From positions 897,218-961,217 of the forward strand of contig NIVC01000114.1 of NCBI GenBank assembly GCA_002269645.1: 64,000 nt of DNA, given 5' to 3'. Positions 1 through 64,000 of this stretch are shown piece after piece; within the stretch, counting starts at the first letter, position 1, and every line of letters starts with the position of its first letter. The notes under the pieces are model-generated. The model saw only the letters and a list, made by a program, of their open reading frames with translations, was not told where the DNA came from and ran no database searches. A program made the position numbers and the translations under genes. The stretch is from Macrostomum lignano (lineage: Eukaryota).

Positions 1-218
1 TACTTGGGACAGGCTCACCTGCGTCGACCCCAACCCGATTATTTCCGACGTTTTCAGACCCGAGAATTTCTGCCAACTCGTCTGCTACCTGAGGGCTACC
101 GGGCCAGCAAATACCCACCTCCGGGACTCTTTGGAGGGAGACCGCCCTGCAGACACTGGCACCACACGCCTCCCCGCTGCGTTTGGGTGCCCGAATCCCC
201 TGCAGCTGAGTCAAGTCA
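1..218 (+). mobile_element. 3' remnant of a related LOA-type LINE in a gene C intron
   Basis: Translates as ..FRPENFCQLVCYLRATG (compare ORF2 KPENFNQLMRYLRAT). Ends CCCTGCAGCTGAGTCAAGT like the LINE tail. Confidence 0.75.
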
Positions 219-233
219 TCAAGGAGAACTCAC

Positions 234-3200
234 GTGCCGTTGCCATCAATGCACCTGCCGCCATTGAGGCAAGCGCCCGTTGGACAGTCGTTGTGGTTGA
301 AGCTGCAGTTCCTGCCCTCCCAGCCTGTGAAGCAGCTGCAGCTGTAGTTTTTCAGCAGGTCCGTGCACAGGCCGTTGATGCAGGGCTTGCTGGCGCAGTC
401 ATCAATGTTGCTTTGGCACTTGTCACCTGCGAATCCCGTGTCTGTGCAGTCGCAGGTGAATCTGAAAAGAGGATAAAATTCAGCTCTATTGTTACAGAAA
501 TGGTTGGAAATCCGAGTTTTCTATTGGCGGTTCCGGTAATAAATTTTAAGAACTTTTACAAACGAAAATTGTAAAACTCGGAGTAAGGTTTTATAGTTTC
601 GAAATCCTACTTACACCGCAACCCTATATTAGCTGCAGTAGCCACTACAGAAACAAACTTATCATTTGAAACTGGAAAACAACCAGCCCGTAACTTTAGT
701 AAAAAATTGGAGGATGTGCGCATCAAGTCATGGCTGTCTTGTCAGACATCGCTGCCTCCAGGAAAACCCATTTTGTCTATAGGGTGTTGAGAATGCGGAG
801 CACTTCATCTGTGAATGCCCCGCCTTTACTCAGGACAGGCTCTTCTACCTTGGCACAAACCCGGGCCTTTCCGACGGTTTCAGGGCCGAGAATTTCTGCA
901 AGCTCGTCCGCTACTTAAAGGCTACCGGGCTAGACTCGATCCACCCCTTGGACTCTCCAGAGGGGGACCACGGTGCGGTCACCGGCACCACCGGATCTCC
1001 ATGTGTGAAACCGCAGTACCAGCTGCCCGCAGTGGCCAGGGTTAACAAAAGGGACTTCAACGCCTCCCCGCTGCATCCAGACTCCAAGAACCCCTGCAGC
1101 TGAGTCAAGTCAACAAGGAGAACTCACGTGCCGTTGCCATCAATGCACCTGCCGCCATTGAGGCAGGCGCCGGTTGGACAGTCGTTGTGGTTGATGTTGC
1201 AGTTCCTGCCCTCCCAGCCTGTAAAGCAGCTGCAGCTGTAGTCATTCACCAAGTCTGAGCACAGGCCGTTGGCGCAGGGCTTGCTGGCGCAGTCATCAAT
1301 GTTGATCTCGCAGTCGGTGCCTGTGAAGTTAAAAAGGAATTTCAAAAATAGCAAAGAAAATCATCTTGCTTGTTCGCTTTCCTGATTCAGCACAATTTTT
1401 TTAACGAAAAGTCAATTTCAAGCGGAAGTCAAAGCATCAAATGCACAAAACCTCGAATGTTTCTTATCGCCTTCCAGACAGTGCAGAACAGAAACGAAAG
1501 CGGAAAGCTGAGCAATGTCACTCAAAGCAGCCTGAATGTTCCTGGCAACCAGAGCACCATGCGCTAAAAGCATGTCTATCATGCATGTATTACGCGTACT
1601 AAAGATGAATAGCATTGTCTCAAACTGCAGACAAATCAAATATTATATTGGCACTACAGGGGCTAAGGGGGCGCCTAGGAGGTGCCGCTCTTTGATTAGA
1701 TTTGAGTACAATCTGAGTAGGTACGGGCTACAATAGAAAACTCGCACACAAAGCCATCATAACCATAAAGTGAAAAAAAAAAATTCTGAATGGTGACAGA
1801 GCGAGCAGCACCGATTTCTGGCCATGAACAGATATTTCTTGTGCGATGAACGGAAAGAGCAATCGAAACGTGGCGATAGCTGGGCGCCCCTGTCTCTAAG
1901 ATGGGCGCTCCAGTCTCTGAGGTGGGCGCCCCTGTCTCTAAGATGGGCGCTCCAGTCTCTGAGGTGGGCGCCCCTGTCTCTGAGGTGGGCGCCCTGTCTC
2001 TGAGGTGGGCGCCTCTGTCTCTGAGGTGGGCACCCCTGTCTCTGAGGTGGGCGCCCCTTTCTCTGAGGTGGCCGCTCCTGTCTCTGAGGTGGCCGTCCCT
2101 GTCTCTGAGGTGGGCGCCCCTGTCTCTGAGGTGGGCGCCCTGTCTCTGAGGTGGGCGCCCCTGTCTCTGAGGTGGGCGCCCTGTCTCTGAGGTGGGCGCC
2201 CTGTCTCTGAGGTGGGCGCCCTGTCTCTGAGGTGGGCGCCCTGTCTCTGAGGTGGGCGCCCTGTCTCTGAGGTGGGCGCCCTGTCTCTGAGGTGGGCGCC
2301 CCTGTCTCTGGGGTTGGCGCCCCTGTCTCTGAGGTGGGCGCCCTGTCTCTGAGGTGGGCGTCCCTGTCTCTGAGGTGGGCGCCCTGTCTCTGAGGTGGGC
2401 GCCCCTGTCTCTGGGGTTGGCGCCCCTGTCTCTGAGGTGGGCGCCCTGTCTCTGAGGTGGGCGCCCCTTCTTTGAGGTTGGCGCTCATGTCTGTGAGGTT
2501 GGCGCTCCTGTCTCTGAGGTGGGCGCCCCTGTCTCTGAGGTGGGCGCCCCTGTCTCTCGGGTTGGCGCCCTATAGCTACATGAAATTCCGAAGCTGGTGT
2601 TGCCATTTTCAAGAGGTGGCAAAAGTTGAGCCTTTGTCATTTAACGAGATTGTTTAAATCTTTCCTTCAGTTTTTAATGATAAAAATTTTGGTAGGGTGC
2701 AATTTTATCCACCCCGCCTCCATTCGCTATCTCTCTGCAGCCACTGAGTATTTGTAGCAATTCAGTAGTTTGGCTTACATCTTTTTTTGCTATGCATTTT
2801 GTCAAAAAGGTAAACCAACAAAACAAAAAATCAATATTTAACAGTCAAATGGCTTTCTATTATTAATATATTTTCTCAGGCAATTCGCAGGTGCGTCAAT
2901 TTCAACTGGCTTTGCCCCACCTGGTCACCCACCTGTGTAGCCGGGAACGCAGCTGCAGTGATACCAGGGGCTCGCGTCTGAGTTGCTGCAGGTGCCTCCG
3001 TTTTGGCAGGGATTGGAGACTGTAGCGCCACCGTCCGAAGATATAGCACAGAAGTTTATTCTATCAGTGCAATATGTACCAGTGTACGCGTCAGGGCACA
3101 GACACGGAGGAGTGCTTGACGTCACAGCACCCGGCCAGCAAATGCCGCCATTCTTGCAGTCGCCCTCGCTGCAGGCGGCTCGCCTCGTCCGCGCCAATTC

Positions 3201-4698
3201 GTTGGCGTCCTCGTCGAACTCTGCAAAACAATTTTGGCGTTTAAAATTATCAGAATTTATTTGATAGGTCAGATAATTCAGTAAAATCCGGTTTTTAGAA
3301 ACCCAGCAACCAAAGCATGTTGCGCTAAAACTTCACTATCTATCAAGCATATATGTATACTAGAGCTTGATAGCCGCAAGCTTGAAAGAAAATCTGAAGG
3401 ATAACATTGATAGCTGCAGTGGCGAACGCAGGAATTATAATTCGGGGCCCTAAAGGGGCGACAATATTCGGTGTCTTGGATTAAAAAACTGAAATCTCGC
3501 TTGTATAGAAGATTACTCATGACATGATCAGCTGAGCACAATCAAAATTTGAATCGTTGCATCAGCGAGCAATGCGATTTGATTCGAGTAGAATATGAGT
3601 AGATACGAGCTACGATAAAGAACCTGGACACGCAAGCATCCTAATAATGAAATAGAAATTCAAAACTTCCGAATGGTGGCAGAGCCAGCAGCAGCGGATC
3701 CTGAATTGAAACTGATTTCTTCTAAGACTTGTGCGATGAACAGAAGAAGCAATGGAAACGTGACGATAGCGTTTTGGCGCCCCCAAACACTTTGTTAGGC
3801 GCCCCTGTCTCTTGGTGGGCGCTCCGGACTCTTAAGTGGGCGCCCATATAAGAAACCGGAGACAGGACACACTAAAAGATTTTTTATTTTATAAAGCCAA
3901 ATTAATTTGATAGGACATGCAGATTTGCTAATTAAGTCGCTTAAGCTTAATTGCGTCGGCTGCATCAGCTAAAATTGTGATCTAAAAACTATTTTGTATC
4001 TAACAGTTGCGATTCTGAGAAAAACTGAGCAAATTTCATTTACGTTAGATTCATTTGGGGCTTGTGTGCACGGAAGTTGGCCCGGAGATTGTCGTGTGAT
4101 TTACCGCAATGAAGGCCAGCCAACAAGGCACAAAAAGTGTACGAGCTACATGCCTGACGATTACAAATCCAGGGTCACTGTGGACCCAATGCTCAGAAGT
4201 CGGTGGAATTACCGTCAGCGCTTTCTTTGGGACAATGTCGTCAAAGGCGCTGCGCCAGTTTGCCTACAGTCCTAATTCAAATATTTTTGTTCGTATTTTA
4301 TCAAAGCCTGACACATCAGGTGTGTGCGGGCTATGGAATCCATTGGATCCGGACAGACTGTCGCTCCGATGAGCAGCCGAATATATTCTGGAATTGAAAT
4401 GCTATCCAAAGACCAAGAGCTTTTCAGTGTCTAGATTTTAACAAGAACATGGCGTGTTATAGAGTTCACATCTGGGTCCTTCTCATGGGCTCTTAGGGTT
4501 ATTTCGGTACTTTAATTGGCATTCGTATTATAAAAAAGCAAGCTTTACCGAAGAAAACATTAGCAAGCGTAAAAATCACGTCAACTCACCAGCTGACTGT
4601 AAATCCTTTGAAACGGACTTGGAAGAGACCAGAGATGCCAGGTTTAACATCAAGATTATTTCCAAAGTCAGTAGCAGCTGTGCTTTGCATGAAAACAT
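234..4698 (-). CDS. Crumbs-like EGF receptor, copy C (5' part; continues beyond window start)
   Basis: Exons 4698-4590 (signal exon nearly identical to copy B), 3220-2933 (RTRR plus 2 EGF), 1320-1128, 461-234 (FTCDCTDTGFAGDKCQSNIDDC...CIDGNGT). GT-AG sites, in frame. Confidence 0.78.
717..1113 (+). mobile_element. 3' remnant of a related LOA-type LINE (zinc knuckle plus tail) in a gene C intron
   Basis: SHGCLVRH...NAEHFICECPAFTQDRLFYLG...AENFCKLVRYLKATG. Tail CCCTGCAGCTGAGTCAAGTCAA. Confidence 0.8.
1657..2746. mobile_element. MITE-like element (CAGGGGC...GCCACTG) containing an expanded 20-21-bp minisatellite (about 1880-2575)
   Basis: Unique part is similar to 3417-3870 and 15626-15890. Unit GGGCGCCCCTGTCTCTGAGGT. 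Confidence 0.6.
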
Positions 4699-5448
4699 TG
4701 CGGATCAACGGTTATGTTTGATTGTGGTTTCTATTGAAGCTGCAATCAGTCTTGATCGACTTGGAGAAATGTTCTCGAGGCATGAAGTATTAGTGCGATT
4801 TTTTATTTAGGATGCAACAAAGACCCAAGCCTCCAATTTCGAAGTTTTGAACTGATTAGAAAACATGAAGAACTAAAGACAGTGACGGCTTAAAAAATCA
4901 TTAAAACTGTCGTCGTTACTAATTAATAATTTTTTATTTATCGTGCAAATTACGAGCCACTAAAGACATTTGCTTCATTTACAGCAAAATCTACGAAATA
5001 AATGAATTTGTTTTAATGCTTGGATAAATTGTATCGACGCTAAAACAGCGCAAAAATTGATTCACCGATAACGTGGTCATGATTAGCGCCTTACTGATTA
5101 CTGCCAAAAACTGGACAGTACTGGCTAATACTGTATTGTAAAGAACATGAAAGCTGTTCGCGAACTGAGTCTATGGAAAATACTCGTAATCAATTACTCG
5201 TGAGTATTGTGCTCAGAATCTAATGACATGCATTAAAATAAATATCATTTGTTTGTTTTACTCTGAGCGTTTAAAACTACAGAAAGTAGCAGCATTAAAA
5301 TAATCGCAACCAAATGAAAAAATGAAATAAATAACAAATAAATCTAGATTAAACAGATAATACAAGTAAAGTAAGCTACAACTCTAAGCAATGTATGAAT
5401 AAAAATGTTTTCGAAAATTGCGCGAAGTCTCATGAAATGGGATCGTCA

Positions 5449-8400
5449 TCACAAGTGGGTACTTTCAAGTGGCTGACAATTATGAGATGCGACATCGCCA
5501 GGTATGCCAGTTTCATCAGGTACCTAATTATGGTGTGTCATTTTAATTGGGGTACTTGAAATGTATGGCTTGTTGTATAGATAGCTGGCTTCTGTGAAAT
5601 GGTGGCTGGGTTTTGTGAGATGGCTGCTGGCTTTTGTGAGATGGTGGCTGGCTTCTGTGAGATGGTGGCTGGGTTTTGTGAGGTGGTGGCTGGCTTCTGT
5701 GAGATGGTGGCTGGATTTTGTGAGATGGTGGCTGGGTTTTGTGAGATGGTGGCTGGGTTTTGTGAAATGGTGGCTGGGTTTTGTGAGATGGTGGCTGGGT
5801 TTTGTGAGATGGCTGCTGGCTTTTGTGAGATGGTGGCTGGCTTCTGTGAGATGGTGGCTGGGTTTTGTGAGGTGGTGGCTGGCTTCTGTGAGATGGTGGC
5901 TGGATTTTGTGAGATGGTGGCTGGGTTTTGTGAGATGGTGGCTGGGTTTTGTGAAATGGTGGCTGGGTTTTGTGAGATGGTGGCTGGTTTTTGTGAGATG
6001 GTGGCTGGGTTTTGTGAGATGGTGGCTGGGTTTTTTGAAATGGTGGCTGGGTTTTGCAAGATGGTGGCTGGCTTCTGTGAGATGGTGGCTGGGTTTTGTG
6101 AGATGGTGGCTGGGTTCTGTGAGATGGTGGCTGGGTTTTGCAAGATGGTGGCTGGCTTCTGTGAGATGGTGGCTGGGTTTTGTGAGATGGTGGCTGACTT
6201 TTGTGAGATGGTGGCTGACTTTTGTGAGATGGTGGCTGGGTTTTGTGAGATGGTGGCTGACTTTTGTGAGATGGTGGCTGGGTTTTGTGAGATGGTGGCT
6301 GACTTTTGTGAGATGGTGGCTGGGTTTTGTGAGATGGGGGCTGGGTTTTGTGAAATGGTGGCTGGGTTTTGTGAGATGGTGGCTGGTTTTTGTGAGATGG
6401 TGGCTGGGTTTTGTGAGATGGTGGCTGGGTTTTTTGAAATGGTGGCTGGGTTTTGCAAGATGGTGGCTGGCTTCTGTGAGATGGTGGCTGGGTTTTGTGA
6501 GATGGTGGCTGGGTTCTGTGAGATGGTGGCTGGGTTTTGCAAGATGGTGGCTGGCTTCTGTGAGATGGTGGCTGGGTTTTGTGAGATGGTGGCTGGCTTC
6601 TGTGAGATGGTGGCTGGGTTTTGCAAGATGGTGGCTGGCTTCTGTGAGATGGTGGCTGGGTTTTGTGAGATGGTGGCTGACTTTTGTGAGATGGTGGCTG
6701 ACTTTTGTGAGATGGTGGCTGGGTTTTGTGAGATGGTGGCTGACTTTTGTGAGATGGTGGCTGACTTTTGTGAGATGGTGGCTGGGTTTTGTGAGATGGT
6801 GGCTGGGTTTTGTGAGATGGTGGCTGGGTTTTGTGAGATGGTGGCTGGGTTTTGTGAAATGGTGGCTGGGTTTTGTGAGATGATGGATGGGGCTGTGAGA
6901 TGGTGTATGGGTTCTGTGACAAGATGCCTGGGTTCTAGGCTTCCTTGAATAAATGAATAAATAGTATATTTATCCTAATAATATAAATGAGATGTTACAT
7001 TGAAATGTAGAGATTATTACCTGTTCTAATGATTGACCCTCGGGAAGACCGACGCCCTCATCTCTGGCAGTGGAAGGCAGGGCTCGACCAGTATTGGCTC
7101 TCTATAGCGCAACAAAAAATGCTAATTTGTGAAAAAAACATTCTTTAGGTTTTTTACGTTAACATGGTTAGTACAGAATTTTATTTCTTATTTATTTCCT
7201 TCGATCAAATCGGTCAATCGAGCTTTAAATTTGTGGTTTACGTGGTCTAAATAACTTGATCGTTAGAGTTAATCAGTTTAAACATAATTTTAAATGTTTT
7301 TTTGAAATTGTACATACCAGTTTGCCTACACAATTACACCTTTTCACGTTCAATCCTGAACAAAGTCCAGTTCCAAAAAAACTAGCGGAAATTCAATTCA
7401 GACAATTCAGACTGGGGACAATTTTGTCTATGGCTAAACCTCGCTTCCGTAGCAGAATGTTTTGAACTGGGGTTTGTTGCCCCAGTCTGAATTGTCTGAA
7501 TTGAATTTCCGCTAGTTTTTTTAGAACTGGACTTTGTTCAAAATTGAACGTGAAAAGGTGTAGTAAATTTGAGATAATACACTAGAGCTTGAAATATTGT
7601 AGAAAGATAAATAAAAATTCCGTACCTGTCAAAGATGCTCGAGTCAAAGGACTATGGGTACATTTTAACAAAAAAAGACTTGTTCATTGAGAATTTATAA
7701 CACATAGTCGCACTTACTAAGCAAACGTAGCTAGCGTCCTGTCTACCATCAGTCTGCAGTGGATTTTCGTAAGTGTACATCTAAATTCGAAGAATTGATA
7801 TGCCATGTTAGTTATTTACTGCAACCACACATCGTGTGAAGTTATTACACAACTAAAGAAACTTACCGCGCTAGACTCTCTTTGATCAGGGGCAAGGTAG
7901 CCACTGCTAGGACGCAGCTCTACATTTGCGTCTGCCTGGGACACCGGCTGGCTTCCATTGGATTCTCTGTCAGAGGCAGCGCTTTGAGAAGTTGGACGAC
8001 GATTCAGCTTCTTTTTTAAACAAACTGCTAGTAAAGATGCTGGAATGAAGTCATAGATGAATGGGTATGTTATTTGGGGCATGTTGGGGTTCTGTGGGAT
8101 GATGGATGGGTTCCGTGAGATGGTGGATGGGCTCTGTGATATAATAATAATAACTGATTTCACCTGCCCTAATGGACAGATGTGCAACCGACAGCTCAGC
8201 CGCAGCTATTGCGCGGCGCATCTGAAGTATGCTTAGGGCTGTTCAGTCTGTCGACTGTGGTTGGGGGTCGCCACACACCCTCAAATACCCCAGCTAATGC
8301 TGGTACCCATTTTACAGCTGGGTACTCAGGCACATTGTCTCATGAATGTATTTTTAGTAGCCGTAAATAGTGATTTCGAAGCGTTGAATAATGAGCGTAC

Positions 8401-11400
8401 AGCATGGGACAATGCTTATTTTTTACGGCTACGAGCCGGGCCGAAATATTTTGAGGGCATTATCTTCTTCTTATCTTTGAAGACCTCTTTATGATATGTA
8501 TGCCTTTTAGTACTAACTATGTCTATGGGCAAGCCTGCGAGCTGAAGTTGAGCTGGATTAAAAGAGAGACAGTTCGCTAAGTTAGACGCTAACGCGCGAG
8601 AAATACACACGGCGTAAAAGCCAGAGCCTTGAGCTGACTAAACTTCTAAGTTGCTTTACTTAGTGACTACGTGATTTGTGCAAAGACGTAACACTTTAGC
8701 ACTCTAAACGGAGGCAAATACCTTACAAAACTTGATGCCACGCAGTCCTTTCTTCAGCTGGAGCTTGATGAAGATTCTAAGAAATATATGGTACTCAACA
8801 TGCTCAAAGACTATATCAGTGTCGACAGTTGCATTATGGCTTGGCAAGCGGACAAGCTGTGTTCCAAATGGCAATGGACAAGATACTTCAAGGACTAAAT
8901 CGTTTAATTGGCTTCATAGACGATATCATGGTGGTTTGCAAAAACTTCGAAGAGCATTTGAACAACTTAACAACCGTGTAACAACGTTTCCGAGAACGTG
9001 GTGTAAGGCTAAAGAAATCAAAATGTAAATTTATGCTCGAATCCATAACGTTTATTGGATACAGAATGGACAAGAATGGAATCTACCCCACTGAAGATAA
9101 GTGCAGGCCATTCGAGATGCACCTAGACCTCAGAGTATTTCGGAATTAAGAGCTTGGCTTTGTTTAGTCAACTAGTACGGGAAGTTGATTCAGAACCTTT
9201 CTGCATTAATGCATCCATTCTATAAACAATTGCAAAAGGATTGAAAAATAATTTGACTGGTCAAATGATTGCGAGTCTGCTTTTGGAGAAATAAAGAAAC
9301 AGCAAATGTCGAACAAAGTACTGATGTACTATGATTCGACGAAGAAGTTAAATTGGAGTGCGATGCTTCATCATATCGTCTTGGAGCAGTGATCTCACAT
9401 GAAACACCGACAGGCGACAGTCTGATTGCATACGCATCAATGACTCTATCTTCTGCTGAAAAGAACTACGCCCAAATCGATAAAAAGGCTTTGGCTATAA
9501 TTTTTAGTCTAAAAAAGTTTCACGAGTATTTGTTAGGTCACTCATTAACATAAGTGACGGACCACAAGCCTCTCGTACCAATATTTGATTCAAGAAGACC
9601 AATTCCGCCAGTTGCAGCCAGCCGATTGCAAAGATGAGCTATGTTTCTCGGTGCGCACTCGTAAGACATTGAAGTTAGAAACACTGACTGCCACTGCAAT
9701 GCTAATGAGCTATCAAGACTCCCAGAAAACTTCGCCGACACGAAAGAAACTACGACGTAGCTCCAGCTTGATCCAGCAAGTCCTAATCAGTAGGCTTCCT
9801 GTACAGGCTAAGGTCATCGCAGAGGAAACTTTGAAGGATCCAGTACTCAAAAAAGTATTGACTCGATCTAGACAAGAATGACAGGATTCTTCAAAACAAC
9901 GCTGAGCGTCTCAGCTGACGCTGAGTTGAAGCCGCACACGAAAAAGACACGAGTTTGGTATAAAATCTGAGGTGATCCTGCTGGGAATGCGAGTAGTAAT
10001 ACTATATGCTCTACAGCACTTGGTTCTTGAAGAACTTCATGAGGGTCACCCGGGTATGGTCCTCACAAAATCAAGGGCCAGAATGTACTGCTGGTGGCCC
10101 CAGATAGACAAGGATATAGAAGCAGCGTGAGCCACTGCCGGAGGTGTCAATTGCATCGTTCAAATCCACCTAAAGCACCCCTAAGCCCATTCTCGTGGCC
10201 TACTACTCTTTGGACGAGAATTTATGTAGACTTTGTGGAACCATTCAAGTCCTGGATGTTTTTGGGTGACGTTGATGCTACTAGTAAGTTCCCTGCACTC
10301 ATTCACATGAAGAAAGCAACATCTAAGAATAAGATTGGGTCATTGAGAGAAATCTTTGTCCGATTTGGTTTGCTCAAGACCCAAGATCAAAGAAATTGTC
10401 CGAAAATATGGTAAAACAAATAAAAAATGCATTGAAAGCATCGGCAAAGGTGACATGCGAAAACAACTTTCAAATTTCTTATTCCGAGCCAAAAACAACA
10501 CCTCACAGCACAACTGGAAAGACTCCAGCTGAACTTCTTTTTGGTAGAAATCTAGGAAAAAACTGCCATTTCTCTTTCCGGGCGCGGAATCGAAAGTTCT
10601 GTGTGTCCAGAACAAGAAAAATAGTATTATGATGACGCAAAAATAACTGCGTCTGTGGAATTTTCTTTCGGAGAGCGAGTCCAGATAAAATATTTACGAC
10701 GAGGAAAAGCCAGATGGACTATATGGACTATACTGAGACGTACAGCCCATTAACACATACTCTGTTAGAGTCGGTGATCTACTTTGGAAGCGACATGCGA
10801 ATTAGCTTCTGAAGACTAGACAACGACTACAAGCGACCATTGAACCAAAGCTGGAATGGAATGATTTCAAAGTAACTATTTCTTCAGAAACAGAGCAGGA
10901 TGCTTCACATGCTACAGAAAAGTCAAATGCAAGCAGTGGTCAGTCTCCGAAGGAAATTGGATTGAACCAACAACTTGGACGTGGTTACAATCTAAGGAAT
11001 AGAGGATTGCTAAAGATGCCTGTACGATACCAGGCAGGAAAGGGAGAGGTGTAGTATCTATGGAAATACTTATGCGTTGACTTGCTAAGTCAAGCTCGCT
11101 AGTAAAAAATTACACACACACACACACGCACACCCCACTCCTTATTTTGTTACGGCTACAACCAGGCCAAAATATACTGAGGGCATAATCTTCTTCTCTG
11201 TCAACCGATACCTCGCGTCTTTGCGTTCCTTACTTCAACTGTTCTGATTTAGGTCGAGGATCGAACCTCGACCTTCCTGTCGTGAGTCCGACGCTCTAAT
11301 CACTAGGCTACAACCCCCATATGAGTGCTGTGAGACGATGGATCGGGTCTTTGAAATAATAGATGGGATCTGTGACATGGTGAATGATGTGATAATGATG

Positions 11401-14400
11401 ATGAATTTTTATAGCATTTGTATCTTTTTACAAGTCTTAGGGTTAATACATGCTGTTACAGCTCACAGGAACTCCTCACCAATAAAGATGACAACAAGGG
11501 CGGCGCTGACCGCAACAACGATGGCTGTGGGAAAATCAGCGGGCGACGCTTCCTTGATGGAACACTCTTTGCCAAGAAACCCAGCAGGGCAGTCGCATTT
11601 GAAGTCGTTCCAAAGAGCCACACATTGGCCACCATTCAAGCAGACATTGGAACTTCCTTCGCTAGTTTTCTGGCAAACCGCGTCGCCATGACAACCAGGC
11701 AGGATTGACGACGCAGCCATCCAATTGAATCCCGAGTAGCCGCTTGGCAGGGAGCGATTAACGAGTGGCACCAAGTAACCGTTGAGTCGCAAGTTGTCAA
11801 GGCAACCTTTAAATCCGGGGCCCCCAGCTGTAACCGTAGCAGAAGAATCCAGGATCAAACCAGCTGGAATCGGCGTTGTGTCTGCCAACACCCGGAAATC
11901 GCTGGCATTGATTGACACACCAGCGGTCAAAAAGGTGCCCTCAGCACAACTAATACTGAAGTTAAATGGTAAACCTGTTGCTATGGAAACCGCCACCAAT
12001 ACTGTCCGGTCGTCAAGAGAGACTTTAAAGTGTCCGGACTCGCAACCAACTGACAACTGATGACTGCCGCTGAGCACGGTCAGTAGATGGCAGTCTGACT
12101 GGCGAGTGCGGCCCCAGCCGGTAACCGCAGTCAGAGTTTCGTTGAGACCAGTCACCGATAATGCAATCTGGCTGCTTGATGGCGATATCAGAGAGCTGCT
12201 GAATGTTGCAGCTGTGCGGCCTGAGTTTCAGAGGAAATTTAGCCACATGTCAAAATAGAAATACAAGAGAGTGCTACTAACAGTAGTCTGTAACTTACAC
12301 TCGAATCCGCCAGAGTCCAATTTAACGCACTCCGTTCCGTTAGGGCAGTATTGGTCAGCAAAATAGCAATGGTCTTTCATTGTACAATTGGGTCCGAGCC
12401 ATCCCTCAGTGCAGTTGCACCTGTGAAAAGTTAGTTACACGGCAAGAAGATTATGATTCGTTGGCACGCACCTGGTCGATCTGAGAGAAACAGCTGCCCA
12501 TGACTCACGTACTCACGTCGATCTCTCGGCTGCAGGTTAGGCCCTCGTAGCCAGGCAGGCAGTGGCAGGTGAATGAGGCCAGGCCGTCCGTGCAGCTCGA
12601 CGCGTGAGCGCACACGCTGCGGTTGGTTGTCGGATCCAGACAGTCGTTCGGGTTGATTTCGCACGTGTCACCGTTGGTACCTGTTGTAGTTAAGTAGAAA
12701 AACAGATTGGAATCTATGCAGTCTTTGCGTACAAGATCTTCTCACCATTTTTGCAGAGGCAGACGAAACCGGCAGCCAGCGCGTAGCTGAAGCTGCCGTT
12801 GAACGGCGCTGGCATCGTCGGGTTTCCATACAGAGCCTGGTTGCTGCGCTCCAGACAGGCGCCACCGAACTGGCACGGATTCGGCGAGCAGTCCGGAATG
12901 TCATCGGAGCAGGTCTTTCCTGAGTAGCCGCTGAAGCAGCTGCAGCTGAAGTCTCTGAGCCCGTCAGTGCAGGTGGCGTTGTGGCTGCACGGGTTGCTGG
13001 CGCAGCCGTCAATGCGGCTCTGGCAGTTCGGTCCGTTGAAGTCGGTTGCAGAGCAGTCGCAAGTGAACCTGCATTTATTAGAATAATTTTATTTGATTAC
13101 CTTCAAAAAACTACCAGATAACTACATTTGGAACTAAAATAAATGCTTGTATTCAGATGAGCCATCAATAATGGAAAAGTACCGTATGTACGCATTTTTT
13201 CGCTTTTTTGCACGTCCTGATTTGCCACTTTTCTGAGAAAGAAAAGCTTTTAGAATGTCAATCAGAAGCCAGGAATACTCTCAGAATATCTTAGAACGTA
13301 TTTTCAAGCAACAGATGCTTCAGTTTTACATGTTTTTTTAATTTACAGATTTTTAATCAGCAATCAGATTAGCAGGAGTGCTACAGACGCTGACAAGTGG
13401 CAAAAAAGTTTCTTATTTTTCGACTTTAAAGTTTTCACTTTAAAGTTTGTACTCCCAAATGGGCCGCTTCTCAATTAACAGGTAAAAAGTACCTGTTAAC
13501 AGGCACTTTGCCAGAGTGTCTTGCGTCGTTCGAACAGGCATCCATCCGATAGGCTAAAATTTGACACCACATTCGAAAAAATTCGCCCTGAAATAAAAAA
13601 ATTTCCTTAACAACATCTGAAATCAAAAAATTTCCTTAACAACATCTGAATTTTGGGCGAGCCCCCGGCCTCTTTTTCCGCGATTTCCGGGCCTCTGCTC
13701 CGCACGGGTAGCGCCAAATTCTTAGTAACTCCAGGAAAACAAACTTCGATCTGTTTGAAACGTCGCGTTAAAGTCTCAACACTGTAGCATGAAAAACTTA
13801 CTCAAGTTCTGGGACTAAGTTTTTAACTACGGTCGTTATCAGGCACTTTTTGATACCTGGGCAAGTTATTAATGGCCCAATCAGCCGGATCTCAGTTTTT
13901 CCGAATAGAAGACATCCATTTGAGTGATTTGGTGTAGAAAACATCAAAAATATAGTTTTCCATCTCGATGAGATGCGCCTCTCAAAAGCGCACTAAAAAT
14001 GTGTACTTTTAAAGTGCAGACACGAGCGTAGGCAGCCATGTGAAAAGTACATTTTAGACCAAAAAACTATAGCGCATCAAACAGCCCCAGGTGTTGTTGA
14101 CGCAAGGCAGCAGCTCAAAAGCCGCGCTGTTGCGCGTCCATTTCGCTGCGGTGAGTCAATGTTGAAAAAATGCCTAATTTTCGACATCAAAAAACACGTT
14201 CTTTGTACTTTTAGCTTGAAAGTTCAAGTGCAATAAAAATTAATTTCGGATCGTTGTAGCGTTCGAATAGCCGCGTCTACTGAGCCCGCTCGCTAAGCGC
14301 TACCATATTCTCAATCCTAATTTTTTTGAGATCAAAGTTTTTCAAAGTGCCGAAAAAGGCTAGAGGCTAAAAGCTAAAGGCTGAAAGCTACCAGGCTAGA

Positions 14401-17256
14401 GTCCGCTACCTGAAACCTTCCAGGCTAGAGTCTATCCACTTCCTGAAACTCTCCAGAGAGGGATCGCGGTGCGGTCAGCGGCACCACCGGATCTCCCTGT
14501 TCGAAACCGCAGCAATAACTGCCCGTGGTGGCCAGGGCCAGGGCCTAGAGCCCCCTGCAGATGATTCAAGTCAAGAAGGAGAACTCACGTGCCGTTGCCA
14601 TCAATGCACCTGCCGCCATTGAGGCAGGCGTCTGTTGGACAGTCATTGTGGTTGATGCTGCAGTTCCTGCCCTCCCAGCCTGTGAAGCAGCTGCAGTTGT
14701 AGTCAGTCGCCAAGTCTGAGCACAGGCCGTTAGCGCAGGGCTTGCTGGCGCAGTCATCAATGTTGATCTCGCAGTTGGTGCCTGTGTTAAAAAAACTGGA
14801 AATGTCAAAACTAACAAAGAAGTCAAGCTTTCTTGCTCGCTCTGCTACCCATGATATTTAGCATACATTTCAGGCATCAGTGAAACCTAAAAATAAGGGA
14901 ACCTTAGTGCGGAAGCGCTAAAGCATGCGCATTATGCATATGAGCGTAGACTAAGGCAGAGAGATGCGACTGAGAGTTTACGAAGCCTCTTGGCGTTCAT
15001 TAGATCGATACAACGATTGTTACATAACTGGGTATAAAAGATAGAGATAGGGGTGAGTGAAAAGCATGTACACTGTACAATAGCAACCCCCAACCTCGCC
15101 CTAGCGACTGGCGCATAAAAGTACACTTGCAACTCACTACATGAGTACTCGTACCAGAGCCTTGTCTCAAGCGTCAAAGTCACTAGCAACCCCCAACCTC
15201 GCCCTAGCGACTGGCGCATAAAAGTACACTTGCAACTCACTACATGAGTACTCGTACCAGAGCCTTGTCTCAAGCGTCAAAGTCACTAGCAACCCCCAAC
15301 CTCGCCCTAGCGACTGGCGCATAAAAGTACACTTGCAACTCACTACATGAGTACTCGTACCAGAGCCTTGTCTCAAGCGTCAAAGTCACTAGCAACCCCC
15401 AACCTCGCCCTAGCGACTGGTGCATAAAAGTACACTTGCAACTCACTACATGAGTACTAGAGCTTGTCTCAAGCGTCAAAGTCACTCAAAGCAGCCACCG
15501 TATTGAATGCTTCTAACAACCAAAACAATATACCCTAAACCATGTCCATCCTGCATACATGCGTACTAGATAGCTGGATAGCATTGTCTCAAGCTTAGCA
15601 AATCTAAAGATAATTTTGGTAGCTGCAGTGGCGTTCACAGTAATTATAATTGAGGTGGCTACACTATTGGCTACCTTAAGGGGCGCCAATATTTAATTCG
15701 ATTTCGAGTACAATCTGAGTACAACTCGCGCACACAACCGTCCTAAAATGAAGTCGAAACTTAAAACTTTCTGAATGGTGACAGAGCGAGCATCATATCG
15801 GGTCCTGGCCAGGAGCAGAGTTCTACCAAGGCTTGTGCGATGAACGGAAAGAGCAATCCGATAGTGGGTTGGCGCCTCGGACACTGAGGTGGGCGCCCCT
15901 GTCTGTGAGGTGGATGCCCCTGTCTGTGAGGTGGGCGCCCCTGTCTGTGAGGTGGATGCCCCTGTCTGTGATGTGGGTGCCCCTGTCTCTGAGGTGGGTG
16001 CCCCTGTCTCTGAGGTGGGTGCCCCTGTCTGTGAGGTGGGTGCCCCTGTCTCTGAGGTGGGTGCCCCTGTCACTGAGGTGGGCGCCCCTGTCTGTGAGGT
16101 GGATGCCCCTGTCACTGAGGTGGGTGCCCCTGTCTCTGAGGTGGGTGCCCCTGTCTCTGAGGTGGATGCCCCTGTCTGTGAGGTGGCCTAGCCATGCATG
16201 AAACTCCAAGGACGGTAGAAAACTTATCCAAGATGTGGCAAAATTTAGGCTCTTGTCTTTCAACAAGATTGTTTAACGCTTTCATTCAGTTTTTAAGGTA
16301 AGAAGTTGGGGTGGGGTGCAAATATTTTGGCCTGTTGTTGGGTGGGGGGAAGCTACCCTCCCCTTATTAGCCCTCTCAGTGAATGTCATTGACTATTTGT
16401 AGTAAGCTATTAGTTTGCCTCAAATCTTATTCGGCTGTGAATTTAGCTAAAATTTTAAAGGAGCAAAACATAAAATCTGTATTTGATATTATTTCTTCTA
16501 TTTCTTCAAATAGATTTTTACTACCGTTTCAATTTCAACTGGCTTTGCCCCACCTGGTCACCCACCTGTGTAGCCAGGAGCGCAGCTGCAGTGATACCAG
16601 GGGCTTGTGTCTGTGTTGCTGCAGGTGCCTCCGTTTTGGCAGGGACTGCTTGAATTGGTGCTGCTATCCGAAGTTGAAGAACAGTAGTTTATTAAATGAG
16701 TGGTGCAATAAGGACCAGTGTACGGCTCAAGACACAGACACGGAGTGTCTGACGTCACAGGACCGGGCCAGCAAATGCCGCCATTCTTGCAGTCGCCCTC
16801 GCTGCAGGCGGCTCGCCTCGTCCGAACCAACGTGTTGGCGTCCTTGTCAAACTCTACAAAAAAATTTTGGGTTGTTATAAAGTACATATGCGGGTCCTTC
16901 TCATGGGCTCTCGGGGTATTAAAATTGGGATAAAAAGTCAATTATGTCAATTGGATGAGGTCAACCTAAAGTTTTTTTCTTCAAATGAGCAACTTGGATG
17001 ATGAGATGTCTCAGCGGCTGTAGTTGTCGATCGCAGTCTGGAGTTTCACCTCAGGTTTATTTCGGTACTTTAATTGGCATTCGTATTATAAAAAAGCAAG
17101 CTTTACCGAAGAAAACATTAGCAAGCGTAAAAATCACGTCAACTCACCAGCTGATTGTAAATCCTTTGAAACGGACTTGGAAGAGACCAGAGATGCCAGG
17201 TTTAACATCAAGATTATTTCCAAAGTCAGTAGCAGCTGTGCTTTGCATGAAAACAT
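5449..17256 (-). CDS. Crumbs-like EGF/laminin-G receptor, copy B (11 exons, about 779 aa; one LamG and about 3 EGF deleted relative to A)
   Basis: Exons 17256-17148 (signal MFSCKAQLLLTLEIILMLNLASLVSS), 16853-16566, 14781-14589, 13068-12746 (CLERSNQALYG...FSYALAAGFVCLC), 12680-12509, 12420-12299, 12220-11480 (LamG-EGF-TM), 8039-7867, 7780-7718, 7101-7021, 5523-5449. Phases are consistent (2340 nt). Confidence 0.8.
5585..6900. repeat. 21-bp minisatellite GAGATGGTGGCTGGGTTTTGT, about 60 units, in the last intron of gene B
   Basis: Direct reading. Source of the 360-460 aa repeat ORFs. Confidence 0.97.
7337..7560. mobile_element. 224-bp Tc1/mariner-type MITE with about 81-bp TIRs and TA TSD
   Basis: TA|CACCTTTTCACGTTCAAT...ATTGAACGTGAAAAGGTG|TA. 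Arms 7337-7417 and 7480-7560. Absent from the shorter equivalent intron of gene A. Confidence 0.88.
8142..11318 (-). mobile_element. SINE split in two (head about 11318-11240, 3' part about 8335-8142) by the Gypsy insertion
   Basis: The head matches the SINE 5' end. 8150-8325 matches 63010-63170 and ends in an (ATT)n tail. Confidence 0.75.
8690..11237 (+). mobile_element. Degenerate Ty3/Gypsy LTR retrotransposon (RT, RNase H, integrase; frameshifts and stops) in a gene B intron
   Basis: TKLDATQSFLQLELD, FIDDIMV, CDASSYRLGAVISH, EKNYAQIDKKALAI, TDHKPL, ELHEGHPGM...WWPQIDKDIE...CRRCQ, IYVDF. Polypurine tract GGAAAGGGAGAGG followed by TGTAG at 11050 (probable 3' LTR start). Confidence 0.88.
14455..14576 (+). 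mobile_element. Short LINE 3' UTR remnant at the equivalent intron position in gene B
   Basis: CGGTGCGGTCAGCGGCACCACCGGATCTCC...CCCCTGCAGATGATTCAAGTCAAG matches 970-1113. Confidence 0.7.
15081..15484. repeat. 103-bp tandem repeat, about 4 copies
   Basis: Units TAGCAACCCCCAACCTCGCCCTAGCG... start at 15081, 15184, 15287 and 15390. Confidence 0.95.
15626..16195. repeat. Related MITE-like element with a 21-bp minisatellite GGGTGCCCCTGTCTCTGAGGT (about 15885-16190)
   Basis: Starts CAGTGGCG. Lies in the intron of gene B equivalent to the gene C intron holding the 1657-2746 element. Confidence 0.7.
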
Positions 17257-17981
17257 TGCGGATCAACGGTTATGTTTGATTGTGGTTTCTATTGAAGCTG
17301 CAATCAGTCTTGATCGACTTGGAGAAATGTTCTCGAGGCATGAAGTATTAGTGCGATTTTTTATTTAGGATGCGACAAAGACCCAATTCCCTCTAATTTC
17401 GAAGTTTTGAACTGATTAGAAAACATGAATAACTAAAAACATTGACGGCTTTAAAAAATTAAAACTGTCGCCTTTACTAACTAATAATTATTTATTTATC
17501 GTGCAAATTACGAGCCACTAAAGACGTACGCTCCATTTAAAATAAAATCTACAAAATACATGTAATTGAATTTGTTTTAATGCTTGGATAAATTGTATCG
17601 ACGCTAAAACAGACGCTTAATATGATTTACCGATCATGTCATCATAAGTAGGTCTTTACTGATTACTGCCAAAACACAGCGCACTGCTGGCTAACACTGT
17701 ATTTTAGAAAGTCAGGGGGTCTAGAGTAACATTGTGCAATAAACAAACTAATCAGTGCGTTCAGTGACTCATGACATGCAATAGAATAAATTTCACTTGT
17801 TTGTTTTACTCTGAGCGTTTAAAACTACAGAAAGTAACAGCAGTGAAGTAATCGCAACCAGCTGGTAAGAAATGCAAAAAAATAACAAACAAAAATACAT
17901 TTAACAGATAATACATGTAGAGTGAATTGCTAATTTATAAGTAATGTATGAAGACAGTGTTTTTGAAAATTGCGCAAAGTC

Positions 17982-20900
17982 TCATGAAATCGGAGCATCA
18001 TAGGTATTATCAGGTTGCTGGCCATCATGAAATGCGACATCGCCAGGTGCGACAGCTTCATCAGGTACCTAATTGAGTATTTTAGTTTGGGTATGCAAAA
18101 TGTTCAGCTGGTTGTATAAATTTCAGGCTTCTGTGAGATGATGGATGCATTCTGTGAGATGATGGATGGGATCTGTGAGATTGTGGATGGATTCTGTGAG
18201 ATGGCGGATAGATTCTGTGAGATCGGGGATCGATTCTGTGAGATGATGGATGAATTCTGTGAGATGATGAATGAATTCTGTGAGATGATGGATGAACTCT
18301 GTGAGATGGGGGGTCAATTCTGTGAGATGGGGATCGATTCTGTGAGATGATGGATGAATTCTGTGAGATAGGGGATCGATTCTGTGAGATGATGGATAAA
18401 TTCTGTGAGATGATGGATGAATTCTGTGAGATGGTATATGGATTCTGTGTTTTCTTGAGTAAATCTATAAGTACATATATCCTAATAATTTAAGTGCAAT
18501 GCACCTGCTCCAACGATTGATCCTCGGACAGATCGATGCCCTCATCGGTCGGAGTGGGTGGCAGGGCTCGACCAGCATTGGCTCCCTGGTAAAACATTAA
18601 ATTTCCGTTTTTAAAAAATAATCATGTTTTATTGGTTCTTGACGTTAACATTGATTAAAACAAACTTTTGTTCATTACTTTTCAATCAAATCGGCAATGA
18701 ATAGGTTTTTTATTTGTTCTATTTTTTTCGTGATCTACAAGATTTGATTGTTCTTTAGAACGAAAAACTTTAAAAAATGATTTGTAAACTTTTAATTTTA
18801 GATAAATTTACGAGTAGATAAATAGAACTTAAAGATCTTGTATATAGGTAAATATAAATTCCATACATGCAAGAGAGCTTGACTAAAGTGACCATTGGCA
18901 CATTTTAACAAAAAAGTAAACTTGTTGATTTAAAATCCAGAACACAATTTCACACTTACTAAACAAACGTAGCTAAGAGAACCGGGCAAACCAGTATCCT
19001 GACTACCGTCCGCCTCGAGTGGATTTTCGTAAGTGTACACCTAAATTTGAAGAAAAAATATGCCAAGTTAGTTTTCTACTGCAACTACACATCGCGTGAA
19101 GTTATTAGTCTTATTACACAATTAAAGAAACTTACCGCGCTAGAGTCTCTTTGATCAGCGACAAGGTAGCCACTGCTAGGACGCAGCTCTACATTTGCGT
19201 CTGCATGAGGCACCGGCTGACTTCCATTGGATTCGCTGTCAGAGGCAGCGCTTTGAGAAGTTGGACGACAATTTAGCTTCTTTTTTAAATAAACTGCTGA
19301 TGATGCTGGAATGAAGTCATCGATAAATGGGTGTCTTATTTGGGGCATGTTGGGGTTCTGTGGGATGATGGATGGGTTCTGTCAGATGGTGGATGGATTC
19401 TGTGAGATGGTGGATGGGTTCTGTCAGATGGTGGATGGGTTCTGTGAGATGATTGATGGATTCTGTCAGATGATGGATAGATCCTGTGAGATGATGGATG
19501 GATTCTGTGAGATGGTGGATGGGTTCTGTGAGATGGTGGATGGGTTCTGTGAGATGGTGGATGGGTTCTGTGAGATGGTGGATGGGTTCTGTGAGATGGT
19601 GGATGGGTTCTGTGAGATAGTGGATGGGTTCTGTGAGATGGTGGATGAGTTCTGTGAGATGATGGATTGGGTCTTTGAAATAATAGATAGGTTCGGTGAC
19701 ATGGTGAATGATGTGATGATAATGAGTTTTTTCAGCACATGTATCTTTTCTACCCCTCACCGATAGCAATCAAGATGACAACAACAAGCGCGGCGCCAAC
19801 CGCAACAACAATAGCTGTGGGAAAATCAGCAGGTGACGCATCCTTGACGGAACACTCTTTGCCAAGAAATCCAGCAGGACAGTCGCATTTGAAGTCGTTC
19901 CAAAGAGCCACACATTGGCCACCATTTAAGCAGACATTGGAAGGAGTTTTCTGGCAAACCACGTCGCCATGACAACCAGTCAGGATTGAAGACGCAGCCA
20001 TCCAATTAAATCCCGAATAACCGCTTGGCAGGGAGCGATTGACGAGTGGCACCAAGTAACCGTTGAGTCGCAAGTTGTCAAGGCAACCCTTGAATCCGGG
20101 GCCCCCAGCTGTAACCGTAGCAGAAGAATCCAGGATCAAACCAGCTGGAATCGGCGTTGTGTCTGCCAACACCCGGAAATCGCTAGCATTGGTCGACACA
20201 CCAGCGGTCAAAAAGCCACCCTCAGCACAACTAATACTGAAGTTAAATGGTAAACCTGTTGCTATGGAAACCGCCACCAATACTGTCCGGTCGTTAAGAG
20301 AGACTTTAAAGTGTCCGGACTCGCAACCAACTGACAGCTGATGACTGCCGCTGAGCACGGTCAGTAGATGGCAGTCTGACTGACGAGTGCGGGCCCAGCC
20401 GGTAACCGCAGTCAGAGTTTCGTTGAGACCAGTCACCGATAATGCAATCTGGCTGCTTGATGGCGATATCAGAGAGCTGCCAAATGTTGCAGCTGTGCGG
20501 CCTGAGTTTCAGAGGAAATTTAGCCACATGTCAAAATAGAAATACAAGAGAGTGCTACTAACAGTAGTCTATAACTCACACTCAAATCCGCCAGAGTCCA
20601 ATTGTACGCACTTCGTTCCGTTAGGGCAGTATTGGTCAGCAAAATAACAATGGTCTTTCATTGTACAATTGGGTCCGAACCATCCCTCAGTGCAGTTGCA
20701 CCTGTGAAAACAGTTACACGGCAAGAAGATTTTAATTTATCGCCAACTGGTCAAGAAACAGCTATCTACAACTCACGTATAGGAATTGTAGAAAGCATTA
20801 GTGCAAACAGCTCCGTTCTTGCAAGGCAAGAATGTCTGGCAAGCATTCTCCGTAGATACGCCAGTGAGCACTGATGAGTAGCTAGCTGAGACAGCCTCTG

Positions 20901-23900
20901 GCAAGCTGTCGATCAAGCTGGAGGTTACAGGACCGAGAATCAGTGGCCGGTCACCGTTCAGTCTCGCAGATCCAACGATGCCACGAAACGCGGTGATGTT
21001 GTCTGGCAACAGAGATGCGACGCCGCTAGGAAGACTCGGCGCTGATCTCTTTGACCGAGAGACACCAGCCGAAGAATCAACAAGCGACGGAGCCGGGGCT
21101 GCCCGAAGACCGCTGAAGCCGCCGATGATGAGCTGGCCTGACAGCTGCGGCAGCGGACTCGCACTGCTCAGCGATGCCGACCTGACTGAAGATGACACTG
21201 ACAGCGACAGCGAGCGACCCGATATCGACACGGAGATCTTCACGGACACGAAGCTGCCGGTGGCCACCGAGTCTGAGGACGTCAGCGCTGCGATGTGGGA
21301 GCCGTTGCCGTGCAGTAACTGGGCGGACAGACGGCCAGAATGATCGATCTGAAAAGATTGAAACAAATACTGAAAAAATCTGAAAATACTTTACAATCAA
21401 AGACATCAAAAAAGGACACTGACCGTAGCGAGCAGTCTCGGAGTGGTCGCCGAGTCGCTCGGGTCGCCCAGCAGAAGCAGAAACGCACCTCGAGACAAAG
21501 TCACCAGCCTCAGCTCAATCGTCCACGAGTTATTAGCAGTGAAATTCGAGTCAGCAGGAATTAGGGACAAAAAACTAGCTGATGAAGCGTTGCCGTCCAG
21601 TCCAAACGCAAAATCGGGAAGCTGGACCGAACAGTTGCGTCCCGTAAAGCTCCGCTCCAGGCTGCACACGCACCGGTAGTCGTGCAGGGGAGTCGGGAAC
21701 TCCTGCAAGAGAATCGGCTGGCACGTGGCGCCGTTCTGGCACCAGTTGGAGTCGCAGCCGGTGAGGCTCACCGAGCACTTCCTGCCGCCCAGTCCGGCAG
21801 GGCAGTTCGCGCACTCGAAATCCGCCAGCCGGTCGATGCAGGTCGCTCTGCTGGGACACGGCGGGGGCAGCGACCGACACTCGTCGATCTCTCGGCTGCA
21901 GTTTGAGCCCTCGTAGCCGGGCAGGCAGTGGCAGGTGAATGAGGCCAGGCCGTCCGTGCAGCTCGACGCGTGAACGCACACGCTGCGGTTGGTGGCCGGG
22001 TCCAGACAGTCGTTCGGGTTGATCTCGCAGTGGGTTCCATAGGCACCTGCACGAGAACTCGTAGATGTATTTTACGTGTAAAATGCTTCTAGAACAATTC
22101 CAGATAAGTAAAGCAAATCAAAACAGTACCAGATGGGCACCAGCAGATGTAGCCGGCAGCCATCGAATAGTTAAAGGTGCCGTTGAACGGTGGCGGGTAA
22201 CCAGCCAGTCCGTAGTACTTCTGGTTGCTGATCTCCAGACAACGACCCTCGTTTTTACACAGGTGCGGCGTGCAGTCCTCGTAGTCAAGGGAGCAGTCTG
22301 GGCCGGAGAATCCATCGTAGCAGTTGCAGGTGTAATTTCTGAACCCGTCGATGCAGGCCGCCCCGTTCTGGCACCGATTCGGCATGCAGTTGTCAATGCG
22401 GTTCTGGCAATTTGCGCCGTAAAAGTCCGTCATGGAACAGTCGCAGGTGTAACTTCTCAAGCCGTCGGTGCATTTGCCACCATTTTGACACGGGTTCGGT
22501 TGGCAATCGTTGATCCACAAGTTGCAATTTGTACCTTCGTAATCTGTGTCTTGACAATAGCACGTGTACCTGAGTAGGAGTAGTTATTACATGCAATTTA
22601 ATCCAATATACTAAAAATGAAAATCTTGCTTGTTTGTTTGTACGCAATCGATTAGAGAAAAAATGGCTGGACCGATTTTCATGAGATTTGCACTGTTCGA
22701 TCAGAAATTTGTACCTTCGTAATCTGTGTCTTGACAATAGCACGTGTACCTGAGTAGGAGTAGTTATTACATGCAATTTAATACGCTACTGATAGTCTAT
22801 TGTACCAGCGTTGGTGTTGAATCAATGTCAGATGTTTTACCATCAACTTCTCAATTAAAAAAAGAAGCAGCCTACTCCTACTTGCATGGTAAGTACATGC
22901 TTAACTCCTCTTATGAACTAACTACATTGTTACAAGCAGGGGCGTCGCCACCGGGGGGGGGGACATGCCCCCCCCCAGTAAAATCTATGGGGGGACATGA
23001 CAATGCTTTGTCCCCCCAACCCACCTTGTGACTCGTTGTGGAAAGCAAAAATTTTGTTTCAGGATGCTTAAATATAGCACCTGGGGCGCTAAAATGAGTA
23101 ACTGCAGCGCTAAAAAATAGCGCTGACAATCAGCAGGGGCGTCGCCATGGATTTTATGGTGGGGGGGGACAAAGCCAACAATTATACATGTACATGTACA
23201 TGACTAAGTTCCTACATGTACATTATTTTCAGAATTGGTATTGTCAGTACTCAATTTAGCGCCGCAGCCACTCATTTTAGCGCCGCAGATACTCATTTTA
23301 GCGCCACAGGCACTCATTTTAGCGTCACAGGCACTCATTTTAGCGCTGCAGGCACTCATTTTAGCGCTGCAGGCACTCATTTTAGCACCACAACACTCAT
23401 TTTAGCGCCTCAGGCACTCATTTTGGCGCCACAACACTCATTTTAGCGCCACAGCACTCATTTTAGCGCCGCAGGCACTCATTTTAGCGCCACAGCACTC
23501 ATTTTAGCGCCGCAGGCACTCATTTTGGCATGACCCCCCTGTTGGCGACGCCCCTGCTGAAAATTACACAACTTTCAAAATAATGTTACAGTAGGAATTT
23601 AGTCATGTATATGTAAATGTAAAACTCTGCTTTTTCCCCTTCATAAAATCTATGGCGACGCCCCTGGTTAAATGCTTGATTATTAAAGTTGTGTTCAGTT
23701 GAGCTTATTTGTGTTACAGATTTATTTGATCGCGTATACATGAGTAGATCGATGTACAAGCATGTTTTAGTTTGAATTGTTTTATTAATTAGTTATACAT
23801 GTACTCTATAGATGTAAGTGTAGTTAAGAAGAAACACAACTTCAAAAGTTATTAAAACACAAAAAACCAATATTTTAGCTGTGTGAACAAACATCATTGG

Positions 23901-24438
23901 TGACTTTTGATTGATTATAATGTAATTTTCTTCGTTATAACAAAAACTTTACATGTATATTTTAGTGTATGTTGTTCTTGAATGCACACATTTTTTGCCA
24001 CCTGGGCATGTTTAGAAGCGATGGTTAGAGACTCTAATCTATCGATTGTTTAGTTGCCAAGGCATCAGCAGCAAAACTTCAATCTTGCTTGAATTAACAT
24101 TTTTGCACACATTTTTGCCACCTAAGCATGTTTAGAAGCGATGGTTAGAGACTCTAATCTATCGATTGTTTACTTGCCAAGGCATTAGCAGCAAAACTTC
24201 AATCTTGCTTGTTAACACTGTGCTCAAGCTGTAGGACTCACGTCGTCTCTCCACTGCTACACAAGCCGCCGTTTTGACACGGCTTCGATTGGCAATAGTC
24301 CACGCTAGATGCGGCTCGCCGCGATGCAGTCAGCTGCAGTTCTAAGCCCTGGCAACTGCCCAGCAACCAGCAGCAGTGGAAATAGTAAACAAATAATAGA
24401 CTTTTGACAACCATAACTATCTGTAGACATTGTGCCAT
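17982..24438 (-). CDS. Crumbs-like EGF/laminin-G single-pass receptor, copy A (complete, 10 exons, about 1037 aa; signal peptide, about 10 EGF, 2 LamG, TM, long non-canonical tail)
   Basis: Exons 24438-24242, 22569-22130, 22046-21424, 21348-20777, 20701-20580, 20501-19761, 19305-19136, 19040-18960, 18585-18505, 18068-17982. All introns are GT-AG and phases match (3114 nt). Has the Crumbs-type inserted EGF (CLEISNQKYYG...FNYSMAAGYICWC), GGFEC-RTAATF leading into a LamG with FKGCLDNLRLNG, and TM AIVVAVGAALVVVILIAIA followed by KKK. Confidence 0.85.
18125..18440. repeat. 21-bp minisatellite variant GAGATGATGGATGAATTCTGT in the last intron of gene A
   Basis: Direct reading. Confidence 0.92.
19360..19670. 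repeat. 21-bp minisatellite variant GAGATGGTGGATGGGTTCTGT in the post-TM intron of gene A
   Basis: Direct reading. Confidence 0.93.
22937..23666. mobile_element. Nested hAT-like MITEs (TIR CAGGGGCGTCGCCA); inner copy 23134-23556 carries a 21-bp minisatellite
   Basis: TIR at 22937 and 23134, reverse complements ending 23556 and 23666. Outer flanks GTTACAAG / GTTAAATG (6/8 match). Confidence 0.75.
23991..24211. repeat. About 120-bp direct duplication in gene A intron 1
   Basis: TTTTTGCCACCT..GCATGTTTAGAAGCGATGG...CTTCAATCTTGCTTG occurs twice. Confidence 0.9.
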
Positions 24439-24955
24439 TGTGCCGTCTGAAGTATAAATTTGAAAACTCAACAAATGCAAGAATTGTGAAACTCTGCTAA
24501 CTCAAAATTGAAATCAAAACAGCCAAAGTTTAACTAGTGCAACAAATTAAAATTAATAATCATGAAAAACACATACTTTACTTAACTAAAAAGTTACTAT
24601 ATAAAAATCATAAGTCCGTATTTATTGTCAATTGGTATTTTAATAAACGATATATACATATATTAAATGTCTAATTAAAAATTTCTTCAAGCAAAGTTAA
24701 TTAGTGCGCAATATCTATTGTAGAATTTCTTGATACAATTATATTTTGACATTATTAATTGAATAGATATAAACAGAGAGAATGCTAGAGATAAAACAGA
24801 GCATAGTTAAAACACGCAAGTTACTAAAAAAACTATAAACTAAGAAAATTATCAAGCAGATGCACTACAGATTTACTAAAATCATAGCAAGAATAAAATT
24901 TGCAGTAGAATTTTCTTAAAAATGATCTAAGCTAAGTAAAGTATGCTCTTATAGT

Positions 24956-25215
24956 GGGGTTGTAGCCCAGTGGTTAGAGCGTCGGACGCAAGACTGAAAG
25001 GTCGGAGGTTCGATTCTCAACCCAATTTGGAACAATGTGTCTTTGGGCAAGACACTTAACTCTGCGTTGCTTCAGTTTACCCCCAGCTGTAAAAATGGGT
25101 GCTAGCATTAGCTGGGGTTTAATTGAGGGTGTGTGTGTGTGTGTATGTGGCGACCCCCCCCCCCTAAGTTCATATGCGCCGCGCTATAGCTGCGACTGAG
25201 CTGTTAGTTAATTAA
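24956..25215 (+). mobile_element. tRNA-derived SINE (A/B boxes plus conserved central domain)
   Basis: GGGGTTGTAGCCCAGTGGTTAGAGCG...GGTTCGATTC head, then TGTGTCTTTGGGCAAGACACTTAAC...CCCAGCTGTAAAAATGGG. Related copies occur elsewhere in the window. Confidence 0.85.
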
Positions 25216-25238
25216 ACCAGTTTGACCATCTACTAGAG

Positions 25239-25705
25239 CAGATCGAGGTTGGCAAACTTCGGCCCGGGAAGCCTCTTATCCGGCCCTTGGCTCATTTGAA
25301 ACTTCACAATAGCAATTCGGCCTGCTCAATGCTTGTGTCTCTTCTCTCCTCTCTCCTATCCCTTCTCCCCCCTACCCCCCTCTCTCTTCACTCCCCTCTT
25401 TCCTCTCTCTCCCCTATAACCCTCTCCTCTCTTCCCTCTCTAGCTCCTCTCTCATATCTCCCCTCTATCTCTCCTCTCCCTCGCTCTTCTCTCCCCTCAC
25501 ACCTCTCCTCTCTCCCCCTCTCTATTCTAACCCCTCTCTCCTCTGTCCCCTCTATTCTCTCCCTTCTTTCGTCTGTCTCCTCTTTTCTCATCTTGTCTTG
25601 TTTCTTATCTCTTCTATTCCCCCTCCTTTTCTCACTCATCTAGCCTGCAGCCATGAGCTAAATTCTACATCCGCCCCTTGAGGTAAAAAAGTCTGCCGAG
25701 CCCTG
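25239..25705. mobile_element. hAT-like MITE with CT-rich interior
   Basis: Ends CAG..GGTTGGCAAAC / GTCTGCCGAGCCCTG. Flanks TACTAGAG / TACTATAG (7/8, consistent with an 8-bp TSD). Confidence 0.7.
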
Positions 25706-25814
25706 TACTATAGAAATCGGACTTCTCTCCACCCAATTAGTCTATGGAAAATCCTCATATACATTTCCTACTACTACATGCAGATAACAGGAATGCGAGC
25801 AGAATTCTGTCAAG

Positions 25815-26858
25815 TTAATCAGACTTTTTATCAGTAGCAGCGGCAGCCCGTTTGCCATCTCGTACCAGCTGGTACAGCGACCTCAGATAGACCAAACCGA
25901 TGACACGGAACAGGCCACCCAGAGCGCACTGGGCCATGGTATCCAGCCAGCCAGTAGGCGGACTGAACCCCGCAGTCAGACAGCCAACCAGCCAACCATC
26001 CGAGCCGAAGCAACTCAAAAACCTGCCATCAATCAAATCTTTAACCAACTGCTCAGCAATCTGATCGGCAGAATACAGCGAGATATTGGCACTGATGCTA
26101 GCAGTGATAGCCGGCTTGCTGGCGTTCTCAGTCTGATAGCCGGGCGTGTCCGTGTCCGGTGGGAACGCCAGCACCAGTCTCACTTGGCTGGCTGCCAGCT
26201 CCATCTGAAGGGCTTCGGCCAAGCCGCGGAGAGCGAACTTGGCGGCCCCGTAGCCGGTGTAGCCGTAGACACCCAGCTGACCAGCTACACTGGACAGGAA
26301 GGCAATTCTAGCGGGCTGGCCCGCTGCCAACAGCCTGGGCAGCAGGCAGTGAGTCAGCCGCATTGCAGCAGTATAATTAGTAGCCATCTGACTCTCGTGC
26401 TGAGCCAGACTCAGCTGTTCAAACTCTAACGGCAAAGCGTAGCCGGCGCAGTTGACAACGCCTAGCAACGGTTGAGTCACTGTTGCTAAGTGACTGTCAA
26501 GATCAGCTTGAAGCTTATCCGGATCGCCAGTTAAATCAATTGATAACAAGTAGATAGCAGCCTCGGATTCGCTCAGTTCAGGCGAATCGGCTAGCAATTC
26601 GGCCTTAGCAACTGCTAACTTTTTAGCGTCCCTAGCAACAATAGTCAGATGAGCCCCCAGACGGCGCAGACGCCGGCACAGAGCAAAACCAATGCCGCTA
26701 GAGCCACCCGACACCACGAAATGGCCGCCGCGAGGATTCAACTTGTTGCTAGGGAGAATTCGGTTGAGAACTAGCCAGTAGCACAGGCTGAACAGAAGGC
26801 TGGCGGCTCCTAAAGCTGCCGCCACAATGCCTGACCAATAGCAGAGGGAGCAGTCCAT
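25815..26858 (-). CDS. KDSR: 3-ketodihydrosphingosine reductase (FVT1/TSC10 family SDR), intronless, 347 aa
   Basis: N-terminal TM segment, SGGSSGIG Rossmann motif, VNCAG, catalytic YGAAK, family motif FPPDTDTPG, C-terminal hydrophobic segment. Confidence 0.93.
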   Translation of the reverse strand: MDCSLCYWSGIVAAALGAASLLFSLCYWLVLNRILPSNKLNPRGGHFVVSGGSSGIGFALCRRLRRLGAHLTIVARDAKKLAVAKAELLADSPELSESEAAIYLLSIDLTGDPDKLQADLDSHLATVTQPLLGVVNCAGYALPLEFEQLSLAQHESQMATNYTAAMRLTHCLLPRLLAAGQPARIAFLSSVAGQLGVYGYTGYGAAKFALRGLAEALQMELAASQVRLVLAFPPDTDTPGYQTENASKPAITASISANISLYSADQIAEQLVKDLIDGRFLSCFGSDGWLVGCLTAGFSPPTGWLDTMAQCALGGLFRVIGLVYLRSLYQLVRDGKRAAAATDKKSD

Positions 26859-26949
26859 GCATATAAACGGTTTAGTCCTTTTAGGGAGCTTTCTTACAAA
26901 TATAAAGTACCTGAAATTAGGGCTAAAACATTTAAACTCTAATTTGTGG

Positions 26950-28200
26950 CTTACGGGGGAATTGATGAGATGCCAAAACGCTTAAGGGGGAATTTTGGAG
27001 ATGCCAAACGCTTGAAGGGGAATTGCTGATATGCTAAAGGCTTAATTAAAGGGGAATGGCTAAGATGCCAAAGGCTAACGGGGGAATTGCTGAGATGCCA
27101 AAGGCTAACTGGGGGAATTGCTGAGATGCCAAAGGCTTAAAGGGGGATTGCTGAGATGCCAAAGGCTAACTGGGGGAATTGCTGAGATGCCAAAGGCTAA
27201 CGGGGGGGGGTTGCTGAGATGCCAAAGGCTAACGGGGGGGGTTGCTGAGATGCCAAAGGCTAACGGGGGAATTGCTGAGATGCCAAAGGCTAACTGGGGG
27301 AATTGCTGAGATGCCAAAGGCTAACGGGGGGGGGGGTTGCTGAGATGCCAAAGGCTAACGGGGGAATTGCTGAGATGCCAAAGGCTAACTGGGGGAATTG
27401 CTGAGATGCCAAAGGCTAACTGGGGGAATTGCTGAGATGCCAAAGGCTAACGGAGGGGTTGCTGAGATGCCAAAGGCTAACGGAGGGGTTGCTGAGATGC
27501 CAAAGGCTAACGGGGAAATTGCTGAGATTCCAAAGGCTAACTGGGGGAATTGCTGAGATGCCAAAGGCTAACGGAGGGGTTGCTGAGATGCCAAAGGCTA
27601 ACGGAGGGGTTGCTGAGATGCCAAAGGCTAACGGGGAAATTGCTGAGATTCCAAAGGCTTAAAGGGGAATTGCTGAGATTCCAAAGGCTTAAAGGGGAAT
27701 TGCTGAGATTCCAAAGGCTTAAAGGGGAATTGCTGAGATTCCAAAGGCTTAAAGGGGAATTGCTGAGATTCCAAAGGCTTAAAGGGGAATTGCTGAGATT
27801 CCAAAGGCTTAAAGGGGAATTGCTGAGATTCCAAAGGCTTAAAATGGGAATTGCTGAGATTCCAAAGGCTTAAAGGGGAATTGCTGAGATGCCAAAGGCT
27901 AACTGGGGGAATTGCTGAGATGCCAAAGGCTAACTGGGGGAATTGCTGAGATTCCAAAGGCTTAAAGGGGAATTGCTGAGATGCCAAAGGCTTAAAGGGG
28001 AATTGCTGAGATGCCAAAGGCTAACTGGGGGAATTGCTGAGATGCCAAAGGCTAACTGGGGGAATTGCTGAGATTCCAAAGGCCTAAAGGGGAATTGCTG
28101 AGATGCCAAAGGCTTAAAGGGGAATTGCTGAGATGCGAAAGGCTTAAAGGGGAATTGCTGAGATGCCAAAGGCTTAAAGGGGAATTGCTGAGATGCTTAC
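26950..28200. repeat. About 30-bp minisatellite GGGGAATTGCTGAGAT(G/T)CCAAAGGCT(AAC/TAA), upstream of KDSR
   Basis: Direct reading. Variant units occur in blocks. Confidence 0.95.
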
Positions 28201-29084
28201 ATAGTTTAACCGCTAATTTATAAATTATATCTAAGATTAATATAACACTACTTAAACAACTAAGCGTAAGTAGTATATGAAAGCAAATCTTATATATTTC
28301 AAGAAAAAACTTTCAGAAAAACTTGACAAACTTATCTAAATTGTTTACTAGTAAAACATTCATGAGACTAATAAAAAAGATTGAAAAAATGCATGTAGAC
28401 TCAGATGAATTCAACCCATTACCAAGCAGGCTTGCAGCCCTAGTTTTATAGTAAATACATTTATATTTGAAAAAACTTAATTTTTCTGTCACAATAGATT
28501 TTGATCGCAGATAATTTTAAAAAAAGGAATAAACGCATGTAACACTCGCAGTCAAGATAAATATGCTTGCTACTAATTTGATAGGCTGGTGTTGGCTTCA
28601 AGCAAAACAAAATTGGGATCTCTGCTTCTAGAGGCGATATGTATCGATTTTATATTAGATTTTCTCCGCTGGCAATTAAAAAGCTTCAAACACAATTAAT
28701 ACAGTTGAGTCTACACTGAACTTGAAGAACATAAGCTTTGAGCTGGAGAATAATACGGTACTAAGATTGAAAAGAGTAGGATTCTAAAAATAGATTGAGA
28801 AACGGAGACAGGGTGAGAGAGCAGAAAAAAAATATAATTATGTTTATCCATCATTAAGTGTCGCGCAAAGCATAAATAGCCGTAGCATCCGGGATTTTAC
28901 TAGGTAAATATTGTATTCTTGTAAACATCTTTTGTTGAATTATGCATGCCATACATTAAATGGATAATATCTGTTACAATATGTGGTTAGCAATGATGTT
29001 ACCGTCTACATGTATAAGCGTTATGGTGATGCAAAAGTTTAAAACTAATAAATTTAGTTATCGGGTTGCAATTAACACATTGGA

Positions 29085-29610
29085 GAGAGTTCAAGGACTC
29101 TTATAAGTGTTTAGATTGGGAGTCTAAGGGCTCTTATAAGTATTTAGATTGGGAGTCTAAGGACTCTTATAAGTGTTTAGACTGGGAGTCTAAGGACTCT
29201 TATAAGTGTTTAGATTGGGAGTCTAAGGACTCTTATAAGTGTTTGGACTGGGAGTCTAAGGACTCTTATAAGTGTTTAGATTGGGAGTCTAAGGACTCTT
29301 ATAAGTGTTTAGACTGGGAGTCTAAGGACTCTTATAAGTGTTTGGATTGGGAGTCTAAGGACTCTTATAAGTATTTAGATTGGGAGTCTAAGGACTCTTA
29401 TAAGTTTTTAGATCGAAGAGCTTAAGGACTCTTAAAAAGTGTTTAGATTGGAGAGTTTAAGGACTCCTAAATAATGTTTAGACTGGGGAGTTCAAGGACT
29501 CCTAAATAGTGTTTAGATTGGGGAGTTCAAGGACTCCTAAATAATGTTTAGATTGGGGAGTTCAAGGACTCCTAAATAGTGTTTAGATTGTGGGTTTTAA
29601 GGACTCAAAT
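29085..29610. repeat. 33-bp minisatellite AAGGACTCTTATAAGTGTTTAGATTGGGAGTCT downstream of ALG2
   Basis: Direct reading. Gives the KDSYKCLDWES repeat ORF. Confidence 0.95.
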
Positions 29611-29763
29611 GTCATAAATTTCGGATTTAAAAAGTCAGCAAAAGTTTAGAACAGAAGCAATTTCTTTAACCATGATTTCAGTAGCTAATGACTAATTTAA
29701 ATCAAATATTGACGCAATAAAAATCTTCAAGCAGACACAAAAGTCCTGACTTGATGTGAAGTT

Positions 29764-31655
29764 TCAGTCACTAGAAGCAGCAGCAGAAGCCTCACTGTCC
29801 CTCTGCAGCACTCTGACCACAGCATCGGCAAAGGCGGCATTGGAGAACTTGTCGGTCACGTGACGCCTACCAGCTCGACCCATAGCGGTGCGCAGGCCCT
29901 CCTCATTAACCAGCCGACCCATTGCAGCCGAAAACTCAGCCTCGCCAGGCTCGCACAAGAAGCCAGTAGCTCCATGTAGTACAGTCTCCAATGGTCCGCC
30001 ATTATTCACTGCCACCACGGGGCAGCCGAGATACTGAGCTTCAACTGGCACAATGCCAAAATGCTCACCAGATGGAGTATAGATCAGAGCAGTGGCGATC
30101 TTTAGTAGGGCCGCTTTAGCAGGTGAGCTGCAACTGCGCAGAAAGGTGACCCGATTCGACACCTGCAGCTCCTCAGCCAGCTGACGCAACGCTTCAAAGT
30201 GTTCCACATTCTCCAACAGTCTCGAATCGTAGCCACCAGCAATGACCAGATGAGCTGAAGCTGCAGAGCCTCGTCCTTGATCGTTCAACAATCGTGCAAA
30301 GGCTTTCAAAGCCAATCCGACATTCTTTTTACGTTCGTAACGGTTTAATGATAGGAACAGGCTCCGGCGAGCGGACGGCTCCGGCAGGCAGGCTTGAAGC
30401 TCTTCGTCACCAGACGGATCGGCAGCGGCGATGTCCAGCGAGGCGAAGTTGGGTACCGGGTAGACGATGTGCAGTTTGCGGCTGGCCAGGGCCGGGAAGG
30501 TGGATCTGACCACGCTGGCTGTAAACCGGCTGTTCACCATCAGTTCATCAGCCCGGCCGGTGGTCCAGGCTTCCAGGGCGTCCAGCGGGCGACGATACAT
30601 ACGTTTCAGACGACCGGAGCGTTGAGTAGAGAGCAGCAGGTCCGGGTAGTGGCAGTAGAACAGGGTTCGCCGGGAGAACCAGCGTAGCAGAGGCACCGGG
30701 GCTGAGACCTGTGGACCAATGGTGAATCGCGGAGAGGGTACTATGGGGAAGGAAAAGAGGGAAAAGACTGGATCTATAGGAGGCAAAGGGAGAAGATGCG
30801 AAAAGTATTAAAAAGACAGGGAACATGCGGAAAAGAGGGTAGTTTGGGAGGGAAAGAGCGGGATAGATAGTAGAGGGTGGAAATGGGGAAGAGGGGAAGA
30901 GAAAATCGAAGGGGCAGAGAGACAGTAGAGAGGAAAGAGGGGGAAGAGGGGAAGAGGGGGAGAGAGGGTAGAGGGGGAAGAGTGGGAAGAGAGGGTAGAG
31001 GGAAAAGAGAGGGTAGAGGGGGCGAGAGGGTAGAGGGGGAAGAGGGGGAGAGAGGGTAGAGGGAAAGGGACGGAAGAGGGGGGAGAGGGAAAGAGGGTCA
31101 AGGGGTGGAAGAGAGGGTAAGGACAGACAGGGGGATCTCTATCTCTATCTATCTACAGAAATAAATAAAGTAGCCATAAGAGACAAAATACACAATGAAA
31201 AAATTCCGAACCTGATCCACAATAACCGCCCGAGGAAAATTGGCTCCCCTCCAACTGATCAGCACGTACAGAGCTGCCCACAGCATACGCAGGCAGGCAC
31301 ACAGAGCGATGCACCTGCCCATGAGAGACCTCGGCAGCCAGGATGCGCTGACAAACACGTCCAGCTGGCCGTTACGCGTCTCCTCAAAGCAGTGCGACTT
31401 ATCGTGATGCGCCGTGATGAAGGAGACTGGATAGCCGCGATCTTTCAATGCCAGAGCCATGTCCACCATCGCTCTCTCGGCGCCGCCTATCCCCAGATCC
31501 GGGTGCAGAAAGAGCACAGGGCCCGGGGCCGGCTGCTCCCGGCATTGGCTTCGATTGGGTTCGCTATTTGAATGCGACATCTCCTCGTCACTGCTGACGT
31601 CATCGCCGCTGCTGACGTCATCGTCACTAATTGGCGGATTCTTTGAGCCCGACAT
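29764..31655 (-). CDS. ALG2: Alpha-1,3/1,6-mannosyltransferase ALG2 (GT4), two exons 31655-31212 and 30708-29764, about 462 aa
   Basis: Motifs FLHPDLGIGGAER, FYCHYPD, LSLNRYERKKN, EHFGIVPVEA. Phase-0 intron VDQ|VSAP (CAG|GTTCGG ... CACAG|GTC). Confidence 0.94.
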
Positions 31656-31769
31656 GAAGAATAATTATATGAAATAGGTTAAGTAGATTATTTAGACAGC
31701 TGGTGATATAGTAAAGCGTTGAAGGTATGTGTGCCCTTTACAGTTAAGGGTGACTCTCATACAGCCTAC

Positions 31770-32480
31770 AGACATTCTGTACAGTCAACAGTAGGACTCT
31801 ATGTACAGTCTACAGTAAGGCTCTACAGTCTACAGTAGGACTATACAGCCTACAGTAAGACTCTATACAGCCTACAGTAAGACTCTATACAGCCTACAGT
31901 AAGACTCTTTACAGTCTACAGTAAGACTCTTTACAGTCTACAGTAAGACTCTATACAGTGTACAGTAAAGACTCTATACAGTGTACAGTAAAGACTCTAT
32001 ACAGTCCACAGAAACTTTATACAGCCTACTGTAGGACTCTATACAGCCTACTGTAAGACTCTATACAGCCTACTGTAAGATTATAGTCTACAGTAACTCT
32101 CTCTGTCTCTATACAGCCTGCTGTAAGATTATACAGTCTACAGTAACTCTCTCTATACAGCCTGCTGTAAGATTATACAGTCTACAGTAACTCTCTCTAT
32201 ACAGCCTGCTGTAAGATTATACAGTCTACAGTAACTCTCTCTATACAGCCTACTGTAAGATTATACAGTCTACAGTAACTCTCTCTATACAGCCTGCTGT
32301 AAGATTATACAGTCTACAGTAACTCTCTCTATACAGCCTGCTGTAAGATTATACAGTCTACAGTAACTCTCTCTATACAGCCTACTGTAAGATTATACAG
32401 TCTACAGTAACTCTCTCTATACAGCCTGCTGTAAGATTATACAGTCTACAGTAACTCTCTATAAAAGCCTACAGTAAGAC
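31770..32480. repeat. 22-bp minisatellite grading into a 44-bp dimeric unit, upstream of ALG2
   Basis: CTCTATACAGCCTACAGTAAGA units, then a 44-bp period (32151, 32195...). Confidence 0.9.
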
Positions 32481-33068
32481 GAGTTATTTTATGAAAGTTT
32501 CTAAAAGTACATACATAGATAGTTATGATTTAAAACTATGACTGTCATATTATTTCACACGTAGCCATAAGACTTCGCGAAGGTACAACTCATCTTCTTT
32601 CTACGATTTTACTATTTCGTTTCTTAAATCTCTTTACTCAGCCAGCTTCACAAGAGAATAGCAAGTATACAAGAATACCTTAGATGCATCGAATTTAACA
32701 TCTTGGATTTTAACCCACTGTACAGATAATAAACACACTAGCTAAGAACAATTGTGTTAGAAAATTGCCTGAGACCAGAGGTAGACTAAAAAAATTAAAC
32801 GAGTACAGTAAGCAGAAACAAGGATCTCTATTTTTAGACTGTTCATTTAATATTAGATCTACTCTTCTCTACAAATATAATTCTATAGCATTATTGAAAG
32901 TTGCCAAATGCACTGAATATTTTATTACAAATTTACTACTTGAGTCTCTGACAAAATGGAATGGAAGCTAGCGGAATTGATGCATTGGATTACGCACTGA
33001 CTAAGAAAACAGTGGTGACTTTCAACAGCTAACAAGGGACTTTTGTAAATAGAATTTTGGCCAGTGTC

Positions 33069-34045
33069 AACTCATGAAACCAGGATAAAATTTTCAGGCC
33101 CAAGGTTCTATAAACTAGCATGGAATTTTAAAGACTTTGAGGACTTGGACTTTTAAGTTTTTGAGCAAATCAATTAGTTTCTCAATTTCCCAATGCTTCA
33201 GAGCAAGGGTTCACCCCTACCTACCCACTAAAGGGCACCCAAAAATAAGTAAGCTTGATTCAATCAAGCATATATGCACAAATTTCACTATAGACCAGTA
33301 CCTTATTGCAACCAAGGGTCAAATAGTGTCATATTGTTCTTATAGTGCACAAGTATAAATTAAAAAGTGCACTAAACAGAAATATGCCTTTTCTTTATTT
33401 GCTCAATCAGTTGTTGAATTGTACTAGAGTATTGCCATTTTCAAAAACACTTTTAGCTGCAATAGGGAAGGCAAAACAGGTATGTATTTAACCCAATAGG
33501 AAAAAGTTAAACTTTGGTAACTAGCTAATCTTTGTAGATTTCCATTTCTAATAAGGTTTTAGCCTAGTAGCTAATGTCAGACTAATGACCTGAGGGTCAA
33601 GGGTTTATTCTCAACTCATGAAACCAGGATAAAATTTTCAGGCTTAAGGTTCTATACCCTAGCATGGAATTTTAAGGCCTTTGAGGACTTGGACTTTTAA
33701 GTTTTTGAGCAAATCAAGTAGTTTCTCAATTTCCCAATGCTTCAGAGCAAGGGTTCACCCCTACCTACCCACTAAAGGGCACCCAAAAATAAGTAAGCTT
33801 GATTCAATCAAGCATATATGCACAAATTTCACTATAGACCAGTACCTTATTGCAACCAAGGGTCAAATAGTGTCATATTGTTCTTATAGTGCACAAGTAT
33901 AAATTAAAAAGTGCACTAAACAGAAATATGCCTTTGGTAAAACTTTGGTAACTAGCTAATCTTTGTAGATTTCCATTTCTAATAAGGTTTTAGCCTAGTA
34001 GCTAATGTCAGACTAATGACCTGAGGGTCAAGGGTTTATTCTCAA
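33069..34045. repeat. About 544-bp tandem duplication (second copy internally deleted)
   Basis: CAACTCATGAAACCAGGATAAAATTTTCAGGC... occurs twice. Near-identical ORFs at 33137 and 33681. Confidence 0.92.
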
Positions 34046-34260
34046 CCCACTTGGAACAATTTGTATCCTTGAGCAAGACATTTAACTCTGCATTGCTTTA
34101 GTTTGCCCAGCTGTACAATAAGTACTCAGCAGTAGCTGGGACTATTGAGGGTTGTCTGACAACCCCCCCCCCAGACTATCCCAGTCCTTAGACTAAACAG
34201 CCATTTGAAACTTTTATACATGCCATGAAATAGCTGCAACTAAGCTGTCAGTTGCACATC
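33980..34260 (+). mobile_element. Degenerate SINE copy
   Basis: GTATCCTTGAGCAAGACATTTAACTCTGCATTGC...CCCAGCTGTACAAT, preceded by a decayed tRNA-like head. Confidence 0.7.
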
Positions 34261-37200
34261 TGGTACAATTCGAGCAGGTATACTCAATGTTATTATTATT
34301 ACTATTAGATAGTGCTTCATGGGTTAAAGGCATAGGTTAAACTTTTTACTTTTATATAGCAATATAGAATAACTGATCATGGTCATAAGCTAGGGGTATT
34401 TTCTTTAGCCAAAAAATAAATATATCAATAAACTTTAAAGCAACTACAAATCTATAAAATATATTTAGCTAAGTAATAAAGAAAAATATTAAAACATAAG
34501 GGAATTAGCAATAATGTGGTATGTATACTTTTATAGTAAGCTCAAATTAATGTTTCAAATAAAAATAAATGATATATAAAAAAGCTAGAATTTATATTTT
34601 TAATAAATCTATATTTGTATTTAACTTTTAACATCAATCAATGATGTATAAATTGTAGAAAAAATATCATATTATATAAAAATAGTTATATTGCACTTCT
34701 TAAAATCATTAAGAATAGGGGCTAAATCTGAATATATAATGAAAAATCTGGCATACATAGTGTTGCATTGTTAAGTTTAATTAAGTGGCACAATAATTTG
34801 GTAGAATAAATGATGTCTCCATTTTGATAAATTGATTCACAAATAATGCTAATAGAAATGATTCACAATATATAATATTAAGGCATTGGAATGGTAGGCC
34901 ATATGGGCACAAAATGGGATAGTAGGCACTAGGCACACAAGATATACAGTCAATAATTCAAGTCATTTAGTTAGATATTTAGTGACAAGTTCAGCAGTAG
35001 ATGCCAGCATTATCTTATAGCTTTATGAACTGCCAAAAAATAAATTTAGAGCTGCTCTACATTAAAATTTTCTTACTTTTAAGCATTTTTAAAATGTAAA
35101 AAATAATTCTTAAACTGCTAAAATGAACTTTCATAATCTAGTTTCATTTTGAAAGGATTTTTTTTATAATAAGATAACTATTAAATTTGGAATGTAGCTA
35201 GATAAGTAATTAGGACAAAATACTATATATATAAAAAGCTATAATCATACAATTTCATCTCTAGGGCAAAGGCAGAGACAAGCAATGTGGTAGTATGAGC
35301 AAGCATTTTGAGGTAGGCCCCAAAGCAATTATGGTCTATAAAGGAGCTTAAAGCAACAAAAGCTTAAAATATTAAATTATATTTTAGTAATAGCAACACC
35401 TTAGCTTACTAAGGCAGACAATGTATATAAAAACCTATGCAATACATATGCATATTAGGGATTAAAGATAGTAAGTTAAAACACATATGTATAGCATATA
35501 AAATGTAGATTGGAATTATAGGAAGAGAATCAAGATAGTAAGATGGAGTGCTCAAACAATCAAAGCCATAGTCAGGAAGGTGGCCTTTGCCATGGAAAAT
35601 TCCAACGCATACAAAGGGTCCTTGGCGCACTTGGCACATAATCATGGCACACACTGAGGTCCCTGGCACATGCGGCACATAATTGTAGCACATAAAGTCC
35701 CTGACATAATGCTTGCTGTGCACAACTTTGTTGCATAAGGAATCAGAATAGAATCTTTATTAGCATAAAACTGGTGTAATATATTGAATCTGCATGAATT
35801 CTAAGAATTTTGTAAATTTGTTATAAAATACATAATTTAGATAAAATACATAAAATAAGGACACAAACATGGCGCGTAGATGGCGCACAGACAGCGCACA
35901 AATGGCATATAGACAGCACACAGATTGTCCCAAAAAAAATTTTCTGGCGCACACTATGCTACCTTGCTGACTATGGAATCAAGGTAGGCCTAGTGTTATT
36001 TGCTAAGAAAGATACAAATGAATGCTAAACAAGGTATATCATAATAAAGATAAGTGTTAAGCATAAGAAGGGAAAGGGTACTTTTTGGTAGGCCTATAGT
36101 TTTTAAGAAAATATTATTCTTATATTTTATAATAATTACATTTTAAATTATATTTATTGGCAATTGAAATAAGCATCTTAGATATGTTTTGTTTTAATTT
36201 TTTTTATATTCTAAAAAAGTTCATTCTATAATGTTATTTTGTCTATATATCTAATATATTTAATTTAAAATATTTTGAAAATAATTATTTCTTATCAGTA
36301 TCTTTCTTTATTTACATAAACTAGTTTTAATCAAGTTATTTATTCTAGCTATTATTTAAGCCAGTTGCTTTATTATTTCTCAATTAAAATTAAGATGTTT
36401 CTACAATCAAACTTGAAGTAATGTTGTTGTCTATCACTTTTGTATTAGTTTTAATTGTAATTATTTTTTTAAACAGTTAAATTATTTTCCATTTAGACTT
36501 AGAAAAAAAATTATAAATAAACTTTGCAAGCAAAGTGTTACAAAAACAAAAAGCATAGAAAAAATAACCTTACTAATATTAATAAATTATGGCCTAAAAT
36601 TGATATAACTAAGACTAAGAGAAGGCCTACTACTAAATATTAAATACATTAAAAAACAGGCCAAGCTAGCTAGCATATCTGCCATCTAATTTGGTGTCTG
36701 ACAAAGTTGCTGCTGCTGCATCCTGTACAAAGTTGTGTAGGCCTAATATATATTAAAATAATGCATAGATAAGCTAGATTTTAGCACATTGAACTAGAGT
36801 GCTTCGTGCATGGCCATGCACTCGACTAAAAAAGTTAATTAAGCTAGGCCTATCTATATGTATAACTTAATACATTCTTAATAAATTCTGAAGAGTTTAT
36901 TTTATAATATCACTTCAGACAAATACGAATTTTATTTCAAATACGAATTTAGAAAAGCGTTGATCGAATAAAATATGTTTTGAAGTAAATTTAGTTTAAG
37001 ATTAAAGCGTTGCTTGAGCTTTACGAAAAAAATTTGCGCTTAAGACGGGGACCTGAACAGTTTGATACTTTGATCTCTACGACTATGAGAAGCTGCAGGA
37101 TTTAAAACACTAACTACTGAATTCACCGGCTGTTGGGTTCACCGGATTTTTAACTTTATTTTTAGGGCTTAAAAATATACATAATCAATAGCGCAAGTAA

Positions 37201-38904
37201 AACTAGAGATGCGCCTAGATTTTTGGCTCTGCGCGTTGCCCCTGGACATCAGGAGGGCGATTTTTGTTATTTTTTGGGGGGTGAAACCGGCGGTGAACCC
37301 AATAAATCCTTCCAGAGAGCTGAAAACCTGTCATGCAATATTTCAAAGCAAAATATAGGCAGATTTCGACGTGCGCATAAAATTTTAGCGTTGCGCGTTG
37401 CTCCTGAACTTCAGGAGAACGTTTTTTGTTAAATTCCGGTGTTGAATGACTGCCGCTGAACTCCGCGGTGAACGAAATTAAGTGCGTTTCCCGAGTCGAA
37501 AAATAGTAAATTTTCCTATTAAAAAAGTTACAAAGTAAAGTTTTATCACTTTCATCAGCATTTTTGCACTCACTTTTGTGTTGTTGACTGTTAAGCTATT
37601 TATTTTAATGCAAAGCGAAAACATTAAAAAATATTTCGAACTGCGAGTCTTTATTGCGCAACGTGGCAGCAGGCAGTAACAGCGCACTTGCGCATAAAAA
37701 ATACATTATACGAGCGTATTTATACGCCGTGTGGTATTTTTGTGGCCATACTTAATAATGAAGCCTTTTATGCTGTTTTACTTCCTATATTTTTAGATTT
37801 ATTTTTCAATTACGTCTTCAAAAATGCAGTCAAAGTGTTAATATCAGTATAGGCAATAAAATAAAATTGGCATTTCTTGGCTTGATGCTTTTTACAACTT
37901 GTTAAAACCTCTATTTTAATATTTCTTTTCTTCTAATAAGTCAAATTATAAACATAATATCTATTTAAGATTCCATAGTGCTTTTCCATTAAGTATAAAT
38001 TCAATTATATCAGGCAGGCACTTAGTATACTTTTATAAAATAATAACTATAACATGCAGTAAAAATATTGACTATACTAGCCTATTTAATTACTTGTAAT
38101 TTTATGTAATATTACTAGCCAATAAATATTTTTATATTTGATTTCATTGTAATTATAAAAAAATTTAAAAAATTCTGTATATTTATAACATTCTTGACTC
38201 ATAAAATTCTTTCTTGTTTTTTCTCCTAACCATAATTAATATTTCAAAAAATATACATCAAGAATTATTAATTTTTCTTGATTTGTAAATAAAAATATTA
38301 CTCTGCAATTTCCAATATTTTTCATGTATTTTATGTAAAATGCCCAATTTCATGTGTTTTTTGTGTTTCCATCAGTTTAGCTTGGGCTAACTAGAAACTG
38401 CAGACTGACAGAGTGCATTTCTTTCTCCGGGATATTGCTTCTTTCTAAGTTAAAGAGACCAATATGCTCATTAGGAGTAGCTTTATGCCCAGAAGCACAG
38501 TACGCACAATAAATTGTGTTTTTTGTGTTTCCATCAGTTTAGCCTGTTATTGGGCTATCTAGAAACTGAAGACTGACAGAATGTATTCCTTTTTACGGAT
38601 ATTCCTCGTGTTGCTGAATTGTTGACATCAATGTTGTCACAAGAGATTTTTTGTCGTGCCATTGTCAAAATTGGCAATGTAGTTGCAACAACATTGATAC
38701 ATCTTTACTACTTTACTATGAGTAGTGCAGCGAGAGTTGTGAATGAAATAAAGTAAGGCATAAAATTGTTAAACCAGAATTATTTTAGCTCTGAACATAC
38801 CTGCTATTCTAATTCAAAAGAATGGAAACGTGTTTTAAAATTTTAAATTAGTAATATATTTGAGGTTTACAATTCGAAGTTTTTCTCACGAATCAACCTC
38901 AACC

Positions 38905-39490
38905 AGTCGTATCTACAGCTGCCTCTGCACGATGACGCCAAGAATCTGACCTGCTTCCACACCGAATTCGGCCTCTACCGTTTCAGACGCATGCCGTTCG
39001 GCATCAGCTCGGATCCGGCGGCCTTCCAGAAGGTCGTCGGCAAGATCCTCCAAGGCATCAGAGGCGTCGTTCACTATCAAGACGACATCGCCGTTCACGC
39101 CGGTACTGAAGCTGAGCACGAAAGTCGCGTACTTCAGGTACTGGACAAGCTGCTGCAGCATCGAGTAACCGTCAACCTCAAGAAGTGCAACCTTCAAGGC
39201 GTCGGAGATCGAGTTCGTTGGGCACCGCGTCACCATTAGTTAATCAGTTAACCATTAGTTAGTCGCACACCGGGTCCGTATCGGGACTCAAGGCACCCAC
39301 CAATACGGCAAAGTTAGCCTCATTCCTTGGCTTTGCAAAGTTCTTCCAGTTCTACATCAAGAACCTGTCTCACGTCGCCGAGCCGCTAACAGCGCTCCTG
39401 CGCAAGGACACGCCATGGAACTGGGACGCAAAATGCGAGATGGCCTTCAGCGAAGCGAAGCGTCTCATCTCATCAGCACCGTGCCTCATC
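38905..39490 (+). mobile_element. Ty3/Gypsy RT fragment inside the foldback element
   Basis: LQLPLHDDAKNLTCFHTEFGLYRFRRMPFGISSDPAAFQ...YQDD...VNLKKC. After a frameshift: LASFLG...AEPLTALLRKDTPWNWDAKCEMAF. Confidence 0.88.
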
Positions 39491-39509
39491 TCATCCTTCC
39501 CGCTTTCAG

Positions 39510-40352
39510 CTATGGCGTTATCCGCCTCTTTCAACCCCGCTGAAGCCGGGGCCCCGGCAACTCCGGCCGGTGACTCTGGCACGAGCGCCGCCCCACTGGG
39601 GGCAGATGGGCTTGCCGCCGGCTCGGCCGGTGACATGCCCGCACGCGCAACCGGGCCCTCCGCTGAAGCCCGACGCGCCCGCAACCAACGCCGCAACGAG
39701 CGGCGACGGCGACTGCGGGCCGACCACCGGCGGAGGGGGAACCTAGGGAGGACGAGGCTGCTGTTGGCCCGAAAGGAGCCACAGCAACCCCTGCCCCCAA
39801 GGATACAACCCCCGCTGGTGAGCTGGGGAACCGCCGCACTAATTACACCTCAAAGGTCAAGCTCCAACCGGCGGTCATCGTCTTCGGGGAAGAGCAAGAC
39901 CTCACGGCCGACGAGCTCGACAGTGCCTGGCGCACCATCGATGCTGCGCTCATCGACCAGCTCCTGGCGGGCCGCCCTGTGAGCGTGGTCAAGTCCGCCA
40001 AGACCGACGGCTGCATCTTCATCTGGTGCAGCTCGGAGGAGAGCAGCCGCAGTCTACGCGAGCTTCTGCCAAAGCTGAACTGGCCCAAGAAGCTCGGCAA
40101 GCTCGTCTTCGCCAGCGCTTTCGCGTCTGGATCCTGGCCGGCAGTGCCATTAAGTCCGGAGATCAGCTTAGGCAAATATTGCTAAAGCTGCACCCTGACC
40201 TTGAGGTCAACGGGCTCCTACACCACGCCACTTCCCGCAAGGAGAAGGGGGCTACGGTGATCCTAGGGCTCTCTAATGACTGGGCTGAGCACTTGCCGCC
40301 TAAGTCCACAATCCATATTGGTCTTGTAGTGACCTTCGCGAACTTTCTTTAG
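39510..40352 (+). mobile_element. Frameshifted LINE ORF1 fragment (different family from 43458) inside the foldback element
   Basis: QPAVIVFGEEQDLTADELDSAWRTIDAAL...SSEESSRSLRELLP and QILLKLHPDLEVNGL...ATVILGLSNDWA align by eye with ORF1 PGVIIQGRDQDWTTDQLQKVWSAVDSYL and RVLLRLNPDLPASGL...SIVLGLSSTWA. Confidence 0.75.
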
Positions 40353-43300
40353 CGTATGAATAATAGAAATTTCCCGATATGGTAATTTTAAATATTCTAC
40401 GCTTTTCCTGAAATTTCCATCAAGTTCACAATATTATTTCTACACCGATTATGCATAGTTAATTATTAATTTACATGAATTCTTGTACTGTAACACTTAG
40501 TCACTATTTGAGCAATACGTACATACAACTTAGTTTTGTTATAACGATGCACGTTTTTCCAGAACTTTCCTAAAACCCCAATTTCATCTATAAATACACG
40601 AAACCAGAAATGCAATTATTTTAAGTCCTTTTCAATCACTCGATTGACTCAAATAAACAGAGCATTCAACTGCCAAAGCCTTTACAGTCTGACTCAGCTG
40701 ACCATCCTCCGTTGCGAGGAGCGGAAAGCTGATGAAGCCAAGAATGCCAAGGCTTCCGAAACCGGAACTGGGGCGAAAAAAGGGCGAAAGGTTAGGAGAA
40801 AAAACAAGAAAGAATTTTATGAGTCAAGAATGTTATAAATATACAGAATTTTTTAAATTTTTTTATAATTACAATGAAATCAAATATAAAAATATTTATT
40901 GGCTAGTAATATTACATAAAATTACAAGTAATTAAATAGGCTAGTATAGTCAATATTTTTACTGCATGTTATAGTTATTATTTTATAAAAGTATACTAAG
41001 TGCCTGCCTGATATAATTGAATTTATACTTAATGGAAAAGCACTATGGAATCTTAAATAGATATTATGTTTATAATTTGACTTATTAGAAGAAAAGAAAT
41101 ATTAAAATAGAGGTTTTAACAAGTTGTAAAAAGCATCAAGCCAAGAAATGCCAATTTTATTTTATTGCCTATACTGATATTAACACTTTGACTGCATTTT
41201 TGAAGACGTAATTGAAAAATAAATCTAAAAATATAGGAAGTAAAACAGCATAAAAGGCTTCATTATTAAGTATGGCCACAAAAATACCACACGGCGTATA
41301 AATACGCTCGTATAATGTATTTTTTATGCGCAAGTGCGCTGTTACTGCCTGCTGCCACGTTGCGCAATAAAGACTCGCAGTTCGAAATATTTTTTAATGT
41401 TTTCGCTTTGCATTAAAATAAATAGCTTAACAGTCAACAACACAAAAGTGAGTGCAAAAATGCTGATGAAAGTGATAAAACTTTACTTTGTAACTTTTTT
41501 AATAGGAAAATTTACTATTTTTCGACTCGGGAAACGCACTTAATTTCGTTCACCGCGGAGTTCAGCGGCAGTCATTCAACACCGGAATTTAACAAAAAAC
41601 GTTCTCCTGAAGTTCAGGAGCAACGCGCAACGCTAAAATTTTATGCGCACGTCGAAATCTGCCTATATTTTGCTTTGAAATATTGCATGACAGGTTTTCA
41701 GCTCTCTGGAAGGATTTATTGGGTTCACCGCCGGTTTCACCCCCCAAAAAATAACAAAAATCGCCCTCCTGATGTCCAGGGGCAACGCGCAGAGCCAAAA
41801 ATCTAGGCGCATCTCTAGTTTTACTTGCGCTATTGATTATGTATATTTTTAAGCCCTAAAAATAAAGTTAAAAATCCGGTGAACCCAACAGCCGGTGAAT
41901 TCAGTAGTTAGTTTTAAAACTGCGTCTAGCTAGCACGCTTAAGCAAATGTTAAAAAATAAATTTAGAAAAGTCTACGTAGCTTAACAAATCTAAAGTAAA
42001 TGGCATTACTCATGGCTTTAAAGTCGATATATATTCTTATAAAATTATGTTGACTACAAACATAAAATAGATACATCATATTTTAACTCATTGAGTATCT
42101 TAACGACGCTACGGTTGAGCAACGAACAACATTGCTCACTGTTGAAAGTAAAAAATGTCTATCTAATTAATTTGTACACACCGACGACGTAGTTAACCTT
42201 AGTTAATTTTAGTAAAATTTAGCTAAAAAAACAATAGTTTGTAAAAAAACGAATCTTGTCATTTGTAATGAAGTACTATATATAACTAAAAACAAAAAAT
42301 CGGTTACTGCCCAAAGCAATCCTTAACTTTTGCACCGGTTGGGATTTTTGCCGGTTAGACAGCGGTGCATGAGTAGGTGAGATTTTTGTTGGCAATAGTC
42401 GATACCCAGTTATATCTGTTCTTTAGCAATAGCACTATTACATGTATAACACGTACTATATACGAGCGTAGGATGTGCAAAAACTTGATGCCTGCGTTTC
42501 CTGCACTCCTTGCCTAGAGATTTTGTTCAGACCTTAAATAAAGTCCACAAATGCCTGTATACATGTACATACGCACGTGTATCTGCGGCCCCTTGGCTAT
42601 GTGTACAAAAAGCAAGTACCAAAAACTTTTTGATGGGGGGGCATGCGTGTCCCTCCAAGCAGAATTTGCCTCCCTGTCGAGATCATCGAAGCCTTCGCTT
42701 CATTTTCACGCACATTTAGATTGTACATACTTGTACAGCTGATACCACGGTATAGCTGGGGTATGCATATGTACATGTATATACTCTTCTTGAAGTCAAG
42801 CCAGCGCCATGATGTACAGTACGACGGGTTTCAACGTGTGGGATGTTTTGGACGAGTTGAACGCATCTAGTAGATCTCTAGTGCTTGCAGTAAATCAGGA
42901 TCAGCATTCTCAACAAATGACCTAGCTCCATATCATGCTGCACGCGAAGGCGTATTCAGCATGCCAGTGAAGTATGAGACAGACTAGGCCCATGGGCTAA
43001 GGTCTGCGATGCTTCACGCCTGCCCCTATCTTCAGCAGGTCAAGGCTGGTGGGAGGTCTGCACCCTCTATTTGCCTCTGGCAGCCGCAGACCCCCCCCCA
43101 CGCTGTCTCGCAAGTCGACCCAGGGTACTCGTCCCCGCGTGTGTTCAAGGCAGTCCCTAGGGCTGCTGGACAGACTGGGCTCCGGCGCTGGCGACCCTAT
43201 CCAGTGGCTTCGGCCGAATTTGGGTATGCGGGTCTGGCTCGCCAACCTGCAGGCCGTGGTACTGCTCAACGTACTCTCTAATGCCTAAGGTGTTGACCGT

Positions 43301-43457
43301 GCCGATGGGCTGGAAGGCCGGGGAGTAGTCCGGTCGCAAGCGGTCCCCCTCCTGGTGTCGGGCCAGCCTTGAGGGTGCTATTGGCCTACTGCCCGGTCAG
43401 GTGGAGCGGCCGAGTGGGTACCGCGCCCCTTTGAGGGTAGCCTACCAACCTTTTATC

Positions 43458-44978
43458 ATGGCCTTCGAGCCGATTATGGATAACAAAGCTTTTTCTAGGG
43501 ACGGGGACCCTTCTAAACCCCAACCTCAGTCCGAAGGACCGGCCGGCCCTGCTGGCAGATCCCAACCGACTGATTCAACTGTGGCAAAGGAAGGACCGGC
43601 TGGCTCTGCTGGCAGATCCGACCAGAGCTACCAAACTCAAAATACCCAAAGACCTGCCAGCTCCGCTGGTGGATCTAAGGGAACCGCGAGCTCTGAGCCT
43701 AAAGGACCGGCCAAATCTGGCAGATCCGATGAAGCTCAGCGGGCTCGGCTTGAGCGCAAACGCGCTAAACAACGCGCCAAAAGGCAGGCCAAGAAGGGAG
43801 CTGCGGGGGCCAAAGCGGCGGCGTCCACCATGGATGCTGAAGCGACTGGCGTCCCAAGGCAACCAGACGGGCCGGCCGGTGGAAGCTCCGGTAGTTCAGC
43901 GGCGGCGCTCCCTGGAGATGCTGCTGCGGCTGCTGAGGCCGAAACCACGGCGCAACAAATGGCCACTGCCAACAAGGAGATTCCTTCGGGAGCTACCTTT
44001 GCGGCGAAGGCCAAGGCCAAAATCCCGGGAGTGATCATCCAAGGTCGCGACCAGGACTGGACCACTGATCAGCTTCAAAAAGTGTGGAGTGCTGTTGACT
44101 CCTATCTGATTGAGCTGACTGTCGAGGAGGGAATCTCCATCGGCATTGAGCGGATGGTGCTGCGAAGCACATTCGTTCTTATTGCTCCTAGCAGCGAGGA
44201 GGACGCTCGGCAGCTGCTCCAGCGGCTACCGACGGTCTCCTTGGATGCTGACCTTGGCGGAGCTCTTTTTCTTCGCGAGGGCCAGCGTCCAAAGACGATA
44301 CCCTATGTGGTTTTCGTCCCTGCTAAGAGCACCGCAGCTGGACCAGACGTTATTCGCCGGGTCCTACTGCGTCTGAACCCCGACCTCCCTGCTAGTGGAC
44401 TGGTGTATCACCGTAAAGTCCGCAGGGGGGAGACGGGCAACTCAATTGTCCTCGGCCTTTCCAGCACTTGGGCGAGTCGGTACCCTAATGGATCTTCTTT
44501 CCAGCTGGGTGCCCTCAAGCTCAAGATGCGCCGAAGAAAGTCTGCCAAAGGGAAGGCTACTGCCAACCCCGGCATCTCCGGCAAGAGCGGGGCGCAGTCT
44601 AAGGCCCAAGGAAAGGCGCAAGCCGATCCCAAAGCCAAAGCTGCATCTCGCCCCTCTGCTAGCAGCAGTTCGGCGACCGCGGTAACGGCTCCGGCCAAGC
44701 CCCAGGAACCAAACCTGCCAGTCGGAGAAGGAGTTGAGGACGAGGCCGGGTCTTCGGAATCCGAGCTCTCCTCGGCCACCCTGGTGGGGTCTGAAGGTAA
44801 AGATGCAGGTGAGGAAGCTTCCTCCATCCTGTCATCGGAGCCTGAGGACTCTGCTGGGGGGCCGGTGGGGGTGAGGAGGCCATGGACGTCGACCAACTCC
44901 CATCTCCCAGTCAAGCCCCAGCGGCCTGGGACGAGGACGATCTGTTGTCCAAGTCTCCTTGATGGCCCTGGGCTCTAG
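43458..44978 (+). CDS. LINE ORF1 protein (basic coiled-coil region plus a DUF4780-like central domain)
   Basis: First ATG at 43458 within ORF 43401-44978. Lies immediately upstream of ORF2 and is homologous to the fragment at about 39850-40350. Confidence 0.8.
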   Translation: MAFEPIMDNKAFSRDGDPSKPQPQSEGPAGPAGRSQPTDSTVAKEGPAGSAGRSDQSYQTQNTQRPASSAGGSKGTASSEPKGPAKSGRSDEAQRARLERKRAKQRAKRQAKKGAAGAKAAASTMDAEATGVPRQPDGPAGGSSGSSAAALPGDAAAAAEAETTAQQMATANKEIPSGATFAAKAKAKIPGVIIQGRDQDWTTDQLQKVWSAVDSYLIELTVEEGISIGIERMVLRSTFVLIAPSSEEDARQLLQRLPTVSLDADLGGALFLREGQRPKTIPYVVFVPAKSTAAGPDVIRRVLLRLNPDLPASGLVYHRKVRRGETGNSIVLGLSSTWASRYPNGSSFQLGALKLKMRRRKSAKGKATANPGISGKSGAQSKAQGKAQADPKAKAASRPSASSSSATAVTAPAKPQEPNLPVGEGVEDEAGSSESELSSATLVGSEGKDAGEEASSILSSEPEDSAGGPVGVRRPWTSTNSHLPVKPQRPGTRTICCPSLLDGPGL

Positions 44979-45001
44979 CCAGAAATTGCATTTAATACAG
45001 T

Positions 45002-48000
45002 ATGACTAAGCTCCACGCTGCCAAAGGAGCGACATTCTGTCTGCAAATTAATTTACAGCATTGCGTATCTGCGTCAGTAAATCTGATGAAGATTGCTGAG
45101 CTGTACAGGCCAGGCCTCATCCTGATCCAGGAACCCTGGATGCGCAACGGTAAGTTGCCCAACATTCCCTCTGGATACTCTGATTTTTATGTGTGTGGCC
45201 CGGGGAACAGCCGCCCTATAGCGGCTATCCTCGCTGCTAGCCATCTCCAGGCTTGGCTGAGGACTGATCTCTCTGATGGAGACCTTTGCGTCATCCAATC
45301 TAATCATTTCTCTCCGCGTACGTGTCTTGTTGCCTCGGTTTATATCCCAGGCGACAGAGACCCTGCTCCTGAGAGTTTACTGCGCCTCGCGCAGTACTGC
45401 GAGTCCCAGAACGCTGAGCTGTGCTTAGGGGGCGACCTCAACGCGCACCACAAGCACTGGGGCAGCAAAGATACCAACACTAGAGGAGAGGAGCTTCTGG
45501 CCCTCATCTCTAACACAAACCTCATGCTCTGCAACCGCGGCAACACTCCTACCTTTAATAATGGCAGATGGACCGAGGTCCTCGACGCCACACTCGTTAC
45601 CCCAAGACTCTTTTACAGAGTTGAGGAGTGGAGAGTCTGGTCTGAGGAGCCCTCCCTGTCTGACCACTGCTTTATCGCCTTTAACATCGCGGACACTAAA
45701 ACCCAGTCTCCGATCACTTGGAGGCGCAATATCCGCAACACTGATTGGGCGGCCTACAAGGCTGCCCTTGATCTGCACCTGCAGGAACTCACGGACTTAC
45801 GTCCGATTGAGACCTGCGAGGATGTGGATCATATGGCTGAGACGCTGACAGGTTGCATTATTGCAGCCTACGTAGCGGCTTGTCCTGCTCGCGCCTACAA
45901 AGGCAAGACCTCGGCGCCGTGGTGGAACCCGGAGCTGGGGAAACTCAGGCGGAAGGCCAAAAGCCTTCATCGCCGTGCCATGAAGACCGGAAACCCGGAG
46001 GACATGGAGCTTTTCCGGCAAGCCTCCCGCAATTTCAATTCTGAAGTGCGCAAGGCCAAGGAATGTAAGTGGCGCCAATTCTGCAATGAATTGGATCAAG
46101 ACAGACCTACTTCTAGGCTTGTCAAGGCCCTTACAATGGACAAAATGTCCAAATTAGCCATGATCAAAAAAGATGATGGCTCTCTTACTAAAGACCCTGA
46201 AGAAGTGCTTCAGCATATGCTTAGCACATTCTTCCCGAGGGTACCTACTGCTAGACCGGAGCCCAACCATTCGATGGATGGAGCCACCCTAGCGGCGGGC
46301 ATTGTCACTGAAGACCTAATCGCTCGTGCGGTCAGAACCTTCAAACCCTTCAAATCTCCTGGACCTGATGGTATCTACCCTGTTCTCCTTCGTGAAGCAG
46401 CCAAGATACCCTCGTTCCTGAGACTCACCCGCAATCTTATGCGGGCCTCTATCCAGCTGGGATACGTTCCCAAATGCTGGACTGAAGCTCGGGTAGTCTT
46501 TATTCCCAAACCTGGGAAGGGTGACTACCAAAGCGTCAAGGCCTTCCGGCCTATTAGCTTAACGTCAGCAATGCTTAAGCTCACTGAGAGGCTTATTCTC
46601 TGGCGGCTGCTGTCCTGCGAGCTGACAGCGATGCCCCTCAGCAATAATCAGCACGCCTTCCGTACCGGGAGGTCGACTGACAGCGCCCTGCATGCGATTG
46701 TCGAGAAGATTGAAAGGGCGGTAGTGGGTGACGGTTACGCTCTGGCTCTCTTTCTTGACATTGTTGGCGCCTTCGACAACGTTATCTTTGAAGCGTTTCA
46801 GAGGGCCCTTCAAAATCGCAAAGCTCATGCTACCCTCATACGGTGGATCATGTACATGATCTCCAACCGTACGGTCACTGCCCAACTTCTTGGGCAAACT
46901 GCCTCCACCAGAGTATGTAAGGGTGGACCCCAAGGCGGAGTCCTCACCCCGACGCTCTGGAACCTGGTCATGGACGCTCTTTTGAGTGACTCCCGACCCG
47001 ACCCCGTCTTCAAAGTCGGGTATGCTGATGACGTCACGGCCATTGTGGCAGGACCGTCTCCCAGCACGCTCAGGGATCTGATGCAGAGCTTTATCCGCAA
47101 AGCAGAATCCTGGGCCAATGACAATGGTCTGGAACTCTCTGAGCCCAAAACCGTTGCCATTATGTTTACCAGCAGACTACGCTGGAACATACGTCCTCTG
47201 CAGCTCTACGGCAGAGATATTGCCTTCGCGCACCAGACCAGATGTCTCGGGGTCACACTTGACCACCGGCTCAACTGGTCCTTCCACGTGAAAGCAAAAG
47301 CCAAGCGTGCCTCAGCCATCCTGGCCCAGCTCCGACGAGCACTTGGCACTTCTTGGGGTCTATCCCCAAAGCGGCTTTGGTGGATCTATACTTCCGTAGT
47401 TAGACCTGCCATTACGTACGCCTCTGTTGTCTGGGTTAGCGCTACCCAGGTCAAAAGCCATGCAGACCTGCTCAACACGATCCAAGGCAGAGCGTGTAGG
47501 CTCATCTGCAACGCCACCAGGTCCACGACCTTTGCTGGCATGGGGGCCTTCCTTAATCTACCGCCTCTTGACCTCTTCGTCAGGGGTGAGGCGGCTAGAA
47601 CGACGCGGCGTCTAATTGATGCCGGCGTCAAATTCATTTACATGAGAGCACCTGCTAAGCGGAACCTTGTCCCGCATAGCGACCTGTGCCTCAACTTTCT
47701 CAACGAGTGTCAGGCCAATTGCGTCTTCACCGATGGCATTGACTCAACGCTCAACCTGAGACAGCGCTACTCCGTAGCTATCGACTCGCGCGATAACATC
47801 AATGACCAATGGAACCTTGGTGAGCTTCATTGCTACACCGACGGTTCTAAGCAGTCAGCCAACACCGGCTTTGGTGTTGGAATCTTTCTGAACGGGAGGG
47901 TCATCGCTACCCACGCTCAATACACTGGGGTCAACTCCAGTGTTTTCCAAAATGAAGTTCTGGCCATCAGCTCCTGCACTGCAGAGCTTCTCGCCACTGG

Positions 48001-48742
48001 CGTTACTGGTAAGAACATCATTTTCCATTCGGACAGCCAAGCTGCCTTGCACGCCATCAGTGGCTGCAGCACCAACTCTGCTACAGTCCTCGACTGTATC
48101 AAACTCCTCAACGTGTTGGGTTCCGCCAACAAAATTACCCTTAAGTGGGTTCCGGGGCATGTGGGGATCTGAGGAAATGAGTTGGCTGACACCCTTGCAA
48201 AAGTTGGTGCCTCCGGCTCCTCTCTCGGCCCCGAACCTCTTGTCCCGATTCCTGGCTGTGTCATCGACTCGCGCATCAAAGCGTGGATCAGGACTCAGCA
48301 CCGCTCGACTTGGGCGAACCGCACGAACTGCAGGCAATCCAGAGGCGCTGTCCCTCAGCCCTCTCACCAGCTCCAGAAGCTCCCCTTGCGCCTCTCGCGC
48401 AGAGACATCCGGGCTGCCACCATGACCCTCTCTGGTCACGGCTGCTTCTCCAGGCACCAGTACCTGCAGGGCAACGCCACCAACGCCACCTGTAGTTTCT
48501 GCAACTCAGGTGACGAAACCGCTGAGCATTTCGTCAGCATCTGTCCCGCCTTCACGCGGGCCAGACTCACTTACCTCGGGCCACACACATCTATTACTGA
48601 AGCGAGCAAACCCGAAAACTTTAATCAGCTCATGCGCTACCTTCGGGCCACCCGCAGGGCTGAACTCTCCTTTCCAGAGAGCACCATAGCTGCTGGCGAC
48701 ACTGGGGGACCTCCCTGGGCGGCGCCAACCCTCCGTCCATAG
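45002..48742 (+). pseudogene. LINE ORF2 (AP endonuclease, reverse transcriptase, RNase H, zinc knuckle) interrupted by one in-frame TGA at 48170-48172
   Basis: QINLQH, LIQEPW, GGDLNAHH, SDH (EN). KSPGPDG, FRPISL, QHAFR, GGPQGGVLTP, GYADD (RT). YTDGS, HSDSQA, WVPGHVGI*GNELAD (RNase H). CSFC...AEHFVSIC. The frame continues after the stop. Confidence 0.92.
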
Positions 48743-50191
48743 CGACGCGTCGGCCGTTCAGGGACTAGCGGAATGGGCGCCCGTGCCTTCCCGCTGTGTC
48801 CCCTCCGGGACAGCCCTGCAGCTAAGTCAAGTAAGTCAAGTCCATATCATGCTACCATCTGTAGCCTCTGACTGCTGTACCGTGACGTCCTCACAGAAAG
48901 AAATGCATGTGTACAATATTATTCCCGGCATACCCGACGTATTAGCTCGATGTCGATGATTGAATGTATAACATTTACATGTACGGTACAGGCCGGGTCT
49001 TAATTTTACGAGTACACACTACACTGACGGGTGACGACGTTTTGTATATACTGTAGCTGCACCAAAATTAAGTCGGTGTTATACAAAAGAACCCTCTCGC
49101 ATGTGATGTCGAAAGATGTCGTAAAACGATATTGTCGACGTCGATTTACTGTACGAGATACTGTACTGTACTGAAAGACACAAACTTCTGTGAAAATCCA
49201 TAGCGGTTTTTACCGCCTTGAACGATTTTCTGAATTGAAAACAAAATACGCATACGACCAAGAGACAAAAGGCTTGTACTTCATTTACGTTACGCGAGTC
49301 TGTTCAAAATCTCTTAAACTGATACATGTATATAGTCGTGCAAGAAAATCAAATAAAACTTCTTTAAGGTTCTTCAATTACAGTACCTGGCTTTTAGTAT
49401 TGTCTGACGCACTGCTTTTATTTCGTTCTCTATTAACTTTAACCGCCTAATTTGTATAGCATACGTAAGATATTCGATCTGCAAGTTTTGCAACTCAATT
49501 ACTTTATATCATTAAATAGCATTTTCATTTTTGGACTTTCCAAAATCTCATAGTCTACAAGTTGTATATATAGAGGTTCTTAACCCTATACTCTAGCTGG
49601 CATGCAATTCTAGCTGCAGCTGTCTGTAATAACACGGATTTGCACAGTCATCAAATACTCTCATTAGCAAGCTGAAAGCAGCTCACTTCGAGCACGTGTG
49701 CGGACATTTATTGATTCCCCAATTATGGCTTTATAGCTATCCACAGCGTCACTAATAAACTCTGTTCCTAATTGCGCGGATCTGCAAAATTCTGTACAAT
49801 TACTGATTTATAAAAAGTATTGTCAGAAATCAGGACTTCCAAAATAGTTTCTTGCCTGCTTTTTTTGATCCCGAGGTTACACTACTGCAGAACATTGACA
49901 TCAATGTCCCGCACACATTGATGTACGCCGTTAATAGTGAGAAGAGGCAAGTCTACCGAATGGGACAGCATAGGAAATCAAATCAGTCGATCATGAACGC
50001 CAAAATGCAAAAAATTTAGTTCACAAAGAACCGCTGCGAACGAAGACATTAAAGTTGGGTATAAATATTATTACTCGTACAAGCCTAGTTGCTATAACGC
50101 GCTAAAACTGGCCTCATTGATGGCAGTGTGAACAATCCTTTAGACTCACGCAAACAAACAATTATCACTACGTACTCACCTCAATTTAAAA

Positions 50192-50194
<3 letters not shown>

Positions 50195-50251
<57 letters not shown>
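50195..50251. repeat. (GA)n microsatellite
   Basis: Direct reading. Confidence 0.97.
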
Positions 50252-50252
<1 letters not shown>

Positions 50253-50614
50253 TCTAAAACGAATCAGTCCAGCAGTTGAAGTTTGCCCATTATTGGAGCT
50301 TAATAAGAAAAATCTAACATAATAGCAACGGGATGTCCATAGTCACCTGCTGTCATCTGTTAAAGGTGCCGCCGGCGCCGGGATGATGACGGGGAATGCT
50401 TGAGAGACTAGCTAAGGATGTCCATCAGTTAAGACTTGCACACTGTCGAGGCTTGATCAGCGAAACTAGATAAATTATAGCAACATGGTGTGTGTGTCCA
50501 AATAGTCATTTCTGGTGCCACCTGTTAAACGTCCAGTAGCTCCAATGTGCATCGTCAACGTGCTGATGAAATTTAGAGAGGCTTGGCAAAGTTAACTGTA
50601 GTACGTAGTAATTA

Positions 50615-50667
50615 GTAGTAGTAGTAGTAGTAGTAGTAGCAGTAGCAGTAGTAGTAGTAGTAGTAGC

Positions 50668-50765
<98 letters not shown>

Positions 50766-50790
50766 CAGTAGCAGTAGTAGTAGTAGTAGT
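50615..50790. repeat. (TAG)n microsatellite with occasional CAG
   Basis: Direct reading. Confidence 0.97.
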
Positions 50791-51532
50791 AAAGAGACGA
50801 TAAATGGTGAGACAACTTCATGTATACGAGCGCTGTGAGTGCAGCCACCCACTCACGTTCCGCTAAAGTTAAGTTAAAGTTAATTACTAGTAACTAGTAC
50901 CTTCCACCCACTCGCATGTTGTTAAACTAATTAAGAAATTTCGAACAGGGAAGGAACTGGAACTGGGAATGAATCGTTGACTAAAACAGTAAAATGGCAC
51001 GTATGAATTTCACTTCGTTCTGGAACTACGAGTAGATAATTGGACTTTTGTAGGCGGCATTTTGTAGGCGTACAACTCACTGTAATTGGGCTTGTCCTAA
51101 TCTCAATTAGCCCTCCTACCTGGCCTTGAAATCTTCATCACTTTGCCAATTAATACGAGCGTAACGACTAATGAGAACTGAGATTGAAAACCCTATTCTT
51201 CTCATGAGCCATCCCGATCGTGTCTCTGTTTACTGCGCGGAGTAAACGGAAAATAAAGGTGCAATTTTTAGGAGAAGACAAACGTTCGTTTCCTTTGAGT
51301 AACACTTTAAAGACGCTTTTTTATATTCAAACAAGCTGTTGAAACCCGCGGATTTTGAACCCGGGGAACTCCATTCCCCGGAATTATTTTTGCATGTATT
51401 CTAAAATCTGAGGTAAAACTCAAACAAAAATTTGTTCCCTTGTTAATAGTTAGGATAGAGTTAGGATAGAGTTAGGATCATGTAAAATTAGGATTTGAGG
51501 CAAACATTGATATTGTTGGCTGGGGTGCTGCG

Positions 51533-53153
51533 CAGAATGTCAGGCAAACTCTGGCCTCTACGTACCTCTGCCTCTCCCTATGTCCTTTGCATCCTTTGAA
51601 ACTTCCATCTTCTTTTCTGTTTCCTATCTTCTCTCTCGTCTCTTCTCTCTCTCCCTCTTATCTTCTCTTTCTTCTCTCCTCTCTCGTCTCTTCTCTCGTC
51701 TCTTCCCTCTCCCCTCTATTCTTTTCTCTCTCTTCTCCTCTCTTCGCTCTGGTCTCTGGTCTCTCATATCTCCTTTCTCCTGTTTTATCTTTTCTCATTT
51801 CTCTCTGCTCTCTACTCTGTCTTCCCTCTGCTCTCTGCTCTCTCTTCCCTCACCTCTCTTCTCACTCCTTACTCTACCTTCTCTCAACACTTTCCTTATC
51901 TCTACTCTCTCCTTTTTCCTCTCTTCTCTCAACTCTTTCCTCTCCTCTGTCCACTCTCTCCTCTCATCTCTCTGCTCTCTCCTATCCTATCTCTCTTCTC
52001 TCTCTTCTCTCCCCTCTTTCCTCTCCTCCCTCGTCCTTTTCACCAATTTCCCCTGTCCTCTCGATTCTCTCCCTTCCCCTCTCTCTCCTCACTCACTTCT
52101 CATCTCTCCTTGTCTACACCTCTCATCCCTTATTTCTTATCTCTCCTCTTTTCTCTCTACTCTCCCATCTCTCGTCTGTTCACTCTCGTTTCTGCTCTCT
52201 CATCTCCCCTCTCTTATCAGTCATCTTTACTCTCATATGTTCTCTCACCTCTCCCCTGTACTCCTCTCTTTCCCCTTTTTGACTCAGGAGGACTCGATCC
52301 TTTCTTCTTTCTTCTCGTCTCTTCTCTTCTCTCTTCTATACTCTCTCCCTCTCTTGTCTTCTCTCTTCTCTCTCACTCTCCTCTCTCCTCTCTTATATCG
52401 TCTGTTCACTCTCATCTTTGCTCTCTCATTCCCCTCTCTCTTCTGTCATCTCTACTCTCCTCTCTACTGTGTACTCTTCTCTTTCCCCTCTTCTGACTCC
52501 TCTCTTTCCTTACTCCTCTCTTCTCTTCCCTCTTCTATACTCTCTCCCCTCTATTCTCTTTTCTCGTCTCTCCGCACTCTGCTCTCTCTTCCTTCATCTC
52601 TCATCTCTACTCTACTCTCTCATATTTCCTTTCATCTCACTTATCTCTACAATCTCATCTCTTTCCTCTCTCCTCCTCTTCCCTTTACTCTATCATCTCT
52701 CCTTTGTCCTCTCTTCTTTCTCAACTCTCTCTCTCATATCTATCTTCTCTCTTCTCACTCGTCTCTCCCCCTCTTATCTCCTCCCCTCTATCCTTTCTAA
52801 TCCCCCCTCTCGATACTCTCATCTCCTCTTTGTTCTCTCATCTCACTCTTCTCTACTCTCCTCTCTCATCGATCCTCTGTCTTATCTCTCCCCTCTTCTC
52901 TCTCCATCTTCTCACCTCTACTATTTCCTCTCCCTTCTCTCTCCCCTCCTCTCGCTTCTTCGTCCCATATTCTCTGCTCTCTCCTCAACCTCCTCGTACG
53001 TCTCTCCTGTTATCTTCTATCTTTTCTTTTATCCCCTCTCGCCCCGCCTCCCTTTCAAATAGTCTATTCCTTTTCCTTTTCACTCTCATCTGGCCCGTAG
53101 CCATGAGTTGGATTCTTTATCTAGCCTTTGAGATAAAAATCTGCCGATCCCTG
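51533..53153. mobile_element. Same MITE family with a CT-rich interior expanded to about 1.5 kb
   Basis: The right end GCCATGAGTTGGATTCT...AAAAATCTGCCGATCCCTG matches 25650-25705. The left end is CAGAATGTCAGGCAAAC. The interior is a pure polypyrimidine tract. Confidence 0.62.
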
Positions 53154-54519
53154 CTTCGAAAGCCAGTTTGTGGGACGTAGTACTATCGTGGTTGTTATCA
53201 TTTCCCATGCTTTAATCACGTCATCTTTCTGGCCAATTAGCAGCCCTGAGAGAAATTTGTATATCTCCAGCTCCACCACCACAGTCTGCAGCAGTCTAAC
53301 AAACAACCATGAAAATACGCATTTCTTAGGAGGCCATTTAAATTTTAAAGTACCTTATGCGAATCTTAATGTTAAAATTTTCATGGTGTAAGTGTAACTA
53401 ATTTAGTAGGATTGCATTGTAATCAGTTATTCATTAATTTTTCGATATTTTTTACAAACCCCTTGATTTGCCATCCTTGTTTAACTGCTGCAGACTTGTC
53501 TATTCAGAGGACAGTGGTTTGAAATTGAATCTCTCACTAAACTCTCTCCTCTCTACGCCTCTCCACTCGCGGGGGTACAGAGAAGGCTATTAAAAAGTTA
53601 TTCCAAAACACTGTACATTCGCTATGTACATTGAGCCCTATCGCCTGACCCTTCGTCTGGGGAATGAGTTGGATGAGCGGCAAAAAACAGATAAAGCAGA
53701 CAAACTTCACATGCTTACAGTTTCTGTCCTGATTGAGATACAGAGTTGAGACTTTACATGTAGACAGAGAATGAGTCAATAAAGAATTCTGTCAAGTTTG
53801 AAGTCAATCGCTATACGTGGAGCAAACTTATGGCAGCTGAAAGTTAGTCAATTTTGAAACCCTTTTACACATCTGGGCCCAGATCGGGAAAGAGAGGCAG
53901 GCGGGCGGAGGTTGGGGTGGTTGCTACGCTGAAAAAAATAGCCTAACTTTAAAAGTGCACAGCACCGCTCAGGATTAACTTTGAGACTCAAAATTTTACA
54001 TGATTGTGCCAAAATAGTTTAAGATTATCTGTGTCAAATTTGAAGAGAATCGGTAGAAGTGGAGCGGCGCTATGGAGGATTAAGTGAAAAAATCGCGCAT
54101 TTTGAGCAGTTTTTTGTACTTTTAGGTAGGAAGACTCAAATTTAGGAAATTTTAAGGTAGCCTAAGACATTCTCCGTAGTAAGTTTAGGGTGGGTGTAAA
54201 GTTTGGTGTAATTTGGTTGAGCGGTTTGGGAGTCCATAGCGAAGTAATTTGTCCACAGACAGACAGACAGAGTTTTGGTTTTTATAGGTAGAGATATCGC
54301 ACGCGTAGGATGAATTTTTTATGACATGTACCGTAGACCTATTTTAAACAGTGTAACAGATAGAGTATAAATTTTATTGCAAGAATTTTAATTATTAATG
54401 CAGTACTTTTACATTTTTTTATGAGCTTGATTGATTCTGCGCCGGATCAAAATGCAGAATATGCACTGTCGTTTCCTTTTGGGATAATATTTAATATTCT
54501 AAGTGCGTGCGTGTGCTGG

Positions 54520-54939
54520 CGCCTCTGGTGCTGGCGCCTCTGGTGCTGGCGCCTCTGGTGCTAAAGCCTCTGGTGCTGGCGCCTCTGGTGCTGGCGCCTC
54601 TGGTGCTGGCGCCTCTGGTGCTAAAGCCTCTGGTGCTAAAGCATCTGGTGCTAAAGCATCTGGTGCTGGCGCATCTGGTGATAAAGCCTCTGGTGCTAAA
54701 GCCTCTGGTGCTAAAGCCCCTGGTGCTAAAGCCCCTGGTGCTAAAGCCTCTGGTGCTAAAGCATCTGGTGCTAAAGCATCTGGTGCTAAAGCCTCTGGTG
54801 CTAAAGCCTCTGGTGCTAAAGCATCTGGTGCTGGCGCATCTGGTGCTAAAGCCTCTGGTGCTAAAGCCTCTGGTGCTAAAGCCTCTGGTGCCACTGCTGA
54901 TGCGCCTCCTCCTACAAACAACTTCTGGCTCCACCCCTG
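54520..54939. repeat. 15-bp minisatellite GCCTCTGGTGCT(AAA/GGC) ending at a MITE-like terminus (CAGGGGTGGAGCCAG on the minus strand)
   Basis: Direct reading. Confidence 0.88.
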
Positions 54940-55951
54940 ACTACGCATTTACTCGTACTTACGAAATAATCTACAAAAGAATGTATACTTGCAAACAAGC
55001 TGCTCAGAGTTATTTCTGCATGTGCGTTAGACCACTTTTCTCAGACTTAACTCATAACTATTACAAGTACTTTACTGTATGCTTTTACGAGTATTAACTG
55101 CTAAATTTTCCGCATTGTAAATCATTTAAACATCTGCTAGTAACATATACGCAATAGGTAAACAGTAGATTATAACGTTCGAAGTGTTTAATGTTATTTT
55201 AAAAGCCGAATATAAATACTATAATGATGACCAATATATGGAGGCCAAAGTGCTCTTATAAGAAGACACCTCTGTCCACTGTATATTTGCACTTGCTTTC
55301 GTCTCTAGCTAAAACCTAATTTATGAGTCATGTTATTCGCCCATGAATATTATTTGCATATCTCAACCGTTTGTCTCACATAATTGAACTGCAGGGTCAA
55401 TATTCATAAAAACTTATATCTAGCTAATGCAAACTGTACGCTGAGAAAAGAATGGGTGGATGGACAGTTGAGATGCGTAGATGCGCTGCAATGTGCTTTC
55501 AGCTAAACTCGAAGTTTGCACAATAGGGCGTGTGTCGTTGTGTGTTTCTCGATGGTTGGTCATCACACAAAACTATATACAGCCTAAGAGCTGCCTTCTA
55601 AAGGCGTTGGCGATGGACTGCTGACTGCCTGTCTGACGCAGGTCTTAGTGCACAGGTGGGGTGAGGCAAAATAAACTATTCTCATTCATTCGAATATCTC
55701 TGCTTTTTCTACCCCCCTTACTCCAGCAGTAACCTGGCAACAGCGAGGAACAGCAGAGAATGGGTGGACGAGAGGTAGAGAGTGAGAAGAAACCAGAAAA
55801 AAACTACGGAGACAGCTCTGTCTCTGTCTCTCTCTCCACCTTTCTCTTTGCACAAAAATATTTTTAAAGACCGAACATCGCCATAAAGCTTTTTTACAGG
55901 GTTTGTCAGTTTGATTGAAACCGATTTTGTCTTACAAATCGGATAGTCGAT

Positions 55952-58900
55952 ATGCAGTCACCTGTAGTTGGGTGCTTTCTGCTGCTTCTGCTTGGCTCTG
56001 GTAAGTTTTCAACCAATTTACACCCTTATCGTATTAACTTTCAGTCGAATGTGTAAGACCCAATGACCAGTCAAAAATTAGTACGGAAAACTTTGTTTCA
56101 AAGAATCTTTGAAGGCTCCAAAATGTAAAAATATCAATATATGTCACTGTCAAGACGTTCGATAGCGGAAGTGCAGATTAAGTAACATTTGCTGTCGTTT
56201 GTTAATGGGTCTACATGCTCAATAGAACCGCTAGATTTGAGGCATGTGTTGAATTTGTTGTCTCTAATTAGTTGAATACTCATAAAATTGTCAAACGACT
56301 TGCCCAGTTGCGATAAAAATTTCGACGTAGATATTCAAGTATAAGAAAATAACGAAAATCTCAGGTCCTCAGCCAAAATATGTAATATGTATAGCTCTAC
56401 TTGATTTTAAGTATAAAAAATCAAAGTTCAACTGTTTTACCCACCAAATTGTCTCTTTAAGTCCAGATTGTCTCATTCAAGTCAAGAAAAACATTTCCTG
56501 CAGACGAACACGCTGTGTGAAACGTTAGTTTCGCGATATATATCGAAAAATAATACTTTCGGTGTTGTTTACCGTGTAGCTGAGCGGCAACGCGTCCGAC
56601 TTCTAAAGTACACACGCACCTTTTTCGATTCCGTACTTAATTGGTGACATTAATTTTCGCCATCGAAGCCGATGAGGGGTCAATCAACAAGTTTAGGAGG
56701 GTTGGTTGCTGGTGTGAAAGTAAGGACTCCTGCACATCCCTTCACAGTTATCCTTTTGTACGTGCTCAGGGATCACCGTACTAGAATGACTGCCAATTAA
56801 TAATTTATTTGTTTCATTTCCTCTTTGAAGTCGCGCTCGCCCAGACTCCGGTGAGTGTCCGACTTGTCGGCCCGTCTGGTCTGTCCGGAACAGAAGGCGT
56901 GGTCGAGGTGACCATGAGCGACGGCTCCGTTGGACGCTACTGCGACTCTGGCCTGGACAACAATGCCCCATCAGTGATCTGTGCCATGCTCGGCTACAGA
57001 GGCATTGTTGGTTACAGAATCCCAACGCCGATTGTAACAACTGGGAACACCAACTTTGTTATTGCCACGACTGGCGGCTGTCCGTCCTTTTTGGTGAGAT
57101 GTGCTGACTGACTGACCGACTGACTGACTGACTGACTGACTGACTGACTGACTGACTGACTGACTGACTGACTGACTGACTGACTGACTGACTGACTGAC
57201 TGACTGACTGACTGACTGACTGACTGACTGACTGACTGACTGACTGACTGACTGACTGACTGACTGACTGACTGACTGACTGACTGACTGACTGACTGAC
57301 TGACTGACTGACTGACTGACTGACTGACTGACTGACTGACTGACTGACTGACTGACTGACTGACTGACTGACTGACTGACTGACTGACTGACTGACTGAC
57401 TGACTGACTGACTGACTGACTGACTGACTGACTGACTGACTGACTGACTGACTGACTGACTGACTGACTGACTGACTGACTGACTGACTGACTGACTGAC
57501 TGACTGACTGACTGACTGACTGACTGACTGACTGACGACTGACTGACTGACTGACTGCCTGCAAATTACCACCTTATTTTATTACTACCTTCCAGCCAGG
57601 TTCCCCCAGCACGTGGGATCTGAATACAGCCTGCAGTTACGTTGTGCGCCCAAATCTGCCACCCACGTGTTACAATCGAAGCAACGACGTTGCTGTGATC
57701 TGTACGGGCAGGCTGACAACAGGCGCTCCTGCGTCTACTGTGACCCCGAACATGGCGACTGTGGCGCCAACCATGTGCGACAGCAACGTCACCAACCTGC
57801 GGCTTGAGCCGGGGCCGACCGAGGGCATCGTGCTGATTCAGAACGCCACTGGTACCAACTTTGGCAGCGTTTGTGCAGCCGGATTCGGAGTGAACGAAGC
57901 AACCATGTTTTGTCGTATGCTCTGCCAGAATGCGTAAGTTTCTTTGAAGTTAAAATATGCTACTTTGCATGTACCAAAAAACGGTGTTAAAATCCTTATT
58001 TTTGTATAAACCGATGACACGCGGAAAGATAAAAGAGAATGGGACAGAGGAGGACGTACAATCTAAACATTCAGTACATTATAAACTCAGATAGCTGGTC
58101 TGTCAGCCGATGAAGTTGATGGACTTAACAAAATAGAAACGAATTTACTACAGCTAGCCCCTTGTGAAACATGATTAAATTTGGAAGTTCTTTTTTTTTA
58201 CCCTCCAGCACGACGAATGCAATCGGGATGACGGGTCTGTACCGAACCGTGGCCCTAGCCTATCCGGTGATGCTGTCGGGGCTGTCTTGCCCGGCTGGTG
58301 CCACCAGCACCAACGACTGCACGCACAATGGCTGGGGCGTGGCATCCGCCTCCTGCTCTCAGGCCAGAGCTGTCACGGTGCGTTGCGCTCCGGTTTCCCT
58401 CACTGCGCCGCCGGTGCCGCGACCAACAGTTCAGTGCCGCAACTACCAAGCTTTTGTGTACTTCTCCATTGCCGACGTACCCGCGTCGTGGCTGCTTAGC
58501 CTAGCTGGAACTTATAATGCAGCCACGTGCAACTTCACAGTCGGACAAAATGGCTCCAATGTATGGGCAATCATACCATACATGGGATGCAACAGCGTAC
58601 AATCCACAAACACAACCCACGTGACCTACACATCGAGTCTGTACAAGAATGTCACCATGGTTGGCGGAGTGTATCTGGACACGCCCTACGTCATGCAAAT
58701 CGTTTGCGCGATCCCAAAAGCCAGCGACGTGACGGCCGCACTCGTGCCAGACGCTCGGACGGTCCCACCAGTAGAGAGCGGTGACTCTTACACGTCCGAA
58801 GTTCGAATCTTCCGTGACTACATGAGCGGAAACTTTAGGAATGAGATAACGCCAGGCTCAAGACTGGTCGTTGGCACCAAAGTCTATGTGAGAGTGCAAG

Positions 58901-59424
58901 TGACCAGCCCGCTGAATTTGCGCCTTGTGGTGAACAGCTGCTGGGCCACGAACAGGAACGATGGCACAGGTTCTACATATTTCCTAGTGAAGGACAAATG
59001 CGCAAGTACTGGGACAACGACCATCTTCCAGTGGGACTCAAAGACTGTTGGTATCATCTTCCAAGTCATGTCGTTCACGCTCATACCCAGCAGTACGCCT
59101 ATCTACGTGTACAGCAACGTGACAATCTGCTCGGAGGGCGACACATCAGACACCTGCGACCAAGTCTGCGGCAGTGCTGTTGGACGTCGTCGCAGGCGCG
59201 ACCTATCAGCGCAGAAGCTGGGCGAAAGCAGCGCGCAGACATTCAACGGCCCGTTCCGGATGGAGATGCCGACTGAGGAGGAGTTGGCAGCCGCGGCGGA
59301 AAAGCGGAAGCCGGCCCCAGCGCCGGGCCCGGTGCCTGTTCTGGCTACTTCGACAGCGTCGGTCACGTTGGCGAGCAAGGCTTCTGCTGCGTTTTCAGTT
59401 TTACTGCTCTATAAACTGGTTTAG
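55952..59424 (+). CDS. Secreted or GPI-type SRCR-SRCR-ZP domain protein (DMBT1/uromodulin-like architecture), 4 exons, about 621 aa
   Basis: Exons 55952-56000 (signal MQSPVVGCFLLLLLGS), 56831-57093, 57596-57933, 58209-59424 join in frame (1866 nt). Two SRCR-like repeats (VRLVG..EGVVEV..YCD..VICAMLGY and LRLE..EGIV..GSVC..FCRMLC). ZP module with VVNSCWAT, furin site RRRRR and a hydrophobic C-terminus. Confidence 0.85.
57104..57557. repeat. (GACT)n microsatellite, about 450 bp, filling intron 2 of the SRCR-ZP gene
   Basis: Direct reading. Confidence 0.98.
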
Positions 59425-60186
59425 CGCTTCATCTGGACTATTTAATCAAAGTAAGTTTTATGCTGTAAAAATAGTTTCAACAAACGAAGCGTAGTAAAAT
59501 TGTACCTACTGGAGACCGGATCTACTTGAAAGAGCGTGTTTTACATTCAATATTGGCGCCAGATTATTGCGATGTCAGGAAGTTGATAATCATTAATGTC
59601 ACTTCTTAAAAGTGAACTTCTTATATTTTTATTAATCTCTGACAATTGAAAAATGTTTTAATATTAAATCACTGACCGTACACTGTTTAATGTCAATAGC
59701 TTTTTAAATAGCGCGCCTTAAAACCTTTTGAGGATTAATTTAAAATGCTAAATAGATATTTGAAAACCTTCTAGCGAGCTACTGTAATATGCTTCTACTT
59801 CATACAAATTGCACTACCGAAATGTAGTGTATTTTTGGCTCTAAAGCTCTGCGACACCAGCTGAAACTAAAATAAAAAGTTATTTCTTTAGAAGCAGCAG
59901 ATTTCTATCGTTTGAAAATTCTAATCTGTATTTTAATCACAAGAGAAAAAACTTGGATTTTGAGCTAACTTTCCTTTTGTCATATTGCTATGAAATACAG
60001 ATTATTGGTAATATACTATCAACAGCAAATAATTATGTTATTTGATATTCGAAGTCAATAAAATTAGAAAATTTTCAATAAGATCAAGAACTTGTTAAAT
60101 CATTTGCTAGAATCGACCCACATAGCTGGACACTATAGTGATTCCGAAATAAAACTTCTACGAAAAGATGGACAATTTTTTGATGG

Positions 60187-60886
60187 ACTCCTCAAAATGT
60201 TGGGCTCCACCAACAAAATTACCCTTAAGTGGGAATGAGTTAGCTGACGCCCTTGTAAAAGTCGACACCTTCGGCTCCTCTCTCGAGCCTGAACCCATTG
60301 TCCCGATTCCCGGCTGTCATCGACTCGCGCATCAAAGCGTGTATCAGGACCCAGCACCGCTCAGCTTGGGCGAACTGCACTACCGGCAGGCAATCCAGAG
60401 GCGCTGTCCCTCAGCCCTCTCACCAGCTCCGGAAGCTCCTCCTGCGCCTCTCGCGAAGAGACATCCGGGCTGCTACCATGACCCTCTCGGGTCACGGCTG
60501 CTTCTCCAGGCACCAGTACCTGCAGGGCAATACCACCAGCGCCAACTGTAGTTTCTGAAACTCAGGTGACGAAACCGCTGAACATTTCGTCAGAATCTGT
60601 CCCGCCTTCATGCGAGCCAGACTCGAGCCACACACATCAATTACTGAAGCGTCGAACCCGACAATTTTAATCAGCTCATGCGCTACCTCCGGGCCACCCG
60701 CAGGGCTGAACTCGCCCTTTCAGAGAGCATCATAGCTGCTGGCGACACTGGGGGACCTCCCTGGGCGGCGCCAACTCTTCGTCCATAGCGACGCGTCGGC
60801 CGTTCAGGGATTAGCGGAATGGGCGCCCACGCCTTCACGTTGCGTCCCTCCAGGACAGCCCTGAAGCTAAGTCAAACTAAGTCAAG
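60187..60886 (+). mobile_element. 5'-truncated, degenerate copy of the same LINE family (RNase H end, zinc knuckle, 3' UTR)
   Basis: Visibly similar to 48100-48840, with the same tail GCTAAGTCAA..TAAGTCAAG. Has an internal deletion over the WVPGHVGI region. Confidence 0.9.
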
Positions 60887-63007
60887 ATGACTGAACTTGT
60901 GAACAACAGAATAACTAAAAAATGTATAGAAGTTGCACTGAAAAAGGAATAAACGTTCTTTTACTAAAATTGAAAAAAAAATGTTTTGATCTTATAATCA
61001 ACTGAATCGAATAACACTCCAGTTAATCACTGATCGCCTACGCCTGAGTAATTAATCAAGGATCTCAAGGCTATTTAAGTTACAGCATATCCTGAAAAAA
61101 ATCATTTTTATAAATCCATCAAATTTAATAAACTGGTTTGCTCTTTTAATAGGATGAACGAGTTTTTAAGGTAAAATGTGATACTAGAGTGCTTCCAAAC
61201 AGTTTATTCATTAATTCTTTATACTTCTTTCGCTTGTAAGCATTTACATGTACACACATAAGACATAAAAAACATTACGAGCGTATTATTCTTTTTAATA
61301 AGTTGTCGTCAACTAGAAACCCTTTAGAACGCAGATCAAAGGACATCAGTTCTACTAATCAAGGTGTAAAACTGCAATAGTGTCCCAAAAAAACAGAGGA
61401 GAATACTGGGCCCATTGGGAAATCAAACAGATGAGCTAAATCAGCTAAGAGATTTTAATTTGCGTATATTCCATTCGTACCCAACGTCCAGTTTCTTTTG
61501 TCATCATTTATCCGCAAAGCGCTGCACTTAGTGTCTTAGGTCGGCATTTTCCTATAAACAAGATTTAGACAGAAGGATAAAGGCTACGCTGTAAATTGGA
61601 AATTTTCGTGCTCGCAATCGTGTGACTTTGACTAAGAAAAAACAAAAAATTACAGTTTCCAGGTTAAATAAAATGTTTTTTACAGACGTGATCGTGTAGA
61701 ATCACTCTCGTCAACTAATTTTTTTCAAGGGATTGACAGCCAAAAGGAAATAAGGCTTGGCATATAAACTCACTTTCGCATTTTTGTTGCAATAATATGC
61801 CGTGAGCTGTCAGCAAAGGAGGCCACTTGTTATGATAAGAATTCTTCAAAAATGCTAAAAAAACTTTTTTTGCAAAAAAATGCATTTTTCGAAGCCTACA
61901 TCACCTCAACATAAGAGTCGATGTTCTTCAATTGTTCTTTAATTGGAATTGGTTAAAACACAAATTGATGATTTTTAGTCATCACGACCTTGATACAGCG
62001 CTTAGAGTCATTTTAGATTATCTTTAAAAAACTTGATTGCATTGCTTTGATGCGGATGCAAGTAAACGCGCTTTACGGAAAAGGGTGAACAGTTGTTTTC
62101 AGTCTCGTAAAAAGGCTACAGATTTCACCCTCCCCCCCAACACTATTAATCTCCTGGCCCAGGCAATTCTTAGTACTCAAATAAAAACAAAAAAACAGCT
62201 AACCCTGACCTTCAGTTATATAGAACGGAATCAATAATATATATTTTCTCTGAACTTAAAGATTGCAAATCATATACTTTCACTTGAAGGTTTCAGCCGA
62301 TTCCATAGCAGGTGCACACACACGTGATGTGTCTGACCCTGATAAAATATATAATTTTTCGCAGGAAGTTTGTGAGCACCGTGCAACATCAGCGACATCG
62401 TCCAACAAACAGCGGTAAGGTACCGTTGACTCCTGACTACATACAACCGTCCCGGTACTGTACAGTGCTCCGATCATGTATTCACTTATTTTACCTTCCG
62501 CGGTTGATAATGAGTTAACGCGATGGGTCAATAGAAAAATATTAAAGTCGAATTTTCACGTCAGTTGGGAGCGGGTAGTTGTTAAGTCTCTTAGGATCAC
62601 ACATAAGGTAAGAAAGGTAATAATTTTAGAAATGGCTTATGAATTCTAATAAAATCTTGATTGATAGATGAGATGATTGCATATTTAATGCGTGACGACT
62701 GTTACACGATGCCTAATTCGAGTCAAGGCTGCGTGATCGAAGTGAATTTCGCCTTTACGACAATTTATGTCGCCTCAGACTTTTCAGTTCGACAAATTTA
62801 TGTCGAAGCGAAGCCAAGCATAAAAAGAGGAAATTGGCTCCCGCACAACGTCACTAGCAGGTAGCGACGTTACTGCAAATTTACTGCAGTTATAATTGGC
62901 AAATATTAGTACTATTATTAGAATTTTAAGAAATCCAACTACTCAGGTATTTTCTATTTCTCGGACTATATTTAAGACCATACTAATAATGATAAATAAT
63001 ATTTAAT

Positions 63008-63295
63008 TACACCTGCCCTAATGGCCAGATGTGCAACCGACAGCTCAGCCGCAGCTATTGCGCGGCGTATCTGAAGGCTGCGTACGGCTGTTCAGTCCAA
63101 GGACTGGGAGGGTCGCCACACACCCTCAATTACCCCAGCTAATGCTGGCACCCATTTTACAGCTGGGTGAACTGAAGCAATGCAGAGTTAAGTGTCTTGC
63201 TCAATTGACACAAATTGTTCCGAGTGGGGTCGAGAACCGAACCCCCGACCTACAGTCGTGAGTCCGATGCTCTAACCTCAAGGCTACAACCCCGG
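63008..63295 (-). mobile_element. tRNA-derived SINE, full length, same family
   Basis: Reverse complement GGGGTTGTAGCCTTGAGGTTAGAGCATCGG...GAGCAAGACACTTAAC...CCCAGCTGTAAAATGGG...GCGCAATAGCTGCGGCTGAGCTG. Confidence 0.85.
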
Positions 63296-64000
63296 CATAA
63301 GACTGTAATACTCGTATTTCGTCGATGCTTTGAGTAGAGACAATTACCAAAAATTAAACATAGTTCCGCAAGCAATCTAATTAGTAAAATCATAAATGAA
63401 AAATTGCCTACAGGCGGCGGTAGAGCGTTTGTCTGACTGAGTTCAAAAAGCGCATTCACGGAGGCGGAGCACGTGATTTTGAGAGCCCGACGATCAGACT
63501 TGAGTTCAAAGAAAGACCAACCTCTCGTCTGAGCTAACAAAGGACTACGAGCGTACCGTCGCATTTTTCTACAATTGAAAGTTGCATTTCGATTTTCAAA
63601 TCTTTTTTCTAAGCCGAAATTCGTCGAGCCAAACTGCTCATCAAAGCCGAAAGCGCTTACAAAAGAGCATCCGCGAGTGCGTGTTCAACAACAGTCTGTT
63701 GCTGATACAAAACTGACAGATGCTTCGGCTCGTTTTAATTCGACAGGAGTTAAGTTCACCAAATATTCTAATTTAGTAAGTATTTTTAGTACATGGATCT
63801 ACATGTAAATTTGAAACATGATAGCCGGCATTTGAAAAAGGTTTTGAACTAGAAAATGGGGACACCAAATTCTGAAATGAAGACCTAATTAGGTAAATGG
63901 CACCAAATTAGTAAATGAACACAAATTAGGAACTGAATACCAAATTACGTAATTATTACCAAATTGGGAAATGAATACCAAATTAAAAATAAGGACACTA

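What the first reader, a model, noticed from the sequence alone, without database searches (positions are those of the whole stretch)
234..24446. Tandem family of Crumbs-ectodomain receptors rewired to a tyrosine-motif signalling tail
Seen: three head-to-tail paralogs with Crumbs-type ectodomains. In A and B the TM exon splices in frame to four tail exons giving about 130-140 aa. A's tail reads ...VYTYENP...GSLSYVCL|GANAGRALPPTP...NTYDAPIS*. Established: canonical Crumbs has a tail of about 37 aa with a FERM-binding GxY motif and terminal ERLI. I found neither here by eye. YENP fits pY-x-N (Grb2-type SH2), LSYVCL fits the ITIM consensus (S/I/V/L)xYxx(I/V/L), RALPPTP fits the class I SH3 ligand RxLPPxP, and YDAP fits pYxxP (Crk/Nck). 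Inference: a lineage-specific expansion that turned a polarity/adhesion ectodomain into variable, phosphotyrosine-signalling surface receptors, perhaps for recognition or immunity.
Basis: partly seen in the sequence, partly recalled or inferred. Interest (0 to 1): 0.85.

Follow-up and report, generated by a model that had tools for sequence, protein, structure and literature searches.

The report
Flatworm Crumbs copies with swapped tails
The window, from the flatworm Macrostomum lignano, holds a tandem array of duplicated Crumbs polarity-receptor genes in which the short, conserved Crumbs tail exon has been replaced by four small exons encoding an unrelated 130-residue tail; what that tail does, including any tyrosine signalling, is untested.

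Summary
On the minus strand lie three head-to-tail paralogs. Gene A (24438-17982) has 10 GT-AG exons and a clean 1037-aa ORF. Gene B (17256-5449) has 11 exons and 779 aa. Gene C starts at 4698 and runs off the window. A encodes a signal peptide, about 9 EGF domains, two LamG domains, one transmembrane helix and a tail of about 132 aa from four small exons. The organism is Macrostomum lignano.

The ectodomain is Crumbs-type. Outside this species the best full-sensitivity hits are named Crumbs proteins ending GTYSPS...ERLI. M. lignano also keeps canonical ERLI Crumbs genes, which form one clade with A and B (100% bootstrap). Canonical Crumbs and gene A share an intron at the same position inside the transmembrane helix, phase 1. 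Only the 3' exons differ, so the tail was swapped by exon replacement. No ERLI-type exon exists in the window. Other array members, supported by RNA-based annotation, carry two further unrelated tails.

The signalling reading is weak. B has lost RALPPTP, YDAP and the ITIM -2 residue. Only YTYENPL and SYVCL are shared. Tail dN/dS is about 0.6. YVCL also fits a sorting signal. Verdict: a real, apparently undescribed, lineage-specific Crumbs variant of moderate interest.

The parts
24242..24438 (-). Gene A exon 1: ATG, signal peptide (MAQCLQIVMVVKSLLFVYYFHCCWLLGSCQG), start of EGF1
   Evidence: The N-terminus is identical to the independent model A0A1I8G109.
22130..22569 (-). Gene A exon 2: EGF repeats
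21424..22046 (-). Gene A exon 3: EGF repeats and start of LamG1
20777..21348 (-). Gene A exon 4: rest of LamG1 (Pfam Laminin_G_2, residues 395-502) and first half of an EGF
20580..20701 (-). Gene A exon 5: second half of that EGF plus one more EGF
   Evidence: The exon is colinear with canonical Crumbs P0003.
19761..20501 (-). Gene A exon 6: LamG2, one EGF and most of the TM helix. It ends in phase 1 (ATCG|GTGAGG).
   Evidence: The intron position and phase match the canonical M. lignano Crumbs gene.
19136..19305 (-). Gene A tail exon 1: end of TM, KKKLNC stop-transfer, ...RPSSGYLVADQRDSSA
   Evidence: GC is 0.49 against 0.37 in the downstream intron. The exon is included in A0A1I8G109.
18960..19040 (-). 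Gene A tail exon 2 (81 nt, phase 0-0): VYTYENPLEADGSQDTGLPGSLSYVCL
   Evidence: The YTYENPL and SYVCL blocks are conserved in B.
18505..18585 (-). Gene A tail exon 3 (81 nt, phase 0-0): GANAGRALPPTPTDEGIDLSEDQSLEQ
   Evidence: GC is 0.62 against 0.25/0.34 in the flanking introns. The exon is included in A0A1I8G109.
17982..18068 (-). Gene A tail exon 4 and stop: VPDEAVAPGDVAFHDGQQPDNTYDAPIS*
   Evidence: Poly(A) signals lie at 17581, 17496 and 17365.
17148..17256 (-). Gene B exon 1: signal peptide MFSCKAQLLLTLEIILMLNLASLVSS..., phase-1 donor CTG|GTGAGT
16566..16853 (-). Gene B exon 2: EGF repeats
14589..14781 (-). Gene B exon 3: EGF pair
12746..13068 (-). Gene B exon 4: EGF repeats
12509..12680 (-). 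Gene B exon 5: an EGF, then the deletion junction (REIDVST). About 1.15 kb of A, including LamG1, is missing here.
12299..12420 (-). Gene B exon 6: half EGF plus one EGF
11480..12220 (-). Gene B exon 7: LamG, EGF and TM. It is 95% identical to A exon 6.
7867..8039 (-). Gene B tail exon 1
7718..7780 (-). Gene B tail exon 2: MYTYENPLQTDGRQDASYVCL, with an 18-nt in-frame deletion relative to A
7021..7101 (-). Gene B tail exon 3: RANTGRALPSTARDEGVGLPEGQSLEQ
5449..5523 (-). Gene B tail exon 4 and stop: VPDETGIPGDVASHNCQPLESTHL*. The end is shifted by indels relative to A.
4590..4698 (-). Gene C exon 1: signal peptide, identical to B exon 1
2933..3220 (-). Gene C exon 2: EGF repeats
1128..1320 (-). 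Gene C exon 3: EGF pair
234..461 (-). Gene C exon 4: a further, duplicated EGF pair. The gene continues beyond the window start.
8730..10630 (+). Ty3/gypsy-type retroelement fragment inserted in the TM-to-tail intron of gene B
   Evidence: RT_RNaseH Pfam hits. This intron is 3440 nt in B and 455 nt in A.
17057..17386 (-). 330-bp block, 99.4% identical to 4499-4828. It covers the upstream region, exon 1 and the start of intron 1 of B and C.

Best explanation
This is part of a Macrostomum lignano-specific tandem array of genes that arose by duplication of the animal polarity gene crumbs.

Each copy encodes a type I membrane glycoprotein. It has a signal peptide, EGF repeats, one or two LamG domains, a final EGF and a single transmembrane helix.

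The copies kept the ancestral intron that splits the transmembrane helix in phase 1. Downstream of that intron, the single exon encoding the 37-47-residue Crumbs tail has been replaced. That lost exon carried the FERM-binding ...GTY.PS... motif and the PDZ-binding ERLI end. In genes A and B, four small exons stand in its place. They encode an acidic, Ser/Pro/Asp-rich tail of about 130 residues, probably disordered, with no detectable relative.

Shown: the gene structure, the Crumbs origin, the shared intron and the absence of the two Crumbs tail motifs.

Inferred:
- The products can no longer recruit Pals1/Stardust-PATJ, or FERM proteins, through the canonical motifs. They are therefore uncoupled from the apical polarity complex.
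- They keep a Crumbs-like extracellular face.
- Whatever the tail does is done through short linear motifs. The best candidates are the two tyrosine blocks conserved between A and B, YTYENPL and SYVCL. These could serve as Yxx-hydrophobic sorting or endocytosis signals, or as phosphotyrosine docking sites.
- Copy B looks partly degraded.
For: Gene models:
- A gives a 1037-aa ORF over 10 GT-AG exons. B gives a 779-aa ORF over 11.
- In both genes, every tail exon is a GC-rich island (0.44-0.62) next to AT-rich intron (0.25-0.40 on at least one side).
- Between A and B, tail exons 1-3 differ only by substitutions and by in-frame indels of 3 and 18 nt. Splice sites are kept.

Organism and family:
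- The full HMMER search returned M. lignano proteins first.
- After those came proteins named 'protein crumbs' from Lingula, ticks, tardigrade, nematodes, Nematostella, molluscs, ants and fish.
- 46 of the 160 fetched proteins end in E[RK]LI.

Canonical Crumbs in the same species:
- P0003/P0151 ends ...RRKESGTYGPSKAE...PPPEERLI. P0154 ends ...SETGQYRPSKEE...TEERLI.

Scores and tree for LamG2+EGF:
- A scores 447 bits against B, 240 against canonical P0003, 168 against array member P0002, and 70 or less against other species.
- In the NJ tree, all M. lignano sequences form one clade (100% bootstrap). (A,B)+P0003 has 73% and adding P0002 gives 95%.

Shared intron:
- Canonical gene: ...VIIISV G|GTGAGT, a 3.2-kb intron, then TTCCAG|TT GCA... 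ERLI*.
- Gene A...LIAI G|GTGAGG, then TTCCAG|CA TCA....

Other points:
- There is no ERLI-type exon in the window.
- The A tail has no significant similarity to the canonical tail or to the other array tails. It has no Pfam domain and no hit in the word-indexed protein search.
- Array members P0004 and P0007 come from the RNA-seq-guided Mlig_3_7 annotation (PMC5730564). They carry two other non-ERLI tails, so tail replacement in this family has RNA support.
- Canonical crumbs lies tail-to-tail, about 6-9 kb from an array member, on three contigs.
Against: - No transcript or protein evidence was obtainable for the A/B-type tail itself. The only database model that covers it (A0A1I8G109) is a chimeric prediction. 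It uses tail exons 1 and 3, skips 2 and 4, and runs on into gene B.
- A-versus-B nucleotide identity in the tail exons (80-91%) is no higher than in the adjacent introns (66-92%).
- Tail dN/dS is about 0.6, against 0.33-0.47 for the ectodomain. Purifying selection on the tail is at best weak.
- The C-terminal end differs between A and B because of frame-shifting indels.
- B carries a deletion that leaves a half EGF, and a retroelement in an intron.
- The NJ tree covers one domain pair and has no explicit non-Crumbs outgroup.
Confidence: 0.78

Rival explanations
1. The new tail turns the Crumbs ectodomain into a phosphotyrosine-signalling receptor, with Grb2-type YENP, ITIM LSYVCL, SH3 ligand RALPPTP and Crk/Nck YDAP. 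The array would be a variable recognition or immune receptor family.
For: - All four motifs are present in A. Only 0.07% of composition-preserving shuffles carry all four.
- YTYENPL and SYVCL are conserved between A and B while the linker between them varies. There are 2/36 against 9/27 nucleotide mismatches, Fisher p = 0.006.
- A second, unrelated, RNA-supported tail in the array (P0007) is also Tyr-rich, with YDRI, YAGV and YDNL.
- Paralogs differ in domain content.
Against: - The motifs were chosen after seeing the sequence, so the joint shuffle probability is not a test.
- Singly, the motifs arise in 21%, 18%, 6% and 41% of shuffles.
- B has lost RALPPTP (now RALPSTA), YDAP (early stop) and the ITIM -2 residue (now ASYVCL).
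- Tail dN/dS is about 0.6.
- Ectodomain dN/dS of 0.33-0.47 gives no sign of diversifying selection.
- YVCL fits the generic Yxx-hydrophobic AP-2 sorting signal equally well (established knowledge).
- There are no expression or phosphorylation data.
Confidence: 0.15
2. The copies, B above all, are decaying by-products of segmental duplication in a neopolyploid, repeat-rich genome. The 'tail exons' would then be neutrally drifting or non-functional sequence with no new role.
For: - Tail exon identity is about the same as intron identity, and tail dN/dS is about 0.6.
- B has an in-frame deletion that removes LamG1 and half an EGF, a retroelement in an intron, and a shifted C-terminus.
- M. lignano has 180-312 Mb of duplicated sequence (PMC5730564).
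Against: - Both A and B keep complete ORFs over 10 and 11 exons, with every splice site intact.
- Exon indels are in frame except at the very end.
- The tail exons are GC islands, as the other exons are.
- Ectodomain dN/dS is below 0.5.
- Related members with other tails are transcribed.
Confidence: 0.2
3. A, B and C are not separate genes but one long or polycistronic unit, as in the database model A0A1I8G109. The TM and tail exons would be alternative or mis-called.
For: - The UniProt model fuses A and B.
- The gap from the last poly(A) signal of A (17365) to the ATG of B (17256) is about 110 nt.
- About 7% of M. lignano transcripts are polycistronic precursors resolved by SL trans-splicing (PMC5730564).
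Against: - B and C each begin with their own signal-peptide exon. Its phase-1 donor matches the phase-1 acceptor of the next exon.
- A ends in a stop codon followed by poly(A) signals.
- The fusion model garbles LamG2 relative to the RNA-supported paralog P0003. It enters B exon 1 at an internal AG.
- A TM helix in the middle of a fused ectodomain makes no topological sense.
- Co-transcription followed by trans-splicing would still give separate proteins.
Confidence: 0.05

Closest known systems
Canonical Crumbs (Drosophila Crb; vertebrate CRB1/CRB2; here M. lignano P0003/P0151 = PAA62533.1 and P0154 = PAA89249.1)
   Same: - Type I membrane protein with alternating EGF and LamG domains.
- The LamG1-EGF-EGF-LamG2-EGF module aligns colinearly with Crumbs of other phyla.
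- 53% identity to M. lignano canonical Crumbs over LamG-EGF-TM.
- Identical phase-1 intron inside the TM helix.
- One EGF between the last LamG and the membrane, as in the M. lignano canonical gene.
   Different: - The tail is about 130 aa from four exons, not 37-47 aa from one.
- There is no juxtamembrane R..GTY.PS FERM-binding motif and no C-terminal ERLI.
- The ectodomain is shorter, with about 9 EGF and 2 LamG in A and 1 LamG in B.
- The genes are organised as a tandem array.
CRB3-CLPI, the alternative-3'-exon isoform of mammalian CRB3 (PMC2064851)
   Same: It is a Crumbs family member whose ERLI end is exchanged for an unrelated C-terminus by use of a different 3' exon. The new end redirects the protein to other partners (abstract).
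   Different: - CRB3-CLPI is a splice isoform of one gene that also makes the ERLI form. Here the swap is fixed in separate paralogs, and no ERLI exon is in the locus.
- CRB3 has almost no ectodomain.
- The tails are unrelated.
Other members of the same M. lignano array (P0004 = PAA90322.1, P0007 = PAA90326.1, P0002, P0005, P0006, P0008)
   Same: - 45-65% identical EGF/LamG ectodomains.
- An N-terminus like that of B and C (...DEDAGELARARRAACSEGDC...).
- Tandem arrangement on contig NIVC01000114.1.
- Non-ERLI tails.
   Different: - Their tails are of two other kinds...PTGVRVGHLRPDGMPPCPQEVFF and ...PYTFADYDRI...YAGVYETS...HTYDNLS... Neither shows significant similarity to the A/B tail.
- The A/B tail exons are absent from the four Mlig_3_7 loci fetched.
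Tyrosine-motif phagocytic or adhesion receptors with EGF ectodomains (Draper/CED-1/MEGF10 class)
   Same: They share, by general resemblance recalled from established knowledge only, an EGF-rich type I receptor with a disordered tail carrying tyrosine motifs.
   Different: - There is no NPxY and no YxxL-x(6-12)-YxxL ITAM in A or B.
- The ectodomain has LamG domains and groups with Crumbs.
- No homology was found.

Membership tests
Crumbs (CRB) family | Type I membrane protein whose ectodomain alternates EGF-like and laminin-G domains | tested here: met
   Pfam finds EGF (6 stretches) and Laminin_G_2. A profile of the second LamG plus EGF hits neurexin LNS, CELSR1 and laminin LG at E 1e-56 to 1e-20. 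The gene models have a signal peptide and a single TM helix.
Crumbs (CRB) family | Ectodomain most closely related to Crumbs orthologs rather than to other EGF/LamG families | tested here: met
   Top hits from other species are named 'protein crumbs' and end in ERLI. All M. lignano copies, including the canonical ERLI genes, form one clade with 100% bootstrap, set among those Crumbs sequences. Caveats: the tree is NJ, covers one domain pair, and has no explicit non-Crumbs outgroup.
Crumbs (CRB) family | Short cytoplasmic domain with a juxtamembrane FERM-binding motif (R..GTY.PS) (PMC3564977) | tested here: not met
   The A and B tails are about 130 aa. The only G-Y is ...RPSSGYL..., 45 residues from the membrane. 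There is no significant alignment to canonical tails.
Crumbs (CRB) family | C-terminal PDZ-binding ERLI (PMC2064851, PMC3564977) | tested here: not met
   A ends ...YDAPIS* and B ends ...ESTHL*. There is no ERLI-type exon in the 64-kb window; the best tblastn E-value is 0.2.
Crumbs (CRB) family | Gene structure shared with the species' canonical crumbs: a phase-1 intron inside the TM helix | tested here: met
   Canonical gene...ISV G|GTGAGT ... TTCCAG|TT. Gene A...IAI G|GTGAGG ... TTCCAG|CA.
ITIM/ITAM-type phosphotyrosine signalling receptors | Consensus (S/I/V/L)xYxx(I/V/L) or a paired YxxL/I, conserved among family members | tested here: not met
   A has LSYVCL. B has ASYVCL, so the -2 position is lost. 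Neither has an ITAM spacing. The ITIM pattern arises in 18% of shuffles of the A tail.
ITIM/ITAM-type phosphotyrosine signalling receptors | Tyrosines are phosphorylated and recruit SH2 or PTB proteins | not testable with these tools
   This needs phosphoproteomics or peptide pull-downs.
Delta/Notch ligands (the database name of A0A1I8G109 is 'Delta-like protein') | An N-terminal MNNL/DSL module for Delta, or LNR/NOD/ankyrin modules for Notch | tested here: not met
   Pfam finds only EGF-type and LamG domains in A. The PDB hits to Notch and Delta cover generic EGF repeats only.
Neurexin | LNS-EGF-LNS cassettes, with relatives that are neurexins | tested here: not met
   Neurexin is hit only at the fold/profile level in the PDB, where no Crumbs ectodomain is available. 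In the 1.84-billion-protein search, every one of the roughly 15 checked hits from other species whose source name identifies a family was called Crumbs, crumbs-like or CRB-1, apart from two EGF/LamG proteins (Salpingoeca 'fibropellin Ia' and an amphioxus 'receptor protein-tyrosine kinase'); none was called neurexin. Only about 30 of the 150 listed hits were looked up by name.

The most novel reading that the evidence does not exclude
Macrostomum has turned the Crumbs ectodomain into a modular receptor family. A conserved phase-1 intron in the TM helix acts as a socket into which at least three unrelated cytoplasmic exon sets have been plugged. Two of those tails are tyrosine-rich. The same extracellular recognition surface would thus be wired to different outputs: the polarity complex through ERLI, tyrosine-based signalling or sorting, and others. 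If the YTYENPL and SYVCL tyrosines are phosphorylated, this would be the first Crumbs-derived phosphotyrosine receptor.
Probability: 0.15. Interest if true: 0.7.

Novelty: new variant of a known kind. Interest (0 to 1): 0.45.

Why it matters
Crumbs is defined functionally by its tiny, almost invariant tail. The role of its large ectodomain is still poorly understood.

A natural set of paralogs that keep the ectodomain but have lost both tail motifs is a ready-made separation-of-function series. It occurs in an animal where transgenesis and RNAi work (PMC5730564). Such a series could show what a Crumbs ectodomain does when it cannot recruit Pals1/PATJ or FERM proteins.

It is also a clean example of protein rewiring by 3'-exon replacement at a conserved intron. 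It corrects misleading database names ('Delta-like protein', 'Cubilin', 'Neurogenic locus Notch protein') and a chimeric gene model.

The signalling claim, if confirmed, would raise the interest. As it stands, this is a lineage-specific curiosity in a highly duplicated genome.

Tried and rejected
1. Word-indexed protein search with the LamG2-EGF-TM exon and with the tail. Both gave no hits. The tool also missed M. lignano proteins that share long identical stretches with the queries. These nulls therefore say nothing about this species. They say only weakly that the tail has no close relative elsewhere.

2. Exact-sequence look-ups:
- The neighbouring short-chain dehydrogenase is not on record.
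- P0001 is not on record.
Hence no direct link from the window to a public contig or transcript.

3. Rfam and tRNA scans of the window found nothing.

4. A candidate signal peptide for B just after A's stop codon (MYFCLLFF..., about 17900) was rejected. It has no ATG in the copy upstream of C, and a far better conserved exon 1 exists at 17256.

5. Tail-to-tail comparisons of the A tail with the canonical, type 2 and type 3 tails were all within the shuffle distribution. No common origin can be claimed.

6. Cysteine parity as a test of B's integrity was abandoned. A's ectodomain also has an odd count.

7. Literature searches found nothing. The queries were M. lignano with crumbs, crumbs/ERLI with flatworm, and the Mlig locus tags.

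8. Notch/Delta and neurexin membership were rejected.

Full report
**What is in the sequence**

The region is eukaryotic and the genes run on the minus strand. A self-comparison shows a repeated unit. Segments 166-410, 1060-1304 and 14552-14765 are about 90% identical. So are 2896-3241 and 16529-16873 (86%). Segments 4492-5911 and 17050-18449 are 82% identical, 7561-8139 and 18799-19405 are 82%, and 11480-12452 and 19767-20731 are 94%.

I joined the open segments through the best GT-AG sites. Gene A then has 10 exons from 24438 to 17982 and a clean 1037-aa ORF. Gene B has 11 exons from 17256 to 5449 and a 779-aa ORF. Gene C has four visible exons from 4698 to 234 and runs off the window. The finding's coordinates (234-24446) bracket exactly this.

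A encodes a signal peptide, about nine EGF repeats and a LamG domain (Pfam Laminin_G_2, E 5.6e-8). Two EGFs follow, then a second, divergent LamG. Pfam misses this second LamG, but a family profile places it with neurexin LNS, CELSR1 and laminin LG structures (E 1e-56 to 1e-20). One EGF and one transmembrane (TM) helix follow.

**The tail**

The TM exon ends in phase 1 (ATCG|GTGAGG). Four small exons follow, all with good splice sites: 170, 81, 81 and 87 nt, the middle two in phase 0-0. They give ASSAVYLKKKLNC...SSGYLVADQRDSSA | VYTYENPLEADGSQDTGLPGSLSYVCL | GANAGRALPPTPTDEGIDLSEDQSLEQ | VPDEAVAPGDVAFHDGQQPDNTYDAPIS*.

B has the same four exons with their splice sites kept. It differs by a 3-nt and an 18-nt in-frame indel and by substitutions. 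Its last exon is shifted by indels and stops early (...ESTHL*).

In both genes each tail exon is a GC-rich island (0.44-0.62) next to AT-rich intron (0.25-0.40 on at least one side). The ectodomain exons look the same.

B and C each have their own first exon encoding a signal peptide (MFSCKAQLLLTLEIILMLNLASLVSS...). Its phase-1 donor matches the phase-1 acceptor of exon 2. So these are three genes, not one.

**Organism and family**

The word-indexed protein search found nothing. The full HMMER search of 1.84 billion representatives did. I queried it with the region from LamG1 to the C-terminus.

The best hit, P0001, is UniProt A0A1I8G109 of Macrostomum lignano. It is identical to my gene A over exons 1-4. 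However, it is a chimeric automated model. It garbles LamG2, uses tail exons 1 and 3, skips 2 and 4, and then reads into gene B.

The next hits are other M. lignano proteins, 45-65% identical. After those, the best hits from other species that carry a name are 'protein crumbs' from Lingula, a tick, a tardigrade and nematode CRB-1. Further down the list come Crumbs from Nematostella, molluscs, ants and fish CRB1. Of the 160 fetched proteins, 46 end in E[RK]LI, preceded by ...GTYSPS.QE....

The alignments to millipede and tardigrade Crumbs run colinearly from LamG1 through LamG2-EGF. The ectodomain is therefore Crumbs-type. Its database names ('Delta-like protein', 'Cubilin', 'Neurogenic locus Notch protein') are misleading, and no DSL, LNR or ankyrin module is present.

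**A canonical Crumbs exists in the same genome and is the nearest relative**

P0003/P0151 (PAA62533.1) ends ...KYVQNRRKESGTYGPSKAESRSNAHAQAQPPVRPPPEERLI. P0154 ends ...RNRRSETGQYRPSKEE...LRPPTEERLI.

For LamG2+EGF, gene A scores 447 bits against B. It scores 240 against canonical P0003, 168 against array member P0002, 110 against P0154, and 70 or less against any other species.

In an NJ tree, all M. lignano sequences form one clade (100% bootstrap) among Crumbs of other phyla. (A,B)+P0003 has 73% support, and adding P0002 gives 95%. The expansion is lineage-specific and it derives from crumbs.

**How the tail was changed**

I fetched the Mlig_3_7 contig region around array member P0004 (L002). 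On its opposite strand it holds a canonical crumbs copy, 92-100% identical to P0003.

In that canonical gene the TM exon ends ...VIIISV G|GTGAGT in phase 1. A 3.2-kb intron follows. A single last exon then starts TTCCAG|TT GCA GTG... and encodes VAVLLFKYVQNRRKESGTY...EERLI*.

Gene A has its intron at the same place in the helix and in the same phase (...LIAI G|GTGAGG; TTCCAG|CA TCA...). P0004 also has an intron within the C-terminal part of the helix.

So the ancestral intron was kept and the exon or exons downstream of it were replaced. The A tail shows no significant similarity to the canonical tail (51 of 500 shuffles score as high). It shows none to the two other tail types of the array either.

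No ERLI-type exon exists anywhere in the window. The best tblastn E-value is 0.2 with three canonical tails as queries.

**The wider family**

P0004 (PAA90322.1) and P0007 (PAA90326.1) lie on one 961-kb contig, about 80 kb apart. They carry two other non-ERLI tails...PTGVRVGHLRPDGMPPCPQEVFF and ...PYTFADYDRIRMHQ...SPYAGVYETSTDDHTYDNLS....

These GenBank models come from a genome-guided RNA-seq transcriptome (PMC5730564). Tail replacement in this family therefore has RNA support, though not for the A/B type.

On three contigs, canonical crumbs sits tail-to-tail about 6-9 kb from a member with the QEVFF tail. The window matches none of these loci at more than about 90% identity. The A/B tail exons are absent from them.

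**Is the tail under selection, and do the motifs mean anything?**

A-versus-B identity is 91, 84, 80 and 81% in tail exons 1-4. It is 66-92% in the adjacent introns and 86% in the 3' UTR. The block from exon 5 to the TM exon is 95-97% identical in exons and intron alike, which suggests recent gene conversion.

dN/dS is 0.33 for EGF-LamG2-EGF-TM and 0.47 for the N-terminal EGF block. It is 0.62 for the whole tail: 0.69 for exon 1 and 0.60 for exons 2-4. Constraint on the tail is therefore weak.

There is local structure, however. Within exon 2 the blocks YTYENPL and SYVCL have 2 mismatches in 36 nt, while the linker has 9 in 27 plus the 18-nt indel. Fisher p is 0.006, with block boundaries chosen post hoc.

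In composition-preserving shuffles of the A tail, each motif arises by chance at these rates:

| Motif | Shuffles containing it |
|---|---|
| YxN | 21% |
| ITIM pattern | 18% |
| [RK]xxPxxP | 6% |
| YxxP | 41% |
| all four together | 0.07% |

The motifs were picked after reading the sequence, so the joint figure is not a test.

B keeps only YENP and YVCL. It has RALPSTA, ASYVCL (ITIM -2 lost) and no YDAP. YVCL is equally a generic Yxx-hydrophobic sorting signal (established knowledge). No NPxY and no ITAM spacing is present.

**State of copy B**

Relative to A, B lacks about 1.15 kb (A 20731-21882), in frame. This removes an EGF region and LamG1 and leaves a half EGF (REIDVST|CNCTEGW).

Its TM-to-tail intron is swollen from 455 to 3440 nt by a Ty3/gypsy-type fragment with Pfam RT_RNaseH hits.

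B may be on its way to decay, yet every splice site and the reading frame are intact.

**Best explanation and rivals**

Shown:
- A tandem array of Crumbs-derived paralogs in M. lignano.
- A shared TM intron.
- Replacement of the single ERLI exon by four unrelated exons.
- Loss of both defining tail motifs.

Inferred:
- The proteins are uncoupled from Pals1/PATJ and FERM partners.
- They keep a Crumbs-like outside.
- They act, if they act, through short tyrosine-containing motifs used for sorting or for docking.

Confidence in the structural and evolutionary statement is about 0.8. I give the specific phosphotyrosine and immune-recognition reading about 0.15. Non-functional drift, at least for B, gets about 0.2. 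A single fused or mis-called gene gets about 0.05.

**Comparison with what is known**

The closest functional precedent is CRB3-CLPI. There an alternative 3' exon replaces ERLI and redirects the protein (PMC2064851). Here the exchange is fixed in separate genes with large ectodomains.

By descent these genes are Crumbs paralogs. By the two motifs that define Crumbs function (PMC3564977) they fail the membership test.

My literature searches found no description of this family.

**Verdict**

This is a new variant of a known kind, of moderate interest. The decisive step is junction-level RNA evidence and comparison with other Macrostomum genomes.

Noticed in passing
17057-17386 and 4499-4828: A 330-bp block has only 2 mismatches between the two copies, while the flanks are about 82% identical. 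It covers 130 nt upstream, the signal-peptide exon 1 and 91 nt of intron 1 of genes B and C. This points to recent gene conversion or strong constraint on the 5' end or promoter.
   Followed up: partly
12452-12516 in B, against 20731-21882 in A: Gene B has an in-frame deletion of about 1.15 kb. It removes LamG1 and joins a complete EGF to a half EGF (REIDVST|CNCTEGW). The original donor site is preserved.
   Followed up: yes
about 8730-10630, + strand: A Ty3/gypsy-type retroelement fragment sits inside B's TM-to-tail intron, with broken ORFs and Pfam RT_RNaseH and RT_RNaseH_2 hits. The intron is 3440 nt in B and 455 nt in A.
   Followed up: partly
1740-2710, 5540-6960, 15690-16330, 18100-18460, 19340-19720: Minisatellites of about 21 nt lie in introns of the array. 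They create ORFs of 150-480 aa in several frames on both strands, which are not genes. The intron after the TM exon of the canonical crumbs gene in L002 also opens with a short tandem repeat.
   Followed up: no
whole of genes A and B (24438-12509): UniProt A0A1I8G109 ('Delta-like protein', 1265 aa) is a chimeric automated model that fuses gene A to gene B. It skips tail exons 2 and 4 and mis-frames LamG2. Related entries are named 'Cubilin' and 'Neurogenic locus Notch protein', although they are Crumbs paralogs.
   Followed up: yes
17365-17581 against 17256: Poly(A) signals of gene A lie only about 110-325 nt upstream of the ATG of gene B. A possible acceptor (TTCAATAG) lies about 35 nt before that ATG. 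M. lignano uses SL trans-splicing, and about 7% of its transcripts are polycistronic precursors (PMC5730564). The array might be co-transcribed.
   Followed up: no
37101-38231 and 40790-41919: Two 1131-bp arms in inverted orientation are 99.8% identical. They flank about 2.5 kb that holds an ORF (39440-39982) with no Pfam hit. This is probably a mobile element with long inverted terminal repeats.
   Followed up: no
43401-48172 (+) and 60231-60886: A non-LTR retrotransposon has an ORF1 of 525 aa with no Pfam hit. Its ORF2 of 1056 aa carries endonuclease, reverse transcriptase and RNase H domains. A partial second copy is 89% identical.
   Followed up: partly
25815-26858 (-), 29764-31655 (-), 58171-59424 (+): Neighbouring genes are a single-exon short-chain dehydrogenase (adh_short), a two-ORF GT4 glycosyltransferase of ALG2 type, and a ZP-C domain protein. 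None belongs to the array.
   Followed up: partly
L002 27309-31516 (-), L003 10001-15424, L004 4193-9463: On three Mlig_3_7 contigs, the canonical ERLI crumbs gene lies tail-to-tail about 6-9 kb from an array member with the ...PTGVRVGHLR...QEVFF tail. The array and its parent gene are therefore physically linked. The arrangement is itself duplicated in this neopolyploid genome.
   Followed up: partly
26948-28196, 29087-29606, 31736-32480, 50598-50791, 54513-54891, 57104-57561: Further tandem-repeat arrays, with units of about 8-45 nt, lie outside the array. This is consistent with the 15% tandem-repeat content reported for this genome (PMC5730564).
   Followed up: no
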